Of a DNA stretch of 24,897 nt, positions 1 through 24,897 are shown piece after piece. The notes beneath the pieces were generated by a model. It was not told the DNA's origin. It did not search any database and saw only the letters and a list, made by a program, of their open reading frames with translations. Positions within the stretch are counted from its first letter, which is position 1. Each line of letters begins with the position of its first letter. Source of the DNA: a virus (taxonomy: Duplodnaviria; Heunggongvirae; Uroviricota; Caudoviricetes); the IMG/VR virus record IMGVR_UViG_2547132278_000021, positions 1 through 24,897 of that record; one strand, written 5' to 3'. The position numbers were made by a program, and so were the translations under genes.

Positions 1-447
<447 letters not shown>

Positions 448-448
<1 letters not shown>

Positions 449-2919
449 CAGAATCCCCCAACAGTAAGGCGAGGAATAACGGCAAGAACAGACAGCGGCA
501 ACGGGTCAAGCTGACGGATTCTTACACGTCCGTTTTTGCCCCAGTTACTGTCCAGTTTCACTTCTACTTTTCCGGTAGCGTCATCAACAGGATCATCGTA
601 GAACTCGAATTCACGCTGTGGATATTCGTACCATTTACCGCCGGGCGTAGTCGCCCAGATGCCGCGGCTGGCATTCACAACCAGAGTAACGGACGGGATC
701 ACCTGTTTTTTGTCCAGCAGCGTTTCCTGTCCGTTAATGTTGATATCCAGTGTTTCGAATTCAGCAGTTATTGGCAGGCCGATGTGCACTACAGCCCCCG
801 GTGATTCCAGCGTAACGGCACCTCCGGAAACTACTTTCTGTGGTTCCACGTTCGCATCAGAGAGGATGTTTACGGTCTGTCCTTCAAGATGAGACAGGCC
901 TCCAAATGTCCGGCGCGCCATCTGCCAGTTCGTGGTGGCCACATTCCTGAGGAATGGCGGGACGTTCCTGTTAGCACGAACCACTACAGCGGTATTGCTG
1001 GTTACAGAAATAATGTCGCAACGTAATTCTTTTGACACTTCATCTCCAGTATCAGGAACAGTTCCGGTATAAGGGAACTGTAGTTGCGCGCCGACATCAC
1101 TACTGGTGAAGTACGCACCACCAGAAACACTGATTGTATATTCCGCACGGTAATCCCATTCACCAGAACCACCAGTGATGGTCATCGTTCTGTCAGACGT
1201 ATTTCTTCCATCATAGCTAAGGCCAGAATCAACAAAGAAAGCATCTTCATCGCTGGTAAATAAACGGCTGGACAGTCTCTCGATGTATCTCACTGTTTGC
1301 CCGTTAACGGTTCTGTTAACGACGAAATACACCGCATCTTCATTGCCTTCGCTGATACTGCATGTGCTTTCATATTTTCCGGTACTGGATTGTGGTGCCC
1401 ATGCAAAAACCTGCTGATCACGCAAATAGGTCATCACCAGTAATTTACCGTCATCACGAATGCAGAAGGCGCTGGAGTAAGGGACAATCGAGAAGCACCA
1501 GTCAACAATGCTGTGCTTCTGAAAAAGATGATTGGCAAGGATAGTCAGGTCGTTCCCCTGATAGCCGTCAACATCGAATGAATAGGCCAGATCACGGACA
1601 ACACTGCCTTTCTCCTGGACGAACAGAGCAATATTCGCCACAGCAATTGGTGGGACGTTGCTCGAGCCATTTGATCCCTGAGAGCTGAATGCAAATGATG
1701 ATGGGGTTAACACTTTGTTCTGGTCGCCGGTGATGACGTACTCACCTCCGGAAGTCAGTGCCACCAGCGAACCGACATCAATCAGGTGGCGGATCTCATT
1801 AACCTGACGCCCGGCATAGGTGTAGATAATTCTGTCGTCATCCTGCGTAGGATTGCTTTTGCCAAAATCCTTATAATCCCCGGTACGGCTGGCCCAGATA
1901 GTCTGAGGGAACGCAGTCGATGCGGCGAAGTAAAGACGTTGTTGATAATAAACAACAGTGCCAGGATAACCATTAACACTGTTCCAGGCATATTTAGCCC
2001 ATTTATAGCTGGCATTATCCTCGCCAACTACCTGCGAAGGGATATAGGAAATCACCTCGGCAGTTGCAGTAGTTCCATTTGCAGCAGTGATACGGGCAAT
2101 GCCAAAACCACTGTGCAGATATTCCCACTCAATGCCAGTATCATCATCACCGGATCCGCCCCAGCCATCCCATGATGTGCCTTCTGTATGCGAAGGGCGC
2201 AAAGTGCCTGTTTTGCCTGCTGTAACGGCGCGATAGTAGTTACTGTCTGCACGGCGAATATCGCCAATCGACGTACTCTTACTGGTTTCCCATACCTGCA
2301 CTGAATCCACTGCAGGCTGTTCCAGATAGAACAATTTGCCTACCTGCTCCGCGCCAAAAATAGAGGCGCTTGCCGTTAACGTAATTGTCCCGGTGCTGGC
2401 GCTGGCATAAACCGTCACTGACTCGTCAATATTGATATCTTCAAATGGCCCGTTCTTCGTTACCACATCAACCAGTTGCCAGTTGTCATGCGCATAGCGA
2501 CGCAACTCTTTCGGCGGGTATGCCGGATGAACCAGCGTAAGCACGTCTGCGCTTTGCGTGAATTTAATTCGGAACAGATCGGCTTCAGTATATGGAGTGG
2601 CAATTTCATAAATAACATTGCTGCTGTTCAGCACCAACGCACCATCTTTGATAACGCGCATGTACTGGTGTCCGAACTCCAGAGCATAGGTCTGAACCGT
2701 CGAGAACTGGAACGGGATCAGGCGGCATTTCCGATTTGGGTATTTGGCGGCACCGACAAAACGCGTACCAGGTCGATTCTCAACGCCGCCATACTGCCGC
2801 ACGATAAAGTTATCGCACTTGCGCAATGCCACCTGGTACTTCGCCATGTCGATACGTCCGTACAACGACGGTCCAATCTCACCACCAGCAAAGCTGGGCT
2901 GGATCCAACTGATAGCCAT
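448..2919 (-). CDS. Large virion/tail structural protein (823 aa); by position and size resembles a podovirus tail tube/nozzle protein, the type often annotated 'phage stabilisation protein'
   Basis: Long ORF with ATG at 2919-2917 overlapping the upstream stop (TGATG). Last large gene of the head-tail operon, after a ~200-aa protein, mirroring the T7 gp11/gp12 order. Family assignment is by architecture, not alignment. Confidence 0.6.
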
Positions 2920-3524
2920 CAGGACAACCTCGCAATGGTAAACTCATCAACCGGTGGCTGAGGTTCCTGTGATTCATTCTGGCTATGCGAGCCAGCACTA
3001 AGAATCACGCGATTGTACATATTGAGGGCAAACGTACCGAGGTCTGCATTCCCAGTCAGCGCCATGTTAATGGCTGCCGCAAGACGCCAGGCCAGCGCCT
3101 CCATAAAAATGGCATCAAACATGTTTACATCTGAAACTCGAGAGACATACTTGAGCCATGCCTGCGGCTGGTCTGTGTAGATCAACTTTCCTGTTCCGTT
3201 GGTGTCTGCACCCACTTCGTACTGGACGCGCATTGCTGCTGTTGGATTGCGTACACCAGGAAGCATAATTTCAGTAATGCGCAGACAATCGGACGGATAC
3301 TGGTACGCATATTCCCAGTCAGGCGGTGGATTGTTCGTATCTGCAAGCACCACGCGTTTGGTAGCAAAGTTCCAGTCAAAATCAGAAAGCACAGCATCAC
3401 GGCAGGCCTCAAAGTGCAGTGAACATTCCCCCGCTTCCTTGCTGGCTTCCTTCAGGCTGTTAATGCTGCGGCTATTGCCAATATTGGACAGCGCACGATT
3501 GCAGATCTCTACTACAGAGGCCAT
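2919..3524 (-). CDS. Virion protein (201 aa), candidate tail adaptor/tubular protein A-like by position
   Basis: ORF coupled to both neighbours by overlapping start and stop codons; size and position match the gene preceding the large tail protein in podoviruses. Confidence 0.5.
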   Translation of the reverse strand: MASVVEICNRALSNIGNSRSINSLKEASKEAGECSLHFEACRDAVLSDFDWNFATKRVVLADTNNPPPDWEYAYQYPSDCLRITEIMLPGVRNPTAAMRVQYEVGADTNGTGKLIYTDQPQAWLKYVSRVSDVNMFDAIFMEALAWRLAAAINMALTGNADLGTFALNMYNRVILSAGSHSQNESQEPQPPVDEFTIARLS

Positions 3525-3847
3525 TACTCACCACCATTGCCGTACAGCGTTTCAGCCGCTGATTTTTCTACATCCCCGGAAACAGGAGCGATCGCCATAT
3601 CAGTGATCTGCAGATCGGCGCTGCGATTAACACCATCGTCAGTTTCTCTGGCAGACAGGCCTCGAATAACAGCCTTTGCAGTTATCATCACTTCTGTTCC
3701 GACGCCCTGAGGTTGCGCCTTCAGCTTATTCAATGTGTCGTTATTAAGAGTGATGCACAGCCCCCACGGGTATTCATCGCGAGTTCTGGTTTCTCCGCTC
3801 TCATCCTGGTAGCTGTCAGTGCCGGTTTTGAGGTTTACGAGTTCCAT
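3524..3847 (-). CDS. Hypothetical small virion/head-completion protein (107 aa from ATG 3847)
   Basis: ORF in the structural operon; ATG at 3847 preceded by AGGAG with 5-nt spacing. Track start 3853 is a GTG two codons upstream. Confidence 0.5.
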   Translation of the reverse strand: MELVNLKTGTDSYQDESGETRTRDEYPWGLCITLNNDTLNKLKAQPQGVGTEVMITAKAVIRGLSARETDDGVNRSADLQITDMAIAPVSGDVEKSAAETLYGNGGE

Positions 3848-3897
3848 ATACACTCCTGCAATAAAGGGGCCGAAGCCCCTTGTCTGATTCGCGAGGC

Positions 3898-4233
3898 TTA
3901 CACGCCCAGTTCTTTACGCTTATCTGCGATCTTCTCGCGGAGCGTTTCGGCTTTGGCGTTATGGTGTGGCTTCTCGTTAAAGAGCAATTCGTACTCTTCA
4001 CGGAGCTTATCCAGTTCACCATCATCTGACACATCATTGATGATTTTGGTGCTGGTTGCTGCCATAGACACCTTTCCTGCTACCTTTGCTTTTGCCTGTC
4101 TGGCTGCATCGTTAACAGGTTCCAGTGCGCTACCAGGCTCACCTTCGTATTCGATTTCTGCCCCCTCCGGCCACAGAGTGTTATGGATATGAGAGAGGCG
4201 CAGAACGCGGTATCTTGGTTTCTCACCTGACAT
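3898..4233 (-). CDS. Hypothetical small virion protein (111 aa from ATG 4233)
   Basis: ATG at 4233 preceded by AAGGTGA with 5-nt spacing; track start 4242 is a GTG. Lies between capsid and tail genes. Confidence 0.5.
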   Translation of the reverse strand: MSGEKPRYRVLRLSHIHNTLWPEGAEIEYEGEPGSALEPVNDAARQAKAKVAGKVSMAATSTKIINDVSDDGELDKLREEYELLFNEKPHHNAKAETLREKIADKRKELGV

Positions 4234-4243
4234 CAATATCACC

Positions 4244-4681
4244 TTAACCGGTTACTTTTGAGCGGATCGGATACGGCGTATTGGCATCAACATCAAGACT
4301 GATACCCGCAGTGAATTCGCCAGCCGTTAGTGGGCCAGTTGCGACGGAGTAGTTAACACGCAGATATCGCTGAACACCGGCAGGAACCTTTGCAGAAACA
4401 ACTCGTTTACCTGCTGTCAGGGCGGTCTTTGCCAGTGCACCACTATCATAAATAGTGGTCCATGAGCTGTTATTCTCACTCGTCTGCAACTGGATGTTTA
4501 CAGTTGCCTCACCACTTGCCGTGGCGGCTTCGTTAACCAGCGCCCAAAACTCAAGCGGGTAACCCACGCCGATATCACGACGTTTTCCGTCAATTGGACC
4601 GAGATCGATTACGTCAGTAGAAGCCGCGGTATTCGTAACCGCCTGAGCTTCGGAGAACATCAACAGTTTGTCGGTGATCAT
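4244..4681 (-). CDS. Hypothetical virion protein (145 aa), possible capsid decoration/accessory protein
   Basis: ORF immediately downstream of the major capsid gene; Gly/Thr/Ala/Val-rich composition. Function inferred from position only. Confidence 0.45.
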   Translation of the reverse strand: MITDKLLMFSEAQAVTNTAASTDVIDLGPIDGKRRDIGVGYPLEFWALVNEAATASGEATVNIQLQTSENNSSWTTIYDSGALAKTALTAGKRVVSAKVPAGVQRYLRVNYSVATGPLTAGEFTAGISLDVDANTPYPIRSKVTG

Positions 4682-4732
4682 CTTCTTTCTCCATTAGTGG
4701 GTCTGTTACGACCCACAGGTTAATAACAGGCG

Positions 4733-5725
4733 TTACACCACGCGGGCTTCTGTTTCCAGAAGCGCATCAGTTTCACGGATTGGTACACCACGGAATGAAG
4801 TCCACCACTCGCCTTCTGTCTCTTTTACGCTGATCGCCAGAGATGTTTTCTCCAGAGATTGCAGATCAAGAGCCTGTCCTACAGTGCGGTTCATGTAGAA
4901 CACTGGGCGCCCCATGCCACGGTTTGGAATGCGATGCAGTGCTTTAACCATCAACTTCGCAATATTTGCGGCAGAGGAAGGTTCTGAAAGATTGCTGACA
5001 TCGATGTTTGCAATGCGAACGACATAACGCCAGTCACGCAGAGCAAGTCCGTTATCCCATTTGTAATGGGTACGGTAGCCTTCGTACTTGCCGCCATTAG
5101 CATCTTCCAGTGTCACCTGGCCTTTATCTTCCATCTGAATGCCAGCCTTCTGCCCTTTCGGGAAGATGCCATGCACGGTGTTTTCGCCCCACACCACTAA
5201 CCAGATTGAGGTGTTATCTGTACCCGTGCCACCAGCATCAATGATGTTCTGAGCATTACCCGCAGACAGGCTGGAATAGCGGGATGACAGTCCCATAAAC
5301 TGCTGAGGGTTAACGCTGGAATCACCATAAAACAGCGTCTGCGCCATCTGCTGATTCATCGCTTCAATAAATGCGCGGTCTTCAGACAGGCGGAATTCGG
5401 CGGTATTGCCGTTCAGATCAGCCAGTGACTTATCGACTTCAGCATAGGTTTCCAGCATGCCAACGGAATCGGTTACCTGCACTGTGGTTGATTTGCTTGG
5501 CTGTACTCCATAGTTCAGCAAACGCCAGGTAGCTGAAGGTAAACCAGAACGAATGGTGGTTCGGTGTCCGGTAGGAAGGTTCCCTTCGACAAAAGGCATA
5601 TCCTGAAGGATCGGGTTAGTTTGACCGAGAAGCTCGATAATCTTATCGACTTTCCCGTTTGGATCGACGCGCTTACCCCAGTCAGCCAGCGTTAGCGCAG
5701 TTAAGCCTTTAACAGCCATTGTCAT
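4733..5725 (-). CDS. Major capsid protein (330 aa; start may be the second ATG at 5719)
   Basis: ~36-kDa ORF directly after an acidic scaffold-like gene, in the canonical portal-scaffold-capsid order. GAGAGG Shine-Dalgarno upstream is better spaced for ATG 5719. Confidence 0.7.
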   Translation of the reverse strand: MTMAVKGLTALTLADWGKRVDPNGKVDKIIELLGQTNPILQDMPFVEGNLPTGHRTTIRSGLPSATWRLLNYGVQPSKSTTVQVTDSVGMLETYAEVDKSLADLNGNTAEFRLSEDRAFIEAMNQQMAQTLFYGDSSVNPQQFMGLSSRYSSLSAGNAQNIIDAGGTGTDNTSIWLVVWGENTVHGIFPKGQKAGIQMEDKGQVTLEDANGGKYEGYRTHYKWDNGLALRDWRYVVRIANIDVSNLSEPSSAANIAKLMVKALHRIPNRGMGRPVFYMNRTVGQALDLQSLEKTSLAISVKETEGEWWTSFRGVPIRETDALLETEARVV

Positions 5726-5733
5726 TTCCTCTC

Positions 5734-6429
5734 TTATTTGCCATAGAGCACTTCGGCCGCACTACGCTGGCCTTCATTAACACCGGTGACCATGCCATCT
5801 TCAGACATCGCCTTTCCGATTTTCACGAACGTTTTGACCAGATCAGGGTGATTACCCAGCCCGGTGGTGTTCAGATATTCTTTGAGTTCAGGTGTCCCGA
5901 ACTGGTCAAGCGCACGCTGTGCGGCGCTAAGGTTAGAAATCAACTTGTCGCCACCGATTTCTTTGTCAGCTTTTACATCCGCAGCCCACTGCTCGGTTGT
6001 TTTCTGCCAGGCTTCTGCCTGGCGCTGCTGAACACCTGCCAGAATCTTCGGATAAGCATCAACCAGCTTTTGCGCTTGCTCGTTGGTCAGGTTAAGTTCT
6101 CGCGCCACCGGCTCGAATTCCTTCAACGCTTCTGTATCCAGCTCTACGCCTTCGGCAGCCTGAAACTCGTACTTCTCAGGCGCACCCTCTGGTTTATCGC
6201 CGTCCTTTTTTTCATCCTGCTTATCGTTTTCAGGCTTTTTGTCATCAGCAGGTTTATCGCCATCAGCAACAGGTTGTGGCTTATCACCTTCCTGTTGTGA
6301 TGAATCACCAACTGGAGCAGGGTTATCACCTGCAGGCGCTGACGGTTCTGACGCAGCCGGAGCTGCTCCACCATCGACTGGTTGCTCATTGCAAAGACGG
6401 CGATACAGCAAACGCTCAAATAAATTCAT
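5734..6429 (-). CDS. Scaffolding protein (231 aa from ATG 6429)
   Basis: Highly acidic, low-complexity, D/E/K/P-rich N-terminal half with a helical C-terminus, sitting between portal and capsid. Track start 6435 is a GTG overlapping the upstream TGA; ATG 6429 follows AGGAG. Confidence 0.65.
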   Translation of the reverse strand: MNLFERLLYRRLCNEQPVDGGAAPAASEPSAPAGDNPAPVGDSSQQEGDKPQPVADGDKPADDKKPENDKQDEKKDGDKPEGAPEKYEFQAAEGVELDTEALKEFEPVARELNLTNEQAQKLVDAYPKILAGVQQRQAEAWQKTTEQWAADVKADKEIGGDKLISNLSAAQRALDQFGTPELKEYLNTTGLGNHPDLVKTFVKIGKAMSEDGMVTGVNEGQRSAAEVLYGK

Positions 6430-6431
6430 GC

Positions 6432-6728
6432 TCACTCCTGTTCACTGGCCTCTTTGGCCATCTTCAAATACTGTTCAGGGCAATGCGCCATAACGCGCTG
6501 AAACAGTTCCAGCGCCAGATTGCGTTGCCCCTCATTAAATGCCATTGCCATAGCATCCATCGGAGAGATAGCGGAAAACACCCGGCCTTTCTCCAGCACA
6601 GACCAGACAACGCGACGCCCCTGTTCACTGCTCATGACAAAGCGAATGTCATCAATTTCACGCTGTGCCATGTCACGTTGCTTACGGGCGTTTTCTTCTT
6701 TCAGTTGATCGTCCTCGTAATCTGTCAT
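6432..6728 (-). CDS. Hypothetical 98-aa protein between portal and scaffold
   Basis: ATG 6728-6726 overlaps the portal stop (ATGA coupling); charged helical protein. Confidence 0.55.
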   Translation of the reverse strand: MTDYEDDQLKEENARKQRDMAQREIDDIRFVMSSEQGRRVVWSVLEKGRVFSAISPMDAMAMAFNEGQRNLALELFQRVMAHCPEQYLKMAKEASEQE

Positions 6729-8404
6729 TGTGATTGCCCACCCTGACCACTAACTGCATTCGCCATAGCTGACAAAACACTCGGATCCGAAGTTTTAGCT
6801 TCGCTTAGCGTCTTGGCACCCTGTGCCGCCGCCATTCCCATCGCCATCATTTGTTGCTGCTGTTGCTGCTGTGCCCGTTGCTGGCGAGCCTGCTCAACCT
6901 GTTCCTGCGGAACAATGACGGTTGGAGACACTCCGGACATATCAGCGAATGCATCGATCGCCTGATCAACATTGAGTTTGTCGAGAGCTTCTGGTTTCGC
7001 TTGCGCAAGTTGACCAATGAAGTTGACCGTAGACGCCAGACTGGACAGGCCGATAGACTTCTGCGCCTGAGCCATGACGGAAATGTATTCGACCTTCAGG
7101 GGCATACCTTCCATCGCGTCAGGCGGTGGCGGCAGCATGTTTTTACGCACCATCATCGAGAAAGCGCGGTCAATGAGAGGATTAAGACATTCGTCGTTCA
7201 GACGCTCCAGAACCGGCCCCAACATCAGAAGTTTTTCTTCTTTCATTTCGATCACCGCTTCAACAGGCATCGAGCGGGTATTGATGTTCTGCAACATCAT
7301 GAACAGATCGACAAAGTAGGCGCTGTTAATGATTTGACGGGTGTCCTGAATGTCTGCCACCAAATCTGCTGTACTGGGGTTAACCAGATAAGCAGGCCTG
7401 AAACCATCCTGACCAGTAATCTGATCGATATACGTGATGTCGCCAGGAAGAAGGGAGGCACGCTGATTCTTGAGGGAAGTCGGAGCAACCATCGGCGGAT
7501 TGGTGGCTTTATCAATCAACTGCGACTTGCGCTTCTGGAGAAGCTGCAATGCCTTAACAGGTCCAAGCGCCAGCATACCCGGGCATGATGATCCATAAAC
7601 ATCTTCGCCGTTAACTTCCCAGCGCGGAGCCATAATTGGAAACTCATCGAATCCGGACTCGCGCAACAACTTGTCGTTATCGCCACCAACCTCGTAATAA
7701 ACCGATTTGAATGGCTTGTTCTTGCTATCCAGCTTCGATGTATCGCGGTCAATGTTCGGGTAAACCGAATGCATCACTTCAATCCACTTCTCGTAGGTGC
7801 CGCTTTCCCACATGCTTTTTACGGATTCGCTGACGTTATTTAGCCCGAACTCCTGAACAAGCTGACGAACAGTCATAGAGAACTTGCGAAAACAGGTGTC
7901 CACACTGCCACGAGGTGAGTTAGCCAGGTAGTAACTGCCTATCGGGAATGGCATTGTGCGAATGATGTCCTCGTCATCCTCCAGCACTGCCATTGCACCA
8001 GTGCTGTATGTGCCGAGGCTTCCGTATAACTGCGGCAGCGACTGATAGAGATTCGACTTATTGAACATATCGTTCATGCGGTTCTGCACCGCCTCAAGCC
8101 ACAACTTAACAGGGCCATAATCCATCATTTCAGGATCTGGCGTAGCCAGGCGAAACCACGGACGCGCGGGGCTTGTGATGCCTGACATCATGCCGCTGGC
8201 GAGAGTGCGCGCCGCCATAGTCCCGGTCGAATCAATAATGCGTGTATTGCGTCGATCGTTACGGTTGACCTCAGAAGTCAGAAAGCGGGAACCACGTGGG
8301 TTGATGTAATCACTCAACTCGCGCCAGTGCGGCTCGAACGACTGACGCTCGCTTTCAAGTTGTGCGAACTGTTTGTTCAATCGCTCTTTAGTTGTTTCCG
8401 CCAT
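6725..8404 (-). CDS. Portal (head-to-tail connector) protein, podovirus type (559 aa)
   Basis: Size, position after terminase, and a Gln-rich C-terminal tail (QQRAQQQQQQQMMAMGMAAAQGA...) reminiscent of T7-type connectors. Start context CCGGAGTCATTGAA-ATG. Confidence 0.75.
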   Translation of the reverse strand: MAETTKERLNKQFAQLESERQSFEPHWRELSDYINPRGSRFLTSEVNRNDRRNTRIIDSTGTMAARTLASGMMSGITSPARPWFRLATPDPEMMDYGPVKLWLEAVQNRMNDMFNKSNLYQSLPQLYGSLGTYSTGAMAVLEDDEDIIRTMPFPIGSYYLANSPRGSVDTCFRKFSMTVRQLVQEFGLNNVSESVKSMWESGTYEKWIEVMHSVYPNIDRDTSKLDSKNKPFKSVYYEVGGDNDKLLRESGFDEFPIMAPRWEVNGEDVYGSSCPGMLALGPVKALQLLQKRKSQLIDKATNPPMVAPTSLKNQRASLLPGDITYIDQITGQDGFRPAYLVNPSTADLVADIQDTRQIINSAYFVDLFMMLQNINTRSMPVEAVIEMKEEKLLMLGPVLERLNDECLNPLIDRAFSMMVRKNMLPPPPDAMEGMPLKVEYISVMAQAQKSIGLSSLASTVNFIGQLAQAKPEALDKLNVDQAIDAFADMSGVSPTVIVPQEQVEQARQQRAQQQQQQQMMAMGMAAAQGAKTLSEAKTSDPSVLSAMANAVSGQGGQSQ

Positions 8405-8418
8405 TTCAATGACTCCGG

Positions 8419-8625
8419 TTACTGACCAAGCAGCGTTTTACCGCTGGTATTAGCGGTTGATGTGTCGCCCTGAGAACCGGTAAGCAGCGTAGAACTACGA
8501 CCAGCAGCAGCGCGACGGCGACGAGTTTCTTCGTCGCGGGCATCAACAACGGCGGCATCCTGCTCCTGTGGTGCTGCCTGAACTTCTGGTGTTGCAGGCA
8601 CTGATGGTGAGCTACCCATGCACAT
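8419..8625 (-). CDS. Hypothetical 68-aa low-complexity protein upstream of portal
   Basis: ATG at 8625 is preceded by the same initiation block (GGAGTCATTGA-N-ATG) as the portal gene; Ser/Thr/Ala/Gln-rich. The overlapping 79-aa track ORF 8406..8645 starts on TTG and is less likely. Confidence 0.4.
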   Translation of the reverse strand: MCMGSSPSVPATPEVQAAPQEQDAAVVDARDEETRRRRAAAGRSSTLLTGSQGDTSTANTSGKTLLGQ

Positions 8626-8653
8626 ATCAATGACTCCGTACGCAATTAAATTA

Positions 8654-8730
8654 TTACCAATTTAACCACATATGATTTATTTATCGTAGATAGTTGACAT
8701 TTAACGCACAAATTATTACCTTTCAGGTAA
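8654..8730. promoter_or_regulatory. Operator-like site TTACC-TTTCA-GGTAA (8716-8730) with consensus -35 TTGACA (8694-8699) and a degenerate upstream half-site (8654-8668) at the cassette spacing
   Basis: Perfect 15-bp dyad identical in form to the immunity-region operators. Flank AAATTATTACC matches the flank of the pL-like proximal operator. Transcription direction not resolved. Confidence 0.45.
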
Positions 8731-9052
8731 GCAAAGAGTTCATTCCGGTTATTAACCTGACTGGCTTGTCGTTAAATTGAACAGGTGGAGTGAGCTTTTA
8801 TTTTGAGCAGTACGGCGTATGGCACATGCGCCGATAGCGGTCTGGATACGTTTAAGGGGCACCCTCCCTTGCTCGGGCAAACGAACCAGGTAGCCGGAAT
8901 GTGCAAGTCGAGCGGTTTTATTCCGCGCACGGGGATTCACCATCCCGGCGATTTGGTGTGACGCCTCGGAAGAGACGAGGGTACAACGATGAGAGCATTT
9001 ATGGAGCCGCGACAAAGTGTGGCGCCTTAACAGGCTAAGTGCTCTCAGCGTT

Positions 9053-9129
9053 GTGGCATTAGCTCAGTTGGACAGAGCAACCGCCTTCTAAGCGGTTGGT
9101 CGCAGGTTCGAATCCTGCATGCCACGCCA
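9053..9129 (+). tRNA. tRNA-Arg (anticodon TCT, decodes AGA)
   Basis: 77-nt cloverleaf folded by hand: acceptor GTGGCAT/ATGCCAC, D stem GCTC/GAGC, anticodon stem ACCGC/GCGGT with loop CTTCTAA (U33, TCT, A37), T arm GCAGG-TTCGAAT-CCTGC, discriminator G, encoded CCA. Confidence 0.9.
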
Positions 9130-9172
9130 GAATCACGCCTAAGGACCGTGATGCCAGAAGTTCCAGGTGCTT

Positions 9173-9214
9173 GGCGGTGATGGTTTCCCTTGAAGGACTA
9201 TCACCGCCCTTTTT
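9173..9214 (+). terminator. Intrinsic terminator downstream of the tRNA
   Basis: 9-bp stem GGCGGTGAT / ATCACCGCC followed by CTTTTT. Confidence 0.5.
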
Positions 9215-9292
9215 ACAGCAGGACGCCATTGCGATGACTTCATGCTGTAAACCCGTACAGCCACGGAAGGCATAACTCATTGCTTCCAGTTC

Positions 9293-9316
9293 GCCCGGTT
9301 CGCCGGGCATTTTTTT
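9293..9316 (+). terminator. Intrinsic terminator-like hairpin immediately upstream of the Gp49-like gene
   Basis: GCCCGG-TTCG-CCGGGC stem-loop followed by A + TTTTTTT. Confidence 0.5.
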
Positions 9317-9327
9317 AAGGTGAGATT

Positions 9328-9653
9328 ATGAACGACCAGCAAATCGAAAAAGAAATCGTTGAGAAAGGCAAAACCGCTCCGCGAGTTACGCCTCAATATA
9401 TCGAAAGCATCATTCTTGAAGAGCATTTCTTTACTGCTTAGACGGCATTCGTGCTGCCAATATGGGCGTTGGCGATTCATGGACAGCGCATAAATCTACA
9501 GACCTCCTGACTTTCTGCGTATTGGTACTGAAGAATGGCTTCACCGTCACCGGAGAGAGTGCCTGTGCAAGTCCGGAAAATTTTGATGCAGAAATTGGTC
9601 GGAAGATTGCCCGGCAGAATGCTGTAAACAAAATCTGGATGCTTGAAGGTTAA
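9328..9653 (+). pseudogene. Gp49-like small phage protein gene (Phage_gp49_66-type) disrupted by a frameshift
   Basis: ATG 9328 with AGGTGAG Shine-Dalgarno encodes MNDQQIEKEIVEKGKTAPRVTPQYIESIILEEHFFTA then TAG at 9439-9441. The adjacent frame continues from 9441 (DGIRAANMGVGDSW...LKNGFTVTGESACASPENFDAEIGRKIARQNAVNKIWMLEG) to TAA 9651-9653; the two frames join with a 2-nt offset. Confidence 0.5.
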
Positions 9654-9686
9654 TTGCTGAAGCAGAAGTTAAGCGAGCAATAACAC

Positions 9687-9700
9687 CGTGACATGTCACA
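9687..9700. repeat. 14-bp element CGTGACATGTCACA (perfect 12-bp palindrome GTGACATGTCAC), copy 1, downstream of terL
   Basis: Identical 14-mer recurs at 11952-11965. Confidence 0.8.
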
Positions 9701-9703
9701 AAC

Positions 9704-9730
9704 AGCCAGCCGATGAGCTGGCTTTGTTTT
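9704..9730 (+). terminator. Intrinsic terminator (possibly bidirectional) between the Gp49-like gene and the terL 3' end
   Basis: Stem AGCCAGC / GCTGGCT with loop CGATGA, followed by TTGTTTT; A-rich on the other side. Confidence 0.55.
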
Positions 9731-9773
9731 ATCCTCACCAGAGGATATCTCCGTCATTATCCCCGCTAACGGA

Positions 9774-11249
9774 TTAAGCATAGGGATCGTAATCTGTAAT
9801 GGCCTTGCCTTGCTGGTTCTGCTGCCCGGGAATTCGCAGGCGCTTTGACACCGGGAAAGCAAACGTCAGCAGTAGCGCATCGCCTTTACCAGGCGAACGC
9901 CCAAGTCGTTCTTTGATATCTTCCTTCGGTTCGATAACGATTTTACCGTCCACGCGAACTTTGTACTCTGCCGCCGACAGGTCGTCTGCAGTTTCCTGGT
10001 CATCCAGCATGCCGCCTAGCCTCAGCCATGTCTTGCATGAGTTGAACATCTCCCCACGCTTGTTGAGCATCTGCGGGTCAGTAGACGCGCCACCGAACGG
10101 AACAAGTTGCCATGTACGACCCCAGCCGTCACCGATTGACTTCAAACCGGTTCCGTAACCGAAGTCGATGAACACCGCGTCAGCCTGATACTGGTCTTCA
10201 AAGTCAGCGATACGCTTCGCCATAATCAGATCGTCGGTAGTCTTGTTGCCAGTCCACAGCACCTTACTGTGCAGCCCCTGCCGCAGGTATATCACAGCGT
10301 CATCAACGCCTGAGTATGCCGGGTCAACGCCGATTATCACCGGAGCATGTGCAACCTGCGCAGCGGTTACCACCCGTTTCATTGCCTCATCAGTAAGACC
10401 GGTAGGGATAAACTGCAATTCAGATGCATCAGGGAATATGCCGCGCACACGGACCTTCACGAAGTCGCTGTCCTCGCCATGGTCTTCAATCCATTTTTGA
10501 ATCTGCTCTTTGTTCGTTCCTTCGACGGTACGGCTGTCGATCTGCTTCGTAACCCAGCGGTGTTTATATTTGCGGAAGCATTCCCTGAAACGCCCGGAGT
10601 TACGCGTAGGGTTTCCGAACGCTACCCAGATGATTTCCGTGTCTTCGTCCGTCAGCGCACCCTCGGCCACCTCCCAAACTTTATCAGCAATGTTTGACGC
10701 CTCATCGAATACCACGATGATCCGCTTACGCTCGTTGTGCAGGCCGGCGAACGCCTCGGTGTTGTGCTCAGACCACGGGATTGCGTCAGCGCGCCAGCGT
10801 TTATCGTGGCCCGGATCATTGCTGTACATGGCTGTTGCTGGGGTAGAGAACCAGTCTTTCGTGATGGACAGGTTTGCCCACTTAATCACTTCAGGCCATG
10901 TCTTGGTACGCAGCTGATTTTCGGTGTTGGCAGTGACTACTGCTTTGCAGTCTTCGCAGGTTGACATACCCCAGTTCAGGAGCATGGAAATACCCGCACT
11001 TTTCCCTATGCCGTGGCCTGAAGAAACGGCAATCATCAGCGGCTGATGACGGGTTTCTGGGTTCCTGAGGTGCTCACCAACCGTATCGAGCATCCATCTT
11101 TGCCAGTTTCTTGGTCCGGATGCATGCGCCAGCTCTGTACCCTCTTCCCCCCACGGGAACGCATAGAGGGCATAGCCAAGCGGATCGTGAGTGAACCCTG
11201 CTATATCCTCGATCAACTGCTCTTCAGGAGATAACGATGTATCTGTCAC
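9774..11249 (-). CDS. terL: Terminase large subunit (491 aa)
   Basis: N-terminus SPEEQLIEDIAGFTHDPLGYALYAFPWGE..., a Walker-A-like GHGIGKSAG and an acidic VVFDEASNI stretch, then a nuclease-sized C-terminal domain. GTG start at 11249 overlaps the terS stop (GTGA). Confidence 0.85.
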   Translation of the reverse strand: MTDTSLSPEEQLIEDIAGFTHDPLGYALYAFPWGEEGTELAHASGPRNWQRWMLDTVGEHLRNPETRHQPLMIAVSSGHGIGKSAGISMLLNWGMSTCEDCKAVVTANTENQLRTKTWPEVIKWANLSITKDWFSTPATAMYSNDPGHDKRWRADAIPWSEHNTEAFAGLHNERKRIIVVFDEASNIADKVWEVAEGALTDEDTEIIWVAFGNPTRNSGRFRECFRKYKHRWVTKQIDSRTVEGTNKEQIQKWIEDHGEDSDFVKVRVRGIFPDASELQFIPTGLTDEAMKRVVTAAQVAHAPVIIGVDPAYSGVDDAVIYLRQGLHSKVLWTGNKTTDDLIMAKRIADFEDQYQADAVFIDFGYGTGLKSIGDGWGRTWQLVPFGGASTDPQMLNKRGEMFNSCKTWLRLGGMLDDQETADDLSAAEYKVRVDGKIVIEPKEDIKERLGRSPGKGDALLLTFAFPVSKRLRIPGQQNQQGKAITDYDPYA

Positions 11250-11839
11250 TGATTACCATCCTGACGTTCTTTGAGTCGCTTCCTGGCTGCTGCTATGCGA
11301 TCAGCAATTGTCACATTCACATTAACATCCAGACGTTCTTTGAACGCGTTGACATCAACATGCTTACCAATCAGCTCAAGGTTCTTCACCTTGTCAGGCC
11401 ATTTAATTTTTTTGAGGATTGTCTCTATCGAATCCTCGTTCATGTTCATGATGGTCGATGACAGATCAAAGCCACTAAGCGTAGTGCGCCAGATTTTCGG
11501 CCACTCACGGATTGGTTTAAGGCTCCCATCGTCGTTGAGGATGTCGATCACGTCCATCTGGTCGATCTCCACCAGGCGCATGAGAACGTAATCAGCACTG
11601 ACGCGCATTCGTTTGTTGCGCTCCTCCATCAACTCGGCAATCCGTTTTTGAATGCGTTCATCGCGCATCATGACACTGGCTTTAACTGCCGCTGTATTTG
11701 GAGAGAATCCTGCGTTAATCGCTGCCTGAGTCTGGTTTTCAGGCGTTTTGATGTATGACTGGCAATAAGCCTCCTGCATTGCTGTTAGTGGCTTAAATTG
11801 CGTTGATTTGCGTTTATAGGTTTTAGGTTCAGCAGGCAT
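11246..11839 (-). CDS. terS: Terminase small subunit (Terminase_2-like), ~197 aa from the internal ATG
   Basis: Region LTAMQEAYCQSYIKTPENQTQAAINAGFSPNTAAVKASVMMRDERIQKRI has the Terminase_2 HTH pattern. Track start 11920 would place a terminator hairpin inside the coding sequence; ATG 11839 is preceded by GGTGG. Confidence 0.75.
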   Translation of the reverse strand: MPAEPKTYKRKSTQFKPLTAMQEAYCQSYIKTPENQTQAAINAGFSPNTAAVKASVMMRDERIQKRIAELMEERNKRMRVSADYVLMRLVEIDQMDVIDILNDDGSLKPIREWPKIWRTTLSGFDLSSTIMNMNEDSIETILKKIKWPDKVKNLELIGKHVDVNAFKERLDVNVNVTIADRIAAARKRLKERQDGNQ

Positions 11840-11884
11840 CATAACCACCGTGGTAATAGTTACCGTTGTGGTAATAGTACCATG

Positions 11885-11911
11885 CAAAATAAAGCCGCCA
11901 TAGTTGGCGGC
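11885..11911 (-). terminator. Intrinsic terminator hairpin upstream of terS
   Basis: Minus-strand GCCGCCA-ACTA-TGGCGGC followed by TTTATTTTG. Confidence 0.5.
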
Positions 11912-11951
11912 AGTATTCAAAACCCATCAAATTCATCATGCATAATCTACT

Positions 11952-11965
11952 CGTGACATGTCACA
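11952..11965. repeat. 14-bp element CGTGACATGTCACA, copy 2, overlapping the stop of the Cys-rich gene
   Basis: Identical to 9687-9700. Confidence 0.8.
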
Positions 11966-12299
11966 CTATTAATTTCGTTTCATGCCAGCCTTTAGTCACC
12001 CAGCATTGCGAGTCACCATTACACGGGCATGAATTAACTGGAACTCTCTCGCCGCACTTACCGCAACATTTTCTGCTGATCGATTTTATACGCCCGCGCA
12101 CGCGTGCATCATCCTGGCGGATCAGTAACGCTATATACTCACCAAATTCGTAAGGCGCACGCCCGGGGCGACGCGTGGCACAGTTACGCTCCAGCATTTC
12201 AATTTCCTGAGCATCAAGCACAATTTCCAGCTTACGCACACCAGATGCAGCTTGTCTGGCTCTCTGAGCGGCTTTGCGCTCTGCTGCTGATTTAGCCAT
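11961..12299 (-). CDS. Hypothetical Cys-rich protein (112 aa) with basic Arg/Ala-rich N-terminus
   Basis: ATG at 12299. N-terminus [24 protein letters not shown]-terminus [22 protein letters not shown] suggests metal binding. Sits immediately upstream of the palindrome, terminator and terminase genes. Confidence 0.5.
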
Positions 12300-12633
12300 T
12301 CTGATTTTCCTGCATCATGAGAAATACAATCATGGCGGCGCGGAGAGGTCTGGTATCAAATATTGGTCTTACGCCTTTTGCATCAACACACCATTCAGTT
12401 AACTGGTCTAAGATAGAAATCCTGTGTTTCTCAATAATCGGCCATGAGGCGCTAGGATCATTGCAGTAGTCAGGTAAATGGTTTAATGGCTCAAAAGTTG
12501 TATCAGTATTTCCGTAATACCATTTGTTGGTGTTATTCCCTGATGTTTCCGGTTTACATGCCCAAAGGCCTTTAAAAATTATGTCTCCTACCATTCTGTT
12601 AATTTCAAAATCACTTAACTGTGAATAGTCCAT
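12292..12633 (-). CDS. NinX-like (DUF2591-type) phage protein, 113 aa
   Basis: ATG 12633 overlaps the upstream TGA (ATGA) and follows AGGAGGTG. Family assignment from memory of the [13 protein letters not shown]-terminus; tentative. Confidence 0.5.
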
Positions 12634-13547
12634 CACTTCACCTCCTGCGGCGGTTCTGGTAGAGGCATCCAGTGGGTTACACCGCCAATTGGCTCATCGT
12701 CGTCGTACTCCAATGCGGCTATATAGAACCCGTCACGACGAGAATAAGAAATCCCGGACATTACAATGCCATCCGAAACAACAATAATGTCACCCGTTTC
12801 TTTCGGCATTCGCTCACTACAGCTTATCCAGGCATCCAGAGTTACCGGAACTTGTGGAATGGCTGTCTGCTCTCGAACGTCATTAGGCGCTATAGGTTCT
12901 GCTGCCAACTGACTGGCATATTTGTTAATGGTAACGATAAGCTCTTGCTCAGCCTCATCCAGACAATCACCGATACCTCGCCTGTCACCGTCAAAATCAT
13001 CGAAATCGGCACGAATCCTGGCAACCTTCAGGATTGCGGACAACACCTCACTAGGAATTGCCGGATAGTTGGTTGACGTTTCCGCGATTTCCCGAAAATT
13101 ATTGGTTGACGAATTCTTATTTTCCCGAAAGTTTCCGGACTGAAGCATGGCGGCGCGGCAGGCGTTCCAGCCAGCTGTTCGCCCAAGCGCGTAAACTTCA
13201 GATGGCTCAAGATAATCAATGTCATGCCCGTCCTCATCGTCGTTCTCAGGTAATGCAGCAGGTACTACCGGTACTGGCGGAGCGGCGTAGACTTCAATAA
13301 TCCCATTATCAATAGGCCATTCTCCATCCTTGAGATAGTCACTTGTGCCGTCAACTTGCTGTTCAGCAATGTGGAATGCACCAACTGGCTCTGCTGCCAG
13401 CGATGCCAATGCGATTTCCAAAACAGCAATATCCATTTTATATGTGCGGATGATGTCATGGTCGATTGTGCCTGGTATGCACAGTCTCTGTGCTTCAATA
13501 GTCTCCTCTGCGTGAGTTATTAACTGCTCTCTGGTAAAAGTGGTCAT
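12633..13547 (-). CDS. Hypothetical phage protein (304 aa) with C-terminal DUF551-like motif
   Basis: Ends ...[17 protein letters not shown], characteristic of DUF551 C-termini. Strong AAGGAG Shine-Dalgarno 6 nt before ATG 13547. Confidence 0.6.
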
Positions 13548-13557
13548 GTGTTACTCC

Positions 13558-13821
13558 TTAACCCGCAGTGCTTTCAACTGATGAGGGGAACAAAATCTTT
13601 TCATCAAACCCTGCATTCATATCATGAACAGCAACACACCAATCCACCGACGAACGATTATCAAGAGCCTCCATGATTTCATCCATGCGGCGTAGGTCAT
13701 ACAGGTAAATGTTTTTATCGCCAATGGTGTAAAAGCCAATTTTTTTCGGTGATGGACAGCGATCAATGACGTCCTGTAATTCGTTCAACCATGCCTGTTC
13801 TTTTTTTGTCAAAGTTGCCAT
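13558..13821 (-). CDS. Hypothetical protein (87 aa from internal ATG 13821)
   Basis: ATG 13821 preceded by AAGGAAAA; track start 13911 would overlap the upstream gene. Confidence 0.45.
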   Translation of the reverse strand: MATLTKKEQAWLNELQDVIDRCPSPKKIGFYTIGDKNIYLYDLRRMDEIMEALDNRSSVDWCVAVHDMNAGFDEKILFPSSVESTAG

Positions 13822-13822
13822 A

Positions 13823-14041
13823 TCAGTTTTCCTTATACGGATTAATTTTATTGTGCAGTGTGTTGAACGGGGCCCATACAACGTCGTTATACAATTCAAT
13901 AACGGGCTCAATTACTTTTCCGATTATCCAGGCCAGTAATAGCGGGGATATCGGTATCATCAACACGATAAACAGAATGAGAAACAAAAATTCTGTCGCT
14001 CTACTTTTTCGCGGATATTCTTTTCTGAATAATGTAGTCAT
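13823..14041 (-). CDS. Small membrane protein (72 aa, one predicted transmembrane helix)
   Basis: Basic N-terminus then hydrophobic FLFLILFIVLMIPISPLLLAWIIG. Locally AT-rich by eye, and preceded by a 143-bp AT-rich gap containing palindromes. Confidence 0.5.
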   Translation of the reverse strand: MTTLFRKEYPRKSRATEFLFLILFIVLMIPISPLLLAWIIGKVIEPVIELYNDVVWAPFNTLHNKINPYKEN

Positions 14042-14125
14042 TTCTTACCGCCCTTTCGGACGGTCTCCTGATGTTCTGAGGGTGCAGGAATCCCTCCGGT
14101 TAAGGATTAAATTTTATTTACAGAA

Positions 14126-14152
14126 CTGAATTTAATTATTCAGATATACGTA
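14126..14152. promoter_or_regulatory. Palindrome-rich AT-rich intergenic region upstream of the small membrane protein gene
   Basis: CTGAAT-TTAATT-ATTCAG inverted repeat (14126-14143) and ATACGTAT (14145-14152). Confidence 0.3.
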
Positions 14153-14184
14153 TCTGTAACCTTACGAACCTACTCACTGGATGC

Positions 14185-14658
14185 CTATTTCATAAAAATA
14201 ATCCAGTGGGTTTTATCGTTTTTTCCTGTTCGTTGACCGATAACAGGCTTTCTGTCGGTCAGTGCCAATATTTGGCGAACAGGTATTTGCGTTTCATTCC
14301 ATTTAAAAATCAGAACGCCGTATGGCCACAACACACGAAAGGCTTCTTTAAATCCCTGCCGCAAATCATCACGCCAGGTATCTTTATTCATCCGTCCATA
14401 TTTCTTTCTCATCCAGGCGTTATCACCAACACGTTCAAGATGCGGAGGGTCGAATACAACAACCGGAAACGATGCGTCTGCAAATGGTAATGCACGAAAA
14501 TCTGCTATCAGGTCAGGGCTAATTATCAGCCGTCGTCCATCACATAATGTGTGCTCTTCCTTTCTGATATCGCTAAATATCGCCCGGTCGTCATTCTTAT
14601 CGAACCAGAACATGCGACTGCCACAGCACATGTCGAGGATTGTTGCATGTCCAGTCAC
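14185..14658 (-). CDS. Small phage Dam-like N6-adenine DNA methyltransferase (157 aa)
   Basis: SAM-binding motif I-like ILDMCCGS near the N-terminus and catalytic DPPH (DPPY-type) motif in VVVFDPPHL. GTG start at 14658 overlaps the upstream TGA. Confidence 0.6.
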   Translation of the reverse strand: MTGHATILDMCCGSRMFWFDKNDDRAIFSDIRKEEHTLCDGRRLIISPDLIADFRALPFADASFPVVVFDPPHLERVGDNAWMRKKYGRMNKDTWRDDLRQGFKEAFRVLWPYGVLIFKWNETQIPVRQILALTDRKPVIGQRTGKNDKTHWIIFMK

Positions 14659-15188
14659 TGGTTGCCTCCTTTGCGAAGCTGGGAGGCTAACTCATCACAT
14701 ATGTGCGTCAAAGAGCAAAGTTTGATTGATGGATGTTCGCGCATCATCTCCACCCCCTGTGCCCGTACTTCAGCCAGGAAAGCGTCGGTAGCTGGAATGG
14801 GCTTTTGTGGTGATATGGCTATGAGAATTGTCTCAAGGTCTGGATCCGTTTCCGCTGTTGGTACCCTGATATAACCCATCTGCACCCCATTCATGATGAA
14901 CCTGCGACGGTCATCACATATCGCCTTTAGCCCCGCATTCTCCGCAGCCAGCACCGAAAACTTCTCGTGTGCCAACTTAACAGCCGCATCAGCCTGCTTA
15001 ATTGACTCAATCGCTTTCTGCTGGTCTTCGGCCAGCGCATTAGCACGCACCAGTTGCACTTCCAGTTGCGTTGCCAAATCGCTGATCAGCTTTGCCACAC
15101 TGCGCATATCAACGGCACCACATTCTGCTTTCAGTTCCGAAGCCATCTCATGCCCGGCGGAAACTAACCCTTTGATATTACTTTCCAT
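14655..15188 (-). CDS. Hypothetical protein (177 aa), coiled-coil N-terminal half
   Basis: ATG 15188 preceded by GAGGG; no recognisable catalytic motif. Confidence 0.5.
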   Translation of the reverse strand: MESNIKGLVSAGHEMASELKAECGAVDMRSVAKLISDLATQLEVQLVRANALAEDQQKAIESIKQADAAVKLAHEKFSVLAAENAGLKAICDDRRRFIMNGVQMGYIRVPTAETDPDLETILIAISPQKPIPATDAFLAEVRAQGVEMMREHPSIKLCSLTHICDELASQLRKGGNQ

Positions 15189-15249
15189 CTTTACCCTCGC
15201 TTATCCACATAACTTATTGATTACATTGATAACTAAAAAGATCGTCGAT

Positions 15250-15594
15250 TCAGAACTCTTCGATGTTCCAGCCACCACCTGCTTTCTTTGGTTTAACCGT
15301 TACCCCGATGATTCGGAACGGATACTGATCTGCGGCGACTTTGGTTTTCACCCTGGCGTCGTCGGTCCAGAAACCTTTCACTTCGTGTAGTTCCATCTCG
15401 CCGGTGGCGAGCATCACAGCAAAATCGGGCGTATAGAACGTGTTGTCAGCTAACCGCAGCTTGATACCCTCGAATCGATACCAGGCGATTTCCCCTGCAC
15501 GTTTACGCTGCTCAAGGTGCTGGCAATACGCAGATTCTGTTTTGTTCATCTGGCCTGTTTGGAGTCGACCAAGAGCCTGTATCTGTTTTCTCAT
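15250..15594 (-). CDS. DUF1064-like phage protein, possible PD-(D/E)XK-fold nuclease (114 aa)
   Basis: Motif YTPDF...EMELHEVKG is compatible with a D...E.K nuclease core. First gene after the internal promoter-operator cassette. Confidence 0.5.
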   Translation of the reverse strand: MRKQIQALGRLQTGQMNKTESAYCQHLEQRKRAGEIAWYRFEGIKLRLADNTFYTPDFAVMLATGEMELHEVKGFWTDDARVKTKVAADQYPFRIIGVTVKPKKAGGGWNIEEF

Positions 15595-15597
15595 GAT

Positions 15598-15674
15598 TTA
15601 CCTCTAAGGTAATTAAAAACCACATAAGACACGAAATCAATAGATCTAAGAATATTTTGTTACCTATCAGGTAA
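15598..15674 (-). promoter_or_regulatory. Internal promoter-operator cassette: operators TTACC-TCTAA-GGTAA (15598-15612) and GTTACC-TATCA-GGTAAC (15659-15675) flanking -10 TTTAAT (15612-15617) and -35 TTGATT (15635-15640)
   Basis: Two perfect dyads 62 bp apart centre to centre, the same spacing and layout as the pL-like cassette; 17-bp spacer between the hexamers. Confidence 0.6.
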
Positions 15675-15686
15675 CTATTGAGGCGT

Positions 15687-15706
15687 AAAAAAATGCGCTA
15701 TCGCGC
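15687..15706 (-). terminator. Weak terminator-like element after the P-like gene
   Basis: Minus-strand GCGC-GATA-GCGC hairpin followed by TTTTTTT; only a 4-bp stem. Confidence 0.3.
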
Positions 15707-15711
15707 TGGTA

Positions 15712-16512
15712 TTACTTGATAAATCCTGCCGCCTTTCCCCGCCTGTATTCCTCCATCAGCCACTGCGCCGGTGTTATTCCCCCAAGGGTGGCGGCGTTAG
15801 GCATGCACCCGAAACTTCGCCCTGGTGGATGGTAAACGTCTCTCCCTGTGTCCGGAGGTGTACTCATGGGCTCTGGCTTTGCCTGTATGCTGATCACCGG
15901 ATCGGGTATCTGCTGTCCGGAAGCCACCTTTTTCGCCCAATCATCGAGCAGCCTGCGCGCGTGTTTCTCAACCTCAATCTCGCTAAGCTGGCGCTGATAC
16001 ATTGCACGGCGGGTATCACATACGACCCAGTACATAACCGGATGTCGCCACGGGAATCTTTCGGGACCACCAGGATATAAACTTTTTTCCTTGCTGTACC
16101 GGTGAAACTCCGCCATCACATCGTCAATGGTGACGCCAAGAACCATCTTGCTGTCTTTGCACCACTTGATAAATTGCCCTGGCGACGGCCAGAACGGAGA
16201 TTCACTGGCGCGGGCGTGGCGCATACCAGCAGAAACCTGTTCACGGGTTCGGATCCCCCCTTCGGCAAACGCAGCAATCCACTGCTGTTTTGCAGCAACT
16301 TCCTGCTCTGGCGTCTTCAGGTTGGTTACCACTGCCGCCGGAAACAGTTGTTTCAACTGTTTGAAAAGGGCATCAACAAGCCTCTCTGCTGACATGTTCA
16401 CCACATTGTCATTGTTGACGTACTGATGCTCATAACCTGACATGCGAGAAAGGGCTTCTCCGTCACGGTTTTGTATCGCGGTAAAAACGTTGTTCACAAG
16501 AAATCCTCCCAC
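15712..16512 (-). CDS. Lambda P-like replication protein (helicase loader), 266 aa; start codon uncertain
   Basis: QWIAAFAEGGIRTREQVSAGMRHARASESPFWPSPGQFIKWCK parallels the lambda P core (QWVLAFRENGITTMEQVNAGMRVARRQNRPFLPSPGQFVAWCR, recalled from memory). Track start is a GTG overlapping the O-like gene 3' end. Confidence 0.8.
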   Translation of the reverse strand: MGGFLVNNVFTAIQNRDGEALSRMSGYEHQYVNNDNVVNMSAERLVDALFKQLKQLFPAAVVTNLKTPEQEVAAKQQWIAAFAEGGIRTREQVSAGMRHARASESPFWPSPGQFIKWCKDSKMVLGVTIDDVMAEFHRYSKEKSLYPGGPERFPWRHPVMYWVVCDTRRAMYQRQLSEIEVEKHARRLLDDWAKKVASGQQIPDPVISIQAKPEPMSTPPDTGRDVYHPPGRSFGCMPNAATLGGITPAQWLMEEYRRGKAAGFIK

Positions 16513-17357
16513 GCTTCAGGGCTGTTCCAGTGCGGAACGTTGTTATCAGGTAATGTTGATTGCTTCTGTCTGCTAATCTGCAGCCGCCTTGCCAGCTTCT
16601 GCTCCCACTGTGCCTGATGGTATGCCTTACCCTCAGCCATCCAGTAAATTCTGAACTCTGCAAGTTCCTGTGCCGTTGGCAGACTGTCCAGGTAGATTCC
16701 CTGCAATGAGCTTTTCCGAAGAAAGTCATCTGATGGCTGCCATTGTTCATGCATGACAAATTTGCCTAATTGCCCTGGCCCACCAGGAGGAACAAAGTTA
16801 TTCATCACGGCGTTGTTTGCGCCGGGGTCATGAGGCACAGAATCCCCGGTTTTTGTCCTGCTCTCCCTCTCTTGGTTAAATGACTGGTTATATGACTGGT
16901 TCTGGATCCCGTTTTTGGGATCATTCAACATCCCGTTTTTGGGATCATTCAACATCCCGTTTTTGGGATCATTCAACATCCCGTTTTTGGGATCATTCAA
17001 CATCCCGTTTTTGGGTATATTCCCGTTTTCGGGAACATTACCGTTTTCGGGTTCATTACCCCCTTCCCGGTTGCCTTTAATGTTCCCTTTTTTGGTTATA
17101 TTAAGAGAGAAAACCCGTACTCTTTTCGTCGCCCCCTTTCTCTCTCCGGTATCTGAAATAAGCCCCATTTTCATGAGCGATATAAGCCCGGCCTGCACGG
17201 TTTTTTTATTCAGGCAAGTGTCTTTAACGAGGCGTTCTATGCTGGGGTAGCAGAGGTTATATTCATCGGCTCTGTCAGCCATCGAGAGCAGTATGAGCTT
17301 TAATGACGAGCTACCTGGATCTGTCTCCCAGGCCCAATCTGTTGCATGTCTGCTCAT
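16494..17357 (-). CDS. Lambda O-like replication initiator (287 aa) with internal origin repeats
   Basis: N-terminal winged-helix-like region (LKLILLSMADRADEYNLCYPSIERLVKDTCLNKKTVQAGLISL), central PKNGMLND repeats encoded by the iterons, and a C-terminal domain. GGAGA Shine-Dalgarno before ATG 17357. Confidence 0.8.
   Translation of the reverse strand: MSRHATDWAWETDPGSSSLKLILLSMADRADEYNLCYPSIERLVKDTCLNKKTVQAGLISLMKMGLISDTGERKGATKRVRVFSLNITKKGNIKGNREGGNEPENGNVPENGNIPKNGMLNDPKNGMLNDPKNGMLNDPKNGMLNDPKNGIQNQSYNQSFNQERESRTKTGDSVPHDPGANNAVMNNFVPPGGPGQLGKFVMHEQWQPSDDFLRKSSLQGIYLDSLPTAQELAEFRIYWMAEGKAYHQAQWEQKLARRLQISRQKQSTLPDNNVPHWNSPEAWEDFL
16906..17001. repeat. Candidate replication origin iterons: four perfect 24-bp direct repeats (ATCCCGTTTTTGGGATCATTCAAC), with degenerate copies to ~17060
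   Basis: Seen directly in sequence. Each unit carries an ATCCC...GGGAT dyad. Location inside the initiator gene mirrors lambda ori. Confidence 0.75.
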
Positions 17358-17372
17358 GATTAATCTCCGCTA

Positions 17373-17573
17373 TCAGCTTGAATGTTGTGGGGAGGAATTA
17401 ATCATGATCTGCTTAATCTCTGCCCTGATGCGACGGTTTGATTCCATGGTGCACTCAACACAGTGTCCGTTGTAAACCCAGCGTTCACTGTCATGTCCGT
17501 GCTTACATGGTTTTCCGGTGTAGTAGCGTTTAAGTCCGCGCTTTGCGGCATCAATACGTGTAATGATTTCCAT
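17373..17573 (-). CDS. Hypothetical zinc-finger-like protein (66 aa from ATG 17573)
   Basis: C-x-H-G-H ... C-V-E-C arrangement (KPCKHGHDSERWVYNGHCVEC). Track start 17636 is a TTG with no Shine-Dalgarno. Confidence 0.4.
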   Translation of the reverse strand: MEIITRIDAAKRGLKRYYTGKPCKHGHDSERWVYNGHCVECTMESNRRIRAEIKQIMINSSPQHSS

Positions 17574-17652
17574 GGTAAGCCCTGTTATTAGTATTGGGAT
17601 TACGGTTATTTTGTGCTGACACAAAAAAAAGATCAACCAGATTTGGTTTTTT

Positions 17653-17667
17653 GTTACCTTTGAGGTA
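17653..17667. promoter_or_regulatory. Imperfect operator TTACC-TTTGA-GGTAC directly after the cro-distal terminator
   Basis: One mismatch from the TTACC-N5-GGTAA dyad. Confidence 0.4.
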
Positions 17668-17678
17668 CGAATAGATAT

Positions 17679-17700
17679 GAAAAGACCGCCGGATGGCGGT
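17679..17700 (-). terminator. Intrinsic terminator after the Cro/CII-like gene (tR1-like position)
   Basis: Perfect 7-bp stem GACCGCC / GGCGGTC with loop, followed on the minus strand by TTTTC. Confidence 0.5.
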
Positions 17701-17723
17701 CTACAGAGGTTTGTGGCTGGATA

Positions 17724-17954
17724 TCATGAGTAGAAGAAGTATGCCAGTTCTGCTTTTGAGCGCAGCCATTGTCTTGTTTTACAGGCTTTAAAAAGCCCAT
17801 TCATCAATACCTTACCTGGCATTTTGCGCTTACCTGTTAAGTGAGTCTGGATATAGTGACTCGTCGTTCCGGCTTCCTGTGCGAAGGCTTCACGCTCATC
17901 CGGAGTAAGTGCAAGCCAGTGCTTTTTGAAATCGAAATGTCCGTTATCGCTCAT
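17724..17954 (-). CDS. Cro/CII-like HTH regulator (76 aa), first gene of the early-right operon
   Basis: Divergent from the repressor gene. Helix-turn-helix-like stretch EAFAQEAGTTSHYIQTHLTGKRKMP; FDF...AFAQ resembles CII-type regulators of 186-like phages (from memory). Confidence 0.55.
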   Translation of the reverse strand: MSDNGHFDFKKHWLALTPDEREAFAQEAGTTSHYIQTHLTGKRKMPGKVLMNGLFKACKTRQWLRSKAELAYFFYS

Positions 17955-17990
17955 AGCTATTGCCTGATATTTATTTCAGATAATAAATAT

Positions 17991-18053
17991 TCACCCATAA
18001 GGTAACAAAAATCAAGGATAGTTACCTATGAGGTGCATTTACCTGTTGGGTAA
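17991..18053. promoter_or_regulatory. Immunity-region operator cluster (OR-like): TCACC-CATAA-GGTAA (17991-18005), TTACC-TATGA-GGTGC (18022-18036), TTACC-TGTTG-GGTAA (18039-18053)
   Basis: Three dyads in the 154-bp divergent intergenic region between the cro-like and repressor genes. Candidate cro promoter hexamers TTGTTA/TATTAT overlap the first site. Confidence 0.65.
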
Positions 18054-18108
18054 TATTGCTTTAAATTGAATCATCTACTGATTCATATATGAGGCGATTT
18101 TCCAGAAA

Positions 18109-18693
18109 ATGAAAAGTATCCAGGACGTCCGCAGGCAAAATCTCAACGACTTGATCGACCGTGAATTCAATGGTGTTCAGACGCGGATGGCAGAAAAACT
18201 TGGAACTCAGGCAAATCTGGTAAACCGCTGGGCTCTTGGCAAGAAGGTTATCGGCGACCAGGTTGCGCGAAAAATTGAAGCTGCCGCCAATAAACCACGT
18301 AACTGGCTTGATATCGATCGCTCGCTTTCTCAAGAAGGTTTTCAGCCTGTCGGCCCGAGTGATATAGGTCAGCTGGCTGCTCACAACCTGGAACGCTGGA
18401 TGAGCGAAAGCCGCGACCTTTCAACGCAGGGAAAACTACACCGCGCATCCGGCGTCGCCCAGGTGACAATCAGCCGCCTGTTAAACAATGAGGTCAGCGT
18501 TTCCATTTCCACCCTGGAGAATGTTGCATCCGCATTCGGGCGTCATGGCTATGAATTACTGATTCACCCGCACGACCCTGCGACTATCAACTATGACCGC
18601 TCGCGCTACGCATTGTTACCCGAAACCGAGAAAGCAAAGATCGAAAGTTACATTGAATTTGTCATCAACCAGAACGAAAAAAGCAAACAATAA
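18109..18693 (+). CDS. Phage immunity repressor candidate: tandem double-HTH (XRE-type) protein with no LexA/S24-like cleavage domain (194 aa)
   Basis: Two HTH-like segments (TRMAEKLGTQANLVNRWALGKK and LHRASGVAQVTISRLLNNEV); divergent from the early-right operon; followed by a strong terminator. Confidence 0.65.
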   Translation: MKSIQDVRRQNLNDLIDREFNGVQTRMAEKLGTQANLVNRWALGKKVIGDQVARKIEAAANKPRNWLDIDRSLSQEGFQPVGPSDIGQLAAHNLERWMSESRDLSTQGKLHRASGVAQVTISRLLNNEVSVSISTLENVASAFGRHGYELLIHPHDPATINYDRSRYALLPETEKAKIESYIEFVINQNEKSKQ

Positions 18694-18713
18694 AACTATA
18701 GTTTTCAGCAAGT

Positions 18714-18739
18714 AAGCCGCCTCATGGCGGCTTTTTTAT
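18714..18739 (+). terminator. Intrinsic terminator after the repressor gene
   Basis: GCCGCC-TCAT-GGCGGC followed by TTTTTT. Confidence 0.7.
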
Positions 18740-18750
18740 TGCCGAAAAGA

Positions 18751-18827
18751 TTACCTTGCAGGTAATTTTTTTAACTCATATCTATTGACATCAAACCAGA
18801 TACGCATAATTATTACCCCAACGGTAA
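18751..18827 (+). promoter_or_regulatory. pL-like promoter-operator cassette: operators TTACC-TTGCA-GGTAA (18751-18765) and TTACC-CCAAC-GGTAA (18813-18827) flanking -35 TTGACA (18785-18790) and -10 AATTAT (18808-18813)
   Basis: Consensus -35, 17-bp spacer; the proximal operator begins at the last base of the -10; operator centres 62 bp apart. Confidence 0.65.
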
Positions 18828-18846
18828 CAAGCCGAGGTAACAAGTT

Positions 18847-19008
18847 ATGCAGTGGAAAATCATCAACGGTTGGTACTGCGTTACTGCATGCGGATTCATG
18901 AGCTGGAAGTTCCGCACCTTACAGGAAGGCATTAAGTGGGCTTTCGTCAGCAAAGAAGCTCGCGATGTGGCCAACGATAACGAGATATGGGAGGAGGTTA
19001 GCAAATGA
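18847..19008 (+). CDS. Small Trp-rich protein (53 aa), first gene of the early-left operon; not in the ORF track
   Basis: ATG 18847 with GAGGT Shine-Dalgarno 8 nt upstream; stop TGA overlaps the next gene's ATG (ATGA). Translation MQWKIINGWYCVTACGFMSWKFRTLQEGIKWAFVSKEARDVANDNEIWEEVSK. Confidence 0.5.
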   Translation: MQWKIINGWYCVTACGFMSWKFRTLQEGIKWAFVSKEARDVANDNEIWEEVSK

Positions 19009-20039
19009 GTGAATTATCAATCATCGAAATCACACCAGACATGGCACCAAGAATTTACGTTGAAAAAGGGCTGGAAAAGTTTCTCGAGCAGATCCGTGAA
19101 GGTGTTAATGAAGTGCCTGACATTAGCACAGACAAAGGCAGAAAGCGCATTGCATCTCTGGCTGCGAAGGTTTCAAGAAGTAAAACAGCGGTAGAAAAAC
19201 CAGGACGTGATTATCTTAAACGCCTGAAAGAACAGCCGAAAGTAGTTGAAGCAGAGTTACGACGCTTCGTAACCGAATGCGATCGGCTTCGTGATGAAGT
19301 ACGCCGCCCACTCACCGAGTGGGAAAATGCTGAGAAATTACGCACTGAAGCACTGCAACAACGCCTGACAAATTTGCGAGCACTAGCTGACGTGATCGAT
19401 CTCTCCGGAAACTACTTGCCATCATCTGACATTCAGGAACGAATTCAAGAGGCTAAATCAGTAGCACTTGATGAAAGTTGGCAGGAGTACGCAGCAGAAG
19501 CTGGAGTAGCCAAGGATTCAACCATCCAGAAACTGGAAGAATCACTCGCAGTAGCTCAAAAACGCGAGCATGAAGCCGCTGAGCTGGAGCGACTTCGCAA
19601 AGAAGCGGAGGAAAAAGCGCGCATTGAGCGAGAAGAGAATATCCGCCGGGAAGCTGCTGAACAGGCCAGGCTCGAAGCTGAACAAAAAGCGAAAGCTGAA
19701 ATTGAGGCTGCGGCACGCCTGGCGGCGGAAGAAAAAGCACGTGCTGAAGTAGCAGAACGTCAGCGAATTGAAGCAGAGCAGCGTGCACGACGCCAAAAAG
19801 AAGAAGCCGTTGCCGAGGAACGCCGACGCCAAGAGGCGGCAGAAAAAGCCCGCCTTGACGAACAGAAGCGTATCGCCGACGAAGAAGCGCGCCGAGCTGC
19901 AGATAAAGAGCATCGCCGTACCGTTAACCGCAGAGTAATCGCAGATCTGATAGCCCAAGGCATACCCGAAGAATTCGCGCAGAAAGCAATGTTGGCTATC
20001 GCTGGCGGCAAAGTGCAGGACGCGTATATCAAATATTGA
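19005..20039 (+). CDS. Hypothetical coiled-coil protein (344 aa) of the early/recombination operon
   Basis: Strong GGAGGAGG Shine-Dalgarno; ~110-aa N-terminal domain, long E/A/R/K-rich heptad region, short C-terminal domain. Confidence 0.6.
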   Translation: MSELSIIEITPDMAPRIYVEKGLEKFLEQIREGVNEVPDISTDKGRKRIASLAAKVSRSKTAVEKPGRDYLKRLKEQPKVVEAELRRFVTECDRLRDEVRRPLTEWENAEKLRTEALQQRLTNLRALADVIDLSGNYLPSSDIQERIQEAKSVALDESWQEYAAEAGVAKDSTIQKLEESLAVAQKREHEAAELERLRKEAEEKARIEREENIRREAAEQARLEAEQKAKAEIEAAARLAAEEKARAEVAERQRIEAEQRARRQKEEAVAEERRRQEAAEKARLDEQKRIADEEARRAADKEHRRTVNRRVIADLIAQGIPEEFAQKAMLAIAGGKVQDAYIKY

Positions 20040-20046
20040 GGTGGGT

Positions 20047-20346
20047 ATGAACGTTAATCAGCAGAAAAATCTTCAAAAAATCATGCTGGCATTCGACAAG
20101 GACTACCGCCTGTCAGAACAGCTATATGACCGACAAGTTGAACTGATCGATAGCATCCGGCTTCATCAACTGGCCTCAACTTTTGACGCTGTAACAGGCA
20201 AAGGAGTTCGCCAGGAAGTGCTGGAGGCAGCTAAAGACAGCCCTGAGTTCGAAGAACTGATGGATGCCTACCGGCGCGAGGCAATGGCAATTATCGCCCG
20301 CTGGGATCTGGCGGATCGGATTGATGGGCAGAGGGAAGCGGCATGA
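20047..20346 (+). CDS. Hypothetical protein (99 aa from ATG 20047)
   Basis: ATG follows GAGGTGGGT; stop overlaps the RecE-like start (ATGA). Track start 20041 is a GTG. Confidence 0.5.
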   Translation: MNVNQQKNLQKIMLAFDKDYRLSEQLYDRQVELIDSIRLHQLASTFDAVTGKGVRQEVLEAAKDSPEFEELMDAYRREAMAIIARWDLADRIDGQREAA

Positions 20347-21164
20347 AACCGGGAATTTATTTCGACATCAGCAACGAAGACTACCACGCCGGTGACGGCG
20401 TGAGTAAGTCGCAACTGGACATGGTTGCCAAGAATCCGGCGCTTCTTAAATGGGTTCAGGCAGCACCAGAAGACGAAGAGAAAAAGTCTGCACTGGATAT
20501 GGGAACCGCATTGCACTGTCTGCTTCTGGAGCCTGGAGAATTCGACAAACGCTTCATTGTTTCACCGAAGTTCGATCGTCGGACGAAACAAGGTAAAGCT
20601 GACGAAGAAGCATTTCTTCGTGATGTAGCGGATATGGGGATTACGGTACTTGATGCCGAGCAGTGGCGGAAACTGGAGCTGATGCGTGATAGCGCAATGG
20701 CTCACCCGGCGGCACGCTGGATGCTGGAAGCACCTGGTTACTGCGAAGCATCAATGTACTGGAATGATGAAGAGACTGGTGAGTTGTGCCGCATTCGTCC
20801 AGACAAATGGCTGAACGAGCACAACGTGATCGTCGACGTGAAAAAGGTTGCAGATATGGACCGTTTTGCACGCCACATCGAGGAATTCCGCTACCACGTG
20901 CAGGACGCAATGTACCGCGAAGGCGCAATGAGGGTTACTGGTCAGCCGCATGGTTTTTTCTTTCTTGCCGTGAGCGAAAGCATTGATTGTGGTCGGTATC
21001 CGGTACGCGTGTTCGAGCTGGATGCGCAGGATGTCGATGCCGGGCACGCTCTGTTCCGCCGGGATCTGAATACCTATCACGAATGCCGCATCAATGATGA
21101 ATGGGGCGGTGTGGAAATCATTAAACGCCCTGAGTGGGCACGCAAACAGGATATGTACATATGA
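20343..21164 (+). CDS. RecE-like exonuclease (exonuclease VIII C-terminal-domain type, PD-(D/E)XK), 273 aa
   Basis: N-terminus MKPGIYFDISNEDYHAGDGVSKSQL and nuclease motifs ...RIRPDKW...IVDVKKV; immediately upstream of and coupled to recT. Confidence 0.65.
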   Translation: MKPGIYFDISNEDYHAGDGVSKSQLDMVAKNPALLKWVQAAPEDEEKKSALDMGTALHCLLLEPGEFDKRFIVSPKFDRRTKQGKADEEAFLRDVADMGITVLDAEQWRKLELMRDSAMAHPAARWMLEAPGYCEASMYWNDEETGELCRIRPDKWLNEHNVIVDVKKVADMDRFARHIEEFRYHVQDAMYREGAMRVTGQPHGFFFLAVSESIDCGRYPVRVFELDAQDVDAGHALFRRDLNTYHECRINDEWGGVEIIKRPEWARKQDMYI

Positions 21165-22102
21165 GCAACGACATCGCAAACATCAACGCACCAGTAGACA
21201 CAGCAATCGCTGGAACTGCTGCAACTATTTTCAGCCCAGACGGCTTGAACCAACTGATGAAATTCGCCGAGGTAATGGCGCAAAGCCGCGTAACGGTACC
21301 GGCGCACCTCGCCGGGAAACCAGCTGATTGCATGGCCGTGGCAATGCAGGCTGCGCAGTGGGGAATGAACCCGTTTGCCGTGGCTCAGAAAACCCATGTT
21401 GTGAACGGCACGCTAGGTTATGAAGCCCAATTAGTAAACGCAGTTATCTCAACGATGTCGCCAACAAAAGATCGCATCAACTACGAGTGGTTCGGGCCGT
21501 GGGAACGAGTGATCGGTAAGTTTGTTGAGAAAACATCCAAAAACGGCAATCCATATATCGCACCAGGCTGGACTCTAAAAGACGAAGAAGGCTGCGGTGT
21601 TCGCGTATGGGCAACCATGAAGGGCGAGGATCAACCTCGAGTGCTTGAGTTAATGCTGTCTCAAGCACAGGTAAGAAACTCCACACTTTGGGCCAGTGAT
21701 CCGAAACAACAACTCGCATACCTTGCGACAAAACGCTGGTCTCGCCTGCACTGTCCTGACGTAATCATGGGCGTCTACACCCCAGACGAATTACAGGAAA
21801 CGGCACCGCGCGTTGAGCGAGACATTACTCCGCAAACGACCACTGCTGCGGGAATGAACAGTCTGATCAACGCTAAACCAGCGAAAAAGCCTGATGAGCA
21901 AACGCGTAAATCGGACGGCCGTGATCCAGAAGAAATGCTGATGGCCTTTACCAGCGCAGCGATGAATTACAGCACTGTCTCCGAACTGGATAAGGCTTAC
22001 AAATACATTGCACAAAAACTTTCAGATGATGACGAACTGCTGACAAAAGCCACCGACGTTTACAGCGTTCGTCGGGAAGAATTAAACGAAACATCTATGT
22101 AA
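21161..22102 (+). CDS. recT: RecT-family single-strand annealing recombinase (313 aa from ATG 21161)
   Basis: Conserved region CMAVAMQAAQWGMNPFAVAQKTHVVNGTLGYEAQL. ATG 21161 overlaps the RecE-like TGA; the track's earlier start 21134 lies inside the upstream gene. Confidence 0.75.
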   Translation: MSNDIANINAPVDTAIAGTAATIFSPDGLNQLMKFAEVMAQSRVTVPAHLAGKPADCMAVAMQAAQWGMNPFAVAQKTHVVNGTLGYEAQLVNAVISTMSPTKDRINYEWFGPWERVIGKFVEKTSKNGNPYIAPGWTLKDEEGCGVRVWATMKGEDQPRVLELMLSQAQVRNSTLWASDPKQQLAYLATKRWSRLHCPDVIMGVYTPDELQETAPRVERDITPQTTTAAGMNSLINAKPAKKPDEQTRKSDGRDPEEMLMAFTSAAMNYSTVSELDKAYKYIAQKLSDDDELLTKATDVYSVRREELNETSM

Positions 22103-22151
22103 CCACCACCGCGGCGCCACACGCGCCGCACTGCAACCAAGAGAGGTATTT

Positions 22152-22400
22152 ATGAAAGGTGCATTAGGTAAGAAGGAACTCCTGGCGGTGGTGCCACTGT
22201 CATGGAGCACTATCGACCGTATGGAGCGCGCAGGGGAATTTCCTAAACGCTGGTATATCACCGATAAACGCTGCGCATGGAACCGTGACGAAGTTGAGCG
22301 TTGGCTTGATGAACGTCAAGCAGCAAGCCCGGCAGAGTTCCAGGGTAAAAAACCTCCTGTTCAGCAACGTGTATATCGTCCCGTGAGCAACGCTGCATGA
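22152..22400 (+). CDS. AlpA/Xis-family DNA-binding protein (putative excisionase), 82 aa
   Basis: LLAVVPLSWSTIDRMERAGEFPKRWYITDKRCAWNRDEVERWL fits the AlpA/MerR-type excisionase pattern; GAGG Shine-Dalgarno. Confidence 0.65.
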   Translation: MKGALGKKELLAVVPLSWSTIDRMERAGEFPKRWYITDKRCAWNRDEVERWLDERQAASPAEFQGKKPPVQQRVYRPVSNAA

Positions 22401-22509
22401 GTGCGCTGCTAAGGCACTGGAGCAAATGGTCAGGATGGTACTTATTCCTGGCCTCTGTTTCAGCATGGCTTTATCTGCTGGCATTAATTTTCAGAGAGGG
22501 TTGGATTAA

Positions 22510-22809
22510 GTGAGAAAGTTAAGCCGACTTGAAAAATATCACATGAACAAGGTTTCAATGCGCAGCCCTTCAAAGGTTGTTGCCGTTACTCCTGCGGCGA
22601 TAGAGATCGAAAAACGCGCGATTGAAAGAGAGAAAAAAGGGCAGTTCCGCATTGCCGCCCACCTTTGGCTTCAGTGTATGGATGTTGCTTCTGGTGATGT
22701 TGAGCGTGCAAGGATCGCGGTTCGCAGGGACCAATGTATCACAAAAGGTAACGGCCTTCGCCGTGGCGACTATAGCGGAATAGGATGTTGCGGGGTGGTT
22801 TATGACTAA
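22510..22809 (+). CDS. ANR-like small regulator (start uncertain: GTG 22510, ATG 22543 or ATG 22558)
   Basis: Pattern G.F..AA.LW.......E.AR..A.RRD.C resembles small ANR-family proteins (from memory); 3' end overlaps the MT-A70 start. Confidence 0.4.
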   Translation: MRKLSRLEKYHMNKVSMRSPSKVVAVTPAAIEIEKRAIEREKKGQFRIAAHLWLQCMDVASGDVERARIAVRRDQCITKGNGLRRGDYSGIGCCGVVYD

Positions 22810-23452
22810 GAAATACACGCTAATATATGCAGATCCACCCTGGGTATACCGGGACAAAGCCGCAGATGGTAATCGCGGTGCCGGTTTTAAATATCCGGTT
22901 ATGAGTGTGCTGGATATCTGCCGCCTTCCTGTGTGGGATTTGGCCGATGAAAACTGTCTGTTGGCCATGTGGTGGGTGCCAACACAACCACTCGAAGCAC
23001 TAAAAGTTGTTGAAGCCTGGGGATTCCGTCTTATGACCATGAAGGGCTTCACGTGGATAAAATGTGGTAGTCGGCAACCAGATAAACTGGTTATGGGTAT
23101 GGGACACATGACTCGCGCCAATAGTGAAGATTGCCTGTTTGCGGTAAAGGGAAAACTACCTCCGCGCATTAATGCAGGTATCGTTCAGTCATTTACCGCA
23201 CCGCGGCTTGAGCATTCAAGAAAACCAGATGTCGTTCGTGAAAAACTTGTGCAATTGTTAGGCGATGTTTCTCGCATTGAACTGTTCGCCCGCCAGTCGT
23301 CTCATGGCTTCGATGTTTGGGGTAATCAGTGCGAAGACCCAGCAGTGCAACTACACCCTGGATACGCGTTGGATATTGGCGGGTTAACAAATGCATTCAG
23401 AAATGCTCCGCTGTCACCAACAGACAACCAGGGGCGGGAGCGTGCAGCATGA
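22802..23452 (+). CDS. MT-A70-family adenine methyltransferase (216 aa)
   Basis: N-terminal LIYADPPWVY catalytic DPPW motif typical of MT-A70-like phage methyltransferases. Confidence 0.75.
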   Translation: MTKKYTLIYADPPWVYRDKAADGNRGAGFKYPVMSVLDICRLPVWDLADENCLLAMWWVPTQPLEALKVVEAWGFRLMTMKGFTWIKCGSRQPDKLVMGMGHMTRANSEDCLFAVKGKLPPRINAGIVQSFTAPRLEHSRKPDVVREKLVQLLGDVSRIELFARQSSHGFDVWGNQCEDPAVQLHPGYALDIGGLTNAFRNAPLSPTDNQGRERAA

Positions 23453-23643
23453 ACAGGGCATCACCAGCAGATTTAAGGAAATGCCTTGAAACTGCAAACA
23501 TGCTTGCACAAAGCGGGATCAGGTTTGTTCCAGTTCCCGCTGTCACTGATGCTGAATTTGCAACGCTGTCAGCAATATTCCAAGACAAAATTGAATCACT
23601 GGCAGCAGAAGCCGAGATGGAAGAAAATCAGCAGAATAATTAA
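23449..23643 (+). CDS. Small phage protein, DUF1382-like (64 aa from ATG 23449)
   Basis: ATG 23449 overlaps the MT-A70 TGA (ATGA). Translation MNRASPADLRKCLETANMLAQSGIRFVPVPAVTDAEF...; track start 23329 lies inside the methyltransferase gene. Confidence 0.5.
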   Translation: MNRASPADLRKCLETANMLAQSGIRFVPVPAVTDAEFATLSAIFQDKIESLAAEAEMEENQQNN

Positions 23644-23646
23644 ACG

Positions 23647-24897
23647 TTATTCCCCCGCCATCCATTTCTCAAACTTCGACGGGGAGAACGGAATCAGATC
23701 CGTATGCTCCCCGTCAATCCAAGAATCAATCATATCGGCCCACTGCTGCAACATGTAGGCGCGCTGTCTGGCGTATTCCGCTTTGTTATATACGGCGCGC
23801 ACACCTTTCTGCTCATGTGCCAGAGCCTTTTCAATCCAGTCTGAAGGATAACCAGCCTCATGCAACAACGTACTGGCTGTACGGCGCATATCGTGTACGG
23901 TGAAGTCCTGAATATGCTCACCATCTTCATTTATTATTTTCACCGTTCTGTCGATCAGAGAGTTCAGTGCGGCATTAGATAATGGCTTCCTGAAATTGTA
24001 ACGACCAGGAACCAGGTATTCACTTCCACCAGCGCACATCTGCAACCCGACCAATATATCCTGTGCCTGTTTAGGCAGGTAAATAACGTGCGCCCGACTT
24101 CCCTTCATGCGGTCTGAAGGAATTGTCCATGTCCATTTTTTAAAATCTATTTCATCCCACGTTGCATTGGTGAATTCGCCTTTACGAACCATAGTGATAA
24201 GCACCAGCTTTAAAGCCATTTTCATAGTGCCCATAGCACCAATGGCATCCAGCATGCGGAAGAACAGGCCAATTTCTTCTGGTGTCAGTGTTCGCTCTCG
24301 TGGTTTAAATATGGCGATAGACGAAGGTTTAATGTCAGCCGCAGGATTAAACAAACCATGACCACGGTCATTGGCGTGACGGTATACGCTGCTGATGATC
24401 TCCCTGGCCTGCACTGCTGTTGCCCGGCCACCGCGTTCGACAATCCGGTCACACAAATCACGAACCATCGATGTGGTAATTTCAGCCATCATTTTGTTGC
24501 CAAGAACCGGAAGTATGTCACGGTCGATCACCGCCTGCTTCATTGCGCGGGTACTGTCAGCCAGGATGACGTGTTTCATATAACTGTCGGTATGTACCGC
24601 AAACGTCTCGGCACCACGAATCTTTTTGATACCGTCACGTTTAGCCGCAGCCGGTGATTGGCCTGCTTTAAGCAGCTTTTTTGCAGCAATCAGTTCTTCT
24701 CGCGCTTCTGCCAGGCTGATACCGTCACGCCCATACTGCCCGATTACCAGTGTTTCGCGGCGACCGTTGATACGGTAGTCATAGCGAAACGAGACCGTGC
24801 CTGACGTAAGCACAGCTACATACAGCCCGTCACGATCGGAAACTTTGTACAGTTTGTCCTGTGGCTTGAGGTTCTTTAATTTTGTATCGGTAAGCAC
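23647..24897 (-). CDS. int: Tyrosine integrase (P4-type), 416 aa; start codon at the window edge
   Basis: N-terminus MLTDTKLKNLKPQDKLYKVSDRDGLYVAVLTSG is a classic phage integrase arm-binding domain; C-terminal ...HDMRRTASTLLHEAG...AHEQKGVRAVYNKAEY holds catalytic H/R/Y. The first codon (24895-24897) is GTG; att is expected just beyond the window. Confidence 0.85.
   Translation of the reverse strand: MLTDTKLKNLKPQDKLYKVSDRDGLYVAVLTSGTVSFRYDYRINGRRETLVIGQYGRDGISLAEAREELIAAKKLLKAGQSPAAAKRDGIKKIRGAETFAVHTDSYMKHVILADSTRAMKQAVIDRDILPVLGNKMMAEITTSMVRDLCDRIVERGGRATAVQAREIISSVYRHANDRGHGLFNPAADIKPSSIAIFKPRERTLTPEEIGLFFRMLDAIGAMGTMKMALKLVLITMVRKGEFTNATWDEIDFKKWTWTIPSDRMKGSRAHVIYLPKQAQDILVGLQMCAGGSEYLVPGRYNFRKPLSNAALNSLIDRTVKIINEDGEHIQDFTVHDMRRTASTLLHEAGYPSDWIEKALAHEQKGVRAVYNKAEYARQRAYMLQQWADMIDSWIDGEHTDLIPFSPSKFEKWMAGE

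Follow-up and report, generated by a model that had tools for sequence, protein, structure and literature searches.

Which phage lineage carries a podovirus-style head and tail module together with lambda-like immunity and replication genes, and whether that combination is a recent hybrid, are the questions raised by this locus. The stretch of DNA analysed (24,897 nucleotides; the window) is almost certainly the greater part of a phiV10-like prophage (genus Uetakevirus, with epsilon15 as its type phage) of an Escherichia-type host. DNA identity was 96.8% to phiv142-3 across 87% of the window and 96.8% to phiV10 over 307-11960; for phiv142-3, vB_EcoP_PAS61, vB_EcoP_ZX5, TL-2011b and phiV10 (Uetakevirus) it was 96-97%, with an identical gene order from nozzle to integrase. 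The window is colinear gene for gene with phiV10, the prophage of strain JML285, epsilon15 and phiv142-3, and at least 80% of it is present in 267 complete E. coli genomes. No evidence against the assignment was found in the 24.9 kb on which it rests; the genes for tailspike, lysis and anti-repressor, as well as the att sites, fall outside the window. The original prediction of a temperate enterobacterial podovirus, with epsilon15 and phiV10 among its named candidates, thus narrows to the epsilon15/phiV10 group, whose temperate short-tailed phages are ordinary and already well described. Shown directly are the identities of the genes, their matches to families and folds, the enrichment of operator motifs, the iterons and the junction with the IS.

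The podovirus-type morphogenesis module at 448-11920 is intact and lies on the minus strand, as supported by family, structure and gene-order matches. All open reading frames of the original prediction were present at their positions, and strong matches to curated families (GP7, Gp10-like, Bbp16, Bbp19, portal, Terminase_2) identify them as real genes rather than chance frames. The module is ~97% identical in DNA to phiV10, phiv142-3, PAS61 and TL-2011b, and its proteins are all full-length, with 92-100% identity to their phiV10 and phiv142-3 counterparts. The small terminase frame (TerS, 11246-11920; PF03592, Terminase_2, 1.4e-29) encodes 224 aa from a TTG, with the true start probably at M27/M28 near 11842/11839: within its 5' extension fall both predicted operators (11842-11874) and a terminator-like hairpin (11911-11894), and epsilon15 TerS has 198 aa with operators just upstream. 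The large terminase (TerL, 491 aa, 9774-11249; PHROG 2 terminase large subunit, 8.5e-52) is 92% identical to phiV10 TerL and 88% to that of epsilon15. The head operon opens with a conserved 68-aa protein (8419-8625; PHROG 831, 2.4e-36), a homolog of epsilon15 gp3 at 88% identity, followed by a 559-aa portal of the T7 gp8-type family (6725-8404; PF12236 Head-tail_con, 1.6e-187; PDB 8ck0_A portal, 5.7e-179) and a 98-aa Bbp19-family protein (6432-6728; PF25181, 2.8e-17). TerS and TerL would package DNA via a dodecameric portal of the T7 type.

Downstream lie the shell genes: the 330-aa major capsid protein of the epsilon15 GP7 family (4733-5725; PF20911 GP7, 2.1e-149), which is 100% identical to that of phiv142-3 and 43% to epsilon15 gp7; a 145-aa Bbp16-family capsid cement protein (4244-4681; PF21190 Bbp16, 2.5e-48); a conserved 111-114-aa homolog of epsilon15 gp9 (3898-4242; PHROG 590, 3.9e-61; 40% identity) with no Pfam match; and a Gp10-like capsid staple protein of about 107-109 aa (3524-3853; PF21628 Gp10-like, 1.2e-51), whose counterpart in JML285 is called 'capsid staple protein' by PGAP. 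The predicted head is an HK97-fold shell of the epsilon15/BPP-1 type made of GP7 capsid protein, Bbp16-type cement and Gp10-type staple. Compared with epsilon15 the module order is the same and the nozzle (88%), adaptor (85%), portal (81%), TerL and integrase (87%) are closely similar; in contrast, the capsid-shell cassette (MCP, Bbp16, the 114-aa protein and Gp10) is only 32-43% identical. The low-identity segment has sharp boundaries and extends into the putative scaffold, covering roughly its last 20 residues.

That putative scaffold is the 231-233-aa homolog of epsilon15 gp6 (5734-6435, minus strand), described in the original prediction as an acidic scaffold. It is indeed acidic (pI 4.57, net charge -16), its gene occupies the position of T7 gp9 and two of 62 relatives weakly match PF05396 (T7 capsid assembly family); the role is most likely that of a scaffolding protein, plausible and unproven, and this is better supported than the label 'peptidase'. 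The shell would then most likely be built around this acidic, helical protein. Homology to T7 gp9 gave no support to the scaffold role, hhalign returning a probability of 0.2%. We also considered that the protein is a prohead protease and that heads assemble without a scaffold or with a different protein in that role. 'Peptidase' or 'protease' is its name in NCBI clusters, PGAP, PHROG 458 and the RefSeq entries of phiV10 and epsilon15, and HK97-type phages often carry a protease gene between the portal and capsid genes. However, the label goes back solely to a resemblance to a 'putative endoprotease' of Salmonella LT2; no peptidase family in Pfam or NCBIfam and no solved protease in the PDB was matched, and across 62 diverse homologs no Ser, His or Cys was invariant. 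The AF2 model (low confidence, pLDDT 45) predicts residues 1-80 to be disordered and the remainder all-helical; such an acidic, disordered N-terminus with nothing but helices after it does not resemble known prohead protease folds. The 330-aa capsid protein would not accommodate a delta domain, so that a separate scaffold would be expected, and the extreme C-terminus of the 233-aa protein diverges along with the capsid-protein allele. We therefore regard a protease as unlikely.

For the tail, the 201-aa protein (2919-3524, minus strand) is a tail adaptor (connector) homologous to epsilon15 gp11 (PDB 8ck1_E 'Connector Protein', 2e-25), and the 823-aa protein (448-2919, minus strand) is a tail nozzle homologous to epsilon15 gp12 and phiV10p15, matching the tail nozzle of Cobetia phage Carin1 (PDB 8ck1_A) over its full length at E=1.2e-217, LME-1 orf18 at 1.4e-15 and PHROG 376 tail protein; it is 99% identical to the phiV10 and 88% to the epsilon15 protein. 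An AF2 model of the adaptor (pLDDT 87) has the T7 gp11 fold, and in Foldseek it matched Carin-1 (TM 0.83), LME-1, PhiM1, T7 gp11 (E=5e-6) and KP32 gpA. Best matches to siphovirus or myovirus components would have spoken against a podovirus module; instead the nozzle and connector match the Carin-1 tail and the adaptor fold is podoviral. The adaptor-model matches at E<0.001 were podovirus adaptors in 24 of 24 cases, siphovirus and myovirus neck proteins matching only at E>0.03, and the podovirus reading stands. Among solved structures, those of Cobetia phage Carin-1 (PDB 8CK0/8CK1) and the Legionella phage LME-1 (9EFK) come closest for portal, connector and nozzle, although the connector is only 32-35% identical to those of these marine or Legionella phages. 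The tail would consist of a T7-style adaptor and a hexameric nozzle, with internal (ejection) proteins encoded next.

The gene order and sizes match T7 gp8-gp13; T7 encodes its portal as gp8, the scaffold as gp9, the capsid protein as gp10, the adaptor as gp11, the nozzle as gp12 and internal proteins as gp13-16. The portal belongs to the same Pfam family as that of T7 and the adaptor shares its fold (TM about 0.6). Pairwise sequence similarity to T7 proteins was not detected, so gene order, family membership and fold are all that the two have in common. Unlike T7, which is virulent, the phage here is temperate; its capsid protein is of the GP7/BPP-1 topology family with cement and staple proteins added, and its putative scaffold is unrelated to gp9 in profile comparison. 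The morphogenesis module is not P22-like.

The regulatory and replication genes lie at 12,000-24,897, outside the interval 448-11920 under which the original prediction had placed them together with the morphogenesis module. The early region is organised in lambdoid style, with a RecT/nuclease operon and an integrase gene, a repressor gene divergent from a cro-like one, an initiator gene with internal iterons, a lambda-P-type loader and nin/ea-type accessory genes. The 194-aa prophage repressor (18109-18693, plus strand) is of the SPC32H Rep type, matching PDB 5d50_A (Repressor) over its full length at 3.5e-42; it has an HTH_3 domain, and no S24 autocleavage (peptidase) domain was found with Pfam. 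It is 99.5% identical to the phiv142-3 and 43% to the epsilon15 repressor. Divergent from it is a 76-aa cro-like regulator (17724-17954, minus strand; PHROG 35, 5.6e-13) with 76% identity to epsilon15 gp39. The predicted operator motif TTACC-N5-GGTAA occurs 10 times in the window against 0.43 expected. An OR-like cluster (17991-18053, sites at 17991, 18022 and 18039) lies between the cro-like and repressor genes and an OL-like pair (18751-18827) upstream of the plus-strand recombination operon, so that operators cluster on both sides of the repressor gene, as in lambda. Unlike in lambda, candidate operators are scattered and stand before the late (terminase and head) operons as well; one Rep-type operator, TTACCTTTCAGGTAA (8716-8730), lies upstream of the head/tail operon, and an epsilon15 repressor site (2931-2947) is in the equivalent position. 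The core, ATTACC-N5-GGTAAT, is the same as in the annotated 'repressor' binding sites of epsilon15, at equivalent positions.

The switch would thus be of the epsilon15/SPC32H type, with a Rep-family repressor devoid of an autocleavage domain that would occupy the operators heading every transcription unit, the terminase and head/tail operons included. In relatives, an anti-repressor inactivates the repressor. In the close relative ZX5, repressor and anti-repressor were shown experimentally to control the switch (PMC9782041), and Ant disassembles the SPC32H Rep tetramer (PMC9638917). Close relatives of the prophage encode and respond to an anti-repressor (Orf8 in phiv142-3); the corresponding part of the genome is outside the window.

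In the replication module, a 266-aa helicase loader of the lambda P family (15712-16512, minus strand; PF06992, 1.5e-56) overlaps a 287-aa initiator (16494-17357, minus strand) with an N-terminal HTH_36 and a C-terminal DnaT domain (PF13730, 2e-10; PF17948, 1.3e-15). The loader aligns with lambda P across 77% of its length at about 30% identity, and the initiator has no match to the lambda O family in Pfam. Inside the initiator gene, as in lambda, are iterons (16906-17060), with four perfect 24-bp units plus three degenerate copies (TRF: 24-bp period, 4.6 copies, 100% match) and the palindromic core CCCGTTTT(T/C)GGG, which are probably the replication origin; phiv142-3 and JML285 have two perfect units vs four here. 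The lambda-like description therefore stood in part: a lambda-P homolog, iterons in the initiator gene, divergent repressor and cro-like genes and the NinX, Ea22 and DUF551 accessory genes common to lambdoid phages were confirmed, whereas the Rep-type repressor without S24, the operators also before late operons and the initiator outside the O family depart from lambda. No antiterminator family was matched by any of 20 non-structural proteins in a Pfam scan, in which N- and Q-family models were not examined singly, and no homolog of lambda N or Q turned up in that set.

These lambda-like features could be taken as a hint of a recent new hybrid between a podovirus late region and the early region of a genuine lambdoid phage (lambda, P22 or an Stx phage). 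Besides the P-family, NinX, Ea22-like and DUF551 genes, segments of 100-550 bp in the accessory stretch 11,950-15,250 have 91-97% identity to Stx-converting, P22-like and HK phages; this stretch is a different mosaic from that of the Uetakevirus relatives named above, and no phage record matches the whole (the best covers 33%). Epsilon15 itself has no homolog of the P-family loader; it carries different recombination genes and lacks the PD-(D/E)XK and RecT alleles of the window, where RecT shares 73% identity with its phiv142-3 counterpart. However, the same late and early combination is found in phiV10, phiv142-3, PAS61, ZX5, TL-2011b and the 267 E. coli genomes. Replication-module DNA matches only epsilon15/phiV10-type phages (29 records, none of lambda or Stx phages), the resemblance to lambda P is low, and the repressor, operators and integrase are of epsilon15 type. 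A recent hybrid is thus largely refuted and very improbable.

Bases 1-306 are the right end of IS100kyp (IS21 family, plus strand), comprising the last 61 codons of istB (55-240; NCBIfam IstB, 1.3e-31) and the terminal inverted repeat, and match, at 100% identity, copies on plasmids that carry the annotation 'IS21-like element IS100kyp family helper ATPase IstB'. Phage homology begins at base 307, within an internal virion protein gene homologous to phiV10p16 and epsilon15 gp13, of which a 5' remnant of about 47 of 154 codons is left (307-448, minus strand); in tblastn, phiV10p16 residues 1-50 match at 92% and the alignment ends there. IS100 has thus interrupted the first internal (ejection) protein gene at 306/307, and this junction is absent from all 5,426 complete E. 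coli genomes searched. We infer that the prophage is defective. It might still be complete and inducible, with the IS harmless or the late region resuming beyond it and the truncated gene dispensable: the TerS-to-nozzle genes and the entire early region are full-length, and the region left of the IS lies outside the window. We consider this quite improbable. About 107 of 154 codons are lost from a protein conserved in phiV10, epsilon15 and phiv142-3, and the IS stands between the late genes nearest the promoter and those for ejection proteins, tailspike and lysis further downstream, which makes polarity likely.

Also counting against a complete, inducible prophage is the decay of another gene, which like the IS100 insertion distinguishes it from phiv142-3, PAS61, ZX5, TL-2011b and phiV10. 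The Gp49-family gene (Sf6 gene 66-like; 9328-9680, plus strand) is a pseudogene: when the intact JML285 protein is the tblastn query, the match is divided between two frames at about 9426-9438, and the reading frame in the window ends at 9651-9653, 17 codons early. At the other end of the window, the tyrosine integrase (23647-24897, minus strand; PF13356, PF00589, PF22022) is nearly complete, the window stopping about 2 codons from its start, and the orthologous prophage of JML285 adjoins guaA. ARAGORN also identified a tRNA-Arg gene (anticodon TCT; 9053-9129, plus strand), and PGAP annotates the same gene in JML285.

Dense minus-strand genes run from 448 to ~17,950, followed by a plus-strand array to ~23,640, and a minus-strand integrase gene sits at the right edge of the window. 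The original prediction read the late region (448–11920) as a podovirus-style morphogenesis module, and every ORF that it described was found at its place and size on the minus strand. From right to left, the minus-strand late genes encode TerS (11246–11920; Terminase_2 small subunit), TerL (9774–11249; PHROG 2), a 559-aa portal (6725–8404; Head-tail_con, the T7 gp8 family, PF12236, 1.6e-187), a 98-aa Bbp19-like protein (6432–6728; curated family match), a 233-aa acidic protein (5734–6435), a 330-aa capsid protein (4733–5725; GP7, PF20911, 2e-149), three small proteins (3524–4681) that include a Bbp16 cement (4244–4681; PF21190, 2.5e-48) and a Gp10-like staple (3524–3853; PF21628, 1e-51), a 201-aa tail adaptor (2919–3524) and an 823-aa tail nozzle (448–2919). 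The Bbp16-type cement and the Gp10-type staple, the decoration proteins of BPP-1 and epsilon15, respectively, are thus both encoded. The two tail proteins had no Pfam family match and instead matched solved PDB chains, the nozzle over its full length (8ck1_A, 'Tail Nozzle', 1.2e-217) and the adaptor at 2e-25 (8ck1_E, 'Connector Protein'); the portal matched 8ck0_A. A tblastn search with the chain sequence (100% identity) identified Cobetia phage Carin1 as the source of 8ck0 and 8ck1. The Carin-1 virion is described in an excerpt of PMC13317679, citing d'Acapito et al. 2023, as that of a podovirus solved by cryo-EM. When the 201-aa protein was modelled with AlphaFold (pLDDT 87, pTM 0.78) and the model compared with the PDB by Foldseek, all 24 matches at E<0.001 were podovirus adaptors, from Carin-1 (TM 0.83), LME-1, PhiM1, P-SCSP1u, T7 (gp11), KP32 (gpA), Kp7/Kp9, HRP29, KHP30 and SU10. 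Neck proteins of siphoviruses, myoviruses and GTAs matched the model at E>0.03 only, so the best matches were not siphovirus or myovirus components. The podovirus-style reading was therefore upheld by the Carin-1 matches of portal, nozzle and connector, by the adaptor fold and by the curated families. We conclude that the module works in the manner of a T7-type tail attached to a head of the epsilon15/BPP-1 type, and that it falls outside both the T7 and the P22 family.

The order and sizes of T7 gp8-gp9-gp10-gp11-gp12-gp13 are mirrored by the module. Besides the shared portal family, the adaptor is predicted from its model to have the gp11 fold (7BOX; Foldseek E=5e-6, TM 0.58–0.60), and the 823-aa protein, judged by its sequence match to the solved podovirus nozzle, would be a homologous nozzle of a T7-type tail. 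A pairwise comparison with T7 gp8–gp13 by blastp and phmmer returned nothing better than E=0.03. Compared with Autographiviridae, the tail is T7-like but has no detectable sequence similarity to T7 proteins. A P22-like morphogenesis set comprises homologs of the gp1 portal, gp8 scaffold, gp5 coat and gp4/gp10/gp26 tail proteins. P22 chains were absent from the PDB sequence matches of the portal, adaptor, nozzle and 233-aa protein, and P22 proteins were absent from the adaptor fold matches at E<0.001. P22-like morphogenesis was ruled out on both searches.

The epsilon15/phiV10 lineage, originally named as a candidate, was confirmed. Among phage records (megablast), Escherichia phage phiv142-3 matched the window at 96.8% identity over 87% coverage, or ~84% over the visible 24.9 kb, which is part of the genome; values for PAS61, ZX5, TL-2011b and HEMP4 were close to these. 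phiV10 was 96.8% identical over 307–11960, that is, the entire late module. The ICTV genus guideline is ~70% or more nucleotide identity over the genome, and the visible 24.9 kb, as part of the genome, lies above that value. Because the late-gene proteins are 92–100% identical to their phiV10 and phiv142-3 counterparts in protein-by-protein comparison, and given the DNA identities, the phage is a phiV10-like Uetakevirus, an already known phage type. The related phage records are placed in Uetakevirus (type phage, Salmonella phage epsilon15); the gene order is colinear with that genus (TerS, TerL, portal, head genes, adaptor, nozzle, internal proteins), and its signature head proteins are all present (GP7-family capsid protein, Gp10 staple and Bbp16-type cement; Pfam). 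Other traits of Uetakevirus, whose regions lie beyond the window, are an O-antigen-specific tailspike, a lysis cassette and insertion at the 3' end of guaA via the core attgagtgggaatgatt. This att core was not found within the 24.9-kb window; guaA adjoins the orthologous prophage in E. coli strain JML285. At least 80% of the window is carried by 267 complete E. coli genomes. The find carries little weight for discovery, this being a common, well-characterised E. coli prophage type with several relatives sequenced, imaged and studied experimentally.

We examined the 233-aa protein, an epsilon15 gp6 homolog that had been called acidic, as it proved to be (pI 4.57, net charge -16). RefSeq and PHROGs name it 'peptidase/protease' throughout. 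These database names favour a protease, and a prohead protease reading was tested; the label derives, according to the epsilon15 RefSeq note, solely from resemblance to a 'putative endoprotease' of Salmonella LT2. Neither Pfam nor NCBIfam gave a peptidase family match for the protein, and it has no solved relative in the PDB. Its family has 8,170 representatives at 50% identity (E<=1e-10), all of ~200–240 aa. Across 62 diverse members, none of which matched a peptidase family, no Ser, His or Cys is invariant, as a catalytic Ser/His(/Asp) or Cys would be; the only invariant residues are Y87, A119, D155, G159 and G160. The AF2 model is of low confidence (pLDDT 45.5), and secondary structure alone was taken from it: the N-terminal 80 residues are disordered and acidic, and the rest is predicted as helices only. 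With neither a peptidase match nor conserved catalytic residues, and with an all-helical prediction, a protease is unlikely. Relationship to known scaffolds was also sought by profile. Two of the 62 homologs matched the T7 capsid-assembly family weakly (E=0.0013), the family profile gave only noise against the PDB (best E-value 0.15), and hhalign against T7 gp9 gave 0.2% probability. Scaffolding proteins are elongated, helical and acidic, are absent from mature virions and bind coat protein through their C-terminus. The 233-aa protein shows scaffold-like traits in being acidic, predicted helical and encoded between the portal and capsid genes. From these tests and the gene position, it is probably the scaffold. 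The 2025 epsilon15 cryo-EM paper leaves gp6, gp11 and gp12 without gene-level assignment, and the PhiXacm4-11 preprint makes no mention of a scaffold or protease.

The 233-aa protein is 71% identical to epsilon15 gp6 overall, but its last ~20 residues are unrelated. The point of divergence is where the adjoining capsid gene turns to a 42%-identical allele; C-terminus and capsid allele vary together. These last ~20 codons, together with the genes for the capsid protein, Bbp16 cement, a 114-aa protein and the Gp10 staple, form a capsid-shell cassette (3524–5790) that is only 32–43% identical to epsilon15 5895–8040. In contrast, the flanking portal, adaptor and nozzle are ~80–81%, 85% and 88% identical to those of epsilon15, respectively. 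The cassette boundaries are sharp, the adaptor being 93% identical to that of epsilon15 in its first 30 residues. We lean towards the view that the 233-aa family is the scaffold of epsilon15/BPP-1-type heads and that its last ~20 residues are a coat-binding tail exchanged with the cassette. Such a swap, if true, would explain the 32–43% identity of the cassette against 81–88% in its flanks between phiV10-type and epsilon15-type phages.

The claim of a lambda-like immunity and replication backbone stood only in part. In its favour are a P-family helicase loader, in-gene iterons, divergent repressor and cro-like genes and nin/ea-type genes; against it, the repressor has no S24 domain, predicted operators lie also on the late operons, the initiator is not of the O family, and there is no antiterminator match. 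The loader (PF06992, 1.5e-56) aligns with lambda P over 77% of its length, at an identity of only ~30%. Its gene is overlapped by that of the initiator, which is of the HTH_36 plus DnaT type with no Phage_rep_O family match (Pfam) and, going by these domains, is an analogue of lambda O, not a homolog. An iteron array (16906–17060) lies inside the initiator gene, in the part for the linker that joins HTH_36 to DnaT, and consists of a perfect 24-bp unit in 4.6 tandem copies plus degenerate copies, each unit with a palindromic core; this putative ori follows the same ori-within-O logic as lambda. phiv142-3 and JML285 have two perfect 24-bp units versus four here, and the extra iterons lengthen the initiator linker by 16 residues (two GMLNDPKN repeats). 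Replication-module DNA is common only to epsilon15/phiV10-type phages, and a recent lambda hybrid was rejected on this ground and on the low identity of P. No antiterminator family was matched among 20 non-structural proteins scanned (Pfam). Setting the shared features against the differences in repressor, operators, initiator and antiterminator, we therefore consider the backbone lambda-like in organisation and in part of its gene pool, which is lambdoid, with a non-lambda switch and late control.

In lambdoid phages, operators are confined to OL and OR, and late genes are under Q antitermination. Here a TTACC-N5-GGTAA palindrome occurs 10 times at <=1 mismatch, against 0.43 expected. These predicted operators precede every transcription unit, late operons included: directly upstream of the head/tail operon (8716), TerS (11842, 11860) and the accessory operon (15598, 15660), at 17654, and in OR-like and OL-like clusters (17991, 18039, 18751, 18813) that flank the repressor gene on both sides, where the repressor and cro-like genes are divergent. 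In epsilon15, the annotated 'repressor' sites have the same core (ATTACC-N5-GGTAAT) at equivalent positions, despite a repressor identity of only 43%. A promoter and terminator consensus scan of 1–12400 performed no better than shuffles (promoters, 6 versus 11.8 expected; terminators, 16 versus 11.3), and single sites from it serve as context only. The repressor is homologous to SPC32H Rep over its full length (5D50, 3.5e-42), and in a Pfam search HTH domains were found and no S24 (LexA-like) autocleavage domain. SPC32H Rep is a tetramer that the anti-repressor Ant breaks apart (PMC9638917); in the close relative ZX5, the lytic cycle was blocked by over-expression of the same repressor and promoted by a Bro-type anti-repressor (PMC9782041). 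Switch and late-gene control are, by homology and predicted sites, of the epsilon15/SPC32H type. An early region may look lambdoid without being under lambda-type control; this phage group has a Rep/anti-repressor switch, with predicted operators directly on late operons.

The accessory genes include NinX, DUF551, Ea22-like and DUF1064 members. Within 11950–15250, which encodes a NinX-like protein, DUF551, a 117-aa protein, a 157-aa DNA methyltransferase and an Ea22-like protein, the DNA is a patchwork of 100–550-bp pieces 91–97% identical to Stx-converting, P22-like and HK phages, and any single phage record covers 33% of it at most. On the plus strand, the early recombination operon encodes a 344-aa highly charged coiled-coil protein (19005–20039; PHROG 1376) that has no counterpart in epsilon15.

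Positions 1–306 are the right end of IS100kyp (IS21 family; IstB C-terminus), 100% identical to plasmid copies. Phage sequence begins at base 307, within an internal virion protein gene (phiV10p16/epsilon15 gp13 homolog), of which ~47 of 154 codons are left (307–448). The junction at 306/307 was absent from all 5,426 complete E. coli genomes searched. This prophage copy is probably defective, because IS100kyp truncates the phiV10p16 homolog and no complete E. coli genome has the junction. A Gp49-family (Sf6 gene 66-like) gene on the plus strand (9328–9680), which phiv142-3 lacks, is a pseudogene relative to the intact JML285 copy, with a frameshift near 9426–9438 and a premature stop at 9651–9653. 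The insertion and the pseudogene suggest a decaying prophage with its TerS-to-nozzle block intact.

Some annotations can be revised. A tRNA-Arg(TCT) gene (9053–9129) lies on the plus strand, opposite the late genes, and is annotated on the other strand in phiv142-3; the 83-aa ORF overlapping it (9059–9310, minus strand), a phiV10p04 counterpart, is probably spurious. The 64 'Synechococcus phage' matches to the window were dismissed, as they cover only this tRNA gene (~67 nt at 90% identity). The 5' extension of TerS (11839–11920) holds the predicted operators 11842–11856 and 11860–11874 and a terminator-like hairpin (11911–11894). TerS probably starts at M27/M28, giving 197–198 aa rather than the 224-aa TTG ORF annotated in phiV10; in epsilon15 and phiv142-3 it is annotated at 197–198 aa.

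Follow-up and report, generated by a model that had tools for sequence, protein, structure and literature searches.

The overlap of one gene's stop codon with the start codon of the next is known biology. Phage lambda has such overlaps at A/W, W/B, Z/U, H/M, M/L, O/P, P/ren, bet/exo, the nin genes, and R/Rz. In Escherichia coli and Haloferax, termination-reinitiation (TeRe) pairs (Huber et al. 2019, PMC6728339; PMC10666635) and the classical trpB-trpA pair carry ATGA or TGATG with a Shine-Dalgarno (SD) motif in the upstream gene. Overlaps of 4 nt (-4) and 1 nt (-1) are recognized in the literature as the mark of termination-reinitiation coupling, which was strict in 13 of 14 overlapping pairs assayed, 5 of them from E. 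coli (PMC6728339). Coupling drops steeply with intergenic distance, with a spacing of ~20 nt almost abolishing it, and subunits of complexes are overrepresented 4.5-fold among short overlaps in E. coli (PMC10666635).

RESULTS

Judged by its sequence, the window (the whole 24,897-nucleotide stretch of DNA that was analysed) is an E. coli prophage of Uetakevirus (phiV10/epsilon15-like), a temperate podovirus group. DNA identity is 96 to 97% over 77 to 90% of the window with phiv142-3, PAS61, ZX5, TL-2011b, and E. coli prophages, the four named members matching over 77 to 87%, and ~75 to 82% with epsilon15 and Tyrion in the structural genes, and the gene order of the structural, replication, and recombination modules is held in common with classified members. 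In Uetakevirus genomes (epsilon15, phiV10, TL-2011b, phiv142-3, Tyrion, and 65FD), gene order and the overlaps at homologous junctions are like those found here, including a consecutive run of 1-nt overlaps through the capsid staple, adaptor, nozzle, and internal virion protein genes. The genes of the window are packed into three long co-directional runs, and the overlaps are situated within such runs.

The gene model of the window holds 33 same-strand junctions. Stop/start overlaps sharing exactly 1 nt (T[AG]ATG) or 4 nt ([AG]TGA) between co-directional neighbors occur at 12 of these 33, and the model has 14 overlaps in all (eight at -4, four at -1, and two at -8). Short-range junctions (-8 to +6) account for 16/33 (48%), about twice the 24% found for E. 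coli unidirectional pairs (PMC10666635). At least eleven overlapping stop/start junctions had been predicted, and all eleven, read on the coding strand, were found where they had been placed, four sharing 1 nt (448, 2919, 3524, and 12633) and seven sharing 4 nt (6728, 11249, 14658, 19005, 20343, 21161, and 23449); a twelfth junction, GTGA at 16494 to 16497, and two 8-nt overlaps had not been listed. The original prediction also spoke of several GTG starts, and here it was only partly right: GTG was confirmed at 11249 and 14658 only, which is 2 of the 11 listed junctions, or 3 of 12 when 16497 is included. Both partners of every overlapping pair have annotated homologues or a PHROG or Pfam match.

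On the minus strand, TGATG at 446 to 450 joins the stop of the nozzle/tail gene (448 to 2919) to the ATG of a gp13-like internal virion protein gene and is identical in L001, epsilon15, and Tyrion. TGATG at 2917 to 2921 (minus strand) joins the adaptor/connector stop to the nozzle/tail ATG at 2919, with which phrog_376 and phrog_20269 align from residue 1; the equivalent position in epsilon15 reads TAATG. At 3522 to 3526 on the same strand, TAATG combines the stop of the gp10 capsid staple gene with the adaptor/connector ATG at 3524; in relatives the stop is TAA or TGA and the 1-nt overlap is constant. The adaptor/connector start agrees with phrog_394 (1 to 200 aligned to 1 to 189) and with PDB 8ck1_E ("Connector Protein"), which aligns from residue 1, and both adaptor and nozzle have solved homologues in the PDB (8ck1). 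ATGA at 6725 to 6728 (minus strand) holds the portal stop and the ATG of a Bbp19-family gene at 6728 (phrog_528, 1 to 98 aligned to 1 to 98 of 98), for whose product PDB comparison gave no solved homologue. The small-terminase stop and the large-terminase GTG at 11249, the first start codon of its open reading frame (ORF), share GTGA at 11246 to 11249 (minus strand); epsilon15 and Tyrion have ATGA at the aligned position, and the E. coli relative L001 has GTGA.

All five structural junctions stay at -1 or -4 in epsilon15 and Tyrion at the level of identity given above, and at these conserved overlaps the stop (TGA/TAA) and the start (GTG/ATG) both vary. Non-overlapping spacers drift: 51 nt separate MCP from the cement protein in the window versus 12 nt in epsilon15, and the gap between the cement protein and the gene that follows it is +10 in the window versus -8 in epsilon15. 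Among the early genes, conservation of the junctions extends to 65FD, phiEt88, and Tyrion.

Further minus-strand overlaps include GTGATG at 12631 to 12636, where the stop of a DUF551 gene (304 aa) meets two candidate NinX starts, ATG at 12633 (-1) and GTG at 12636 (-4). An SD motif, AGGAGGTG, lies 5 nt ahead of ATG 12633, and 96% homology to ST104/P22 ninX stops exactly at 12633. GTGA at 14655 to 14658 (minus strand) joins the stop of an Ea22-like gene to the GTG of a 157-aa DNA-methyltransferase-like gene. This start has the SD motif AAGGAGG (spacer, 6 nt; -11.6 kcal/mol) and fits phrog_11564 (2 to 93 aligned to 2 to 93); the alignment with the ST-35 homologue starts at residue 1, and the gene for that homologue sits in a GTGATG overlap. 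At the twelfth junction (16494 to 16497, minus strand), the stop of a DnaT-like/O-like initiator gene overlaps the GTG of a P-like helicase loader gene, with identical GTGA in L001, L002, and Tyrion.

Four ATGA overlaps lie on the plus strand. At 19005 to 19008, the stop of a 53-aa ORF (18847 to 19008), which matches phrog_898 at E = 3e-38 and is missing from a 60-aa ORF list, overlaps the ATG of a gene for a 344-aa coiled-coil protein (phrog_898 and phrog_1376 matches at this junction; SD motif AGGAGGT, -12.8 kcal/mol). At 20343 to 20346, a 99-aa gene is followed by a PD-(D/E)XK exonuclease gene; ATGA is also present in 65FD, and phiEt88 has TGATG, a -1 overlap. The exonuclease stop in turn overlaps the RecT ATG at 21161 to 21164, and the stop of an MT-A70 methyltransferase gene overlaps the DUF1382 ATG at 23449 to 23452. 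The two 8-nt overlaps are those of the NinX stop with the ATG of a 112-aa gene (phrog_536, transcriptional regulator) at 12292 to 12299 on the minus strand and of the stop of a PerC-family gene with the MT-A70 ATG at 22802 to 22809 on the plus strand.

The overlaps had also been said to give better starts than the longest ORF, and homologues bear this out at 21161 and 23449. The longest RecT ORF would begin at GTG 21134, which is CTG in phiv142-3, and the ATGAGC at 21161 is present in L001, L002, 65FD, and phiEt88. The longest DUF1382 ORF would begin at GTG 23329, and phrog_292 positions 1 to 63 align to residues 41 to 103 of that long ORF. At 16497, which was not in the original list, position 2 of the phrog_109 profile is residue 7 of the long ORF, and the family begins there; the overlap start is preferable at this junction as well. 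Since the overlap starts are better at these three positions, the junctions help annotation in this phage group. Two starts are possible at 12633/12636, and the rule has an exception: a GTG overlaps a stop codon at 6435, yet the peptidase gene probably does not start with it, since epsilon15 has GTAA at this position and shares ATG 6429. This case makes it unsafe to take an overlap for a start as a rule unless homologues are compared. In the window, profile ends or homologue N termini match the overlap starts at 2919, 3524, 6728, 14658, 16497, and 23449, and the comparison of starts with homologues backs 11249 and 21161 as well.

All 12 overlap starts are preceded by an SD-like motif within the upstream gene, at -4.1 to -12.8 kcal/mol to the anti-SD. 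The mean of -8.4 kcal/mol compares with -2.3 kcal/mol for 761 internal ATG/GTG codons (p = 1.5e-8). In enterobacteria, the upstream gene usually contains such an SD, although it need not. Motifs of -10 kcal/mol or stronger occur at 5/12 junctions, clearly so at 12633, 14658, 16497, and 19005, and could support independent initiation there. Predicted local RNA structure does not set the overlap starts apart: the unpaired probability from -15 to +5 is 0.41 for them, 0.43 for the remaining starts, and 0.42 for random internal sites. Occlusion of the ribosome-binding site that would force dependence on upstream translation is thus not in evidence, and the result is neutral, either way, on structure-dependent coupling. 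No terminator-like hairpin was found on the coding strand from 18813 to 23643.

An ATG or GTG overlaps 16 of 34 stop codons, so that the motif is near chance frequency, and A or G precedes 13 of 19 TGA stops versus ~9.5 expected, an enrichment that alone is not significant. Four overlapping motifs (6435, 11964, 17727, and 22397) either lead into no gene or do not serve as the start. With spacing taken as uniform over -20 to +150, the binomial probability that 12 real downstream genes start exactly at overlaps is 2e-15, in a test that is partly circular because the starts were picked by the analyst or by annotation pipelines. Compared with 17/61 same-strand junctions in lambda, the 12/33 seen here (Fisher p = 0.48) puts the density of overlaps in the normal range of temperate coliphages; the arrangement is not commoner here than in lambda.

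DISCUSSION

The overlap arrangement is real and conserved: its genes are real, its starts carry SD motifs, and its spacing is kept among relatives. The original prediction took the overlaps to mean tight translational coupling, and sequence analysis, as far as it reaches, supports this as it does the better starts. By analogy with published experiments in E. coli, termination-reinitiation coupling of the overlapping neighbors is probably the best explanation. A ribosome terminating on the upstream gene would already sit on the downstream start codon and would re-initiate there, aided by the SD motif within the upstream coding sequence, and translation of the downstream gene would thereby be tied to that of its upstream neighbor. 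Downstream genes would on this account be driven by re-initiation rather than by independent initiation, and coupling would fix the relative amounts of the paired products. Many of the overlapping pairs have cooperating products, namely, the small and large terminase, the O-like initiator and P-like helicase loader, and the exonuclease and RecT, and the same holds for the chain of capsid staple, adaptor, nozzle, and internal virion protein.

Some or most of the overlaps might instead be artefacts of start choice, with the true starts upstream or downstream and the junctions no real gene boundaries. The start calls of the analyst, of PGAP, and of the depositors of phage records do rest on similar heuristics; besides the two possible NinX starts and the GTG at 6435, the TTG (11920) that PGAP takes as the small-terminase start seems mistaken, since a terminator-like hairpin lies at 11911 to 11894. 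This reading is nevertheless very improbable. At 7/12 junctions no start codon precedes the overlap codon in its ORF, and the next candidates lie 9 to 52 codons downstream with poor SD motifs; PHROG profile ends, the PDB homologue, and homologues in other genomic contexts share the first residue; and breakpoints in the mosaic homology coincide exactly with two of the overlaps (12633 and 23449). The -4 overlaps might also be sites of programmed -1 ribosomal frameshifting that gives fusions, such as exonuclease-RecT. The phrog_561 profile (633 positions) spans exonuclease and RecT, which indicates that merged or fused members exist in the family. We rejected frameshift fusion at the ATGA sites and give it practically no chance, since slippery heptamers (X XXY YYZ) are absent ahead of every stop (the exonuclease ends ...GAT ATG TAC ATA TGA); at no junction is the downstream ORF startless, each downstream gene having its own start codon and SD, and annotations of relatives give separate genes.

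A less remote alternative is that the overlaps are a by-product of genome compaction and of the gain and loss of stop and start codons, with downstream genes using their own SD and little or no coupling. The SD-like motif at every overlap start, strong in several cases, the absence of predicted structural occlusion around the starts, and the near-chance frequency of stop-overlapping ATG/GTG codons all suit this reading, and simulation work explains the lengths at which short overlaps occur in part by the probabilities of codon replacement (PMC3887535). We consider it unlikely, in that exact -1/-4 spacing is kept over ~25% DNA divergence while adjoining non-overlapping spacers drift and interacting partners are enriched among the overlapping pairs. 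Moreover, native E. coli overlapping pairs are coupled in experiments, some of them even with a mutated SD (PMC6728339, PMC10666635).

Beyond pairwise coupling, the chain of 1-nt overlaps from capsid staple to adaptor, nozzle, and gp13-like genes could be imagined as a ribosome relay: losses at each successive re-initiation might set the very different copy numbers of these virion parts, and the GTGATG double starts (NinX here and the methyltransferase in ST-35) might give two N-terminal isoforms. The chain is unbroken genus-wide and extends in relatives to gp14 and beyond; as a relay or a source of isoforms, the arrangement is speculative and quite improbable.

The likeness to lambda extends from the -4 (ATGA) and -1 overlaps and their similar density to the functional pairs concerned: replication initiator and helicase loader, recombination exonuclease and annealing protein (O/P and bet/exo being the analogous lambda overlaps), and head/tail assembly genes. 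Lambda differs in being a siphovirus, whereas this element is a podovirus; the structural genes have no detectable DNA similarity; the lambda order is bet then exo, whereas here the exonuclease precedes RecT; and three overlap starts here are GTG. With the TeRe pairs, the element has the E. coli translation machinery in common, and both sets are enriched for complex partners; the TeRe pairs were assayed with reporter constructs, whereas those described here were read from sequence. Nothing changes in what is known of phage gene expression. The value of the overlaps is practical: they mark out gene pairs that probably yield their products in linked amounts.

In this copy, an IS100 end at 1 to ~314 cuts the gp13-like gene starting at 448 after ~47 phage codons, making it a truncated pseudogene; the insertion is absent at the corresponding site in the best E. 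coli complete genomes (~96 to 97% identical), and an exact 50-mer spanning the IS100/phage joint matched none of the GTDB representative genomes. A Gp49-family gene is also a pseudogene, being frameshifted with a premature stop. Because the prophage copy is damaged, the overlap arrangement may be inherited rather than in current use. The rest of the prophage lies outside the window, which does not hold a complete, inducible genome. Together with the IS100 end and the Gp49-family pseudogene, a mosaic nin-like segment at 12300 to 14922, with a lambdoid NinX, distinguishes this copy from the Uetakevirus genomes compared. The window also contains an iteron array.

Gene layout of the phage

By sequence comparison, the window is assigned to the phiV10/epsilon15 group of temperate podoviruses, genus Uetakevirus. 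In megablast searches, phages phiv142-3, PAS61, ZX5, and TL-2011b were 96 to 97% identical to it across 77 to 87% of its length, and E. coli chromosomal prophages were 96 to 97% identical across 86 to 90%; in those chromosomes, guaA adjoins the integrase end of the matching prophages. Genes were annotated by transfer from relatives together with Pfam and PHROG scans, giving three co-directional runs, two on the minus strand and one on the plus strand. The first (17954 to 11961, minus) contains a cro-like gene, an O-like/DnaT-like initiator, a P-like helicase loader, DUF1064, Ea22-like, a methyltransferase-like gene, DUF4014, DUF551, NinX, and a regulator. The second (11839 or 11920 to 1, minus) contains the small and large terminases, a 1.1-kb gap, portal, Bbp19, protease, major capsid protein, cement protein, staple, adaptor, nozzle, and a gp13-like gene. 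The third (18847 to 23643, plus) encodes a 53-amino-acid (aa) open reading frame (ORF), a coiled-coil protein, a 99-aa ORF, a PD-(D/E)XK exonuclease, RecT, a helix-turn-helix (HTH) protein, PerC, MT-A70, and DUF1382. A good promoter-like site precedes this run at 18785-18813, and the strand of the run carries no terminator-like hairpin before 23643.

Stop/start overlaps in the window

The original prediction held that stop and start codons overlap at eleven or more gene junctions, and all eleven overlaps that it listed are present when each coordinate, the first base of the downstream start codon, is read on its coding strand. The overlap is 1 nt at 448, 2919, and 12633 (TGATG) and at 3524 (TAATG), and it is 4 nt at 6728, 19005, 20343, 21161, and 23449 (ATGA) and at 11249 and 14658 (GTGA). 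GTG starts, which had been noted at several junctions, do exist but account for only two of these eleven. Of the 33 same-strand junctions in the whole gene model, 8 lie at -4, 4 at -1, and 2 at -8, and a further two lie at +1 and +2. This inventory adds a GTGA overlap from the initiator to the helicase loader (16494-16497), bringing the 1-nt and 4-nt overlaps to twelve, and two 8-nt overlaps (12292-12299 and 22802-22809). At 12633, the sequence GTGATG offers both an ATG (-1) and a GTG (-4, at 12636) as possible starts, and Shine-Dalgarno (SD) spacing favors the ATG. At the sequence level, the junctions show every feature of the textbook stop/start overlap class.

The bare motif of a start codon overlapping a stop is no commoner than chance. 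ATG or GTG overlaps 16 of the 34 stop codons in the window, and A or G precedes 13 of 19 TGA stops, where about 9.5 are expected. Four such motifs (6435, 11964, 17727, and 22397) apparently start no gene, the last three opening only short dead-end frames. The nonrandom element is that twelve real genes start exactly on the upstream stop (p ~2e-15 under a uniform-spacing null, though the start calls feed into the test and make it partly circular).

Overlap density in the window is ordinary against phage lambda and other yardsticks. Of 61 same-strand junctions in lambda, 15 are at -4 and 2 at -1, and the count for the window is 12 of 33 (Fisher p = 0.48); in the early operon of the related phage Tyrion, 7 of 11 junctions are at -1 or -4. 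Sixteen of the 33 same-strand junctions in the window fall within -8 to +6, whereas 24% of E. coli unidirectional pairs do so (PMC10666635). Among 1,695 prokaryotic species, -4 far outnumbers every other intergenic distance, and -1 and -8 rank next (PMC10666635). In virus reference genomes, the commonest overlapping-frame class is the +2 shift, found mostly in double-stranded DNA viruses, and nearly all such overlaps are 1-nt T[AG]ATG or 4-nt ATGA (PMC8903798). The arrangement is the textbook one, already known from lambda, the relatives of this phage, and prokaryotes generally.

Overlap codons as translation starts

Several independent lines of evidence agree in pointing to the overlap codons as true starts. 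The overlap codon is the first start codon of its ORF at seven of the twelve junctions, the next candidate lying 9 to 52 codons downstream with a poor SD. PHROG profile ends match the overlap start for nozzle (2919), adaptor (3524), Bbp19 (6728), and the methyltransferase-like gene (14658). The adaptor alignment to a solved "Connector Protein" (8ck1_E) begins at residue 1, as does that of the 157-aa methyltransferase-like protein to its ST-35 homologue, which itself starts within a GTGATG overlap. The codon aligned with the large terminase GTG at 11249 is ATG in both epsilon15 and Tyrion.

The overlaps had also been proposed as better starts than those of the longest ORFs for several genes, and profiles or homologues bear this out at 21161, at 23449, and at the previously unlisted 16497. 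The RecT ATGA at 21161 is kept out to Erwinia phage phiEt88, and GTG 21134, where the longer RecT ORF starts, reads CTG in phiv142-3. The PHROG profile end matches 16497, not 16512, for the helicase loader and 23449, not 23329, for DUF1382. The main use of the overlap finding is in annotation.

A stop/start overlap is by itself no proof of a start. The longest peptidase ORF starts at GTG 6435 (6432-6435, minus), which overlaps the Bbp19 stop. This start is probably wrong, since the sequence there reads GTAA in epsilon15 and ATG 6429, two bases beyond the Bbp19 stop, is common to all relatives. For the small terminase, the longest ORF starts at TTG 11920, which is also the choice of PGAP in one relative. 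ATG 11839 appears more likely, because the longest ORF encloses a terminator-like hairpin with a trailing T-run (11911-11894, minus) and the shorter form is annotated in epsilon15, Tyrion, and phiv142-3.

Conservation of spacing

At five structural junctions, the exact -1 or -4 spacing is kept in all five cases in epsilon15 and Tyrion (about 75 to 82% DNA identity), while the codons themselves vary between TGA and TAA stops and between GTG and ATG starts. Nonoverlapping spacers in the same block and comparison differ in length (51 versus 12 nt, +10 versus -8, and 50 versus 64). The exonuclease/RecT, 99-aa/exonuclease, MT-A70/next-gene, and initiator/loader junctions also persist in 65FD, phiEt88, or Tyrion. 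Two mosaic breakpoints coincide exactly with overlaps: lambdoid ninX homology (96% to ST104/P22) stops at 12633, and at the ATGA at 23449 the window passes from near-identity with 65FD to unrelated sequence. The mosaic segment 12300-14922 is missing from the closest Uetakevirus relatives, and its NinX gene is 96% identical to P22-like and lambdoid phage versions.

Probable translational coupling and its alternatives

Together with published E. coli experiments, the overlaps are best read as sites where termination-reinitiation would couple the synthesis of partner proteins, namely, TerS with TerL, initiator with loader, exonuclease with RecT, and staple, adaptor, nozzle, and internal protein with one another. 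In those experiments, coupling was strict in 13 of 14 overlapping pairs and the SD contribution was variable (PMC6728339). Spacing of about 20 nt nearly abolishes coupling, and genes for subunits of complexes show a 4.5-fold enrichment of short overlaps (PMC10666635). Under the main alternative, which is less likely, each SD would drive initiation independently and the overlaps would be no more than a consequence of compaction. An SD-like motif precedes all twelve overlap starts, and the mean predicted energy of pairing to the 3' end of 16S rRNA is -8.4 kcal/mol there, compared with -6.4 at the other 23 starts and -2.3 at internal ATG/GTG controls (n = 761; p = 1.5e-8 for overlap starts versus controls). 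The strength of several of these SDs fits independent initiation, as does the finding that local RNA structure is predicted to be alike at overlap starts and other sites. Frameshift fusion at the overlaps was rejected because slippery sequences are absent. The predicted overlaps are confirmed, and their interpretation as tight translational coupling appears sound, the dependence on upstream translation being what we infer.

Additional features of the window

Positions 1 to ~314 are the right end of an IS100kyp/IS21-family element (the istB 3' end, 99.4% identical to E. coli copies). The joint lies at ~307-314, with phage homology from 307 onward. The gp13-like internal-virion-protein gene (start 448) keeps ~47 phage codons before the cut and its frame closes after 54 aa, which leaves this prophage copy interrupted and probably defective. 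The element is absent at this site from all best-matching E. coli prophages. The Gp49-family gene (9328-9684, plus), intact in E. coli JML285 (118 aa), is made a pseudogene here by a frameshift near 9430-9438 and a premature stop at 9651-9653. A tRNA-Arg(TCT) at 9053-9129 (plus), annotated in relatives too, lies on the strand opposite its flanking genes within the 1.1-kb gap that separates the large terminase gene from a small gene upstream of portal.

The DnaT-like/O-like initiator gene contains a perfect 24-bp tandem array of 4.6 copies (16906-17015), flanked by 12-bp (2.4 copies) and 18-bp (3.1 copies) arrays (whole region, 16873-17060). These repeats resemble the ori iterons within lambda gene O, are probably origin iterons, and mark a candidate replication origin. 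The 633-position profile phrog_561 ("RecT-like") is matched by the exonuclease at positions 2-268 and by RecT at 267-567 (window 20343-22102, plus); because it spans both proteins, this family includes fused or wrongly merged exonuclease-RecT members. The integrase ORF (minus) begins with a GTG at the last base of the window, stops at 23647, and is two codons shorter than in JML285. The integrase and the convergent DUF1382 gene overlap by 4 nt in JML285 but are 3 nt apart here (23641-23649).

Follow-up and report, generated by a model that had tools for sequence, protein, structure and literature searches.

The 24,897-nt window analysed here, the whole stretch taken from IMG/VR record IMGVR_UViG_2547132278_000021, is a phiV10/epsilon15-like E. 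coli prophage, and it raises the question of what a plus-strand island is doing between the large terminase gene and the gp3 and portal genes. The surrounding genes lie on the minus strand: the small terminase gene (11246-11920; PF03592), the large terminase gene on the island's right flank (9774-11249), a gp3-like small ORF (8419-8625) and the portal gene (6725-8404; PF12236, 624 bits) on its left, and the capsid GP7 gene (4733-5725). The large terminase ORF had no match in the Pfam search and is named after the annotation of phiV10, epsilon15 and RefSeq records; the gp3-like ORF is likewise named after its relatives, in which the terminase-gp3-portal order is identical. Gene order and the Pfam matches place the island at 8646-9773, so that the first-pass annotation was right about its length of about 1.1 kb and about its transcription opposite to the late genes. 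The island is not peculiar to this prophage: phiV10, ZX5, TL-2011b, SPN1S and over 200 E. coli prophages have kept it, and there it is annotated. The records of phiV10, epsilon15 and RefSeq E. coli already describe the island as such, and their islands share the tRNA-Arg gene, the Gp49-family gene, the terminators and a repressor site in the same place; in every one of these records, the RNA at 8806-9056 is without annotation. From 5' to 3', the island comprises an operator-bearing promoter region, this core RNA, tRNA-Arg(UCU), a trailer hairpin, terminators T1 and T2, the Gp49-family gene and terminator T3.

Judged by covariation, the approximately 250 nt at 8806-9056 (plus strand) are a conserved structured RNA with six helices and a pseudoknot. 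P1 is formed by 8813-8821 and 8825-8833, and P2 by 8838-8845 with 8886-8889 plus 8893-8896, enclosing the variable P2a. The invariant 19-mer GGTAGCCGGAATGTGCAAG (8889-8907) is followed by the variable P3 and then by P4 (8932-8936/8942-8946), whose loop CACC (8938-8941) pairs with GGUG (8955-8958) in the predicted pseudoknot. P5 (8964-8968/8976-8980) carries the loop GAAGAGA, and P6 (8984-9000/9037-9053) has a variable apical insert. In the main covariation set, a MAFFT alignment of 26 sequences less than 95% identical, 94.7% of the cells at 48 pairs are paired, compared with 30-43% in slid controls, and both-sided changes occur in 19 of the 48 pairs, a number reached by none of 500 shuffles. 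A larger alignment of 80 distinct sequences is 97.7% paired. Compensatory changes are found in every helix, and G-U combinations greatly outnumber A-C combinations at the paired positions (114 vs 21), which identifies the plus strand as the RNA strand. The core has invariant single-stranded blocks, and the peripheral domains vary through large insertions, T-arm-like hairpins among them. A covariance model of the core (R1) scores 141 bits at 8810-8983, with one copy in the window and a single strong match per genome. Searches with Rfam 15 (gathering score and E<=10) left the core unmatched in the window, in 13 diverse loci and in the mEp460 PL leader; the only matches in the window, 13 relatives and the mEp460 leader were tRNAs and the unrelated C4, isrK and int-alpA. 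Across 8730-9052, no frame on either strand is consistently open among homologues. The first-pass description of this region as about 320 bp of leader lacking a convincing ORF is therefore borne out as regards coding, but the leader is not a passive one: it is a covarying structured RNA.

The last base of P6 is also the first base of tRNA-Arg(UCU) (9053-9129, plus strand). Its CCA is encoded (9127-9129), and the gene is called by ARAGORN with the anticodon tct and matched by Rfam RF00005 at 73.3 bits against a gathering score of 29, which confirms the earlier report of an intact tRNA. Within the window's ORFs, AGA and AGG occur at 6.2 and 3.8 per 1000 codons; they are concentrated in the early genes (11961-17357) and are missing from the capsid and portal genes, so that a role of the tRNA in supplying a rare-codon decoder, as first suggested, is plausible. 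The tRNA-Arg is fused to the core at an identical GTT|GTGG junction in 24 of 137 unique loci, and the core is kept without a tRNA gene in approximately 100 of the 137; in other members, the tRNA position is filled by a predicted tRNA-like element. This element has an acceptor-type stem (GUGGUGA/YCACCAC), a hairpin resembling a D-arm, with compensatory variants, another resembling a T-arm, with CCGG/CCGG exchanged for CUGG/CCAG, and a tail ending in A-CCA, ACA or ACC. It was located by a motif-anchored search, a search for the best 7-mer acceptor partner being too noisy; the Rfam tRNA model does not match it, and its folding energy z-score is only -1.1. The tRNA-Arg is followed by the trailer hairpin GAAUCACG-CCUAAGGAC-CGUGAUGCC (9130-9155, plus strand; stem 9132-9137/9147-9152), and the same trailer lies 3' of the tRNA-like element in loci L101, L105, L140, L145 and L059. 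The phage tRNA-Arg is best regarded as one filling of a conserved tRNA/tRNA-like slot and not as a random moron.

Downstream of this slot, the three hairpin terminators of the first-pass annotation were recovered in a scan that returned 5 sites in comparison with 2.1 +/- 1.4 in shuffles; each is a G+C-rich hairpin followed by a U-tract and would be an intrinsic terminator. T1 (9173-9216, plus strand) has a long stem of 14 pairs, GGCGGU...ACCGCC, in the hairpin 9173-9208, followed by CUUUUUAC. T2 (9293-9316, plus strand) is a GC-rich hairpin of 6 G-C pairs (9293-9308) followed by 7 T, and the equivalent hairpin is annotated in epsilon15 as a rho-independent terminator. T3 (9704-9723) lies where the Gp49 and large terminase genes converge and has its U-tract on the plus strand; in the phiV10 annotation, it is a terminator on the terminase strand. 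The same annotation contains PhiV10p04, a probably spurious ORF called on the strand opposite the tRNA and T1/T2. Hairpins homologous to T1, whose base is conserved, whose middle covaries and whose loop is of the UCCUU type, are present in most family loci. A terminator lies within 800 nt downstream of the core in 86 of 102 unique loci; the corresponding counts are 43 upstream and 42 antisense. By this comparison, T1 is a conserved part of the core RNA's module. The gap between the core and T1 ranges from 60 to more than 250 nt and may hold the 77-nt tRNA, a tRNA-like element of approximately 125-250 nt or a 63-aa ORF. In mEp460, two long terminator-like hairpins with U-tracts lie upstream of gp35; the first was scored by a custom script and the second was read by eye, neither being listed by the consensus scan. 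The P2a and T1 loops are both of the UCCUU type and resemble an anti-Shine-Dalgarno sequence. A lineage-specific identity of the two loops was considered and rejected, since the longest common substring is 5.5 within the same locus and 5.0 across lineages, which leaves merely a shared UCCUU-type motif.

The island's sole protein gene, which the first-pass inventory had missed, belongs to the Gp49/Sf6-gp66 family (9328-9653, plus strand; PF13876, Phage_gp49_66, E 3e-30 for the repaired translation). Aligned with the intact copies of E. coli SW070919 and phiV10, it reads as a pseudogene in the window: a 1-nt deletion near 9440 brings TAG 9439-9441 into frame, and a TAC>TAA change at 9651-9653 truncates its end. 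Its start codon lies 12 nt 3' of T2, which leaves no space for a promoter of its own. A scan of the stretch from T1/T2 to the following gene, with strict criteria, found no promoter in either the window or mEp460.

At the upstream end of the island, a divergent regulatory region (8646-8735) is almost unchanged in an alignment of the window, SPN1S, Tyrion and epsilon15. It contains an invariant TTGACA (8694-8699), the operator palindrome TTACCTTTCAGGTAA (8716-8730) 16 nt downstream of it, and the repeat AAATTATTACC at 8648-8658 and 8710-8720, which occurs 3 times compared with 0.51 expected. Sites of the form TTACC-N5-GGTAA number 10 in the window against 0.43 expected, and they cluster near an HTH repressor gene candidate (18109-18693, plus strand; HTH_3 and LacI-type HTH at residues 104-148), which they flank at 17991, 18039, 18751 and 18813. 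In the epsilon15 record, the depositors assigned the homologous site to a repressor and IHF. A phiV10-type repressor tested in ZX5 has a C-terminal HTH and blocks lytic genes when over-expressed (PMC9782041); it is set beside 18109-18693 by description only. The repressor-type operator and the consensus -35 of the first-pass annotation are therefore both present; the promoter scan called nothing in the island, and a convincing -10 hexamer was not found.

The core RNA extends far beyond this phage group. It was found in 1829 of 5426 complete E. coli genomes, about a third, and also in lambdoid phages, P1-like phage-plasmids and other Enterobacterales; its carriers include phiV10, mEp460, P1 and O104:H4- and Stx2c-type prophages, and the invariant 19-nt block occurs in at least 120 viral contigs. 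A CI-like HTH+S24 repressor gene on the same strand immediately precedes the core in 42 of 79 unique loci; these repressors belong to two different families. Lambdoid phages without an annotated N share the order repressor gene, PL-like promoter, core, tRNA or tRNA-like element, conserved long terminator and early genes. In mEp460, for which no N gene is annotated before gp35, the core starts approximately 35 nt downstream of a PL-like promoter whose TTGC-N7-GCAA operators are found at OR too. The epsilon15-like phages have a conserved operator ahead of the core; epsilon15 itself has lost the core and retains the terminator and the Gp49 gene. In P1, the core lies within the C1-controlled ban operon with tRNA-Ile2 directly upstream, and the P1-type copies are conserved, yet lack P6, the tRNA-like element and T1. 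No second, PR-side copy was found in the window or, with filters off, in the whole mEp460 genome. Its presence in a third of E. coli genomes and at the start of the early transcripts of several unrelated temperate phages argues that the core RNA probably controls early phage transcription. A description of the core was found neither in the literature on put/HK639 RNAs, N-less lambdoids and the P1 ban operon (excluding the epsilon15 and P1 genome papers) nor in that on the phiV10 tRNA-Arg, prophage sRNAs (AgvB, AsxR, Pas) and structured-RNA discovery; among the records and literature searched, it is previously unannotated.

Several known systems bear on what such an RNA may do. The put RNA causes terminator read-through in cis by binding the zinc-binding domain of the RNA polymerase beta' subunit. 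As with the core, no phage protein partner is evident for HK022 put, but put has approximately 70 nt and two stem-loops (PMC9378689), whereas the core has approximately 250 nt, six helices and a pseudoknot. Moreover, put occurs in two copies, at PL and PR (putL/putR), whereas the core occurs once per genome and in mEp460 lies solely in the PL leader. A further difference is the tRNA or tRNA-like element that comes after the core. Homology to putL/putR was not detected by BLAST or by R1 in the HK022 immunity region (24000-34000), and R1 did not find the core in SfV or ST64B either. The purine-rich P5 loop GAAGAGA, like boxB, and the frequent boxA-like P6 3' strand GUGCUCUUU recall in part the lambda nut site and the rrn leader; in L090 and L034, P6 is replaced by a hairpin plus a perfect rrn boxA (GCTCTTTAACAA). 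Unlike in lambda, however, no N gene is annotated in mEp460, the boxA-like stretch is paired in P6 and not universal, and a nut site is far smaller than the conserved core. A long untranslated early RNA, such as the one in which the core sits, is otherwise open to Rho. The P1/P7 c4 RNA and the P4 CI RNA are 70-80 nt antisense RNAs that regulate from early leaders and are matured by RNase P. The core resembles them as a probable regulatory RNA within the leader of a repressor-controlled early operon, in P1-like elements that of ban, and its tRNA-like flank implies processing by RNase P. The Rfam models of C4 (RF01695) and isrK (RF01394) do not match the element; they match mEp460 and WGPS2 elsewhere, on the PR side (L004 206-394 and L007 708-896). 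In architecture only, a structured RNA joined to a tRNA or tRNA-like end-definer also recalls the T4 species 1 and 2 RNAs, stable RNAs co-transcribed with the tRNAs of their cluster, and MALAT1-mascRNA, in which RNase P forms the 3' end; we know of no sequence relationship between the core and either.

Based on these comparisons of sequence, we propose, with a probability of roughly 40%, that the island is a repressor-controlled early unit for stable RNAs with RNase P release and cis antitermination, and not a plain tRNA moron. Transcription of the unit would begin once the TTACC-N5-GGTAA operator is vacated by the prophage repressor, and an RNase P cut at GUU|GUGG would free the core RNA and mature the tRNA, which may help to decode the AGA codons enriched in early genes. 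The core RNA, with or without the help of host Nus factors, would act on RNA polymerase during transcription and let it pass T1 and T2 into the genes beyond them, in the manner of the HK022 put RNA. In lambdoid phages without an annotated N, the core at the start of the PL transcript would supply early antitermination, a function to which neither a protein nor a site has been assigned by annotation. The broader claim, that the core represents a new class of large phage RNA that reprograms a host machine independently of phage proteins, most likely the elongating RNA polymerase, and serves as the early antitermination device of N-less lambdoids, is put forward still a little more tentatively. 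In favor of antitermination are the terminators between core and ORFs in 86 of 102 loci, the boxB-like P5 loop, and the boxA-like and perfect boxA sequences. Counted against it are the single copy per genome without a PR-side partner, the pairing and patchy conservation of the boxA-like stretch, the absence of the core from the N-less SfV and ST64B, the P1-type copies that do without P6, tRNA-like element and T1, the retention of terminator and Gp49 gene in epsilon15 after core loss, and the lack of a good -10 hexamer in the island promoter. In addition, the T1 stem of 14-17 bp is conserved together with the core, and terminators with long stems were found to resist one system of processive antitermination (PMC10325885), so T1 may be a true stop.

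Such a stop would suit a stand-alone early RNA acting in trans, excised by RNase P at the tRNA or tRNA-like element, with T1 as the operon end and any downstream read-through a leak or otherwise handled. This explanation is a real possibility, nearly as likely as the proposed mechanism. The module moves among unrelated phages and takes along a conserved long-stem terminator of its own; a flanking tRNA or tRNA-like element, in P1 the upstream tRNA-Ile2, is always present and would give defined processing sites; large peripheral insertions are known from other stable structured RNAs; and the P1-type copies do without T1. The extreme conservation of the single-stranded blocks suggests a conserved host partner, and the P2a and T1 loops share the UCCUU-type, anti-Shine-Dalgarno-like motif. 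The target might be of host or phage origin, for instance the ribosome or Shine-Dalgarno sequences, a host defence system, Rho or RNA polymerase. However, these are candidate targets only, 42 of 79 loci place the core between PL and the early-left genes, where a strong stop would silence the operon unless overridden, and Gp49 has no promoter of its own. The core, whose large conserved aptamer-like fold includes a pseudoknot and which lies ahead of a conserved terminator at the lysis-lysogeny control point, might also be a sensor (riboswitch, T-box-like element or attenuator) through which a metabolite, tRNA or protein sets termination at T1. This is improbable, since unrelated cargo (tRNA, tRNA-like element or ORF) of 60 to more than 250 nt separates fold and terminator, a variable distance that fits a processive mechanism better, and the P1-type copies have no terminator at all. 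The core fold neither overlaps nor competes with T1, as no covarying alternative pairing was found; the candidate pairing of the P4 loop UCACC with the T1 5' strand GGUGA was dropped because, by inspection, it shows no covariation in lambdoid copies.

The simpler explanations fare worse still. That the region is a passive leader of a tRNA moron whose sole function is to supply tRNA-Arg(UCU), as the first-pass annotation may be read, agrees with the intact tRNA and the AGA and AGG enrichment of the early genes. It is contradicted by covariation in every helix and by the roughly 100 of 137 loci that conserve the element without a tRNA gene, and the invariant single-stranded blocks speak against it as well; we consider it very unlikely. 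Least probable of all is a minus-strand protein gene (ORF 8752-9015; gp37 in mEp460) or a DNA-level site. An 83-aa frame is indeed open in the window and the lambdoid copies and was called by the mEp460 depositors, but other members have 1-4 stops in it, including L036, whose core is close to that of the window; element lengths fall evenly into the three classes modulo 3; the frame has no Pfam match, and PGAP annotates nothing there among the E. coli matches listed. The stops, the length classes and the excess of G-U over A-C, a mark of selection on the plus-strand RNA, contradict a protein-coding or DNA-site reading.

Temperate coliphages without N are numerous and include SfV-type lambdoid phages (PMC3851460), phage LLS, for which a put-like RNA has been guessed (PMC12315714), and, by annotation, mEp460. 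The core RNA now offers a candidate for early antitermination among them, and a concrete, testable one: its fold is defined, and its invariant blocks are open to mutation; its occurrence in phiV10, mEp460, P1 and O104:H4-/Stx2c-type prophages means that a model host is available. To our knowledge, no early antitermination mechanism has been shown for N-less temperate coliphages. The annotation of E. coli gains a common RNA gene that had gone unannotated, and several deposited "hypothetical proteins" overlapping the core are probably spurious. If the core RNA is indeed an antiterminator, the device would be common to N-less lambdoids, epsilon15-like podophages, P1-like phage-plasmids and about a third of complete E. 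coli genomes; if it acts in trans instead, it would be an abundant immediate-early phage RNA with a host target, which would be of comparable interest.

The window is a Uetakevirus prophage of E. coli, of the phiV10/epsilon15 type. Over positions 8300-9900 it shares 93-98% identity with phages phiV10 and ZX5 and with O157 typing phages 9 and 10, and over 200 E. coli chromosomes match this stretch at up to 98.6%. On the minus strand, the order of the genes for the small terminase (11246-11920, PF03592), the large terminase (9774-11249), a gp3-like small ORF (8419-8625), the portal (6725-8404, PF12236) and the GP7 capsid protein confirms the 1.1-kb gap between terminase and portal described in the first-pass annotation. 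The tRNA-Arg(UCU) placed in this plus-strand island was called by ARAGORN at 9053-9129 and scores 73.3 bits against an Rfam threshold of 29, and the three plus-strand terminator hairpins were also found, at 9173-9208 (T1), 9293-9308 (T2) and 9704-9723 (T3). T3 is probably active in both directions, since the phiV10 annotation puts a terminator here on the terminase strand. Annotations of relatives already include this island with its tRNA, which are therefore known. An overlooked gene of the Gp49/Sf6-gp66 family at 9328-9653 (PF13876, E 3e-30 after repair) is intact in relatives and is a pseudogene in the window, in which a 1-nt deletion near 9440 leads to a TAG and a TAC-to-TAA change at 9651-9653 truncates the end; the tRNA and the RNA element described below (core RNA, 8806-9056, plus strand) stand beside this pseudogene and are 99% conserved. 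In phage Tyrion (family locus L009, 2298-2362), an Rfam int-alpA RNA match of 44 bits (threshold 35.8) lies where T3 would be, immediately past the Gp49-like gene. Two deposited hypothetical proteins are probably spurious ORF calls, namely phiV10p04 (window 9059-9310, minus strand; L001 2260-2511), antisense to the tRNA, T1 and T2, and mEp460 gp37 (window 8752-9015, minus strand; L004 2443-2811), antisense to the core RNA.

The stretch preceding the tRNA had been read as a leader with no convincing ORF. Indeed, no conserved reading frame was found in its homologues; however, its covariation reveals a conserved structured RNA, so the leader is not passive. Six helices (P1-P6) and a pseudoknot are supported by a structure-blind alignment of 26 sequences (<95% identical), in which 94.7% of the cells of 48 pairs are paired and 19 pairs have changes on both sides; none of 500 shuffles matches any measure, and slid controls pair at 30-43%. 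When 80 distinct sequences were aligned with a model, the paired share was 97.7%. G-U pairs far exceed A-C pairs (114 vs 21), and the RNA is therefore the plus strand. The peripheral parts P2a, P3 and the P6 tip differ among members through large inserts that include T-arm-like hairpins, and no Rfam 15 family matches the core RNA, even at E<=10. It is almost certain that the core RNA is a real, selected structure.

This structure is widespread. Positions 8812-9052 are approximately 82% identical to unannotated DNA of the unrelated lambdoid phages mEp460, cdtI, Stx2c and Stx2a phages, Ayreon and 2H10, and approximately 79% identical to P1, P7, D6 and about 590 P1-like plasmids, with further matches in phages of Klebsiella, Enterobacter and Salmonella. 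At least 120 IMG/VR contigs contain the invariant 19-mer GGTAGCCGGAATGTGCAAG (8889-8907), as do 24 species-representative genomes. Of these genomes, 22 belong to Enterobacterales genera; the other two (L144, L156) are metagenome bins with Oscillospiraceae and Bacillota labels, in which the exact copy is most likely mis-binned enterobacterial phage DNA. By BLAST, 1829 of the 5426 complete E. coli genomes carry the core RNA, and no annotated feature lies under it among the 40 E. coli matches listed. One IMG/VR contig (L028) has two copies on the same strand, at 3997-4155 and 4804-4960, about 650 nt apart, the second without the exact 19-mer.

In the window, the proposed repressor-type operator, TTACCTTTCAGGTAA, is present at 8716-8730 after an invariant TTGACA, and the homologous site in the epsilon15 record is annotated as a repressor site. 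The TTACC-N5-GGTAA palindrome occurs 10 times (8716, 11842, 11860, 15598, 15660, 17654, 17991, 18039, 18751 and 18813) against 0.43 expected, grouped near an HTH gene at 18109-18693. The phiV10-type repressor tested in the ZX5 paper has a C-terminal HTH (PMC9782041), as does this ORF, a likeness of description rather than of compared proteins. The putative island promoter is no more than plausible, because no good -10 hexamer was found. Two palindromes fall within the 5' end of the small terminase ORF as annotated. Since the Pfam match of this ORF begins only at residue 44, translation may in fact start further downstream, and the repressor may directly control the terminase operon.

Among 79 unique loci with sufficient flanking sequence, the core RNA lies directly 3' of a CI-like HTH+S24 repressor gene on the same strand in 42, all lambdoid, and these repressors belong to two different families; in 16 epsilon15-like loci it follows the conserved operator, and in 7 P1-like loci ban is the next gene 3'. 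In mEp460, the cI gene and its terminator are followed by two TTGC-N7-GCAA operators, identical in motif to that at OR, a PL-like promoter and, some 35 nt past it, the core RNA. Next come a tRNA-like stretch of about 125 nt, two long hairpins that resemble terminators and have U-tracts (the first scored by our own script and the second read by eye, neither listed by the consensus scan), and the early-left genes. No N gene is annotated in mEp460; SfV-type phages also lack N (PMC3851460). The early-left genes of mEp460 are the same as those of the N-less phage LLS, for which a put-like RNA (put being the HK022 antiterminator RNA) was guessed as a possibility (PMC12315714). Rfam C4 antisense RNA matches (83.6 bits) with adjoining isrK matches (67 bits) lie on the PR side of mEp460 (L004 206-394) and Stx2a_WGPS2 (L007 708-896), in or beside an antirepressor-like gene, so that a P1 immI-type RNA module is present in these lambdoid phages as well. 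Phage P1 carries just helices P1-P5, the 5'-terminal 170 nt of the element, in its C1-controlled ban operon, between trnI and ban. Upstream of ban, a 24-codon ORF (MTHIVRSDLSMPIISDIQHAWVEC; L006 3198-3275) ends in TAATG, overlapping the ATG that we read as the ban start (annotated at L006 3273), which suggests translational coupling directly 3' of the P1-type core RNA.

T1 is conserved together with the core RNA, with a GGCGGU...ACCGCC base, a covarying middle and a UCCUU-type loop, followed by UUUUUACA. A terminator lies within 800 nt downstream of the core RNA in 86 of 102 unique loci, compared with 43 upstream and 42 in antisense; no terminator follows the P1-type copies. Of 137 unique loci, 24 have tRNA-Arg(UCU) in the slot between P6 and T1, with GTT|GTGG as the fusion junction in every case, and many others have another element at the identical position. 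The latter comprises an acceptor 5' strand GUGGUGA, a D-arm-like hairpin with compensatory variants (GCGC/GCGC, GCAC/GUGC, GCCC/GGGC, GGCGG/CCGCC), a T-arm-like hairpin with CUGG/CCAG in place of CCGG/CCGG (with a true UUCGACU loop in K. pneumoniae), and an acceptor 3' strand YCACCAC with an A-CCA, ACA or ACC tail; the trailer hairpin 3' of the window tRNA (9130-9155) also follows it in several lineages. We regard it as tRNA-like with moderate confidence only, because the Rfam tRNA model does not match it and its folding energy is unremarkable. This implies that the window tRNA-Arg is one occupant of a conserved slot, and that RNase P cleavage is to be expected at the 3' limit of P6, where it would set the core free. 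In L071, a 63-aa ORF (about +120 to +310 past the 19-mer, between P5 and T1) stands where other members carry P6 and the tRNA or tRNA-like element, and the stretch 5' of T1 seems to be a cargo slot. The proposal that the tRNA serves rare codons is plausible from codon use: AGA and AGG, mostly in early genes, reach 6.2 and 3.8 per 1000 codons in the window, against E. coli averages of roughly 2 and 1. In epsilon15 (L003 1790-1850), all that is left is P1 with the 5' half of P2/P2a, fused to T1's 3' half. It looks as if a deletion between the similar CCCTTGATGCT loops of P2a and T1 had joined the two loops and taken out the core RNA and tRNA.

What the core RNA does can be proposed only tentatively. 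A cis-acting, put-like processive antiterminator, to which we assign a probability of about 0.4, is favored because the core RNA opens early transcripts that are under repressor control, terminators stand between it and the downstream genes, annotation shows no N gene, the cargo that separates T1 from the fold differs in length, and boxA-like and boxB-like motifs are present; two variants have a perfect rrn boxA in place of P6. On the other hand, there is a single copy per genome, T1 is conserved with a very long stem, and long stems gave terminators resistance to one processive antitermination system (PMC10325885). Also against it are the P1-type copies without T1, epsilon15, which has lost the core yet keeps a terminator and the Gp49 gene, and SfV and ST64B, in which the element was not found. 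The main rival, which we consider only somewhat less likely, is that the core is a stable early RNA acting in trans, freed by tRNA-processing enzymes.

No description of this structured RNA was found in the openly accessible literature, nor does it appear in Rfam 15 or in any record inspected. The core RNA lacks the defining features of the put and C4 families; of a nut site it has boxA-like and boxB-like motifs in part, but no N gene is annotated in mEp460, and it is probably no nut site either. We class it as a putative phage early-leader regulatory RNA.

What the first reader, a model, noticed from the sequence alone, without database searches (positions are those of the whole stretch)
9328..9653. 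Gp49-like gene split by a frameshift
The N-terminal segment (to FFTA) ends at a TAG, and the conserved C-terminal segment (GFTVTGESACASPENFDAEIGRKIARQ...) continues in the adjacent frame from 9441. A single-base indel near 9439-9441 would restore a ~108-aa protein. This is either gene decay in a defective prophage or a sequencing error.
Basis: partly seen in the sequence, partly recalled or inferred. Interest (0 to 1): 0.4.

Follow-up and report, generated by a model that had tools for sequence, protein, structure and literature searches.

The report
Broken anti-CBASS (Acb4) prophage gene
A small prophage gene that normally makes a "sponge" protein soaking up the alarm molecules of a bacterial anti-phage defence has been knocked out twice (a one-base deletion and a premature stop) in this E. 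coli strain, which is ordinary gene decay and not a sequencing mistake.

Summary
ORF 9328-9441 (37 aa) stops at TAG 9439-9441, and the rest of the gene continues in the -1 frame. Alignment with intact homologs (118 aa, 357 nt) shows two lesions. One is a 1-bp deletion of the T of codon 38 (TAT) between 9440 and 9441. The ancestral stop is at 9681-9683.

The gene belongs to Pfam PF13876 (N4 Gp49/Sf6 gp66). This family was characterised in 2024 as Acb4, a tetrameric sponge that sequesters CBASS cyclic dinucleotides.

The window comes from ETEC strain TW10722 (AELB01000019.1) and covers an epsilon15/phiV10-like prophage. A second assembly, made from a different read set (SRR5185397), is 100% identical over 16.7 kb and carries both lesions, so sequencing error is very unlikely. 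Neither lesion occurs in 5,426 complete E. coli genomes.

About 33 other prophage genes in the window are intact. The exception is a virion gene interrupted by IS100.

Verdict: a real, strain-private pseudogene of a known anti-defence gene. Interest is low.

The parts
9328..9683 (+). Whole acb4-type (Gp49 family, PF13876) pseudogene: ancestral ATG 9328 to ancestral stop TAA 9681-9683 (356 nt, against 357 nt in intact alleles)
9328..9441 (+). Residual 5' ORF: 37 codons plus the TAG created by the frameshift. Preceded by RBS AAGGTGAG (9317-9324), so probably still translated into a 37-aa peptide
   Evidence: 100% identical to residues 1-37 of the intact protein
9440..9441 (+). Lesion 1: 1-bp deletion. 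The T of codon 38 (TAT, Tyr) is missing between these two bases; the context TTA[T]GAC is not a homopolymer. It lies at the 5' edge of the hypervariable central segment
   Evidence: A1, A3. Private to the window among 12 relatives. 0 of 64 complete E. coli genomes with this allele type carry it. 0 hits for the deleted 35-mer against 9 hits for the intact 36-mer in metagenome contigs
9462..9653 (+). Residual 3' ORF (63 aa from internal ATG = Met46 of the intact protein) in the -1 frame. It holds the beta-sheet core and the ENFDAEIGR motif. There is no Shine-Dalgarno sequence upstream (gctgccaatATG)
   Evidence: Pfam PF13876 E=7e-27; no gene with this product is on record in public gene calls
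9651..9653 (+). Lesion 2: nonsense codon TAA replacing TAC (Tyr109), C>A at 9653. It removes YLLKQKLSEQ
   Evidence: A1. Private to the window among 11 relatives. 0 of 174 complete E. coli genomes carry it. The removed residues are invariant in 8 homologs from E. coli, Shigella, Salmonella and Pseudomonas phages (A2). Tyr109 aligns with Tyr85 of SPO1 Acb4 (A4)
9293..9316 (+). Terminator-like hairpin GCCCGGTTCGCCGGGC plus T7, directly upstream of the RBS
   Evidence: a rho-independent terminator is annotated at the same place in phage epsilon15
9704..9730 (+). Terminator-like hairpin downstream of the gene, between it and the convergent terL
   Evidence: annotated as a terminator in phiV10
9053..9129 (+). 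tRNA-Arg (anticodon TCT) on the same strand upstream, followed by a terminator-like hairpin at 9173-9208. Part of the same small rightward cassette, embedded antisense in the late operon
   Evidence: ARAGORN, Rfam 73.3 bits, annotated in relatives, hairpin

Best explanation
Window 9328-9683 is a genuine, strain-private pseudogene of an acb4-type anti-CBASS sponge gene (Pfam PF13876, 'Gp49 family'). It is carried by an epsilon15/phiV10-like (Uetakevirus-type) prophage of ETEC strain TW10722. The intact 118-aa protein is expected, by family membership and not tested here, to form a homotetramer that sequesters the cyclic dinucleotide signals (3'3'-cGAMP and relatives) made by the host CBASS defence, which lets the phage escape abortive infection. 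In this strain a 1-bp deletion in codon 38 shifts the frame, so translation from the good RBS ends after 37 residues. The remaining 63-codon ORF has no Shine-Dalgarno sequence. It lacks the conserved N-terminal helix, and a second mutation (Tyr109>stop) removes ten invariant C-terminal residues that correspond to the last helix of SPO1 Acb4, which helps form the ligand pocket. The prophage has therefore lost this anti-defence function. Shown here: the two lesions, their privacy to this strain, their reproducibility in a second assembly, and family membership. Inferred: loss of sponge function, and the order and cause (drift or selection) of the two hits.
For: Lesions. The Acb4 paper equates SPO1 Acb4 with PF13876, and its Table S3 lists A0A0C5F232, identical to the repaired window protein, together with the epsilon15, phiV10, Sf6 and N4 homologs. 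Real, not error: L024 (Logan SRR5185397) is 100% identical over 16,657 bp with no gaps; the 37-aa product is on 3 NCBI contigs, including a 5.25-Mb one; a second TW10722 assembly, GCF_018884385.1, exists; the deletion context is not a homopolymer. Private: 0/64 and 0/174 complete E. coli genomes; 0 against 9 metagenome contigs; within 8400-9800 the only window-private changes inside the gene are the two disabling ones. Functional importance of the lost parts: the N-terminal residues and the C-terminal YLLKQKLSE are invariant across 8 homologs; Tyr109 aligns with SPO1 Tyr85, and the SPO1 a4-a5 helices with K81/L89 contact the ligand. Source strain.
Against: No read-level data could be inspected. 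I could not confirm that SRR5185397 is a different library from the one behind the 2010 draft, nor see the 5.25-Mb contig itself. Cyclic-dinucleotide binding has not been shown for this enterobacterial clade specifically, as far as I could read: the eight tested homologs are not named in the text. Several SPO1 ligand-contact residues are not conserved here (E49>T73, Y57>A81, T70>I94, K81>M105). A low level of translation of the 63-aa fragment cannot be excluded.
Confidence: 0.9

Rival explanations
1. Sequencing or assembly error in a 2010 draft genome; the real gene is intact.
For: The window comes from an early draft assembly (AELB01000019.1). Single-base indels are the classic error of early pyrosequencing (my own knowledge; the platform was not verified).
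Against: A separate read-based assembly (Logan, SRR5185397) reproduces both lesions with 100% identity over 16.7 kb. The same 37-aa product is called on 3 NCBI contigs, including a 5.25-Mb chromosome. The missing T is flanked by A and G, so it is not a homopolymer. A second, independent lesion is a substitution, not an indel. No other gene among ~33 in 24.9 kb shows a frameshift or stop, which argues against a generally error-prone consensus.
Confidence: 0.04
2. The two ORFs are joined by programmed -1 ribosomal frameshifting (or another recoding event), so a functional protein is still made.
For: The downstream frame is -1 relative to the upstream one, which is the direction of most programmed shifts.
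Against: There is no X XXY YYZ slippery heptamer before the TAG (CAT TTC TTT ACT GCT TAG). A slip upstream would replace the invariant F35-T36-A37. Every homolog, including the near-identical allele in 64 complete genomes, is a single uninterrupted ORF. Even after a shift, the product would end at the private TAA 9651-9653.
Confidence: 0.01
3. The 63-aa ORF from ATG 9462 is a naturally short, still functional mini-sponge.
For: It retains the beta-sheet core and the conserved ENFDAEIGR motif, and by itself passes the Pfam threshold.
Against: There is no Shine-Dalgarno sequence before ATG 9462. No homolog starts there, and even the shortest family members (90-100 aa) keep the N-terminal helix. 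It also lacks the invariant C-terminal decapeptide. Public gene callers did not call it.
Confidence: 0.03
4. The loss was selected, not neutral. Either a lysogen benefits from silencing a prophage gene that would disarm its own CBASS, or the protein or fragment is costly. This is a sub-hypothesis of the best explanation, not an alternative to the gene being broken.
For: Both of the only two window-private changes in the gene are disabling, with no private silent or missense change. Both point lesions seen in the window's ~22 kb of coding sequence fall in this 357-bp gene. An independent 1-bp deletion only 4 bp away exists in another isolate's assembly (SRR13802942, L032).
Against: The numbers are tiny: two events here and one elsewhere. 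0 of 64 and 0 of 174 complete genomes show these lesions, so loss is rare. The gene sits behind two terminator-like hairpins and may be silent in the lysogen. A second hit after a frameshift has no obvious selective value. Whether TW10722 has a CBASS operon is unknown. The L032 deletion is in a GG pair and rests on a single assembly.
Confidence: 0.12

Closest known systems
Acb4 (anti-CBASS 4) of Bacillus phage SPO1, PDB 9E4W; family PF13876 (bioRxiv 10.1101/2024.12.30.630793)
   Same: Same Pfam family. The beta-core and the ENF-x-x-EIGR loop align (repaired-protein residues 61-103 with SPO1 37-79). F48/F62/I66/G67/R68 of SPO1 are conserved as F72/F86/I90/G91/R92. The repaired protein is itself listed among the paper's 1,331 homologs.
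   Different: Only ~27% identical overall. The enterobacterial clade has an extra ~20-residue N-terminal extension and a hypervariable insertion (residues 38-60). Several ligand contacts differ. The copy in the window is a pseudogene with two lesions.
Sf6 gene 66 protein / N4 gp49 (the proteins that gave PF13876 its name)
   Same: Sf6 gp66 is 80% identical to the repaired protein and has an identical C-terminal half. It is likewise a small accessory gene outside the core modules.
   Different: Sf6 is a P22-like Lederbergvirus and the gene sits in a different genome context. Those copies are intact.
phiV10p03 and the epsilon15 homolog (ABK13674.1) in Uetakevirus phages
   Same: Same locus: the gene lies between the portal-side genes and terL, on the opposite strand, preceded by a terminator hairpin and followed by a terminator. 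72-73% protein identity.
   Different: The phage copies are intact (123 and 121 aa), and their central segment is unalignable with the window's. The E. coli prophage lineage additionally carries tRNA-Arg(UCU) upstream.
WP_000999689.1 / A0A0C5F232, 'Gp49 family protein' of E. coli prophages
   Same: The direct intact counterpart. The window differs inside the gene only by the 1-bp deletion, one synonymous C/T at 9644 and the nonsense C>A.
   Different: That protein is a single 118-aa ORF seen on at least 1000 contigs. The window's allele is broken and is on record only in TW10722 assemblies.

Membership tests
Acb4 / Pfam PF13876 (Phage_gp49_66) | Significant match to the PF13876 profile above the gathering score | tested here: met
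The 63-aa fragment alone scores 94.2 bits. Cut-off is 27.
Acb4 / Pfam PF13876 (Phage_gp49_66) | Sequence relationship to the structurally and biochemically characterised founder (SPO1 Acb4, 9E4W) | tested here: met
   phmmer E=0.006; profile of 8 homologs E=6.1e-5, and it is the top PDB hit. The intact counterpart is listed in the paper's Table S3.
Acb4 / Pfam PF13876 (Phage_gp49_66) | Conservation of the ligand-contact residues defined in SPO1 Acb4 (K36, F48, E49, V56, Y57, F62, N63, I66, T70, K81, L89) | tested here: inconclusive
   F48, F62 and I66 (plus G67, R68) are conserved. E49>T, V56>C, Y57>A, N63>D (a backbone contact), T70>I and K81>M are not. The paper reports differing specificity in homologs from Gram-negative hosts.
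Acb4 / Pfam PF13876 (Phage_gp49_66) | Homotetramer that binds 3'3'-cGAMP and inhibits CBASS | not testable with these tools
   Needs biochemistry.
Acb4 / Pfam PF13876 (Phage_gp49_66) | One uninterrupted ORF encoding the whole domain (i.e. a functional member) | tested here: not met
   Frameshift at codon 38 and a stop at codon 109. It is therefore filed as a pseudogene of the family.
Gp49/HigB-type toxin (Pfam PF05973, the other 'Gp49-like' family) | Match to the PF05973 profile | tested here: not met
   A Pfam scan at E<=1 returned PF13876 only. The shared 'Gp49' name is a coincidence of phage gene numbering (my own knowledge).
Programmed -1 ribosomal frameshift | Slippery heptamer at the frame junction, and conservation of the two-frame layout in homologs | tested here: not met
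   No X XXY YYZ motif before TAG 9439. All homologs are single-frame.
epsilon15/phiV10-like (Uetakevirus-type) prophage | Synteny and sequence similarity of the terS-terL / gp49 / portal / capsid module with phiV10 and epsilon15 | tested here: met
   83% DNA identity to phiV10 and ~70% to epsilon15 across the locus, with the same gene order and strand layout. Whole-window synteny with E. coli prophages inserted next to guaA.

The most novel reading that the evidence does not exclude
Prophage acb4 may be recurrently and adaptively inactivated in lysogens. One possible reason is that a resident anti-CBASS sponge weakens the host's own CBASS. Another is that the 5' edge of the hypervariable loop (codons 38-40) is a mutational hot spot. 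The evidence consists of two independent 1-bp deletions 4 bp apart in unrelated isolates, plus a second disabling hit in this strain with no accompanying silent changes.
Probability: 0.1. Interest if true: 0.5.

Novelty: already known. Interest (0 to 1): 0.2.

Why it matters
It matters little beyond annotation. The locus should be annotated as a pseudogene of an Acb4-family anti-CBASS sponge, with a frameshift and an internal stop, not as two hypothetical ORFs or as an assembly error. TW10722 is used as a human challenge strain, so it is of minor use to know that this prophage has lost an anti-defence gene and carries an IS100 in a virion gene, and is therefore probably non-inducible as an infectious phage. 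The wider point is that this cassette is a swap-in/swap-out accessory slot holding either acb4 variants or an uncharacterised phrog_4846 protein, which may be another candidate anti-defence gene.

Tried and rejected
1. The exact-product look-up for the 63-aa ORF found nothing on record.

2. The look-up for the 37-aa product returned three metagenome/Logan contigs (L006/L009, L007, L008). At first sight these look like further carriers. In fact the contigs simply end 0-2 bases after codon 37, so they are partial genes and no evidence for the allele. I rejected them as support.

3. A repeat look-up with larger flanks, meant to reveal the 5.25-Mb NCBI contig, did not return it.

4. Exact-pattern scans for the deletion allele in genome contigs and metagenome contigs gave 0 hits. 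The intact-allele control gave 9 metagenome hits but 0 in genome contigs, so the genome-contig result is uninformative: this prophage allele is not present among the species representatives.

5. The sigma-70 promoter scan of 8600-9800 found no site, so the promoter of the tRNA/acb4 cassette remains unidentified.

6. An Rfam scan of 8500-9900 found only the tRNA.

7. I considered a chimeric consensus of two acb4 paralogs and rejected it. The sequence on both sides of the gap is the same allele, and two different assemblies agree.

8. I did not run the search for homologous proteins or structure prediction. Pfam, the PDB sequence hit and the published homolog table already settle family membership, and the cost was not justified.

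Full report
**Observation.** Reading the window and translating the three forward frames confirms the finding. An ORF starts at ATG 9328, preceded by a good ribosome-binding site (AAGGTGAG, 9317-9324), and ends after 37 codons at TAG 9439-9441. The frame one base back carries ...LDGIRAANMGVGDSWTAHKSTDLLTFCVLVLKNGFTVTGESACASPENFDAEIGRKIARQNAVNKIWMLEG and ends at TAA 9651-9653. The mechanical ORF list gives the same two pieces, 9328-9441 and 9462-9653. The downstream piece alone matches Pfam PF13876 (N4 Gp49/Sf6 gene 66 family) at E=7e-27. A one-base repair gives 104.9 bits against a cut-off of 27. The resemblance is not chance.

**What the intact gene looks like.** Megablast against 5,426 complete E. 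coli genomes found the locus in 180 genomes at full length, always annotated 'Gp49 family protein'. The annotated homolog WP_000999689.1 is 357 nt/118 aa. The DNA alignment (A1; A3) shows two differences that matter.

- Intact GCT TAT GAC is GCT TA- GAC in the window. One T of codon 38 is missing between 9440 and 9441, which creates the TAG.
- Intact GGT TAC TTG is GGT TAA TTG. This is a C>A change at 9653 that turns Tyr109 into a stop and removes YLLKQKLSEQ.

The ancestral stop is at 9681-9683.

**Real mutation or error?** The window is NCBI GCA_000166555.2 contig AELB01000019.1, with record coordinate = window + 1. AELB00000000 is ETEC strain TW10722 from Guinea-Bissau. Four observations argue against error.

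- A contig assembled by the Logan project from run SRR5185397 (L024, 16,657 bp) is 100.000% identical to window 279-16935 with no gap, so it contains both lesions.
- The exact 37-aa product is on record on three NCBI contigs, the longest being 5,254,433 bp. A second TW10722 assembly, GCF_018884385.1, is cited in the literature. That this assembly is the 5.25-Mb contig is my inference.
- The missing T sits between A and G, not in a homopolymer, and the second lesion is a substitution.
- None of the other ~33 genes in the window shows a frameshift or internal stop when compared with a 97%-identical prophage.

Three metagenome or Logan contigs returned by the 37-aa look-up are not carriers. They merely end 0-2 bases after codon 37.

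**How private is it?** A 60-base probe across the deletion matched 64 complete genomes, all with the extra base (98.4%). A 61-base probe across the nonsense codon matched 174 genomes, none identical. The deleted 35-mer has 0 exact hits in the metagenome collection, while the intact 36-mer has 9. I aligned window 8400-9800 with 14 relatives. Within the gene, the only window-private changes are the two disabling ones.

**What the gene is.** A phmmer search of the repaired protein against PDB sequences gave one hit, 9E4W 'anti-CBASS 4 (Acb4)', at E=0.006. A profile of eight homologs raised this to 6.1e-5. The Acb4 paper (bioRxiv 10.1101/2024.12.30.630793) reports the following:

- SPO1 Acb4 is a 96-aa protein forming a pinwheel tetramer that sequesters four 3'3'-cGAMP molecules.
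- It belongs to PF13876, which has 1,331 homologs.
- All eight homologs tested bind 3'3'-cGAMP, and those from phages of Gram-negative hosts also bind 3'3'-cAA.

The paper's Table S3 lists A0A0C5F232 (E. coli), whose sequence is identical to the repaired window protein, together with the epsilon15, phiV10, Sf6 and N4 proteins. A second paper also equates Acb4 with PF13876. PHROGs gives only 'unknown function'. The name 'Gp49' is shared with an unrelated HigB-type toxin family, and the Pfam scan shows that family is not involved.

**Consequences of the lesions.** Eight homologs from E. coli prophages, phiV10, Sf6, epsilon15 and a Pseudomonas phage share invariant N-terminal positions (I6, E9, K13, G14, A17-R19, T21, P22... 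F35, T36, A37) and an invariant C-terminus LEGYLLKQKLSE. The frameshift separates the N-terminal helix from the beta core. The next ATG (9462, Met46) has no Shine-Dalgarno sequence. With bridging family members, Tyr109 aligns with Tyr85 of SPO1 Acb4. The nonsense codon therefore removes the counterpart of the last helix. In SPO1, that helix together with a4 of the opposite dimer forms the ligand pocket, and it includes L89. Loss of function is inferred from this evidence and has not been shown directly.

Programmed -1 frameshifting is rejected for three reasons. There is no slippery heptamer. All homologs are single-frame. The private TAA would still truncate the product.

**Context.** The window is an epsilon15/phiV10-like prophage. 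In relatives it sits next to guaA, and the integrase lies at the window's right end. The acb4 gene and a tRNA-Arg(UCU) (9053-9129) form a small plus-strand cassette lying antisense inside the minus-strand late operon, between the 68-aa gene/portal and terL. Three plus-strand terminator-like hairpins lie at 9173-9208, 9293-9308 (immediately before the RBS, and annotated at the same place in epsilon15) and 9704-9723. No sigma-70-like promoter was detected.

All other genes are full length, with one exception: the 154-aa virion gene to the left of the tail gene. It is cut after codon 50 by an IS100kyp (IS21-family) element that occupies window 1-~300. The prophage therefore has at least two independent kinds of damage but is otherwise well preserved, which points to recent decay.

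**Drift or selection?** Three observations are suggestive. Both private changes in the gene are disabling. Both point lesions seen in ~22 kb of coding sequence fall in one 357-bp gene. Another isolate's assembly (SRR13802942, L032) carries a different 1-bp deletion only 4 bp downstream in an otherwise intact allele. However, the counts are tiny, the lesions are absent from thousands of genomes, and a second hit after a frameshift has no obvious benefit. I give adaptive loss about 0.1.

**Verdict.** This is a correctly observed, real pseudogene of a known anti-defence gene family in a slightly decayed prophage. It is already known in kind and of low interest (0.2). The useful outputs are the corrected anatomy (two lesions, 118 aa), the functional identity (Acb4-type sponge) and the exclusion of sequencing error.

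Noticed in passing
window 1-~300 and 299-448 (- strand gene remnant): The window starts inside an IS100kyp (IS21-family) element. The istB 3' end scores 115 bits on PF01695 and is 100% identical to many copies in E. coli genomes. The element interrupts the 154-aa virion gene next to the tail gene, of which only codons 1-50 remain adjacent. The Logan contig L024 also starts at 279, which is consistent with a repeat boundary.
   Followed up: partly
window ~9332-9687; loci L019-L028 (region next to terL): In prophages with an identical TerL protein, the slot holds different cargo between the same flanks. It contains either Acb4 variants of 118-125 aa (L019, L022, L025), a 140-aa phrog_4846 protein of unknown function (L023, L026), or a 61-aa version of that protein's C-terminus (L020, L021, L027, L028). 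The phrog_4846 protein has no Pfam match and might be another anti-defence candidate.
   Followed up: partly
window 9439-9507 (codons 38-60 of the gene): The central segment of the gene is hypervariable and indel-rich. DNA identity to other alleles is 27-30% there, against 64-81% for the N-terminal segment and 79-95% for the C-terminal segment. It is an insertion relative to short family members. The frameshift lies exactly at its 5' edge.
   Followed up: partly
L006/L009, L007, L008 (contig ends, equivalent to window 9438-9440): Three independent metagenome or SRA assemblies break 0-2 bases after codon 37. The probable cause is an assembly-graph branch where co-occurring alleles diverge at the start of the hypervariable segment. 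This produces spurious '37-aa' partial gene calls identical to the pseudogene product.
   Followed up: partly
L032:1501-1856 (Logan SRR13802942 contig 77): An independent frameshift allele of the same gene. One G of GAC GGC (codons 39-40) is deleted, 4 bp downstream of the window's deletion. The rest of the gene is the intact allele (C at the positions equivalent to 9644 and 9653). It rests on a single assembly and has not been verified.
   Followed up: partly
window 9293-9316: A strong terminator-like hairpin (6 G-C pairs plus T7) sits directly in front of the gene's RBS, and a terminator is annotated at the same place in phage epsilon15. With a second hairpin after the tRNA (9173-9208), this suggests that expression of the gene depends on read-through or antitermination. 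No promoter was found.
   Followed up: no
window 9059-9310 (- strand): An 83-aa ORF antisense to tRNA-Arg is called by automatic gene finders in several assemblies and is annotated as PhiV10p04 in phiV10. RefSeq annotations of E. coli relatives omit it. It is probably spurious.
   Followed up: no
window 9774-11249 (terL) and 9750-9769: The window's TerL is only 92% identical to that of the otherwise closest prophage (JML285), while the flanking TerS and portal are 100% and 99.8% identical. It is identical to TerL in many other prophages. This points to mosaic exchange with a boundary just downstream of the acb4 terminator.
   Followed up: no
window 12292-15188: The early-region genes differ from those of JML285. 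They include a NinX-like gene, a 304-aa DUF551 protein, and 157- and 177-aa ORFs. Matches to JML285 here are only 43-56% identical, or there is no match at all. This is typical accessory-gene mosaicism. In JML285 some of these genes are annotated as pseudogenes.
   Followed up: no

Follow-up and report, generated by a model that had tools for sequence, protein, structure and literature searches.

A 14-bp palindromic element that occurs twice in the DNA analysed here may well be the operator of g55, and would probably act as a boundary or roadblock at the ends of transcription units rather than as a terminase-specific signal, a reading drawn from sequence in which we place moderate confidence. 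The window, that is, the whole stretch of 24,897 nucleotides analysed, is an epsilon15/phiV10-like (Uetakevirus) prophage with the following features.

6664-6677, minus strand: near-copy of the 14-mer, CGTGACATGGCACA, with one mismatch, within a Bbp19-like coding gene (6432-6728, minus strand)
9687-9700: PAL2 palindrome, 3 nt from the bidirectional terminator after terL
9704-9723, plus strand: bidirectional intrinsic terminator hairpin between the convergent terL and gp49/66 genes, directly abutting PAL2
9774-11249, minus strand: terL, large terminase subunit (PHROG 2 'terminase large subunit'; annotated as terL in phiV10, epsilon15 and ZX5)
11246-11842, minus strand: terS, small terminase subunit (Pfam Terminase_2, E = 1.4e-29)
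11841-11875: two operators of CI type (ATTACC-N5-GGTAAT class), close upstream of the ATG of terS
11894-11911, minus strand: intrinsic terminator, GCCGCCAACTATGGCGGC plus a T-run, which ends the early-right operon
11952-11965: PAL1 palindrome, reading TGTGACATGTCACG on the minus strand, core at 11953-11964
11961-12299, minus strand: g55, 112 amino acids, of the epsilon15 gp49/PhiV10p55/N15 gp46 family (PHROG 536)

As the initial annotation had it, CGTGACATGTCACA is exact at 9687-9700 and 11952-11965 on the plus strand, and there is no third exact copy in the window. The core of this 14-mer is the perfect palindrome GTGACATGTCAC. When up to two mismatches are allowed, the window holds five matches against 0.27 expected, a number reached in none of 100 shuffles, although two of the five are the exact copies counted again on the opposite strand, which leaves three distinct sites. 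The near-copy at 6664-6677 is kept in the phiV10-like clade and missing from epsilon15 and SPN1S, and the upstream member of the palindrome array of P2-like phages is the same 14-mer; its role as a site is uncertain. A repeated 14-mer of any kind is unremarkable, since about 1.6 per window arise in Markov simulations; a perfect 12-bp palindrome was present twice in only 4 of 300 simulations. We judge the copies to be real chiefly because of their comparative conservation, which is decisive: dozens of relatives with differing flanks have PAL1 and PAL2 without a single base changed. This conservation, together with the statistics of the spacing given below, rules out a chance origin. Moreover, the 14-mer is not common throughout related genomes without positional bias, which had been named beforehand as the outcome that would speak against it; it is a rare site with a strong bias of position.

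The complete relatives carry three copies of the palindrome, each at the end of a transcription unit, namely at the stop codon of g55 (the last early gene), just after the terL terminator and just before the terminator of the structural operon. Thus the two copies do not bracket the terminase cassette as first proposed; that framing arose because the window stops short of the third copy, at the end of the structural operon. The description of PAL2 as lying just past the terL stop is right insofar as it is found 74 nt beyond that stop (9774), but the intrinsic terminator at 9704-9723 intervenes. Similarly, PAL1 does lie upstream of terS, 109 nt before its probable ATG (11842), but it overlaps the end of g55, whose TGA stop codon (11961-11963) it contains. 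The ATG at 11842 is the probable start of terS as against the TTG at 11920 in the mechanical list of ORFs, and terS of epsilon15 likewise has 198 amino acids.

PAL1 is kept exactly where the g55 homologues end, down to an amino acid identity of 53% (Rahnella, Buttiauxella and an Advenella MAG), and it is exact where g55 is 53-64% identical and the downstream sequence is unrelated, while in the Pantoea and Erwinia dacicola loci the site is about 200-290 nt downstream of g55. PAL2 is located at +31 or +78 nt from the terL stop in relatives from E. coli, Klebsiella, Citrobacter, Erwinia and Scandinavium, and 4 nt past the stop codon of the convergent gp49/66 gene as found in relatives. The third copy is 1-10 nt past the last structural gene, just ahead of its terminator, and this position was found again in nine IMG/VR contigs. 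Epsilon15, SPN1S, phiV10 and Klebsiella phage BUCT711 have 2-4 sites each, of which the intergenic ones are at the g55 stop, after the terL terminator and at the end of the structural operon, the terL-terminator copy being missing in BUCT711. Both terminators next to the palindromes in the window have annotated counterparts: the hairpin homologous to 9704-9723 is annotated as a terminator in phiV10, and the homologue of 11894-11911, which lies between PAL1 and terS, 40 nt from the former, is annotated as rho-independent in epsilon15. However, two sites in BUCT711 and one in N15 fall within coding regions, and the distance between palindrome and terminator varies from 1 to about 120 nt with no fixed geometry, both of which count against the boundary reading. 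The GenBank record of phiV10 opens inside the palindrome, which reflects a convention (after the stop of the last gene) and not a mapped end.

The 14-mer is one instance of a general site, YGTGAC-NN-GTCACR, with a strict 2-nt spacer. In about 287 kb from eight g55-encoding genomes or parts of genomes, GTGAC-N2-GTCAC occurs 21 times against about 0.27 expected; all other spacings within N0-N8 give one match, and the reversed arrangement gives two, in the same g55-encoding sequence. The Y and R flanks are present in 194 of 204 distinct sites. In terL relatives without g55, 234 kb contain no match at all. Furthermore, the site recurs together with g55 homologues of only 32-40% identity in P2-like, N15-like and Vibrio phages, and it overlaps the stop codon of the homologue in three lineages. 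In N15, where gp46 is 35% identical to g55, CGTGAC-TG-GTCACG overlaps the gp46 stop codon and two more sites exist, and in the P0196 clade TGTGAC-AG-GTCACA lies over the stop codon of a homologue that is also 35% identical. In P2-like phages (homologue 38% identical), one site is present in 34 of 37 loci, with 0.012 expected per locus, Yersinia phage 42.18 has a homologue and exactly one site in 36.5 kb, and Vibrio phages K308 and PhiPS02 (homologues 31-32% identical) have three sites each. Against this counts an Aeromonas phage with a 31%-identical homologue and no such site in its 48 kb. It could also be that the co-occurrence reflects another protein, co-inherited or of the host, instead of g55.

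In a confident model, g55 adopts a ribbon-helix-helix fold followed by a cysteine-rich tail. A basic helix at the N-terminus precedes the ribbon-helix-helix-like core, the C-terminus is rich in cysteines, of which C79 and C82 are invariant, and the model shows the beta-alpha-alpha fold of the Arc/MetJ/CopG proteins; an initial model built from 20 close homologues (pLDDT 56) was unusable. No curated ribbon-helix-helix family gave a significant match, the best being sub-threshold (RHH_5, E = 0.013 in one of 34 members; RepB-RCR_reg, E = 0.028 in two of 34), NCBIfam gave no matches, and the fold search in BFVD returned only a fragment of the same protein. Like the ribbon-helix-helix repressors (Arc, Mnt, CopG and MetJ, and type II antitoxins such as TacA, KacA and ParD), whose folds the model fits best, g55 is small, and like their operators the phage site is a short perfect palindrome, compatible with a symmetric dimer, that adjoins the gene of its candidate regulator. 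In contrast to these repressors, the phage sites mark the 3' limits of operons and cover the regulator's stop codon instead of its promoter, and g55 possesses two further parts, a basic helix at the N-terminus and a Cys-rich domain, probably a zinc domain, at the C-terminus. In the literature nothing was found on the palindrome sequence, nor on the function of epsilon15 gp49 or N15 gp46; expression of g55 in lysogens was not borne out by the telomere-phage proteome either, as the 'gp46' detected in NAR688 lysogens is the cB repressor and not a homologue of N15 gp46.

From the palindromic form of the site and its co-occurrence with g55 we infer that g55 binds it, and the sign of the effect is inferred as well. 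A shared regulator-binding site, with g55 as the candidate regulator, is thus the best supported of the three functions suggested at the outset. Each palindrome would be bound by one g55 dimer, and the sites would mark the 3' boundaries of consecutive units, namely the early operon, terS-terL and the structural operon (the last outside the window), every site adjoining an intrinsic terminator and slots for the exchange of cargo genes. Most likely, bound g55 would block RNA polymerase, so that termination would be strengthened and the lytic operons shielded from one another and from the convergent cargo units. At PAL1, which lies over g55's own stop codon, the block would limit g55 synthesis in the way that Lac repressor blocks its own transcript at O3. 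There is a precedent in LacI-O3, an operator located where the coding region of its own regulator ends, so that the repressor bound there can stop transcription of its own gene (PMC3711431), but the two proteins belong to different families, the phage copies are also found at other operon ends, and the roadblock is a prediction in the phage case. Blocking is favoured over activation because several sites are only 5-20 nt upstream of start codons (terS of K308, gp47 of N15 and a small ORF of Uetakevirus variants), too close for a promoter to fit in between. In addition, N15 and the P2-like phages have their own late regulators, which we also count for blocking, as we do the repressor-controlled promoter that terS seems to possess.

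Rather unlikely, in our estimation, is that g55 is instead a Q-like activator or antiterminator which, via the palindrome, lets RNA polymerase pass the terminators into the terminase, structural and lysis genes. As in the lambda Q system (QBE-pR'-tR'), g55 is the last early gene and is followed by the site, a terminator and the late genes. It directly precedes terS in Uetakevirus and the lysis cassette in K308 and L251, the latter having the order g55, two palindromes, GH108 endolysin and gpA-type terminase, and its placement immediately ahead of lysis or packaging genes, seen in three lineages, is equally well accounted for by a Q-like switch. Intrinsic terminators follow PAL1 and the third copy (PAL3), and the Uetakeviruses have no other annotated late regulator. 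Moreover, the sole promoter-like match on the minus strand in 8300-12700 (9/12: GTGACA, 18 nt, CATGAT) uses the GTGACA of PAL1 as its -35 and runs into the terminator at 11911-11894, which resembles pR'-tR', its -10 part lying within a remnant ORF. However, this promoter-like match is not conserved in relatives, PAL2 comes after the terL terminator in the direction of late transcription, and g55 shows no similarity to the Q families (no Pfam or NCBIfam match). Unlike in lambda, the sites also end later operons, and g55 and its site are kept in N15 and P2-like phages despite their Q-like or Ogr-like regulators. Furthermore, CI-type operators and a motif like an extended -10 belong to the late operons themselves. 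Upstream of terS, the two CI-type operators come after a conserved TGnTAsTAT of this extended -10-like kind, read from the sequences of relatives, which suggests that terS has its own repressor-controlled promoter; in epsilon15 the same operator motif is annotated as a 'repressor' site before terS, gp3 and gp20 and in the immunity region. The direct repeat upstream of terS is this operator pair and not part of the palindrome element.

The half-sites of the phage palindrome are identical to those of host matS, and it might mimic a chromosomal matS- or SlmA-like site that recruits or titrates a nucleoid protein, with g55 as only a syntenic neighbour, but we find this improbable. The matS site is the 13-bp GTGACRNYGTCAC with a 3-nt spacer (PMC6907758), whereas the phage site keeps its strict spacer of 2 nt (in 21 of 22 sites) and is therefore not a matS site. 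Nor does g55 have the four-helix bundle of MatP: its alignment against E. coli MatP gave an hhalign probability of 0.15%, and MatP domains (PF06303/PF17414) are not among the Pfam matches of 34 members of the g55 family. The relatives of MatP that were found were only near-identical proteins, of no use for a profile. As for SlmA, whose site is GTGAGTACTCAC, the palindrome is similar but reads CA at positions 5 and 6, and SlmA requires G, T, A and G at positions 1, 2, 4 and 5, a mutation at position 5 impairing binding (PMC3020112). A host factor would also leave unexplained why the site takes the stop-codon position in g55 homologues of three lineages, and why relatives without g55 in those hosts lack it. 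The CRP site, TGTGA-N6-TCACA, is likewise different, the spacer being 4 nt and not 6 in TGTGACATGTCAC(A/G).

We give little credence to a role in packaging, in which g55 would bend or bridge the DNA at the palindrome and the two would aid the assembly of terminase at pac or cos. One copy is always near the start of packaging, in Uetakeviruses upstream of terS, and in other lineages one copy adjoins terS or cos. In K308 and PhiPS02 it is 19-20 nt before the terS ATG, beside an HNH gene, and the P2-like phages have an array of about 2.5 sites with a spacing of ~33 bp at about 170-230 bp from a cos-like GC-rich segment. Against this, the Uetakeviruses carry three identical copies per genome, about 2.2 and 17 kb apart, so that the packaging-related signal proposed in the initial annotation is unsupported in this phage group; N15 has no site near cos, and variable cargo of 0.2-1.9 kb parts PAL1 from terS in relatives.

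PAL1 and PAL2 are each at the exact junction of conserved DNA and swappable cargo genes. At PAL2, the left-flank family L0 is joined to at least six unrelated right-flank families, and right families are common to different left families, the palindrome being exact between two left-flank and ten right-flank families overall. At PAL1, one dominant left family stands against 14 unrelated right families. The earlier suggestion of a module-exchange junction is thus borne out in that both copies mark nucleotide-sharp mosaic junctions, but it is the adjacent cargo that is swapped and not the terminase cassette. In the proposed reading, the palindromes also serve as crossover points for cargo exchange, because each is a short island of identity amid unrelated flanks. 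Lambdoid 'linker' sequences and the PeSL promoter-stem-loop cassettes of T4-type phages are known boundary motifs of mosaic genomes, and the palindrome resembles them, and a mobile regulatory cassette, in being a short repeated motif exactly where variable genes are exchanged. It differs from them as a protein-type palindrome of 12-14 bp with a candidate cognate protein, without a promoter cassette and common to unrelated phage families. That the palindrome is nothing but recombination micro-homology or a 3' UTR RNA hairpin with no dedicated DNA-binding protein is very improbable. In its favour, both copies coincide with mosaic junctions, and no copy is more than about 10 nt away from a final stop codon or far from a terminator. 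Against it, the same 10 specified bases and spacing persist in lineages without common flanking homology, which argues for sequence-specific recognition and not drift-tolerant homology, and the hairpin is marginal (-2.9 kcal/mol, z = -0.1), is changed on one side only, without compensation, in variant copies, would lie beyond the terL terminator at PAL2, and has no Rfam match, Rfam giving only the tRNA.

More tentatively, g55 and the palindrome may together be a new module that spreads by horizontal transfer between the temperate phages, whether podo-, myo- or siphoviruses or linear-plasmid prophages, of Enterobacterales and Vibrio. In such a module, which we consider possible but doubtful, a ribbon-helix-helix/zinc protein on matS-like 12-bp palindromes at the 3' ends of units would set the transcription that crosses boundaries, limit its own synthesis via its own stop codon and define the cargo slots, and it might cross-talk with MatP/matS. 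Since host matS has the same half-sites, a possible link to chromosome-organising proteins can be put to a direct test. If g55 binds the sites, it would represent a class of regulator that works at the ends of operons and not at promoters, with an almost invariant 12-bp site kept across at least four unrelated lineages of temperate phages. This would help to explain how lytic operons and the cargo interspersed among them are transcriptionally separated in epsilon15-like phages, would account for the exchange of cargo always at the same nucleotide positions, and would assign a function to the widespread 'hypothetical' family PHROG 536 (N15 gp46, epsilon15 gp49). For practical purposes, the palindrome also flags in compact form where the boundaries of transcription units and the slots for cargo lie in these prophages. 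Finally, terS is 99% and terL 92% identical to the same relatives, and thus recombination is visible inside the terminase cassette.

The window was assigned to an epsilon15/phiV10-like (Uetakevirus) prophage, with the majority of its genes on the minus strand, and the genes relevant here are the following.
9774-11249, minus strand, terL
11246-11842, minus strand, terS
11961-12299, minus strand, g55, a 112-aa gene
12292-12636, minus strand, NinX

The 14-mer CGTGACATGTCACA occurs at 9687-9700 (the terL copy) and 11952-11965 (the g55 copy), as reported in the initial annotation, with no third exact copy in the window, and the 12 bp at its core, GTGACATGTCAC, form a perfect palindrome. About 1.6 repeated 14-mers are to be expected in 25 kb, so a repeat of that length is by itself ordinary; of 300 Markov simulations, just 4 contained a perfect palindrome of 12 bp twice. 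When up to two mismatches were allowed, 5 matches were obtained versus 0.27 expected, which represent three distinct sites because both exact copies also match the opposite strand. The terL copy, described as just past the terL stop, is 74 nt beyond it, directly after a bidirectional terminator (9704-9723). The g55 copy, described as just upstream of terS, lies 109 nt 5' of the terS ATG; it includes the TGA stop of g55, and beyond it come a terminator (11911-11894) and then two CI-type operators. A copy with one mismatch, CGTGACATGGCACA, is located at 6664-6677 (minus strand) inside a Bbp19-like gene and is absent from epsilon15 and SPN1S. The same sequence is the upstream array member in P2-like Yersinia and IMG/VR phages (L291, 11675-11686), and the near-copy may be either a coincidence or a functional weak site.

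In complete genomes the pair belongs to a larger set. Three exact copies are present in each of epsilon15 and SPN1S; phiV10 carries two, together with a third at the g55 stop that has one mismatch. In these phages one copy sits at the g55 stop, another past the terL terminator, and the third 1-10 nt beyond the final structural gene and immediately ahead of the terminator of that gene; the last position was found again in nine IMG/VR contigs. In SPN1S the lysis cassette also ends with a copy that has one mismatch. Klebsiella phage BUCT711 lacks a copy after terL but has one at the g55 stop, one at the structural operon end and two within genes. The pair around the terminase genes is real, but it looked like a bracket because the window stops short of the third copy.

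Among 121 loci with TerL relatives, drawn from genomes and IMG/VR, the g55 copy is preserved without change at the 3' end of the gene even at 53-64% g55 identity (Rahnella, Buttiauxella and an Advenella MAG), the site lying instead about 200-290 nt 3' of g55 in one Pantoea and one Erwinia dacicola locus. Between the g55 copy and terS the relatives have 715 to about 1,900 nt, a range that reflects the insertion of differing cargo after the copy (a ~70-aa ORF, LexA-box umuD-like genes and others). In relatives the terL copy is exact and lies at +31 or +78 nt relative to the terL stop codon, always preceded by a terminator hairpin and immediately followed by the stop codon of varied unrelated reverse-strand genes. 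Clustering of the 40-nt flanks of each copy joined a single dominant left family to six right families at the terL copy, with right families recurring across left families, and gave 14 right families versus one dominant left family at the g55 copy; therefore, both copies are nucleotide-sharp mosaic junctions. The suggestion of a module-exchange junction, for which an alignment of related prophages had been proposed, is thus borne out in that mosaic breakpoints fall at both copies, but it is cargo and not the terminase cassette that is exchanged.

In the relatives L008, L012, L047 and L048, a cargo gene just 3' of the g55 palindrome has a separate TTGACT/TATACT promoter, and a LexA box (TACTGT-N8-ACAGTA) overlaps that promoter, which would make the gene an SOS-regulated insert at the palindrome junction; a umuD-like gene follows in L008 and L048, and apparently in L005. 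The window itself retains an 8-codon ORF, ATGCATGATGAATTTGATGGGTTTTGA (11917-11943, minus strand), a deletion remnant of the ~70-aa ORF, and the spacer is 186 bp longer in relatives with the full ORF. TerL of L014, L024 and L028 (locus ~3037-4001) contains an in-frame insertion of ~320 aa after the Walker A motif (GHGIGK) with a LAGLIDADG-like motif, probably an intein.

The g55 product falls into PHROG 536 ('transcriptional regulator') and has no assignment in Pfam or NCBIfam; its family is small (152 clusters at 50% identity). The general form of the palindrome, GTGAC-NN-GTCAC (N2 site), accompanies this family in unrelated phages. In N15, whose gp46 is 35% identical, CGTGAC-TG-GTCACG overlaps the gp46 stop codon, and one of two more sites lies between the last repA-operon gene and the operon's terminator. 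In a clade with lambda-type terminase, TGTGAC-AG-GTCACA overlaps the stop codon of a 35% identical homologue, and a second site is found 100 nt further, just ahead of the lysis genes. P2-like phages (38% identity) have exactly one site in 34 of 37 loci versus 0.012 expected, an array member between a cos-like segment and the portal gene terminator, where the right flank is again variable. Yersinia phage 42.18 encodes a homologue and has just one site across 36.5 kb; in each of the Vibrio phages K308 and PhiPS02 (31-32% identity) there are three sites, of which one lies 19-20 nt 5' of the terS ATG. Altogether, eight g55-encoding genomes or parts contain 21 N2 sites versus about 0.27 expected, with one site for the other spacings N0-N8 combined and two for the reversed arrangement, and there are zero in 234 kb of TerL relatives without g55. 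Y..R flanks are present in 194 of 204 distinct sites. An exception is an Aeromonas phage with a 31% identical homologue and no site.

The AlphaFold model of g55, run on a diverse alignment (pLDDT 92), has a basic helix at the N-terminus, then an extended segment and a pair of helices, and a C-terminal module rich in Cys (C79 and C82 invariant), suggesting a ribbon-helix-helix (RHH)-like protein. The palindrome is rare, strictly spaced and kept despite divergent flanks; it is located at transcription unit ends, beside terminators and at cargo junctions, and it often covers the stop codon of the co-occurring g55 gene. It is likely a shared binding site, one of the proposals in the initial annotation, whose interpretation is partly supported, and we infer that g55 is probably its binder. 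Bound g55 might then act as a roadblock or boundary, and such a roadblock or insulator role, though tentative, is the one we favour, because most RHH proteins act as repressors, several sites are so close to a start codon (5-20 nt 5' of it) that nothing but blocking is possible there, late regulators are already present in N15 and the P2-like phages, and terS seems to be transcribed from a repressor-controlled promoter of its own, with a conserved TGnTAsTAT and then operators. The LacI-O3 roadblock is a precedent for an operator at the 3' end of the regulator's own gene (PMC3711431). The main rival, a Q-like late switch, would explain why g55 occupies exactly the Q position in three lineages and why two palindrome copies precede terminators, but we consider it rather unlikely. 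A packaging signal was unsupported, and a packaging or bridging role is improbable.

Palindromic operators bound by RHH proteins are a known kind of module, and what is unusual here is the placement of the candidate operators, the breadth of sharing and the coincidence with cargo-exchange junctions. The half-sites are identical to those of matS (GTGACRNYGTCAC, PMC6907758), whose spacer, however, is 3 nt; g55 is not homologous to MatP in sequence. K308 and PhiPS02 each carry, in addition to the 2-nt-spacer sites, one perfect matS-type site (GTGACACCGTCAC, 3-nt spacer; L294 6769-6781 and L297 14562-14574) adjoining a terminator-like hairpin. The SlmA site differs from the phage palindrome at a critical position, and the CRP site does not match its spacing. 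Neither the 12-mer nor a functional study of the g55 family was found in the literature searched.

Elsewhere in the window, a reverse-oriented insert containing tRNA-Arg (9053-9129) and a disrupted Phage_gp49_66 gene separates terL from the portal operon. This homologue (9329-9653, plus strand) has an in-frame TAG (9438-9440) and an early TAA (9651-9653), the frame extending to 9683 in relatives, and is probably a pseudogene; E. coli R18 and phiV10 have an intact version. Operators of the form ATTACC-N5-GGTAAT (8715-8731, 11841-11875, 15597-15675, 18038-18054 and 18750-18828) lie in the immunity region and 5' of terS and of the gp3-portal operon, in agreement with the 'repressor' sites annotated in epsilon15, and their positions suggest that the late operons are under direct repressor control. 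Five tandem 24-bp iterons (ATCCCGTTTTTGGGATCATTCAAC, 16882-17025) within the DnaT-like/O-like replication gene (16494-17357, minus strand) are probably the phage origin. Finally, the near-identical 16-mers CATTTCAATGACTCCG (8402-8417) and CATATCAATGACTCCG (8623-8638) span the start codon and ribosome-binding site of the portal gene and of the small gene upstream (minus strand); the two genes have a translation-initiation region in common.

What the first reader, a model, noticed from the sequence alone, without database searches (positions are those of the whole stretch)
11843..12299. Candidate late-control module upstream of terminase: Cys-rich basic protein, palindrome, terminated leader
Directly upstream of terS lie a 112-aa protein with an Arg/Ala-rich N-terminus and a multi-Cys C-terminus, a perfect 12-bp palindrome at its stop codon, a hairpin terminator at 11885-11911, and direct repeats GTGGTAATAGT(T)ACC at 11849-11881. 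The gene order (regulator, short terminated leader, late genes) recalls the lambda Q-pR'-tR' layout, although no Q homolog is recognisable. This may be an undescribed late-gene activator or antiterminator.
Basis: inference. Interest (0 to 1): 0.6.

Follow-up and report, generated by a model that had tools for sequence, protein, structure and literature searches.

The report
Phage regulator with stop-codon palindrome
The small protein just upstream of the packaging genes of this epsilon15-like prophage is probably a DNA-binding regulator whose likely target, an invariant 12-bp palindrome, overlaps its own stop codon and recurs after the next gene block; it is not a lambda-Q-style late switch, and its real job is untested.

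Summary

The main new result is that GTGAC-NN-GTCAC overlaps the TGA stop of this gene in 24 of 34 loci, across five phage types and whatever lies downstream. Complete genomes carry about three copies against about 0.04 expected. The window has a second exact copy at 9688-9699, just after the terL terminator.

The "direct repeats" are two tandem copies of the ATTACC-N5-GGTAAT sequence that the epsilon15 record annotates as a repressor site. They overlap a conserved extended -10, so terS probably has its own repressor-controlled promoter. The "leader" is the 3' remnant of a 70-aa gene that is intact in about a quarter of close relatives. The family coexists with Q-like genes in N15 and ZF40.

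Verdict: a gene-plus-site unit of a new RHH/zinc-ribbon variant, most likely a boundary or roadblock regulator. The Q analogy is not supported, but a late-gene role in epsilon15-like phages is not excluded. Moderate interest.

The parts
11961..12299 (-). Gene for the 112-aa regulator-like protein: basic N-terminal helix, probable ribbon-helix-helix core, C-terminal four-Cys zinc ribbon. It is the last gene of the early-right operon.
11953..11964 (.). Palindrome GTGACATGTCAC overlapping the TGA stop; inferred cognate DNA site of the protein (site 1).
   Evidence: The site starts 1 nt before the stop in 24 of 34 loci across clades. The half-sites never vary among 31 unique close versions.
11917..11943 (-). 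Nine-codon mini-ORF (MHDEFDGF, then stop). Its 3' part is the remnant of a 70-aa gene (phrog_1541, unknown function) that is intact in the 385-nt variant of close relatives. It is not a leader RNA.
   Evidence: Comparison of the 199-nt and 385-nt versions; phrog_1541 at 2.1e-39 for the intact gene.
11885..11911 (-). Intrinsic terminator ending the early-right operon: stem-loop 11911-11894 and U-tract 11893-11885.
   Evidence: Conserved in epsilon15, where it is annotated as a rho-independent terminator. One variable column in 18.
11874..11882 (-). Extended -10-like element TGGTACTAT immediately after the terminator; proposed terS promoter, read by eye.
   Evidence: Sequence. TGnTA(C/G)TAT is kept in epsilon15, L009, L010, L012 and L024. 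Inference: the scan tool requires a -35 and did not report it.
11841..11875 (.). Two tandem 17-bp operator-like sites (11859-11875 and 11841-11857) of the ATTACC-N5-GGTAAT type. The second covers the terS Shine-Dalgarno.
   Evidence: 8 sites against 0.55 expected. The epsilon15 record annotates the equivalent site as repressor-binding.
11246..11839 (-). terS, the small terminase subunit.
   Evidence: Pfam Terminase_2 at 1e-29 and phrog_51 at 7.7e-58. Same length as the TL-2011b annotation.
9774..11249 (-). terL, the large terminase subunit.
   Evidence: phrog_2 and phrog_5902; annotation of TL-2011b and epsilon15.
9700..9733 (.). Hairpin between terL and the convergent plus-strand genes. The U-tract is poor in the terL direction (GTTTGTG) and good for plus-strand transcripts (TTTGTTTTAT).
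   Evidence: Sequence read. The same arrangement occurs in epsilon15 and in L007-L012 and L016.
9688..9699 (.). Second exact copy of GTGACATGTCAC (site 2), abutting the terL-side hairpin and 35 nt past the stop of the convergent Gp49-like gene.
   Evidence: Present at the equivalent place in 50 of 71 close relatives with enough sequence, in epsilon15 and in SPN1S.
8715..8731 (.). Operator-like site upstream of the next late unit (68-aa gp3 homologue, then portal).
   Evidence: the equivalent epsilon15 site at 2931-2947 is annotated as repressor-binding.
18038..18828 (.). Immunity region: cI-like repressor gene 18109-18693(+) flanked by three operator-like sites (18038, 18750, 18812). This is the reference set that identifies the terS-proximal repeats as operators.
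   Evidence: phrog_8 and other repressor families; sequence.

Best explanation
The 112-aa protein is a sequence-specific DNA-binding protein. It probably forms a ribbon-helix-helix dimer with a basic N-terminal helix and a C-terminal four-Cys zinc ribbon. Its target is the palindrome GTGAC-NN-GTCAC. Gene and site form one inherited unit, because the site contains the gene's own TGA stop.

The gene closes the early operon of several temperate-phage types. In this prophage the protein would be made from the early-right operon after derepression. It would then bind at the end of that operon (11953-11964) and at the end of the terS-terL block (9688-9699).

Inferred, not shown: it acts negatively, as most RHH proteins do. 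It would work as a roadblock or boundary element that limits its own synthesis, stops read-through across unit ends, and separates core operons from the variable accessory genes inserted next to each site.

terS-terL transcription does not depend on a Q-like leader. It most likely starts at an extended -10 promoter just past the terminator, covered by two copies of the sequence annotated in epsilon15 as a prophage repressor site.
For: Fold:
- AlphaFold pLDDT is 92.2.
- Weak sequence hits all fall in the same register: the YbfE model, RHH_5 and RepB-RCR_reg, and hhalign to CopG and ParD.

Link between site and gene:
- The site starts 1 nt before the stop in 24 of 34 loci. These include N15, an unrelated Logan contig at 36% identity, and Yersinia P2-like prophages.
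- The half-sites are invariant, while the central two bases differ between clades that also have different predicted beta-strand residues.
- There are no sites in 607 kb upstream of the gene in 76 relatives.
- There are about three sites per complete genome.

Position at unit ends: epsilon15 has sites at the gp49 stop, after the terL hairpin, and at the gp18 stop 2 nt before a terminator. SPN1S is the same and adds a near-site at the Rz stop.

Positions typical of repressors:
- The site lies 19 nt upstream of the terS and gene-0032 start codons in Vibrio phage K233.
- It abuts the Shine-Dalgarno of N15 gene 47 and of the 70-aa gene.
- It lies next to the -35 of LexA-box promoters at variable distance, with 2, 6 or 7 nt between.

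Independent terS promoter: operator-type sites and a conserved TGnTAnTAT.
Against: - No binding experiment exists, so the pairing of protein and site rests on co-occurrence alone.
- A roadblock at its own stop codon would truncate its own mRNA, which is an odd design.
- Some sites lie inside coding regions: two in ZF40 and one in N15 repA.
- The second site is missing in about 30% of close relatives, so it is dispensable.
- The protein is the only regulator-type gene recognised in the early-right operon of phages that have no known late switch, which favours a positive role.
- The operator assignment comes from sequence annotation in the epsilon15 record, not from data I could read.
Confidence: 0.4

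Rival explanations
1. Late-gene switch by site-specific antitermination, a modified form of the first reader's idea. The protein binds the palindromes next to the terminators at the ends of the early operon, terS-terL and gp3-gp18. It then makes passing RNA polymerase terminator-resistant, so early transcription runs on into the late genes.
For: - No other regulator was recognised among the early-right-operon proteins scanned.
- All three epsilon15 sites lie within about 25 nt of a terminator hairpin, and the window's site 1 lies 41 nt from one.
- The C-terminal half resembles the RNA-polymerase-binding factors TraR and YbiI: the top three PDB profile hits have E 0.02-0.05, and hhalign to TraR gives 59%.
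- In K233 the sites precede the lysis genes and terS.
Against: - The family coexists with Q-like proteins in N15 and ZF40.
- In L007, L008, L011 and L014 the site is followed directly by a promoter, with no terminator.
- Other terminators annotated in the epsilon15 late region (7647-7686 and 23242) have no site.
- Each late unit carries its own operator-type promoter region.
Confidence: 0.2
2. Shut-off or modulator of the accessory and SOS genes placed next to each site, working like P22 Arc on Pant. The protein represses LexA-controlled antirepressor, UmuD-like or other small genes once early genes are expressed.
For: - In L007, L008, L011 and L014 the palindrome lies 2-7 nt upstream of the -35 of a LexA-box promoter.
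- Yersinia P2-like prophages have the site upstream of a LexA-box promoter.
- The epsilon15 third site adjoins gp19, which has a LexA box and weakly matches anti-repressor family phrog_1760.
- One N15 site lies between gene 33 and the operon of genes 32-30, whose gene 30 is annotated anti-repressor Ant.
Against: - In epsilon15-like phages the sites near convergent accessory genes lie at their 3' ends, not at their promoters.
- The window has no gene or promoter between site 1 and the terminator.
- The distance from site to promoter varies.
Confidence: 0.15
3. Architectural role, like MatP on matS. The protein bridges its two or three sites to loop or condense the phage genome for replication, packaging or conflict avoidance, with no direct effect on transcription.
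For: - The site has the same GTGAC and GTCAC half-sites as matS, GTGACRNYGTCAC (my own knowledge).
- Each genome has a few dispersed sites.
- The extra C-terminal domain could mediate oligomerisation.
Against: - The site is 12 bp, not 13.
- hhalign to MatP gives 1% probability.
- Site positions are not conserved between phage types.
- The second site is dispensable in about 30% of relatives.
Confidence: 0.1
4. The palindrome is not this protein's site. It could be bound by a host or other phage factor, act as an RNA hairpin near stop codons and ribosome-binding sites, or mark recombination junctions at accessory-gene hot spots.
For: - Every epsilon15-type site adjoins a variable insertion spot.
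- Several sites abut ribosome-binding sites.
- The basic N-terminus resembles arginine-rich RNA-binding motifs (my own knowledge).
Against: - The link between site and gene holds across enteric, Yersinia, Vibrio and N15-type clades with clade-specific central bases.
- As RNA the site gives only a 4-bp stem, and the stem shows no compensatory change.
- Twelve bp is too short for homologous recombination, and the window shows no recombinase gene next to either site.
Confidence: 0.1

Closest known systems
Lambda Q with pR' and tR' (Q-type antitermination)
   Same: A small regulator gene at the end of the early operon, followed by a terminator and then the late genes. Q also contains zinc-binding cysteines (my own knowledge).
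   Different: No Q-family hit. No conserved promoter or leader between gene and terminator. The family coexists with Q-like genes in N15 and ZF40. The site is a 3'-terminal palindrome, not a promoter-embedded Q-binding element.
RinA, ArpU and LtrC late activators encoded just upstream of terS in Gram-positive phages (PMC3152322)
   Same: Gene position immediately upstream of terS, at the boundary between early and late genes.
   Different: No sequence relation was detected. Those proteins bind the terS promoter itself. Here the site lies behind a terminator at a variable distance (about 73-91 bp from the predicted start) and follows the gene rather than terS.
P22 Arc and Mnt, CopG, and CopB/YbfE: ribbon-helix-helix repressors
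   Same: Predicted strand-helix-helix core in the same register, a short palindromic target, and a small phage or plasmid regulator.
   Different: It has an extra basic N-terminal helix and a C-terminal four-Cys zinc ribbon. The target lies at the 3' end of its own gene and at unit ends rather than over a promoter. No model reaches its threshold.
MatP and matS, the E. coli Ter macrodomain organiser
   Different: matS is 13 bp and this site is 12 bp. There is no significant sequence similarity. The flanking domains differ: a four-helix bundle and coiled coil in MatP, a basic helix and zinc ribbon here.
DksA/TraR C4 zinc-finger family (TraR, YbiI, lambda Orf73)
   Same: A long helix followed by CxxCG..(I/L/V)P and G...C. 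These are the top three PDB profile hits, and hhalign gives 59%. Phage-encoded members are known (my own knowledge).
   Different: The Cys spacing is C-x2-C-x8-C-x7-C, not CxxC-x17-CxxC. There is no PF01258 hit. The tip is basic rather than acidic, and it is fused to a DNA-binding half.
P2 Ogr and P4 Delta, zinc-finger late activators
   Same: A small Cys-containing phage regulator. Ogr-type sites are dyads of the form TGT-N12-ACA (my own knowledge).
   Different: No Ogr/Delta hit was found. The family occurs in P2-like Yersinia prophages next to the replication gene, not at the ogr position.

Membership tests
Ribbon-helix-helix (CopG/Arc/MetJ) superfamily | Strand-helix-helix fold of about 45 residues | tested here: inconclusive
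Ribbon-helix-helix (CopG/Arc/MetJ) superfamily | Match to an RHH sequence model above threshold | tested here: not met
   Only sub-threshold hits: YbfE model E 0.052, RHH_5 E 0.013 and RepB-RCR_reg E 0.028 in a few members, hhalign to CopG and ParD 3-4%. All fall in the same register.
Ribbon-helix-helix (CopG/Arc/MetJ) superfamily | Dimer that binds a short symmetric DNA site through the paired strands | not testable with these tools
   A 12-bp dyad is tightly linked to the gene. Binding and dimerisation need experiments.
Lambda Q-type antiterminators | Sequence membership in a Q family | tested here: not met
   No Q-family hit in Pfam, PHROGs or NCBIfam.
Lambda Q-type antiterminators | A late promoter with a short terminated leader directly downstream of the gene | tested here: not met
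   There is only one 9-of-12 promoter-like match, and it is not conserved. The spacer is a gene remnant.
Lambda Q-type antiterminators | Serves as the phage's only late switch, so it should not coexist with another Q | tested here: not met
   N15 gene 46 coexists with Q-like gene 40, and ZF40 gp22 coexists with Q-like gp25.
DksA/TraR C4 zinc-finger family | CxxC-x17-CxxC zinc finger matching PF01258 | tested here: not met
   The pattern is C79-x2-C82-x8-C91-x7-C99. None of the 63 members matched PF01258 at E <= 0.05.
DksA/TraR C4 zinc-finger family | Profile-level similarity of the helix plus zinc ribbon | tested here: inconclusive
DksA/TraR C4 zinc-finger family | Acidic tip that reaches the RNA polymerase active site | tested here: not met
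   The conserved loop before the long helix is RRPGRxPY, which is basic.
MatP/matS | 13-bp site GTGACRNYGTCAC | tested here: not met
   All sites have a 2-bp centre and are 12 bp long.
MatP/matS | Sequence homology to MatP | tested here: not met
   hhalign gives 1.2% probability. The MatP sequence I used was verified against 4d8j.
Intrinsic (rho-independent) terminator | GC-rich hairpin followed by a U-tract on the transcribed strand | tested here: met
   7 pairs of which 6 are G-C, a 4-nt loop, then TTTATTTTG. It forms in the minimum-energy fold and is annotated in epsilon15.
Epsilon15-type prophage repressor operator | 17-bp dyad ATTACC-N5-GGTAAT, clustered around the repressor gene | tested here: met
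   8 sites against 0.55 expected. Three flank the cI-like gene and two lie upstream of terS. The assignment itself is the epsilon15 record's annotation, not an experiment I could read.

The most novel reading that the evidence does not exclude
The protein is a DNA-tethered relative of the TraR/DksA RNA-polymerase-binding factors. It would sit on palindromes next to the terminators that punctuate the genome and convert passing polymerase to a terminator-resistant form. That would make it the missing late switch of epsilon15-like phages and a new class of site-specific antiterminator.
Probability: 0.12. Interest if true: 0.8.

Novelty: new variant of a known kind. Interest (0 to 1): 0.5.

Why it matters
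No paper found in the searchable library describes how epsilon15/phiV10-like podoviruses time late gene expression. These phages convert O-antigens in Salmonella and E. coli O157. The module occurs in 636 of 5,426 complete E. coli genomes, where the protein is still annotated as hypothetical.

Linking the protein to a precise 12-bp site gives a directly testable handle: binding assays, site mutants and transcript-end mapping.

A regulator whose target contains its own stop codon, and recurs at the ends of other transcription units, is an unusual layout. It may be a general way for mosaic phages to keep a regulator and its site together and to separate core operons from accessory-gene hot spots.

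It also corrects the annotation of the terS upstream region, which holds repressor-type operators and a likely promoter rather than a leader.

Tried and rejected
- Pfam, NCBIfam and PADLOC gave no family for the protein.
- A single-sequence PDB search gave only a spurious Cys-rich hit.
- Foldseek against PDB found nothing.
- Homology to MatP was considered because of the matS-like half-sites and rejected at sequence level.
- A sigma-70 promoter between gene and terminator was rejected: it is weak, not conserved, and the spacer is a gene remnant.
- The 36-aa ORF 11829-11939 that spans the terminator was rejected as a gene, because it is truncated in relatives.
- The PerC-like "transcriptional activator" of the left operon was considered as the late switch. 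It belongs to the PerC family, which I regard as a regulator of host genes rather than of phage late genes (my own knowledge).
- Literature searches found nothing on the palindrome, on N15 gp46 or on late control in these phages.
- The epsilon15 genome paper and the SPC32H repressor papers are not held.
- Locus searches with the most divergent alignments failed.
- The IMG/VR scan returned only near-identical relatives.

Full report
**Context**

The window is an epsilon15/phiV10-like (Uetakevirus) prophage. It is 97.6% identical to phage TL-2011b across the query region and 100% identical to an E. coli chromosome.

All genes around the finding lie on the minus strand. The early-right operon encodes O-like and P-like replication proteins, a RuvC-like resolvase, a DNA methyltransferase, a DUF551 protein and NinX. 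It ends with the 112-aa gene at 11961-12299. A 121-nt intergenic region follows, then terS (11246-11839), terL (9774-11249) and the structural genes.

- The protein has the described composition, and its cysteines are conserved.
- GTGACATGTCAC at 11953-11964 is a perfect palindrome that contains the TGA stop.
- The hairpin at 11911-11894 with TTTATTTTG is a canonical minus-strand terminator.
- GTGGTAATAGT is repeated exactly, 18 bp apart.

**The protein**

It matches phrog_536, which is labelled "transcriptional regulator" (1.7e-54). No Pfam, NCBIfam or PADLOC family passes threshold. RefSeq phage records call its homologues "transcriptional regulator": epsilon15 gp49, N15 gene 46 and ZF40 gp22. 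In the E. coli chromosomes listed, the feature under the match is annotated hypothetical protein.

The family has hundreds of 90%-identity clusters and 152 representatives at 50% identity. It occurs in 636 of 5,426 complete E. coli genomes.

A 63-sequence alignment gave a confident model (pLDDT 92.2):
- a basic helix at 5-19
- an extended segment at 20-29
- helices at 30-42 and 52-74
- a small beta-hairpin region carrying C79, C82, C91 and C99
- a last helix at 100-108

The C-terminal half gives a separate weak signal to the DksA/TraR zinc-finger family. These are the top three PDB profile hits (E 0.02-0.05), and hhalign to TraR gives 59%. Against membership, the Cys spacing differs, no member matches PF01258, and the loop where those factors are acidic is basic here.

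I read the protein as a probable RHH DNA-binding domain with a zinc-ribbon extension. RHH membership is likely but not proven.

**The palindrome belongs to the gene**

This is the main result. I compared 27 genome loci from enterics, Yersinia and a Limoniibacter isolate, plus the window and six phage loci. GTGAC-NN-GTCAC starts 1 nt before the TGA stop of the family gene in 24 of the 34, and lies within 5 nt of the stop in three more. A Logan contig whose protein is only 36% identical shows the same arrangement.

This holds whatever lies downstream:
- terS
- a LexA-box promoter with an 85-aa gene or a UmuD-like gene
- ninB
- xis-int at a prophage end
- the variable region of P2-like prophages

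The sequence after the site is unalignable between these contexts, and the last codons differ, yet the ten half-site bases never change. The central two bases differ by clade: AT in most enterics, GC in Yersinia, TG in N15-type and AC in Vibrio. The predicted beta-strand residues also differ between those clades, while the basic N-terminal helix is conserved. That pattern fits strands reading the centre and helices reading GTGAC, but it is confounded by phylogeny.

Among 31 unique close versions of the intergenic region, 77 of 201 columns vary. Only one palindrome column varies, and it is a centre position.

Complete genomes carry about three sites, against about 0.04 expected for 40 kb (my calculation): three each in epsilon15, ZF40, N15 and K233, and three plus a near-site in SPN1S. 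In 76 close relatives there are no sites in 607 kb upstream of the gene.

**Where the other sites lie**

The window's second exact copy, at 9688-9699, directly follows the hairpin after terL. It lies 35 nt past the stop of a convergent Gp49-like gene. The same hairpin-plus-palindrome follows terL in epsilon15, SPN1S and L007-L012 and L016, and in 50 of 71 close relatives with enough sequence.

The third epsilon15 and SPN1S site lies at the end of the gp3-to-gp18 block. In epsilon15 it overlaps the gp18 stop and sits 2 nt before a terminator. Next to it is gp19, a reverse-oriented gene with a LexA box that weakly matches an anti-repressor family. SPN1S also has a one-mismatch site that contains the Rz stop.

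In epsilon15-like phages the sites therefore mark the 3' ends of forward transcription units, each next to a spot where variable accessory genes are inserted.

Elsewhere the positions differ:
- In K233 two sites lie 19 nt upstream of the start codons of terS and of another gene.
- In N15 one site abuts the Shine-Dalgarno of gene 47, one lies between gene 33 and the operon of genes 32-30, which ends in the annotated anti-repressor gene 30, and one is inside repA.
- In ZF40 two sites are inside coding sequence.

**The repeats and the "leader"**

The epsilon15 record annotates ATTACC-N5-GGTAAT dyads as repressor-binding. They occur around the repressor gene and also upstream of terS, gp3 and the tailspike gene. 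The window has eight such sites against 0.55 expected:
- three flanking the cI-like gene at 18109-18693
- two near 15600
- one upstream of the gp3 homologue
- two in tandem at 11859-11875 and 11841-11857

Immediately after the terminator lies TGGTACTAT (11882-11874). This extended -10-like element is kept as TGnTA(C/G)TAT in diverged relatives. I infer a terS promoter starting near 11867, covered by the operators. That is a sequence reading, not a measurement.

The 41-nt spacer between palindrome and terminator is not a leader. About a quarter of close relatives (20 of 82 intergenic segments compared) carry a 385-nt version of this region, encoding a 70-aa protein of unknown function (phrog_1541). 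The window keeps only its last codons, GATGAATTTGATGGGTTTTGA. In epsilon15 the spacer is 23 nt of unrelated sequence. Other relatives have a LexA-box promoter with an 85-aa gene, or a UmuD-like gene, at the same spot.

**Interpretation**

Firmly supported: a gene-plus-site unit of a widespread, uncharacterised DNA-binding family, a genuine terminator, and repressor-type operators with a likely promoter in front of terS.

Not supported: the lambda Q analogy. Its defining features were tested and not met:
- no Q homology
- no promoter and leader
- coexistence with Q-like genes in N15 and ZF40

For mechanism I favour a negative, boundary-type action at modest confidence, for three reasons:
- RHH proteins are mostly repressors.
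- Several sites sit where only a block to polymerase or to initiation makes sense, such as between an upstream unit and a ribosome-binding site, or beside a -35 at variable distance.
- In this phage type the sites mark unit ends.

The main rival is a positive late role by antitermination at the adjacent terminators. It stays alive because these phages have no other recognised late regulator, and because of the weak TraR-like signal.

A role in shutting off neighbouring SOS or accessory genes, and a MatP-like architectural role, are also open. The site shares GTGAC half-sites with matS, but it is 12 bp rather than 13, and there is no sequence homology to MatP.

**Novelty**

I found no paper in the library that mentions the palindrome or assigns a function to the family. 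The primary epsilon15 and SPC32H papers could not be read, so a passing mention there cannot be excluded. I rate it a new variant of a known kind: an RHH-type regulator with a zinc ribbon and an unusual stop-codon and unit-end site layout. Interest is moderate.

Noticed in passing
window 9053-9129 (+): A tRNA-Arg (anticodon TCT) lies inside the prophage, between terL and the portal block. It is on the opposite strand to the late genes. The ZX5 paper also reports one tRNA in its genome.
   Followed up: partly
window 9328-9653 (+): The Gp49-like accessory gene (N4 gp49 / Sf6 gp66 family in epsilon15) is split into two ORFs here, 9328-9441 and 9462-9653. It is one 125-aa gene in L016, so this copy is probably a pseudogene. 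A CTGT-N8-ACAG LexA-box-like match lies 68 nt upstream at 9245-9260.
   Followed up: partly
window 8650-9050: About 400 nt between the tRNA and the promoter region of the gp3 homologue have no convincing ORF and no Rfam match. The content is unexplained.
   Followed up: partly
window 17372-17725 (-): The cro-like gene is followed by a strong hairpin with a U-tract near 17700-17675 and an operator-like TACCTCAAAGGTAAC. Next comes a 66-aa Cys-rich protein (CKHGH...CVEC), which appears to correspond to epsilon15 gp40 (phrog_1081, unknown). A terminator this early in the right operon suggests read-through control or a second promoter.
   Followed up: no
window 6665-6676: A one-mismatch copy of the palindrome, GTGCCATGTCAC, lies inside coding sequence near the portal and 98-aa gene junction. 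TL-2011b has it too. It may be chance, since about 0.05 such matches are expected.
   Followed up: partly
L084, L085 and other IMG/VR relatives, between the palindrome and the terminator: About a quarter of close relatives carry an intact 70-aa gene (MPKIRYDLEDMRDN...; phrog_1541, unknown function) that is deleted in this window. The spot also holds LexA-controlled 85-aa or UmuD-like genes in other prophages, so it is an accessory-gene hot spot.
   Followed up: partly
window 15597-15613 and 15659-15675: Two more operator-type dyads lie inside the early-right operon, between the P-like loader gene and the RuvC-like gene. This matches an annotated epsilon15 site at 35906. It suggests repressor control, or an internal promoter, in the middle of the operon.
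   Followed up: no
L001 21731-21982 (TL-2011b) and L006 29375-29674 (epsilon15): In these two relatives the gene labelled "transcriptional activator" in the left operon is a PerC-family protein. Members of that family activate host virulence genes in pathogenic E. coli (my own knowledge). I did not locate or test the window's own copy.
   Followed up: partly
L121 about 1320-1385: In one distant family member the two half-sites are split: GCGTGACCGG and CCGGTCACGC are separated by 34 nt, starting right at the stop codon. This suggests a variant site geometry.
   Followed up: no

Follow-up and report, generated by a model that had tools for sequence, protein, structure and literature searches.

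The 24,897-nt stretch of viral DNA analyzed here (hereafter 'the window') comes from a relative of the temperate, phiV10/epsilon15-like phages of the genus Uetakevirus. Its best match among phages, over 87% of its length and at 96.8% identity, is Escherichia phage phiv142-3; TL-2011b, phiV10 and related phages match it also. From ~9.8 to 18 kb, every phage gene is on the minus strand. Read in that direction, the genes begin with a cro-like gene (17724–17954), which stands opposite a cI-like gene on the plus strand, and continue to a small, orphan, class I SAM-dependent DNA methyltransferase gene (14185–14658; phrog_954, and PADLOC MTase_II and oMTase), with O-like and P-like replication genes, a DUF1064 gene and a phrog_492 gene in between. 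Next come the gene at the center of this report, a 72-aa ORF of the DUF4014 family (13823–14041), and, directly 3′ of it, an 87-aa gene of phrog_1714 (13558–13821), followed by a DUF551 gene, a NinX-like gene, a regulator gene, and the genes for the small and large terminase subunits. Scans of this strand for control signals found only two strong early ones: a PR-like promoter (17980–18008, minus strand), and a terminator-like hairpin just past the cro-like gene. The DUF4014 gene would be read from this promoter, within a long early transcript.

Throughout the block bounded by the DUF1064 gene and the regulator gene, phiv142-3 carries a different set of genes, and this marks the block as a hypervariable accessory region rather than as a site at which a single gene has been inserted. 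Judged by its setting, the DUF4014 gene is non-core cargo of this AT-richer block of the early operon. An earlier note on this DNA had described the interval that comprises the gene and the gap upstream of it as locally AT-rich. By base count this holds: the GC content of 13823–14184 is 0.392 versus 0.496 for the window, which places it in the lowest 1% of intervals of equal size, and the GC minimum of the window begins close by, at 13798. The locality is less clear. The ORF as a whole is AT-rich (GC 0.379 versus 0.496), but its GC at third codon positions, 0.452, resembles that of the neighboring accessory genes (0.39–0.46), and so the AT-richness would seem to belong to the entire accessory block, from ~12.3 to 14.6 kb. 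Within the ORF, the membrane segment, rich in Phe, Ile and Leu, probably adds to it.

The ORF, which begins with ATG, is real. Its score for the Pfam family DUF4014 (PF13198) is 93.5 bits (E 1e-26; gathering cut-off 23.2), with residues 1–72 of the protein aligned to positions 1–72 of the 72 in the profile, and it matches PHROG 1832 (phrog_1832; E 7.7e-45) from end to end as well (1–72 of 72). It was proposed earlier to encode a 72-aa, single-pass membrane protein, and this was correct: the length is exact, and the protein contains one strongly hydrophobic stretch, with a 19-residue Kyte–Doolittle maximum of 2.9 at residues 18–36. Arg and Lys account for five of its first 14 residues. Because of this basic N-terminus we infer, by the positive-inside rule, that the protein probably spans the inner membrane once, with its N-terminus inside and its C-terminus outside. 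AlphaFold, run on the protein with 22 family members, predicts two helices, 14–28 and 31–66, with a kink at P30 (mean pLDDT 84). The family has two motifs, LMxPxSP in the kinked membrane helix, and W..F..LHNKxNPY(K/R)E in the C-terminal tail. Residues L27, M28, P30, P33, W38, E45, E49, Y51, W56 and F59, and H63, N64, K65, N67, P68, Y69 and E71, are invariant, and are common to the proteins of epsilon15, HK225 and g341c.

Homologues of the protein, likewise 72 aa in length, are found in phages and prophages of Escherichia coli and Salmonella. They include L0067 of 933W, gp39 of ES18, gp23 of g341c, gp46 of epsilon15 and HK225_057, as well as proteins of VT2-Sakai, ArgO145 and epsilon34; the five named first resemble the protein of the window in their full-length match to the family, in their LMxPxSP and LHNKxNPY motifs, and in their placement in the early region. 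After gp46, the epsilon15 genome encodes a DUF551 protein, then a small protein and a regulator, and there it reaches its end with the terminase genes; the DUF4014 gene of the window occupies the same relative position. The family is tiny. Only 11 clusters (at 50% identity) were found at E ≤ 1e-10 among 1.84 billion representative proteins, and an exhaustive HMMER search turned up no distant relative that ties DUF4014 to a characterized family. These matches show the ORF to be genuine but ordinary, an accessory gene from a known phage family, and it presents nothing new: it is a further copy of a gene for a small membrane protein.

We found no mention of DUF4014 in the literature searched, and no experimental work on the family, on epsilon15 gp46, on g341c, on LygF, or on the names the family bears in databases; PADLOC and NCBIfam have no entry that matches the ORF. 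The label attached to PHROG 1832, 'released from the phage upon host infection', could be traced to no source in the literature, and an early-region membrane protein seems unlikely as a component of the virion. With low confidence, we propose that the protein would be made early after infection or induction, would insert with its N-terminus in and its C-terminus out, and would bind a protein of the host envelope through its kinked membrane helix together with the conserved helix and tail (LHNKxNPY) on the outer side.

Some homologues bear a more definite name: 'acetyltransferase inhibitor' or 'O-polysaccharide acetyltransferase inhibitor'. By analogy with the small phage peptides that block O-antigen polymerase, the protein might thus inhibit the O-antigen acetyltransferase of the host; a small membrane protein would be suited to this, and two converting phages, epsilon15 and g341c, have homologues. 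The name has a history, however. It is a legacy name of epsilon15 gp46 that was quoted in the g341c record and copied onto some E. coli proteins, and in the depositors' current epsilon15 record gp46 is a 'hypothetical protein'. We found no paper with evidence for the activity. The family is also common in Stx phages, P22-like phages and HK225-type phages, none of which, to our knowledge, is known to remove O-acetyl groups, and placement in an early operon speaks against expression in the lysogen. We consider this role very improbable.

Still more improbable, in our estimation, is that the protein damages membranes, either as a type I toxin or as a lysis-timing factor akin to a holin or antiholin. 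It is small, with a single hydrophobic helix and charged ends, and related prophages carry hok loci a few kb away. But type I toxins are generally ~60 aa or fewer, and have a promoter of their own and an overlapping antisense RNA, whereas this protein has 72 aa, with a long, conserved extramembrane helix and tail, and its gene shows no promoter-like site, antisense or of its own, and no terminator. A search for a Hok-like toxin found no match to Hok/Gef in Pfam or to Sok in Rfam, and no promoter-like site on the antisense strand; DUF4014 is the only Pfam family that the protein matches. The earlier note had itself thought a role as holin unsupported, for want of an adjacent endolysin gene, and we agree. 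The neighbors of the ORF—methyltransferase, phrog_1714, DUF551 and NinX—include no lysis genes, and the protein matches no holin in Pfam or PHROG. Exclusion, surface modification and toxicity are each unlikely as roles for DUF4014, and none of the defense and exclusion profiles in PADLOC-DB matches the ORF. In annotation, the gene is best called neither a moron, nor a holin, nor an 'acetyltransferase inhibitor'.

The novelty of the locus resides solely in what lies upstream of this gene. A gap of 143 bp separates the methyltransferase gene from the DUF4014 gene, precisely the size first reported (14042–14184, minus strand), and on this side the gene does stand apart, as had been suggested, from its tightly packed neighbors. 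On its other side it does not. In the junction at 13819–13834 (minus strand: AAGGAAAACTGATATG), its stop codon is 1 nt from the start codon of the next gene, and its last codons, AAG GAA AAC TGA, contain the ribosome-binding site of that gene. This downstream junction is widely shared. Among 80 viral-contig loci that encode close relatives of the DUF4014 protein, the next ORF begins 1 nt past the stop in 78, and the same junction joins the family to at least nine unrelated families of downstream genes, the commonest of which is phrog_1714 (51 of 84 loci). Upstream, the arrangement in the window is the exception: 70 of the 80 loci lack, before the family gene, the cassette described below, and in 66 of these 70 the gene is separated from the end of the ORF before it by 1 or 32 nt. 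The DUF4014-family genes of annotated phages are packed just as tightly. Thus, while most relatives abut the gene before them, the gene in the window belongs to the roughly one locus in eight where a conserved block of non-coding sequence intervenes. Gaps are not peculiar to this position, either; two more, of 61 and 117 bp, occur in the same operon.

Most of the gap proves to be a cassette of ~100 nt (14042–14143, minus strand), which runs from a block of stop codons in all three frames to the start codon of the gene behind it. The stop block, CTGAATAATTAA (14132–14143, minus strand), stands in the window some distance past the end of the methyltransferase gene; in most other copies of the cassette the upstream gene ends inside it, with the codons ...T/P-E-stop. 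An AT-only inverted repeat, CTGAAT-AATTAA-ATTCAG (14126–14143, minus strand), encloses the block and is nested within a second repeat, TTACAGA/TCTGTAA (14153–14159/14118–14124), and a third, CAGATA..TATCTG, occupies 14141–14156. After the stop block comes AATCCTTAACCGGAGGGATT, with the first of two Shine–Dalgarno-like motifs, GGAGGG (14092–14097, minus strand). No start codon lies behind this motif in the window, but in truncated copies elsewhere the first GGAGG is the actual ribosome-binding site. Further on are CCCTC (14078–14082, minus strand), which can pair with GGAGGG, and a variable patch of 5 nt; then the second Shine–Dalgarno-like motif, AGGAG (14065–14069, minus strand); and directly after that a stable hairpin, ACCGUCC-GAAA-GGGCGGU (14047–14064, minus strand), the 3′ arm of which, GGCGGU, is itself Shine–Dalgarno-like. 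The ATG follows 5 nt later. In every copy this last interval is A-rich and 5–9 nt long.

In an alignment of the region with three other loci, 14042–14143 is conserved while the genes on both sides differ: upstream stands a methyltransferase or an Ea22-like gene, and downstream a DUF4014 gene, a gene for a protein of 138 aa, or an ORF of 36 aa. At loci L003 and L004, the methyltransferase gene and cassette together precede other genes. Within the window the cassette is single-copy, but in E. coli at large it is abundant. With 111 nt of it as query, blastn matched 5023 places, spread over 2694 of the 5426 complete E. coli genomes, with up to nine copies per genome; its two halves also occur apart. 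Beneath these matches, the records inspected have either 'none' as annotation or the end of a 'hypothetical protein'. What had seemed a private regulatory region is thus a cassette that about half of the complete genomes of E. coli share, unannotated in the records that were inspected. Among sequenced phages, on the other hand, it is rare: 21 records, all of Escherichia type, among them Rac-like phages in which it stands behind the replication genes and a DUF977 gene. In a degenerate search for the hairpin in one genome each of 185,579 species, real matches were confined to E. coli, Shigella and Citrobacter braakii.

In viral contigs, 94 copies of the cassette are flanked by at least seven unrelated families of genes downstream and at least eight upstream, in combinatorial pairings. 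The family found most often downstream is DUF7167; DUF4014 is second, with 16 of the 94. The window itself is a recombinant, in that its relatives that share the methyltransferase gene and cassette, and its relatives that share the cassette and DUF4014 gene, overlap in the cassette and nowhere else. The gap, then, is no private upstream region of the DUF4014 gene, as was first supposed, but a generic, portable junction cassette that lies between many unrelated pairs of genes in E. coli prophages. It varies less than its surroundings do at their freest positions: diversity is 0.05 in the cassette, versus 0.10 and 0.19 at the third codon positions of the adjacent genes, although it exceeds that at the first and second codon positions of DUF7167.

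The central proposal of the earlier note was that the gene is a candidate moron with an upstream region of its own. Morons are reportedly defined—by Juhala and colleagues in 2000, from HK97 and HK022—as a promoter, a gene and a terminator inserted between conserved genes and expressed from the prophage. The locus shares some features with such lambdoid morons: the gene is extra and dispensable, it is lower in GC than the core genes, and it lies in a variable region. The defining signals do not appear. Consensus scans of both strands found no sigma-70-like promoter, and no site resembling an intrinsic terminator, in or beside 13823–14184. Nor is there a hairpin with a T-run 3′ of the DUF4014 gene, where the next gene begins at once. 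The one stable hairpin in the gap, at 14047–14064, does not qualify as a terminator, because no U-run accompanies it: it is followed by AAGAAAUG, and on the antisense strand by CUCCUGAUG. The gene is oriented with the early operon and coupled to the gene that follows, and what is exchanged between phages here is whole blocks rather than single genes.

Could a promoter of unusual type have escaped notice? A true moron might have a non-consensus or activator-dependent promoter in the cassette, be expressed from the repressed prophage, and serve in lysogenic conversion or superinfection exclusion. The 5′ half of the cassette is AT-rich and regional GC is low, a gap at this position is atypical of the DUF4014 family, and a small membrane protein is in keeping with known exclusion proteins. 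The scan, moreover, recognizes consensus promoters only, and could miss a non-canonical or activator-dependent one; it found no promoter-like site on the sense strand in 88 of the 94 cassette copies, and none on the antisense strand in any of the 94. The six sense-strand sites share no position in the cassette: five fall within the downstream gene, and the sixth precedes the core. With no conserved promoter-like site on either strand, no terminator, a coupled downstream gene, a cassette that stands before many genes for non-membrane proteins, a family most of whose members reside in early operons and do without the cassette, and no match in PADLOC, we regard this possibility as improbable. As far as the sequence can tell, interpretation of the gene as a moron is not supported, whether on promoter and terminator signals, on its coupling to the next gene, or as a single-gene insertion.

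The palindromes attributed to the gap, two in number, are there in the sense that several short inverted repeats can be found, but the gap as a whole folds no better than shuffled versions of itself (z = -1.4 on either strand, with 18–21 of 200 shuffles folding as well). Only the GC-rich hairpin is robust, appearing in both the minimum-free-energy fold and the centroid fold. For the consensus fold, the sense strand scores better than the antisense (-17.9 versus -8.4), and the fold pairs UCCU with AGGA, and GAGGG with CCCUC, so as to cover both GGAGG motifs. Among 52 distinct variants, the stem of the hairpin is kept, with one compensatory A-U pair; in 15 of the 52, C-to-U changes in the 5′ arm preserve U.G pairs that exist on the sense strand only, and few of the changes in the hairpin break pairing. 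A covariation test of the three helices was null, that single compensatory pair being all it found and every measure being equal to that of shuffles. In 97.8% of cells the bases do pair, mainly because the columns are invariant, and since only E. coli, Shigella and Citrobacter furnish matches there are no divergent copies in which covariation might be seen. RNA structure is compatible with the sequences, then, but lacks support from covariation. Loops and stems are equally invariant, and this better fits recognition of specific sequence, or recent spread, than a role that is purely structural.

Unless we misread these features, the locus probably combines an accessory DUF4014 gene of the early operon with a portable cassette that serves as junction and start of translation where modules recombine. 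The three-frame stops would end translation of whatever gene lies upstream. AGGAG, the 18-nt GAAA-loop hairpin, the 5–9 A-rich nucleotides and AUG would then act together as a self-contained translation start. Between AGGAG and the start codon there are ~23 nt in the sequence, but the two become adjacent if the hairpin forms, so that the hairpin might bring the Shine–Dalgarno motif and AUG to a working distance. Finally, the conserved sequence of the cassette could provide the homology by which modules are exchanged. The role in translation suggests itself from the geometry of these elements only, and there are two other ways in which the cassette might be viewed.

One arises from the predicted fold. 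A fold that pairs both GGAGG motifs would repress initiation, not promote it, and this leaves room for a translational operator in which the fold hides those motifs and the GGCGGU arm, and a CsrA-like protein, a phage RNA-binding protein or a small RNA would open or close it. The timing of DUF4014 and of the other genes behind the cassette would then be set after transcription. The two GGA motifs, ~28 nt apart, and the pairings UCCU/AGGA and GAGGG/CCCUC would suit such a mechanism; so would the invariance of the loops, if they are recognized by sequence, and the conservation of the cassette beyond that of synonymous sites. Covariation gives it no backing, however, and neither does Rfam. Two of the helices are weak, with 4–5 bp, and are missing from the centroid fold of the whole gap, and we found no candidate for the regulator. 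On balance we think this unlikely.

The other view is that the cassette has no function of its own. Given its narrow host range, and without covariation, it could be a neutral relic: former 5′ untranslated sequence, spread and homogenized by frequent homologous recombination among the Rac-like prophages resident in E. coli, and a mere hitchhiker in the window. Its confinement to E. coli, Shigella and Citrobacter among 185,579 species, and to 21 phage records, its high identity, and the separate occurrence of its halves could all be explained in this way. Less easily explained are a diversity lower than that of third codon positions next door, the constant geometry of the start codon before seven different genes, and the bias toward wobble among substitutions in the hairpin. 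This, too, we think doubtful, if somewhat less so than a repressing operator.

Parallels for the proposed junction and start cassette can be found on both counts. In genes 25 and 38 of phage T4, according to what Nivinskas and colleagues and earlier authors are said to have reported up to 1999, a hairpin between the Shine–Dalgarno sequence and AUG brings the two together. The succession of AGGAG, 18-nt hairpin, 5–9 nt and AUG in the cassette looks much like these split ribosome-binding sites, although the likeness is one of geometry only. It differs in that its 3′ arm is Shine–Dalgarno-like; in possessing an additional upstream GGAGG and an anti-Shine–Dalgarno CCCUC; and in being a mobile element common to many genes. 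For the junction, the parallel is the modular theory of phage evolution with its linker sequences, which Botstein is reported to have set out in 1980. Boundary sequences have been discussed for HK620 and HK97. The cassette resembles such linkers in being conserved and non-coding, in sitting at the joints of modules whose flanks are unrelated and combinatorial, and in that a crossover is visible. By comparison of its copies, it has the mark of a linker or boundary sequence, conservation at the joints between unrelated, interchangeable genes. Compared with a simple joint at a gene boundary it is longer and more elaborate, equipped with three-frame stops and signals for translation.

We venture, tentatively, a broader reading: that the cassette represents an unrecognized and very common class of portable 5′ leader of E. 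coli prophages, which insulates, initiates and offers a patch of homology for shuffling, perhaps under the control of an RNA-binding factor. We do not expect it to prove correct in all these respects. If it did, the cassette would be a concrete and countable example of the linkers of modular theory. If it both sets translation and guides recombination, it would help to explain how prophages shuffle their accessory genes without loss of expression, and it would amount to a natural, ready-made part, 'insulator plus ribosome-binding site' in one. Even as a homogenized relic it would mark the joints of mosaics, and be useful in annotation for that.

Several other identities were considered for the cassette and set aside. 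The prophage small RNAs AgvB, AsxR, Esr41, STnc100 and Pas are, like it, conserved, non-coding and located in lambdoid prophages of E. coli, but they are in Rfam or stand beside Q and the lysis genes, whereas the cassette has no Rfam match at E = 10, and neither promoter nor terminator with which to make a discrete RNA. Rfam 15 finds a tRNA and nothing else in the window at gathering score, and nothing relevant at E ≤ 10 in 13700–14400; a sequence search of the supplements of Tree et al. found no match to the cassette. The ops element of RfaH (GGCGGTAG..TG) is suggested by the GGCGGTAG that follows the hairpin in many copies, but the window has GGCGGTAAG there, the downstream T and G are missing, and variation begins right after GGCGGT. 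GCCC-GAAA-GGGC resembles the boxB of lambda-type nut sites; its loop is a tetraloop, however, no convincing boxA accompanies it, and it is in the wrong place, far into the operon and before start codons, and so we rejected this identity as unsupported. The consensus for IHF fits only a minority variant, ATCAAATCCTTA. A leader peptide would have to start with CTG, the sole in-frame start, which some variants lose, and variation clusters in the 5-nt patch rather than at third codon positions. One further repeat in the gap belongs with the methyltransferase gene rather than with the cassette. It is an 11-nt inverted repeat, 91% complementary, with arms at 14172–14182 and 14201–14211 (minus strand); it spans the stop codon of the methyltransferase gene, lies outside the widespread cassette, and is common to the relatives that bear the methyltransferase.

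The 3' end of the gene for the 72-aa membrane protein (the DUF4014 gene; window 13819-13834, and loci L225-L304, in which other genes lie downstream of it) is a conserved joint in its own right. The sequence found there, AAGGAAAACTGA(T/A)ATG, within which the next gene has its ribosome-binding site, is common to at least nine unrelated families of downstream genes. Because the joint embeds this site, and does so for so many families, the conservation of the protein's C-terminal residues, YKEN, may in part reflect constraint at the level of the nucleotides. Unrelated accessory genes that follow either the DUF4014 gene or the cassette, the junction sequence of approximately 100 nt that precedes it in the window (loci L014-L178 and L225-L304), begin with near-identical N-termini: MTELTKE, MATLTKK, MAELTKW, MTTITRE and MTITTKE. 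The resemblance of these termini suggests that mosaic joints also occur within the first codons of genes.

In three unrelated phages, ArgO145 (L002), HK225 (L006) and g341c (L008), free-standing HNH endonuclease genes directly adjoin the DUF4014 gene. Another carrier, PP818812.1 (L007), is recorded as 'Actinobacillus phage vB_Apl-pPE4'. Its early genes, the cassette, the DUF4014 gene and a hok gene among them, are of the E. coli type and 93–97% identical to the window; Actinobacillus looks doubtful as its host.

The early operon of the window has two more intergenic gaps, one on each side of the DUF1064 gene, of 117 bp (15595-15711) and 61 bp (15189-15249), and in phiv142-3, the Escherichia phage closest to the window, the matching positions are occupied by gaps of comparable length (117 and 61 bp). 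On the minus strand, a PR-like promoter (17980-18008) precedes the cro-like gene, and a GC-rich hairpin with a T-run (17683-17702) follows directly after it, in a position like that of tR1. Given these two signals, reading of the accessory block may therefore need an antitermination system.

The O-like gene (16494-17357, minus strand), the replication initiator gene, holds an array of iteron-like origin repeats at 16906-17060, made up of 4.6 copies of a perfect 24-bp repeat and, after them, 3.1 copies of an 18-bp repeat. In the protein, the array encodes repeats of NDPKNGML. Elsewhere in the window, between the terminase and head genes, lies a gene for tRNA-Arg (anticodon tct; 9053-9129, plus strand), on the strand opposite to that of the phage genes.

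Follow-up and report, generated by a model that had tools for sequence, protein, structure and literature searches.

A prophage of Escherichia coli carries two complete methyltransferase genes with no restriction endonuclease gene beside either of them. The window, i.e., the whole stretch of 24,897 nucleotides that was analysed, belongs by its sequence to a temperate podophage of the phiV10/epsilon15 type (Uetakevirus) and not to a lambdoid phage. Its two genes encode a 157-aa protein with intact DxCCGS and DPPH motifs and a 216-aa MT-A70 protein with an intact DPPW motif, and sequence comparison indicates that the two enzymes are solitary (orphan), unrelated, and independent of each other. 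On balance, the joint reading is slightly favored in which both methylate progeny genomes in advance, as a protection from restriction in the host infected next. Both genes were already known: hundreds of E. coli genomes, as well as phiV10-type phages, have them annotated. Among 5426 complete E. coli genomes, 941 have a near-identical copy of the small gene and 538 one of the MT-A70 cassette. Temperate phages routinely carry solitary methyltransferases, and the finding, real but ordinary, matters little as it stands.

The small methyltransferase

The gene at 14185-14658 (minus strand) encodes a SAM-dependent amino-methyltransferase of 157 aa, which is matched over its full length by phrog_954 ('DNA methyltransferase', E=1.8e-86) and by the REBASE-derived PADLOC models MTase_II (PDLC03288, 8.4e-73) and oMTase (PDLC03730, 5.1e-50). 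These profile matches assign it to a minimal phage methyltransferase family. Motif I (D8-M-C-C-G-S, residues 8-13) precedes motif IV (D69-P-P-H72) in the canonical order, and the residues that are invariant across phyla in this family, including D8, G12, D29, D52-F53, and D69-P-P-H72, are all kept. The protein is 97% identical to E. coli cluster P0001, 94% to an Stx2c phage protein, and 53% to gp50 of Listeria phage A118, and homologues of ~155 aa (43-64% identical) are found in phages of Proteobacteria, Firmicutes, Actinobacteria, and Bacteroidota. Family members carry database labels such as 'methylates cytosine residues' (A118) and 'N-4 cytosine MTase' (Streptococcus phage IPP22); these are no more than annotations, and no experimental study of the family was found in a literature search.

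Translation begins at a GTG codon with a strong Shine-Dalgarno sequence, AAAGGAGG, 7 nt upstream. The GTGA at this start overlaps the stop codon of an eae/Ea22-like early ORF (14655-15188, minus strand; phrog_492), to which the gene is translationally coupled. Homology to phiV10 begins inside that ORF, at query position 1270 (window 14769), which places a recombination joint with phiV10-type DNA near 14769. The small gene, absent from phiV10, is a mosaic insert in a phiV10-type backbone.

It is very unlikely that one or both methyltransferase genes are inactive remnants. Some genomes do have truncated versions or partial matches, with phrog_11564 and phrog_6151 covering only half the protein, and a copy disrupted by IS629 was described in phage PA2; against this, both ORFs are full length with every invariant residue present, and the small gene has its strong ribosome-binding site.

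The first-pass annotation had called the small enzyme Dam-like, a label that has to be dropped. In the Pfam search, the Dam families were unmatched and only a sub-threshold match to Methyltransf_11 appeared (18.4 bits, with a cut-off of 21.2); the NCBIfam search gave no meaningful match. Motif I comes before motif IV, and the protein has no target-recognition domain, the distance from motif I to DPPH being spanned in the model by a short beta-hairpin only. A Dam-type identity (EcoDam/T4 Dam or phage T1/VT2 Dam) was rejected: no Dam profile is matched, and the recognition domain that such enzymes have inserted between the SAM-binding motifs and DPPY is missing.

The AF2 model (pLDDT 90.6) has a Rossmann class I methyltransferase fold. 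Foldseek returned Trm11 as the top match (E=6e-6), together with M.TaqI (2e-4), and the nearest solved folds are those of tRNA/rRNA and small-molecule methyltransferases. A reading that is not DNA-directed, in which the enzyme methylates a universally conserved host molecule (a guanine or adenine amino group of tRNA or rRNA, or a protein), is considered unlikely. M.TaqI is another of the significant fold matches, the family is filed as DNA methyltransferases by both PHROG and the REBASE-derived models, and a sequence-nonspecific DNA enzyme would show equal conservation. In addition, the gene lies in replication or early modules and sometimes beside other DNA methyltransferase genes, as in Gordonia phage RavenCo17 and Bacteroides LoVEphage. 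Most likely, the 157-aa enzyme would place a second methyl mark on nucleic acid, probably on DNA, with a specificity that is short or relaxed. The family is abundant and strikingly conserved, and it would be a cheap target for methylome work.

The MT-A70 gene and the early operons

The gene at 22802-23452 (plus strand) encodes a 216-aa protein that matches the whole Pfam MT-A70 profile (PF05063, positions 1-172/172; 78.6 bits, with a cut-off of 23.9; E=7e-22) as well as phrog_359 (E=8e-120). The catalytic DPPW stands at residues 11-14 (YADPPWVY, 9-16), near the N-terminus, so that motif IV comes first. A PDB sequence search gave the 'MT-a70 family protein' entries 7f4r/7f4l (E ~4e-13) and METTL3 as the best matches, and the DPPW aligns with that of the 7f4r/7f4l chains. 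The protein is predicted to be a beta-class N6-adenine methyltransferase of the M.EcoGV/M.EcoPA8orf6770P type; according to the literature, beta-class enzymes function as dimers (PMC7544214). Its description as an MT-A70-type methyltransferase near the integrase holds: a P4-type tyrosine integrase gene from the ORF list (23647-24897, minus strand; 98% identical to the phiV10 p31 integrase region) is convergent with the MT-A70 operon, and its ORF extends to the last base of the window.

A block of four genes closes the early-left operon and faces the integrase. It is headed by an AlpA-family regulator/excisionase-like gene (22152-22400, plus strand; Pfam Phage_AlpA E=3.1e-5, phrog_66), which is followed by a small PerC-family regulator (22510-22809, plus strand; Pfam PerC E=6e-7, phrog_868 E=6.5e-62), the MT-A70 gene, and a small DUF1382 ORF (23449-23643, plus strand; Pfam E=1.2e-30). 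The PerC-like ORF, whose phiV10 counterpart p34 is annotated with a start at the equivalent of 22543, overlaps the MT-A70 start codon by 8 nt, and the ATG of the DUF1382 ORF overlaps the MT-A70 stop codon (ATGA). The MT-A70 gene has 98% DNA identity to phiV10 p33. At the DNA level, the stretch 22100-24897 is 98% identical to phiV10 and ~81% identical to epsilon15 over 69% of its length.

The CI-type repressor gene (18109-18693, plus strand; two HTH motifs, Pfam HTH_3) is the counterpart of phiV10 p40, which has an annotated terminator; here the scan placed a terminator-like hairpin after the gene, at 18714-18733. A promoter-like site at 18785-18813 heads the early-left operon with the MT-A70 gene, and no terminator-like site was found by the scan on the plus strand from there to 23643. 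The early-right operon is headed by a cro-side promoter-like site (17980-18008, minus strand; 9/12 matches, a consensus match only) and extends across the replication genes in the direction of the small methyltransferase gene.

The first-pass annotation had placed the small gene under the internal repressor-type promoter, which was not borne out. The gene lies 3.3 kb downstream of the cro-side site (18008-17980), terminator-like hairpins stand in between, and the promoter scan found no dedicated promoter for it. One of these hairpins is at 17702-17683 (scan); in the spacer after the P-like gene, a GCGC-GATA-GCGC hairpin is followed by a T-run, and phiV10 has an annotated terminator at the corresponding position. 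The location in a "nin region" was not confirmed: the phage is a Uetakevirus, not of the lambda type, and the name is an analogy only, although a NinX-family ORF is present. The 9.3-kb span from 14185 to 23452 consists mostly of unrelated replication, immunity, and recombination genes.

Because each gene sits in a repressor-controlled early operon, as judged from gene order, both enzymes would be made mainly upon induction or infection.

Nearby nucleases and the proposed role

The first-pass statement that neither gene has an adjacent restriction endonuclease was confirmed. Within ~5 kb of either gene, no ORF matches one in Pfam, PHROG, or PADLOC, restriction-enzyme and defence models gave no match, and the neighbours are all phage early, replication, or recombination genes. 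A Type II restriction-modification system was rejected, as the cognate endonuclease gene adjacent to the methyltransferase is missing.

Two nuclease-fold ORFs in the region raise the question of whether one of the genes is part of a cryptic restriction-modification or other defence system with an unrecognised nuclease. The first encodes a DUF1064 protein, annotated as Holliday-junction resolvase-like (15250-15594, minus strand; Pfam DUF1064 E=3.5e-7, phrog_190), a homologue of which is named 'putative restriction endonuclease' in one Salmonella phage record. It was rejected as a cognate restriction enzyme: in phiV10 it is present without the small methyltransferase, and it follows replication genes. 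The second is a RecE-like PD-(D/E)XK exonuclease (20343-21164, plus strand; Pfam DUF3799 E=1.2e-22), which is paired with a RecT annealase (21134-22102, plus strand; Pfam RecT E=2.4e-44), phrog_412 and phrog_561 being matched by the pair. It too was rejected, since it has RecT as its partner and occurs in phiV10 relatives without the small methyltransferase. In addition, PADLOC gave no defence matches beyond the two methyltransferases, homologues in other phages are solitary too, and a cryptic system of this kind is considered extremely improbable.

An anti-restriction role is conventional and plausible, though other readings have support as well. Most likely, the MT-A70 enzyme would methylate adenines of phage DNA during replication, GATC being the specificity on record for a close relative, and together with the small enzyme it would leave progeny genomes pre-methylated against restriction in the next host. 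GATC methylation of DNA was reported upon over-expression of the closest studied homologues, M.EcoPA8orf6770P and M.EcoGV (PMC10810198, PMC6602927), and M.EcoGV from E. coli O104:H4 is tabulated as GATC-specific on DNA (PMC6602927, PMC10810198). Against this reading, GATC in the window shows an observed/expected ratio of 0.75, only a mild depletion and similar to that of other palindromes. Extra GATC methylation would be of no obvious gain in E. coli because the host already has Dam. Against a protective role, methyltransferases of E. coli prophages are often silent in lysogens (PMC4659465).

Comparison with known systems

Both EcoDam/T4 Dam and phage T1/VT2-Sa Dam are likewise adenine methyltransferases, of phages or hosts, that stand alone, and their GATC target may be shared with the MT-A70 enzyme, via M.EcoGV; neither prophage enzyme matches their families in Pfam. 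The 157-aa enzyme has no relationship to K-12 YfdM, which the literature calls a putative Dam methylase. Trm11 (tRNA m2G10) and M.TaqI (a gamma-class N6-adenine DNA methyltransferase) are the nearest solved folds with a (D/N)PP(Y/F/H) motif IV, which motif I precedes as in the 157-aa enzyme. Their identity to it is only 16-19%, and both have large extra substrate-binding domains (THUMP in Trm11, a C-terminal recognition domain in M.TaqI) that it lacks. The phrog_954 family, including A118 gp50 and the E. coli 'class I SAM-dependent methyltransferase', agrees with it in length, motifs, and solitary early-operon position.

With regard to the MT-A70 enzyme, residues 1-187 are ~83% identical at the amino-acid level to M.EcoPA8orf6770P of the Stx2a phage PA8, which has the same MT-A70 core and DPPW. 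The phage carrying that gene is of another genus than the podovirus described here. DNA homology begins exactly at the ATG, breaks at window 23333, and resumes within the DUF1382 ORF, which is also the downstream ORF in PA8 (E=1e-27), near that prophage's integrase end. From residue ~178 onwards the two proteins diverge, with unrelated sequences over the last ~30 residues. In PA8, PNB-2 lies directly upstream of the methyltransferase gene, whereas here a PerC-family ORF of different sequence takes this place; the PA8 terminator motif was not found in the window.

M.EcoPA8orf6770P together with PNB-2 was reported to methylate 16S rRNA and to raise spontaneous prophage induction (PMC10810198); it was recently claimed to be the first rRNA methyltransferase of a prophage with an effect on induction and virulence. 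According to Gong et al., this enzyme type is weakly active on DNA in vitro and, with PNB-2, has a >13-fold preference for RNA (16S rRNA), and the C-terminal ~27 residues of the PA8 enzyme were suggested to be important for holoenzyme formation with PNB-2 (PMC10810198). The present enzyme could likewise act mainly on 16S rRNA and tune prophage induction, with the PerC-like or DUF1382 product replacing PNB-2, a possible but doubtful reading. It would fit the related catalytic core, the overlap of both flanking small ORFs with the gene, and the MT-A70/DUF1382 pairing conserved across both phage lineages. On the other hand, a co-transcribed PNB-2 gene directly upstream is missing, the C-terminal ~27 residues of the PA8 type have been replaced, the upstream gene varies with every phage lineage examined (PerC-like, DUF1317, DUF4060, a 67-aa ORF, or a 55-aa ORF), and the modified base was not yet identified by Gong et al. 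An extension of it, in which the ~155-aa enzyme is a phage effector that methylates some universally conserved RNA or protein of the host and the MT-A70 enzyme acts on rRNA, so that the two would be translation-directed instead of DNA-protecting, is distinctly improbable.

The MT-A70 gene shares its setting with phiV10 p33 and the 'adenine methylase' of epsilon15, records annotated by similarity only: the gene, its neighbours (AlpA-PerC-MTase-DUF1382-int), and its orientation to the integrase are the same, with no notable difference. This phiV10-type variant, with no PNB-2 and another tail, provides a natural comparison for the rRNA claim made for the Stx-phage version.

Phage type, gene layout and solitary methyltransferases

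DNA searches with the window identified an E. coli temperate podophage of the phiV10/epsilon15 type (Uetakevirus). The stretch 22100-24897 is matched over its full length by phiV10 at 98% identity, and by epsilon15 at ~81% identity across 69% of the stretch. The phiV10 annotation follows the gene order of the window, namely repressor, early-left genes, RecE/RecT, AlpA, PerC-like, methyltransferase, DUF1382, and a convergent P4-type integrase. On the minus strand, beyond the immunity region, are a cro-like gene, the DnaT/O-like and lambda-P-like replication genes, accessory early genes, and then the terminase. The first-pass annotation had proposed two orphan adenine methyltransferase genes, one in a "nin region" and one near the integrase. 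Both genes are present at the ends of the claimed span (14185-14658(-) and 22802-23452(+)). A NinX-family ORF does occur at 12292-12636, but the phage is of the phiV10/epsilon15 type and "nin region" is therefore merely an analogy.

A scan against Pfam, PHROGs, and PADLOC of all sizeable ORFs within ~5 kb of either methyltransferase gene yielded no restriction endonuclease, as had been claimed for both genes. The two nuclease folds in the scanned neighbourhood are DUF1064, a resolvase-like protein encoded 3′ of the replication genes (15250-15594), and a RecE-like PD-(D/E)XK exonuclease paired with RecT (20343-21164). phiV10 carries both of these genes although it lacks the small methyltransferase, and phages of Listeria, Gordonia, Acinetobacter, Bacteroides, Vibrio, Streptococcus, and Helicobacter encode homologues of the small enzyme (43-64% identity to the E. 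coli enzyme) that are solitary too. Orphan status is therefore supported, and a restriction system hidden in this neighbourhood is extremely unlikely.

Several other features of the layout were observed. Any complete E. coli genome (n = 5426) holds at most 77% of the early region 11900-19100 (7.2 kb) in one place, so none of them replicates this particular mosaic of accessory genes exactly. A tRNA-Arg gene with anticodon UCU, which reads the rare AGA codon, lies amid virion genes at 9053-9129(+), adjoining the large terminase gene, which runs on the other strand (Rfam 73 bits; ARAGORN concurs). An insertion in the early-left operon, located between the equivalents of phiV10 p39 and p38, encodes a 344-aa Glu/Ala/Arg/Lys-rich protein (19005-20039(+)) without a match in Pfam and PADLOC scans; the AT composition of this region is strongly skewed. 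The span 20343-22102 is annotated in phiV10 as one RecE-RecT fusion protein (p37, 7243-9003 of record L002), whereas in the window and in E. coli UTME-3 it holds two overlapping ORFs in different frames (RecE-like, 273 aa; RecT, 322 aa); an indel or frameshift difference in one record is therefore indicated.

The small methyltransferase

The small gene begins with GTG, with AAAGGAGG located 7 nt upstream, and its start shares bases with the stop codon of the ORF before it. Homology to phiV10, which is without this gene, starts at window position 14769, within the eae-like ORF upstream. The gene, together with the spacer downstream of it, matches lambdoid phages (89% DNA identity to PhiR42_1), and the encoded enzyme shares 94% amino-acid identity with that of an Stx2c phage. 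Judged by these comparisons, the small gene is a mosaic insert. In a second phiV10-like prophage, DUF1064 and the small methyltransferase are both present, with other genes between them, and 941 of the 5426 complete E. coli genomes contain near-identical DNA of the small gene. The AT-rich spacer directly downstream (13823-14184(-)) holds two short hairpins; next comes a 72-aa ORF whose product reads as hydrophobic (MTTLFRKEYPRKSRATEFLFLILFIVLMIPISPLLLAWIIGKV...).

With regard to its family, the 157-aa enzyme matches phrog_954 "DNA methyltransferase" (E=1.8e-86) and the PADLOC profiles MTase_II PDLC03288 (8.4e-73) and oMTase PDLC03730 (5.1e-50). It had been called Dam-like; however, its sole Pfam match is a sub-threshold Methyltransf_11 and NCBIfam returned nothing useful, and these results rule out a Dam-like identity. 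K-12 YfdM, which has a phage phenotype and is called a "putative Dam methylase", shows no relationship to the small enzyme, and the upstream ORFs are likewise unrelated when the two genes are compared. PDB searches with the single sequence and with a profile gave chance or generic matches only, and literature searches brought up no experimental work on these proteins. A word-indexed search retrieved 6851 relatives, mostly labelled "class I SAM-dependent methyltransferase", and an exhaustive search placed the family in 411 clusters (at 50% identity, E<=1e-30), with short members throughout. The N-terminal extensions of some members, considered as a hidden DNA-binding domain, are heterogeneous and non-homologous, and so are probably upstream-ORF or start-codon artefacts.

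In an alignment of ten family sequences, the residues L7, D8, G12, D29, R31, D52, F53, and D69-P-P-H72 are invariant. A first AF2 model, built on a shallow alignment (sequences of >=75% identity), was discarded (pLDDT 56.6), while a second, built on a more diverse alignment with homologues of 54-66% identity added, reached pLDDT 90.6 and shows a minimal Rossmann methyltransferase in which motif I comes ahead of motif IV. By motifs and modelled fold, the small enzyme is thus an amino-methyltransferase, with DNA as its putative substrate. At the possible site of a recognition element the model has just a conserved beta-hairpin (residues 33-45). The PHROGs label points to DNA; a non-DNA substrate, one of the two main rival readings, is considered unlikely.

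The same alignment shows neighbouring cysteines in motif I (C10 and C11, each in at least 90% of the sequences), and a third cysteine, in the "LCDGR" hairpin, is kept in most of them. The family spans phages of Proteobacteria, Firmicutes, Actinobacteria, and Bacteroidota, and its conservation is far above that usual for phage early genes.

The MT-A70 methyltransferase

The 216-aa enzyme matches the whole Pfam MT-A70 profile (E=7e-22), with the catalytic DPPW at residues 11-14, and its nearest solved relatives by sequence are 7f4r/7f4l "MT-a70 family protein" (E ~4e-13) and METTL3. The gene corresponds to phiV10 p33, and the PerC-like/MT-A70/DUF1382 cassette, already annotated under these names, is present at >=95% identity in 538 of the 5426 complete E. 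coli genomes. With the motifs of both enzymes in place, it is very improbable that one or both are inactive remnants. A viral-contig scan for diverse MT-A70 loci recovered only copies 97-100% identical, and so was uninformative for synteny.

The gene directly 5′ of the methyltransferase is PerC-like in the window, PNB-2 in the Stx2a phage PA8, a 67-aa ORF in Lys19259Vzw, DUF1317 in a Klebsiella phage, and DUF4060 in a Hafnia phage, among others. PerC-like was rejected as a conserved partner on this variation (Stx2a, Klebsiella, Hafnia, HK639, and Stenotrophomonas phages); in the Klebsiella phage, the DUF1317 ORF separates PerC from the methyltransferase. Since the upstream gene differs in each lineage examined, PerC-like is not regarded as a dedicated partner. 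The short overlaps of adjoining genes are normal for such tightly packed operons.

Stx2a-phage enzymes, including that of PA8, share ~83% identity with the core studied here (residues 1-187). DNA homology to PA8, whose sequence agrees with the mutagenesis primer that Gong et al. (PMC10810198) give, begins at 22801, one base 5′ of the ATG, ends at residue ~177, and picks up within DUF1382. The MT-A70 core and DUF1382 (window 22801-23539; PA8 record 3781-4475) form a module common to phiV10-type podophages and Stx2a phages, with recombination joints at the methyltransferase ATG and at residue ~177 that give lineage-specific C-terminal tails.

For M.EcoGV, a relative in E. coli O104:H4, the GATC assignment is taken at second hand, the primary source being Fang et al. 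2012. Gong et al. describe it as highly similar to the PA8 enzyme and as methylating GATC in vivo on over-production (PMC10810198), and it is listed as GATC-specific in an independent methylome paper (PMC6602927). It was also reported that the PA8 enzyme by itself is weakly and non-specifically active, that with the upstream-encoded PNB-2 it forms a 1:1 complex with a >13-fold preference for 16S rRNA over DNA, and that its gene raises spontaneous induction and virulence (PMC10810198). An rRNA-directed, induction-tuning role is accordingly conceivable for the enzyme studied here. However, PNB-2 is absent from the window, and the PA8 C-terminal tail, which has been proposed to matter for holoenzyme formation with PNB-2, is replaced; we regard this role, the other main rival reading, as rather unlikely. 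The PA8 gp7/gp6 terminator motif is also absent from the window, and GATC avoidance as a specificity footprint is not distinctive (observed/expected 0.75 in the window).

Expression, predicted role and known systems

Two divergent early operons flank the repressor gene, with one methyltransferase in each. On the plus strand, a promoter-like TTGACA-N17-AATTAT lies at 18785-18813, just past the repressor's terminator, and the scan showed no terminator-like site from there to 23643. On the minus strand, a promoter-like site (18008-17980) and a terminator-like hairpin (17702-17683) are located ahead of the small gene. The spacer after the P-like gene reads as a GCGC-GATA-GCGC hairpin with a T-run, and the phiV10 annotation has a terminator at the equivalent place.

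On family membership and position, we consider the following role of the two enzymes somewhat probable. Derepression would lead to production of both methyltransferases, with replicating phage DNA as their substrate; the MT-A70 enzyme would act on adenines, GATC being the recorded specificity of its relative M.EcoGV, and the small enzyme would have a short or relaxed specificity. Progeny genomes would thereby be pre-protected in new hosts.

Within the DnaT/O-like replication gene, four perfect 24-bp direct repeats (TGGGATCATTCAACATCCCGTTTT; 16916-17007) encode NDPKNGML four times. There is one GATC per repeat and another, the fifth, at 16905; the region thus has the look of an iteron-type origin with clustered Dam sites. 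Such an origin could tie in with a phage-borne GATC methyltransferase.

Solitary prophage methyltransferases of E. coli, often silent in lysogens, have been well described (PMC4659465; PMC7544214). The presence of two methyltransferases is real and already known, the MT-A70 gene as phiV10 p33 and the small gene as a member of a widely annotated family. The remaining interest lies in the DNA-or-RNA question for the MT-A70 type and in the highly conserved minimal family of the small enzyme.

Follow-up and report, generated by a model that had tools for sequence, protein, structure and literature searches.

A predicted repressor-gated internal promoter behind a weak putative terminator at the junction of replication and nin-like genes in phiV10/epsilon15-type prophages

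The spacer between the lambda P-like gene and the DUF1064 gene of a Uetakevirus prophage probably contains an internal sigma-70 promoter, here called P_mid, that is gated by the phage repressor Rep and placed behind a weak intrinsic terminator. Two palindromic operators bracket the predicted promoter with the same geometry as at pL and, judged from its sequence, the cassette is almost certainly Rep-controlled. The junction is genus-wide, very common and ordinary, and since one reference genome already carries an annotation of its central element, it is largely known.

We analysed a stretch of 24,897 nucleotides, referred to below as the window, which belongs to a phiV10/epsilon15-type (Uetakevirus) prophage with 92-98% identity to phiV10, phiv142-3, PAS61 and ZX5. 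The relevant genes and elements are listed in table 1. The region highlighted by the initial annotation coincides exactly with the gap between the P-like and DUF1064 ORFs on the minus strand. In Tyrion and epsilon15, the position of the DUF1064 gene is occupied by a RuvC-type resolvase gene. Searching Rfam gave no match for the spacer, the sole match in the window being a tRNA. A plus-strand gene at 9328-9653 was considered as the antirepressor gene and rejected, as its product is Acb4-like and not Ant; the ant gene of SPC32H adjoins the tailspike gene, a position that falls outside the window.

Table 1. Coordinates of genes and predicted regulatory elements in the window; minus-strand elements may be given in the direction of transcription.
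Feature	Position	Strand	Remarks
Late-leader terminator	11911-11894	-	End of the probable downstream unit
Rest of the probable downstream unit	11961-15249	-	177-aa protein, DNA methyltransferase, small ORFs, DUF551 protein, NinX, 112-aa putative regulator
DUF1064 gene	15250-15594	-	Opens the downstream unit; PHROG 190, 'Holliday junction resolvase'
Spacer, 117 nt	15595-15711	-	Gap between the P-like and DUF1064 ORFs
op2, downstream predicted operator, TTACCTTAGAGGTAA	15612-15598	-	Perfect TTACC-N5-GGTAA; centred on the predicted start (~15605)
Predicted -10 element, TTTAAT	15617-15612	-	17-nt spacer from the -35; final T shared with op2, as its first base
Predicted -35 element, TTGATT	15640-15635	-	19 nt past op1
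A/T block, AAAATAT	15652-15658	-	Just past op1; conserved alignment columns
op1, upstream predicted operator, TTACCTGATAGGTAA	15674-15660	-	Perfect TTACC-N5-GGTAA; centre at about -62 from the predicted start
Linker, 12 nt	15675-15686	-	Between the T7 run and op1
T7 run (U-tract)	15693-15687	-	One A (1 nt) between hairpin and run
Hairpin, GCGCGATAGCGC (GCGC-GATA-GCGC)	15706-15695	-	5 nt past the P-like stop codon
P-like gene	15712-16512	-	Pfam Phage_lambda_P, E 1.5e-56; stop codon TAA at 15714-15712
66-aa gene, then O/DnaT-like gene with four 24-bp iterons		-	Between the cro-like and P-like genes
cro-like gene	17954-17724	-	Early-right genes
OR region, three operators	17991, 18022, 18039		Centres 31 and 17 bp apart; between the cro-like and repressor genes
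Repressor gene	18109-18693	+	194 aa, two HTH-type domains; match to PDB 5D50_A, E 3.5e-42, residues 1-190
pL cassette	18751-18827	+	op1 18751-65, TTGACA 18785-90, AATTAT 18808-13, op2 18813-27

The predicted terminator at the upstream end of the spacer had been described as weak, and this holds: its stem has four base pairs and folds at -6.5 to -8.4 kcal/mol (-8.4 for a 34-nt context in an RNA fold), whereas the other three terminators of the window (cro, cI and late leader) fold at about -15 kcal/mol. A stricter terminator scan, which requires a 5-bp stem, left the spacer hairpin uncalled. The hairpin has a folding z-score of -2.7 in the window; in several relatives, shuffled sequence folds just as well. 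The U-tract is a perfect run of seven Ts, 1 nt from the stem. An operator 11-13 nt past the T-run follows not only the P-like gene but also the cro, cI and late-leader terminators; the design of a terminator followed by an operator is common to these junctions and hence not special to the spacer.

Downstream of op1, the putative -35 and -10 elements match the sigma-70 consensus at four and five of six positions, respectively (9/12 in total), across the 17-nt spacer. At position 2 of the -10, where an A is near-universal, stands a T, and for this reason a consensus scan did not list the promoter. The trp promoter of E. coli, with its -10 TTAACT, illustrates that -10 elements without an A at this position can work. 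The description of the region as a complete promoter-operator cassette stands as far as the two operators around a -35/-10 pair are concerned, and was slightly generous with respect to the -10. The start that had been placed near 15605 falls at the midpoint of op2, some 7 nt past the -10. The A/T block just past op1 is possibly an UP-like element. In its right half, op2 contains GAGG (15604-15601), the Shine-Dalgarno sequence of the DUF1064 gene, which is followed by atc and the ATG at 15594.

The statement that the cassette has the same design as pL holds base for base. Both share the 19-nt gap between op1 and the -35, the 17-nt spacer between the hexamers, a -10 (AATTAT at pL) that ends on the first T of op2, and a distance of 62 bp between the operators, measured from starts or centres. 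The P_mid and pL sequences are alike at 45 of 77 positions, ATCTATTGA among them. With a crude sigma-70 matrix, pL ranked second and pR third among 49,742 positions, and the spacer promoter 25th (top 0.05%). About 24 other positions in the window score equal to or above the spacer promoter. Taken as a genome-wide result, its rank is unremarkable; we count it as significant because the promoter was scored at one offset only, the one that pL predicts.

Perfect TTACC-N5-GGTAA palindromes occur at seven sites in the window (8716, 11860, 15598, 15660, 18039, 18751 and 18813), all of them in intergenic regulatory gaps, and palindromes with one mismatch at 11842, 17654 and 17991. The core TACC-N5-GGTA was found eight times in the window against 0.13 expected, a count that none of 100 shuffled sequences reached. 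Like the OL sites 18751 and 18813 and the OR site 18039, op1 and op2 are perfect palindromes. Upstream of terS, two operators stand in tandem, with no obvious promoter between the terminator and the ATG.

The protein expected from its sequence to bind op1 and op2 is the repressor of the window, which aligns over its full length with Rep of SPC32H and epsilon15 at about 43% identity. Pfam recognized only HTH families in it. By these matches it belongs to the Rep family, whose members have an N-terminal HTH, a middle dimerisation domain and a C-terminal tetramerisation and Ant-binding domain. Rep of SPC32H is a tetramer of two dimers on palindromic DNA and is disassembled by the tetrameric antirepressor Ant (PMC9638917; PMC9986798). 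A single tetramer suffices for repression (PMC9638917), and the C-terminal tetramerisation domain has a fold linked to DNA looping, while the repression mechanism 'has not been extensively characterized' (PMC9986798). The NLVNRW helix is invariant across the repressor groups, and all full-length Rep homologues keep both this helix and the TTACC half-sites; the half-sites are alike in all groups because the recognition helix is invariant. Relatives that share only the N-terminal domain and have other helices showed no palindromes of the TTACC-N5-GGTAA type, a presence/absence correspondence that lends weak support.

To follow the cassette across phages, we used the repressor protein as sole bait and obtained phage records in four groups, at about 99%, 77%, 45% and 43% identity. 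The cassette was present in six of six phages drawn from all four groups, and in SPC32H itself. The same parts in the same order, with op1 and op2 62 bp apart, were seen in phiV10, Tyrion, BUCT554, BUCT711, epsilon15 and SPC32H, the last with its operators at 35972/36034. In an alignment of six phages ascertained through Rep, the T7 run is invariant and the GCGC stems are kept, while the loop varies (GATA, AGCA, GGCA, AGTA, GGAA); as the stems never vary, there is no covariation support for the hairpin. The flanking genes have been swapped around the cassette, with a lambda P, a DnaT-like or another replication protein upstream and a DUF1064 or RuvC-type resolvase downstream, and all combinations occur. 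Bacterial genomes ascertained through Rep gave the operator pair in six of six cases (Superficieibacter, Erwinia, Klebsiella, two Citrobacter and Scandinavium). For Scandinavium, the operators are 61 bp apart at pL as well as in the spacer cassette, because the hexamers of each are separated by 16 nt; in Klebsiella, pL has 63 bp owing to a 20-nt gap upstream of the -35. Tolerated indels therefore keep the promoter spacer at 16-17 nt.

Scanning for the exact geometry returned at least 120 viral contigs, with at least 80 spacer-type copies (at least 70 of them distinct) and at least 77 pL-type copies. Among the matches listed, copies of the two types are often separated by about 3 kb and point in opposite directions, which is also the arrangement in the window. 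Since the search pattern fixes the operator and TTGA columns of this set, we excluded these columns as evidence of conservation. We therefore re-sampled 39 viral loci ascertained via pL alone, 29 of which carry the GCGC hairpin and T7. Both operators are perfect and 62 bp apart in 27 of these, and one more has a single mismatch. In the last (L065), two tandem operators directly before the ATG replace the cassette. Among the other ten loci, several belong to a fifth group, in which a non-homologous hairpin stands ahead of the same cassette; at loci L109, L095 and L011 the cassette was absent within 6 kb. The junction is present in 529 of 5,426 complete E. coli genomes (~10%).

A footprint was compiled from 34 distinct sequences that had not been ascertained via the operator or promoter pattern; here the sampling itself determines the hairpin and T7 columns, which were not counted. 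In both operators, the ten bases of the half-sites are essentially invariant; the 5-nt centres are variable, at an identity of 0.51-0.74. The TTGA of the -35 is invariant, and the -10 always reads T[T/A]AAT (TTTAAT in 20 sequences, TTAAAT in 13, ATAAAT in 1). The linker is 12 nt long in nearly all sequences, with an identity of 0.74 and no invariant column.

The sequences show how the junction is laid out, how far it departs from chance, how well it is conserved and that the repressor is homologous to Rep; we infer Rep occupancy of op1 and op2, looping, and the activity of the promoter and the terminator, in the following scheme. In the lysogen, Rep would sit on op1, around -62, and on op2, which is centred on +1 and abuts the -10. 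At this position, op2-bound Rep would exclude RNA polymerase from the predicted start. One tetramer, with its two DNA-reading pairs, probably holds both sites, with the promoter looped out between them, in the manner of pL; a single tetramer could do so because 62 bp correspond to about 5.9 turns, which places the operators on the same helical face. Bound Rep would also block polymerase arriving from pR. Once Ant disassembles Rep, P_mid would fire and transcribe the nin-like block with its resolvase analogue, methyltransferase, NinX and putative regulator, probably supplemented by leaky read-through past the weak terminator.

The initial annotation had assigned the DUF1064, 177-aa and methyltransferase genes to an independently repressed unit of three genes, set apart from read-through from pR. 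The unit is probably larger: downstream of the spacer, the terminator scan found no strong minus-strand terminator before the late-leader terminator, and the unit therefore probably extends over about 3.6 kb, through the methyltransferase, the DUF551 protein, NinX and the 112-aa putative regulator. Moreover, since the hairpin is weak, read-through from pR after induction likely adds to the internal promoter. The putative regulator, encoded upstream of terS, has no match in Pfam, NCBIfam or PDB, and a Q-like role for it is speculative. As had been noted before, an N-like gene is not evident: no N-family protein was matched among the ORFs scanned with Pfam, PHROGs and NCBIfam, a set that includes the first pL gene (product of 53 aa, function unassigned) and part of the small ORFs. 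As no N-like protein was found, we suggest that the position equivalent to tR2 is passed by re-initiation instead of N-type antitermination.

The constant distance between the U-tract and op1 may point to a further role. In roadblock experiments, a protein-stalled polymerase is reported to stop about 13-14 bp ahead of the bound protein; with the 12-nt linker, the 3' end of a transcript stalled before op1 would therefore fall on the U-tract. The weak hairpin, U7 and op1 at fixed distance could form a repressor-dependent conditional terminator, in which op1-bound Rep halts polymerase at the point where the active site lies over the U-tract; termination would then be efficient in the lysogen and leaky once Ant removes Rep. 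We put this forward as a tentative addition, itself rather doubtful. If extended to the other junctions, it would have the whole prophage insulated by repressor-assisted terminators paired with relay promoters, a substitute for the lambda N cascade that needs no antiterminator. Could the spacer be such a roadblock and nothing else, with Rep stalling pR polymerases on the U-tract, no functional promoter, and downstream expression coming from read-through once Rep is removed? The atypical -10, uncalled by the scan, would fit, as would the operator 11-13 nt past the T-run at every regulatory-junction terminator (P-like, cro, cI and late leader), the tandem operators without an obvious promoter at terS, locus L065 with its hairpin, T7, tandem operators and ATG, and a linker of fixed length and free sequence. 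A roadblock alone, however, would need neither TTGA nor T[T/A]AAT, and more than 34 distinct sequences have both without change at a spacing of 16-17 nt, while neighbouring positions vary. The position of op2, with its centre on the predicted +1, exactly matches the bona fide promoter design of pL, and even L065 has, by eye, TTGCAA-17-AATTAT straddling its operators. A roadblock role is, moreover, compatible with a promoter and does not exclude it. We therefore consider a roadblock without a promoter unlikely.

The fold of the Rep tetramer, associated with looping, and the dispersal of operators over the genome raise the question of whether op1 and op2 are distal anchors stabilising Rep bound at OR or OL, 2.3-3.1 kb away, as in lambda OL-OR looping, with no local role. 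Local control is indicated instead by the exact copy of the pL geometry, by hexamers that are conserved, and by an op2 that overlaps both the predicted start and the Shine-Dalgarno sequence; the distance from the pL operators to the cassette varies among relatives (~2.8-3.3 kb), and one tetramer is enough for repression (PMC9638917). Distal anchoring as the sole function is thus very improbable. We give just as little credit to the view that the spacer is a patch of recombination homology between the replication and nin-like modules, or the remains of a duplicated pL that no longer regulates anything. The upstream and downstream gene types do occur in all four pairings around the same cassette, and the likeness of P_mid and pL at 45 of 77 positions would suit a duplicate. 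A relic should decay, however, and here the 5-nt centres and the linker are free to change but the half-sites are essentially invariant; the fifth group, furthermore, retains the cassette behind a non-homologous hairpin. In any case, recombination at the spacer would be a consequence of its being a conserved regulatory element, and the two views are not in competition. Finally, AT-rich intergenic DNA often yields promoter-like hexamers, and 24 positions in the window score as high as the spacer promoter or higher. Two perfect 15-bp palindromes of the OL/OR type, against 0.13 core matches expected per window, a spacing exactly equal to that of pL, and the retention of the cassette in dozens of diverged sequences leave chance resemblance a negligible probability. 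A Rep-gated internal promoter behind a weak terminator is accordingly the reading that we favour.

Parts of the junction have been annotated before. The epsilon15 RefSeq record (NC_004775.2) carries a protein_bind feature, 'repressor, lysogeny', at seven places: before terS, in the terL/portal gap, before the tailspike gene, three times at OL, and at 35906-35922. The last of these, in the gap between the replication and resolvase genes, is the homologue of op1. The phiV10 RefSeq record has a putative rho-independent terminator at the hairpin of the spacer. In the reference records examined, op2, the promoter hexamers and the geometric match with pL are unmarked; the paper on ZX5 maps no operators, and a literature search returned no transcript mapping for Uetakevirus.

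The closest known system is the Rep/Ant switch of epsilon15 and SPC32H (PDB 5D50/5D4Z), which belong to the same genus and have a homologous repressor, the same palindrome and a homologous annotated site; the neighbouring genes differ, being DnaT-like and RuvC there and lambda P and DUF1064 in the window. In lambda, tR2 has the same map position, directly after the P gene and ahead of a nin-type block that leads to the late regulator and the late genes. Lambda relies on N antitermination at this point, whereas the window has a weak putative terminator followed by a predicted promoter of its own under repressor control; with no N-like protein found among the ORFs scanned, the window cannot be assigned to the N-type antitermination systems. 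Two operators on the same face that bracket a promoter and are bound by a tetramer are known from lac O1/O3, gal OE/OI and Rco of pLS20 (operators 75 bp apart), and the looping domain of Rco has a fold in common with the Rep tetramerisation domain (PMC9986798). The loop proposed for the window differs in being very short, at 62 bp, and looping by Rep is a prediction.

Repressor sites that are dispersed beyond the immunity region, and placed where they could stop transcription into downstream genes, recall the stoperators of mycobacteriophage L5. For the L5 repressor gp71, there are reportedly about 30 asymmetric 13-bp sites that act in an orientation-dependent manner inside operons. The sites in the window are, in contrast, 15-bp palindromes that number about ten per genome, each of them at a unit boundary and, in most cases, associated with a promoter or terminator; as perfect palindromes in intergenic regulatory gaps, they do not belong to the L5 type. 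In the Streptomyces phage phiC31, the c-repressor recognizes conserved inverted repeats at multiple early promoters. The likeness to the window would be that one repressor directly controls many separate lytic promoters, in place of one or two master promoters with antitermination; phiC31 differs in its unrelated repressor and host, its other promoter type and its many more sites.

A Rep-gated P_mid would explain how common enterobacterial prophages, found in about one in ten complete E. coli genomes, can have a lambda-like early-right gene order without a detected N antiterminator. It appears that one repressor shuts every transcription unit directly, and that each unit is restarted from a promoter of its own. 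In annotation work, pairs of TTACC-N5-GGTAA 61-63 bp apart around TTGAnn-16/17-T[T/A]AAT provide a precise and portable signature of unit boundaries in Uetakevirus prophages. If the conditional terminator also proved true, it would be a simple natural case of a repressor tuning termination efficiency. The cassette predicts that the nin-like block, and possibly late-gene activation through that block, would be under the direct control of Rep and Ant.

Downstream of the cro-like gene, we found a terminator, a near-perfect operator (the TTACC-N5-GGTAA palindrome predicted to bind the phage repressor) and a promoter-like sequence that ranks 7th of the 49,742 window positions scored with a crude sigma-70 weight matrix. 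Judged from this layout, a second relay promoter, bearing an operator on its upstream side only, seems to lie on the minus strand at 17600-17702. The same unit is also present in three compared loci of other repressor groups (L095, L112 and L076), and is degenerate in epsilon15 and SPC32H.

The late-gene entry (11842-11972), with its succession of putative regulator gene, promoter-like sequence and terminator, is reminiscent of the Q/pR'/tR' region of lambda, but differs from it in having predicted repressor sites behind the terminator. The palindrome GTGACATGTCAC occurs in the window as two perfect copies and one with a mismatch, against 0.08 expected, and strong terminators lie just downstream of both perfect copies. 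This palindrome may be the binding site of some regulator.

Features located in the window and in a Scandinavium sp. prophage
Feature	Position	Strand	Remarks
GTGACATGTCAC, one mismatch	6665-6676
Antisense insert	8750-9730	plus	between terL and portal
tRNA-Arg(UCU)	9053-9129	plus	in terL-portal insert
LexA-box-like CTGTAAACCCGTACAG	9245-9260		in terL-portal insert
GTGACATGTCAC, perfect	9688-9699		12 bp
Tandem operators (two)	11874-11860 and 11856-11842	minus	past terminator 11911-11894; abut terS ATG
Strong terminator	11911-11894	minus	past TTAATA-17-TAGATT
GTGACATGTCAC, perfect	11953-11964		12 bp; overlaps TTAATA-17-TAGATT
Promoter-like TTAATA-17-TAGATT	from 11972	minus	late-gene entry; immediately 3' of 112-aa putative regulator gene
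TGGGATCATTCAACATCCCGTTTT, four tandem 24-bp repeats	16916-17007		within O/DnaT-like gene
Promoter-like TTGATC-17-CAAAAT	from 17636	minus	17 nt past operator 17668-17654
Operator, one mismatch	17668-17654	minus	11 nt past cro-like terminator
Strong terminator	17702-17683	minus	3' of cro-like gene; -15 kcal/mol
Operator pairs, Scandinavium sp. (L133)	2561/2622 and 6640/6701

A further operator lies at 8716-8730. The top sigma-70 match of the whole window (TTGACA-17-TACCTT, plus strand, 8694-8730 region) has its -10 within this operator and is directed away from the late genes. On the minus strand, a weaker promoter candidate, TTGTGC-17-TACGAT (from 8711), is oriented towards the portal gene. This suggests that one operator may control divergent promoters. 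The neighbouring terL-portal insert carries a gene of the N4 gp49/Sf6 gp66 family (PF13876), whose product is weakly similar to anti-CBASS Acb4 (PDB 9E4W) and which is broken in the window by a 1-nt deletion compared with the intact 112-aa ZX5 orthologue. An annotated 83-aa ORF (9059-9310, minus strand) overlaps the tRNA gene and is probably spurious. Elsewhere, the TGGGATCATTCAACATCCCGTTTT repeats are probably replication-origin iterons; the terminator scan called them terminators, falsely.

Using window 15400-15900 as query, we detected the junction of the P-like gene, the spacer and the DUF1064 gene in 529 of 5,426 complete E. coli genomes, with no copy at 99% identity or above in that set. 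The window's own host would thus lie outside these genomes or belong to a slightly different lineage.

Centre spacings of the three OR operators beside the repressor gene (17991-18053) are 31 and 17 bp, the former exactly half of the 62-bp operator spacing at pL and in the spacer. The pR promoter (TTGTTA-17-TATTAT) has a -35 element that overlaps OR1. In the Scandinavium prophage, operators are 61 bp apart and the promoter spacer is 16 nt in both the pL and spacer cassettes, and in a Klebsiella pneumoniae locus (L131) the pL operator spacing is 63 bp (6636/6699). These spacings may mean that the paired cassettes of a genome change in concert or undergo gene conversion with each other. A natural spacer variant occurs in L065 (IMGVR_UViG_3300012195_000011), about 3.3 kb from its own pL. 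Its hairpin, T7 run and 12-nt linker are as in the window, and are followed by a tandem pair of operators, spaced 18 bp apart, and by the ATG of a RuvC-type gene, with a possible TTGCAA-17-AATTAT straddling the first operator. This variant would offer a useful natural test of promoter versus roadblock.
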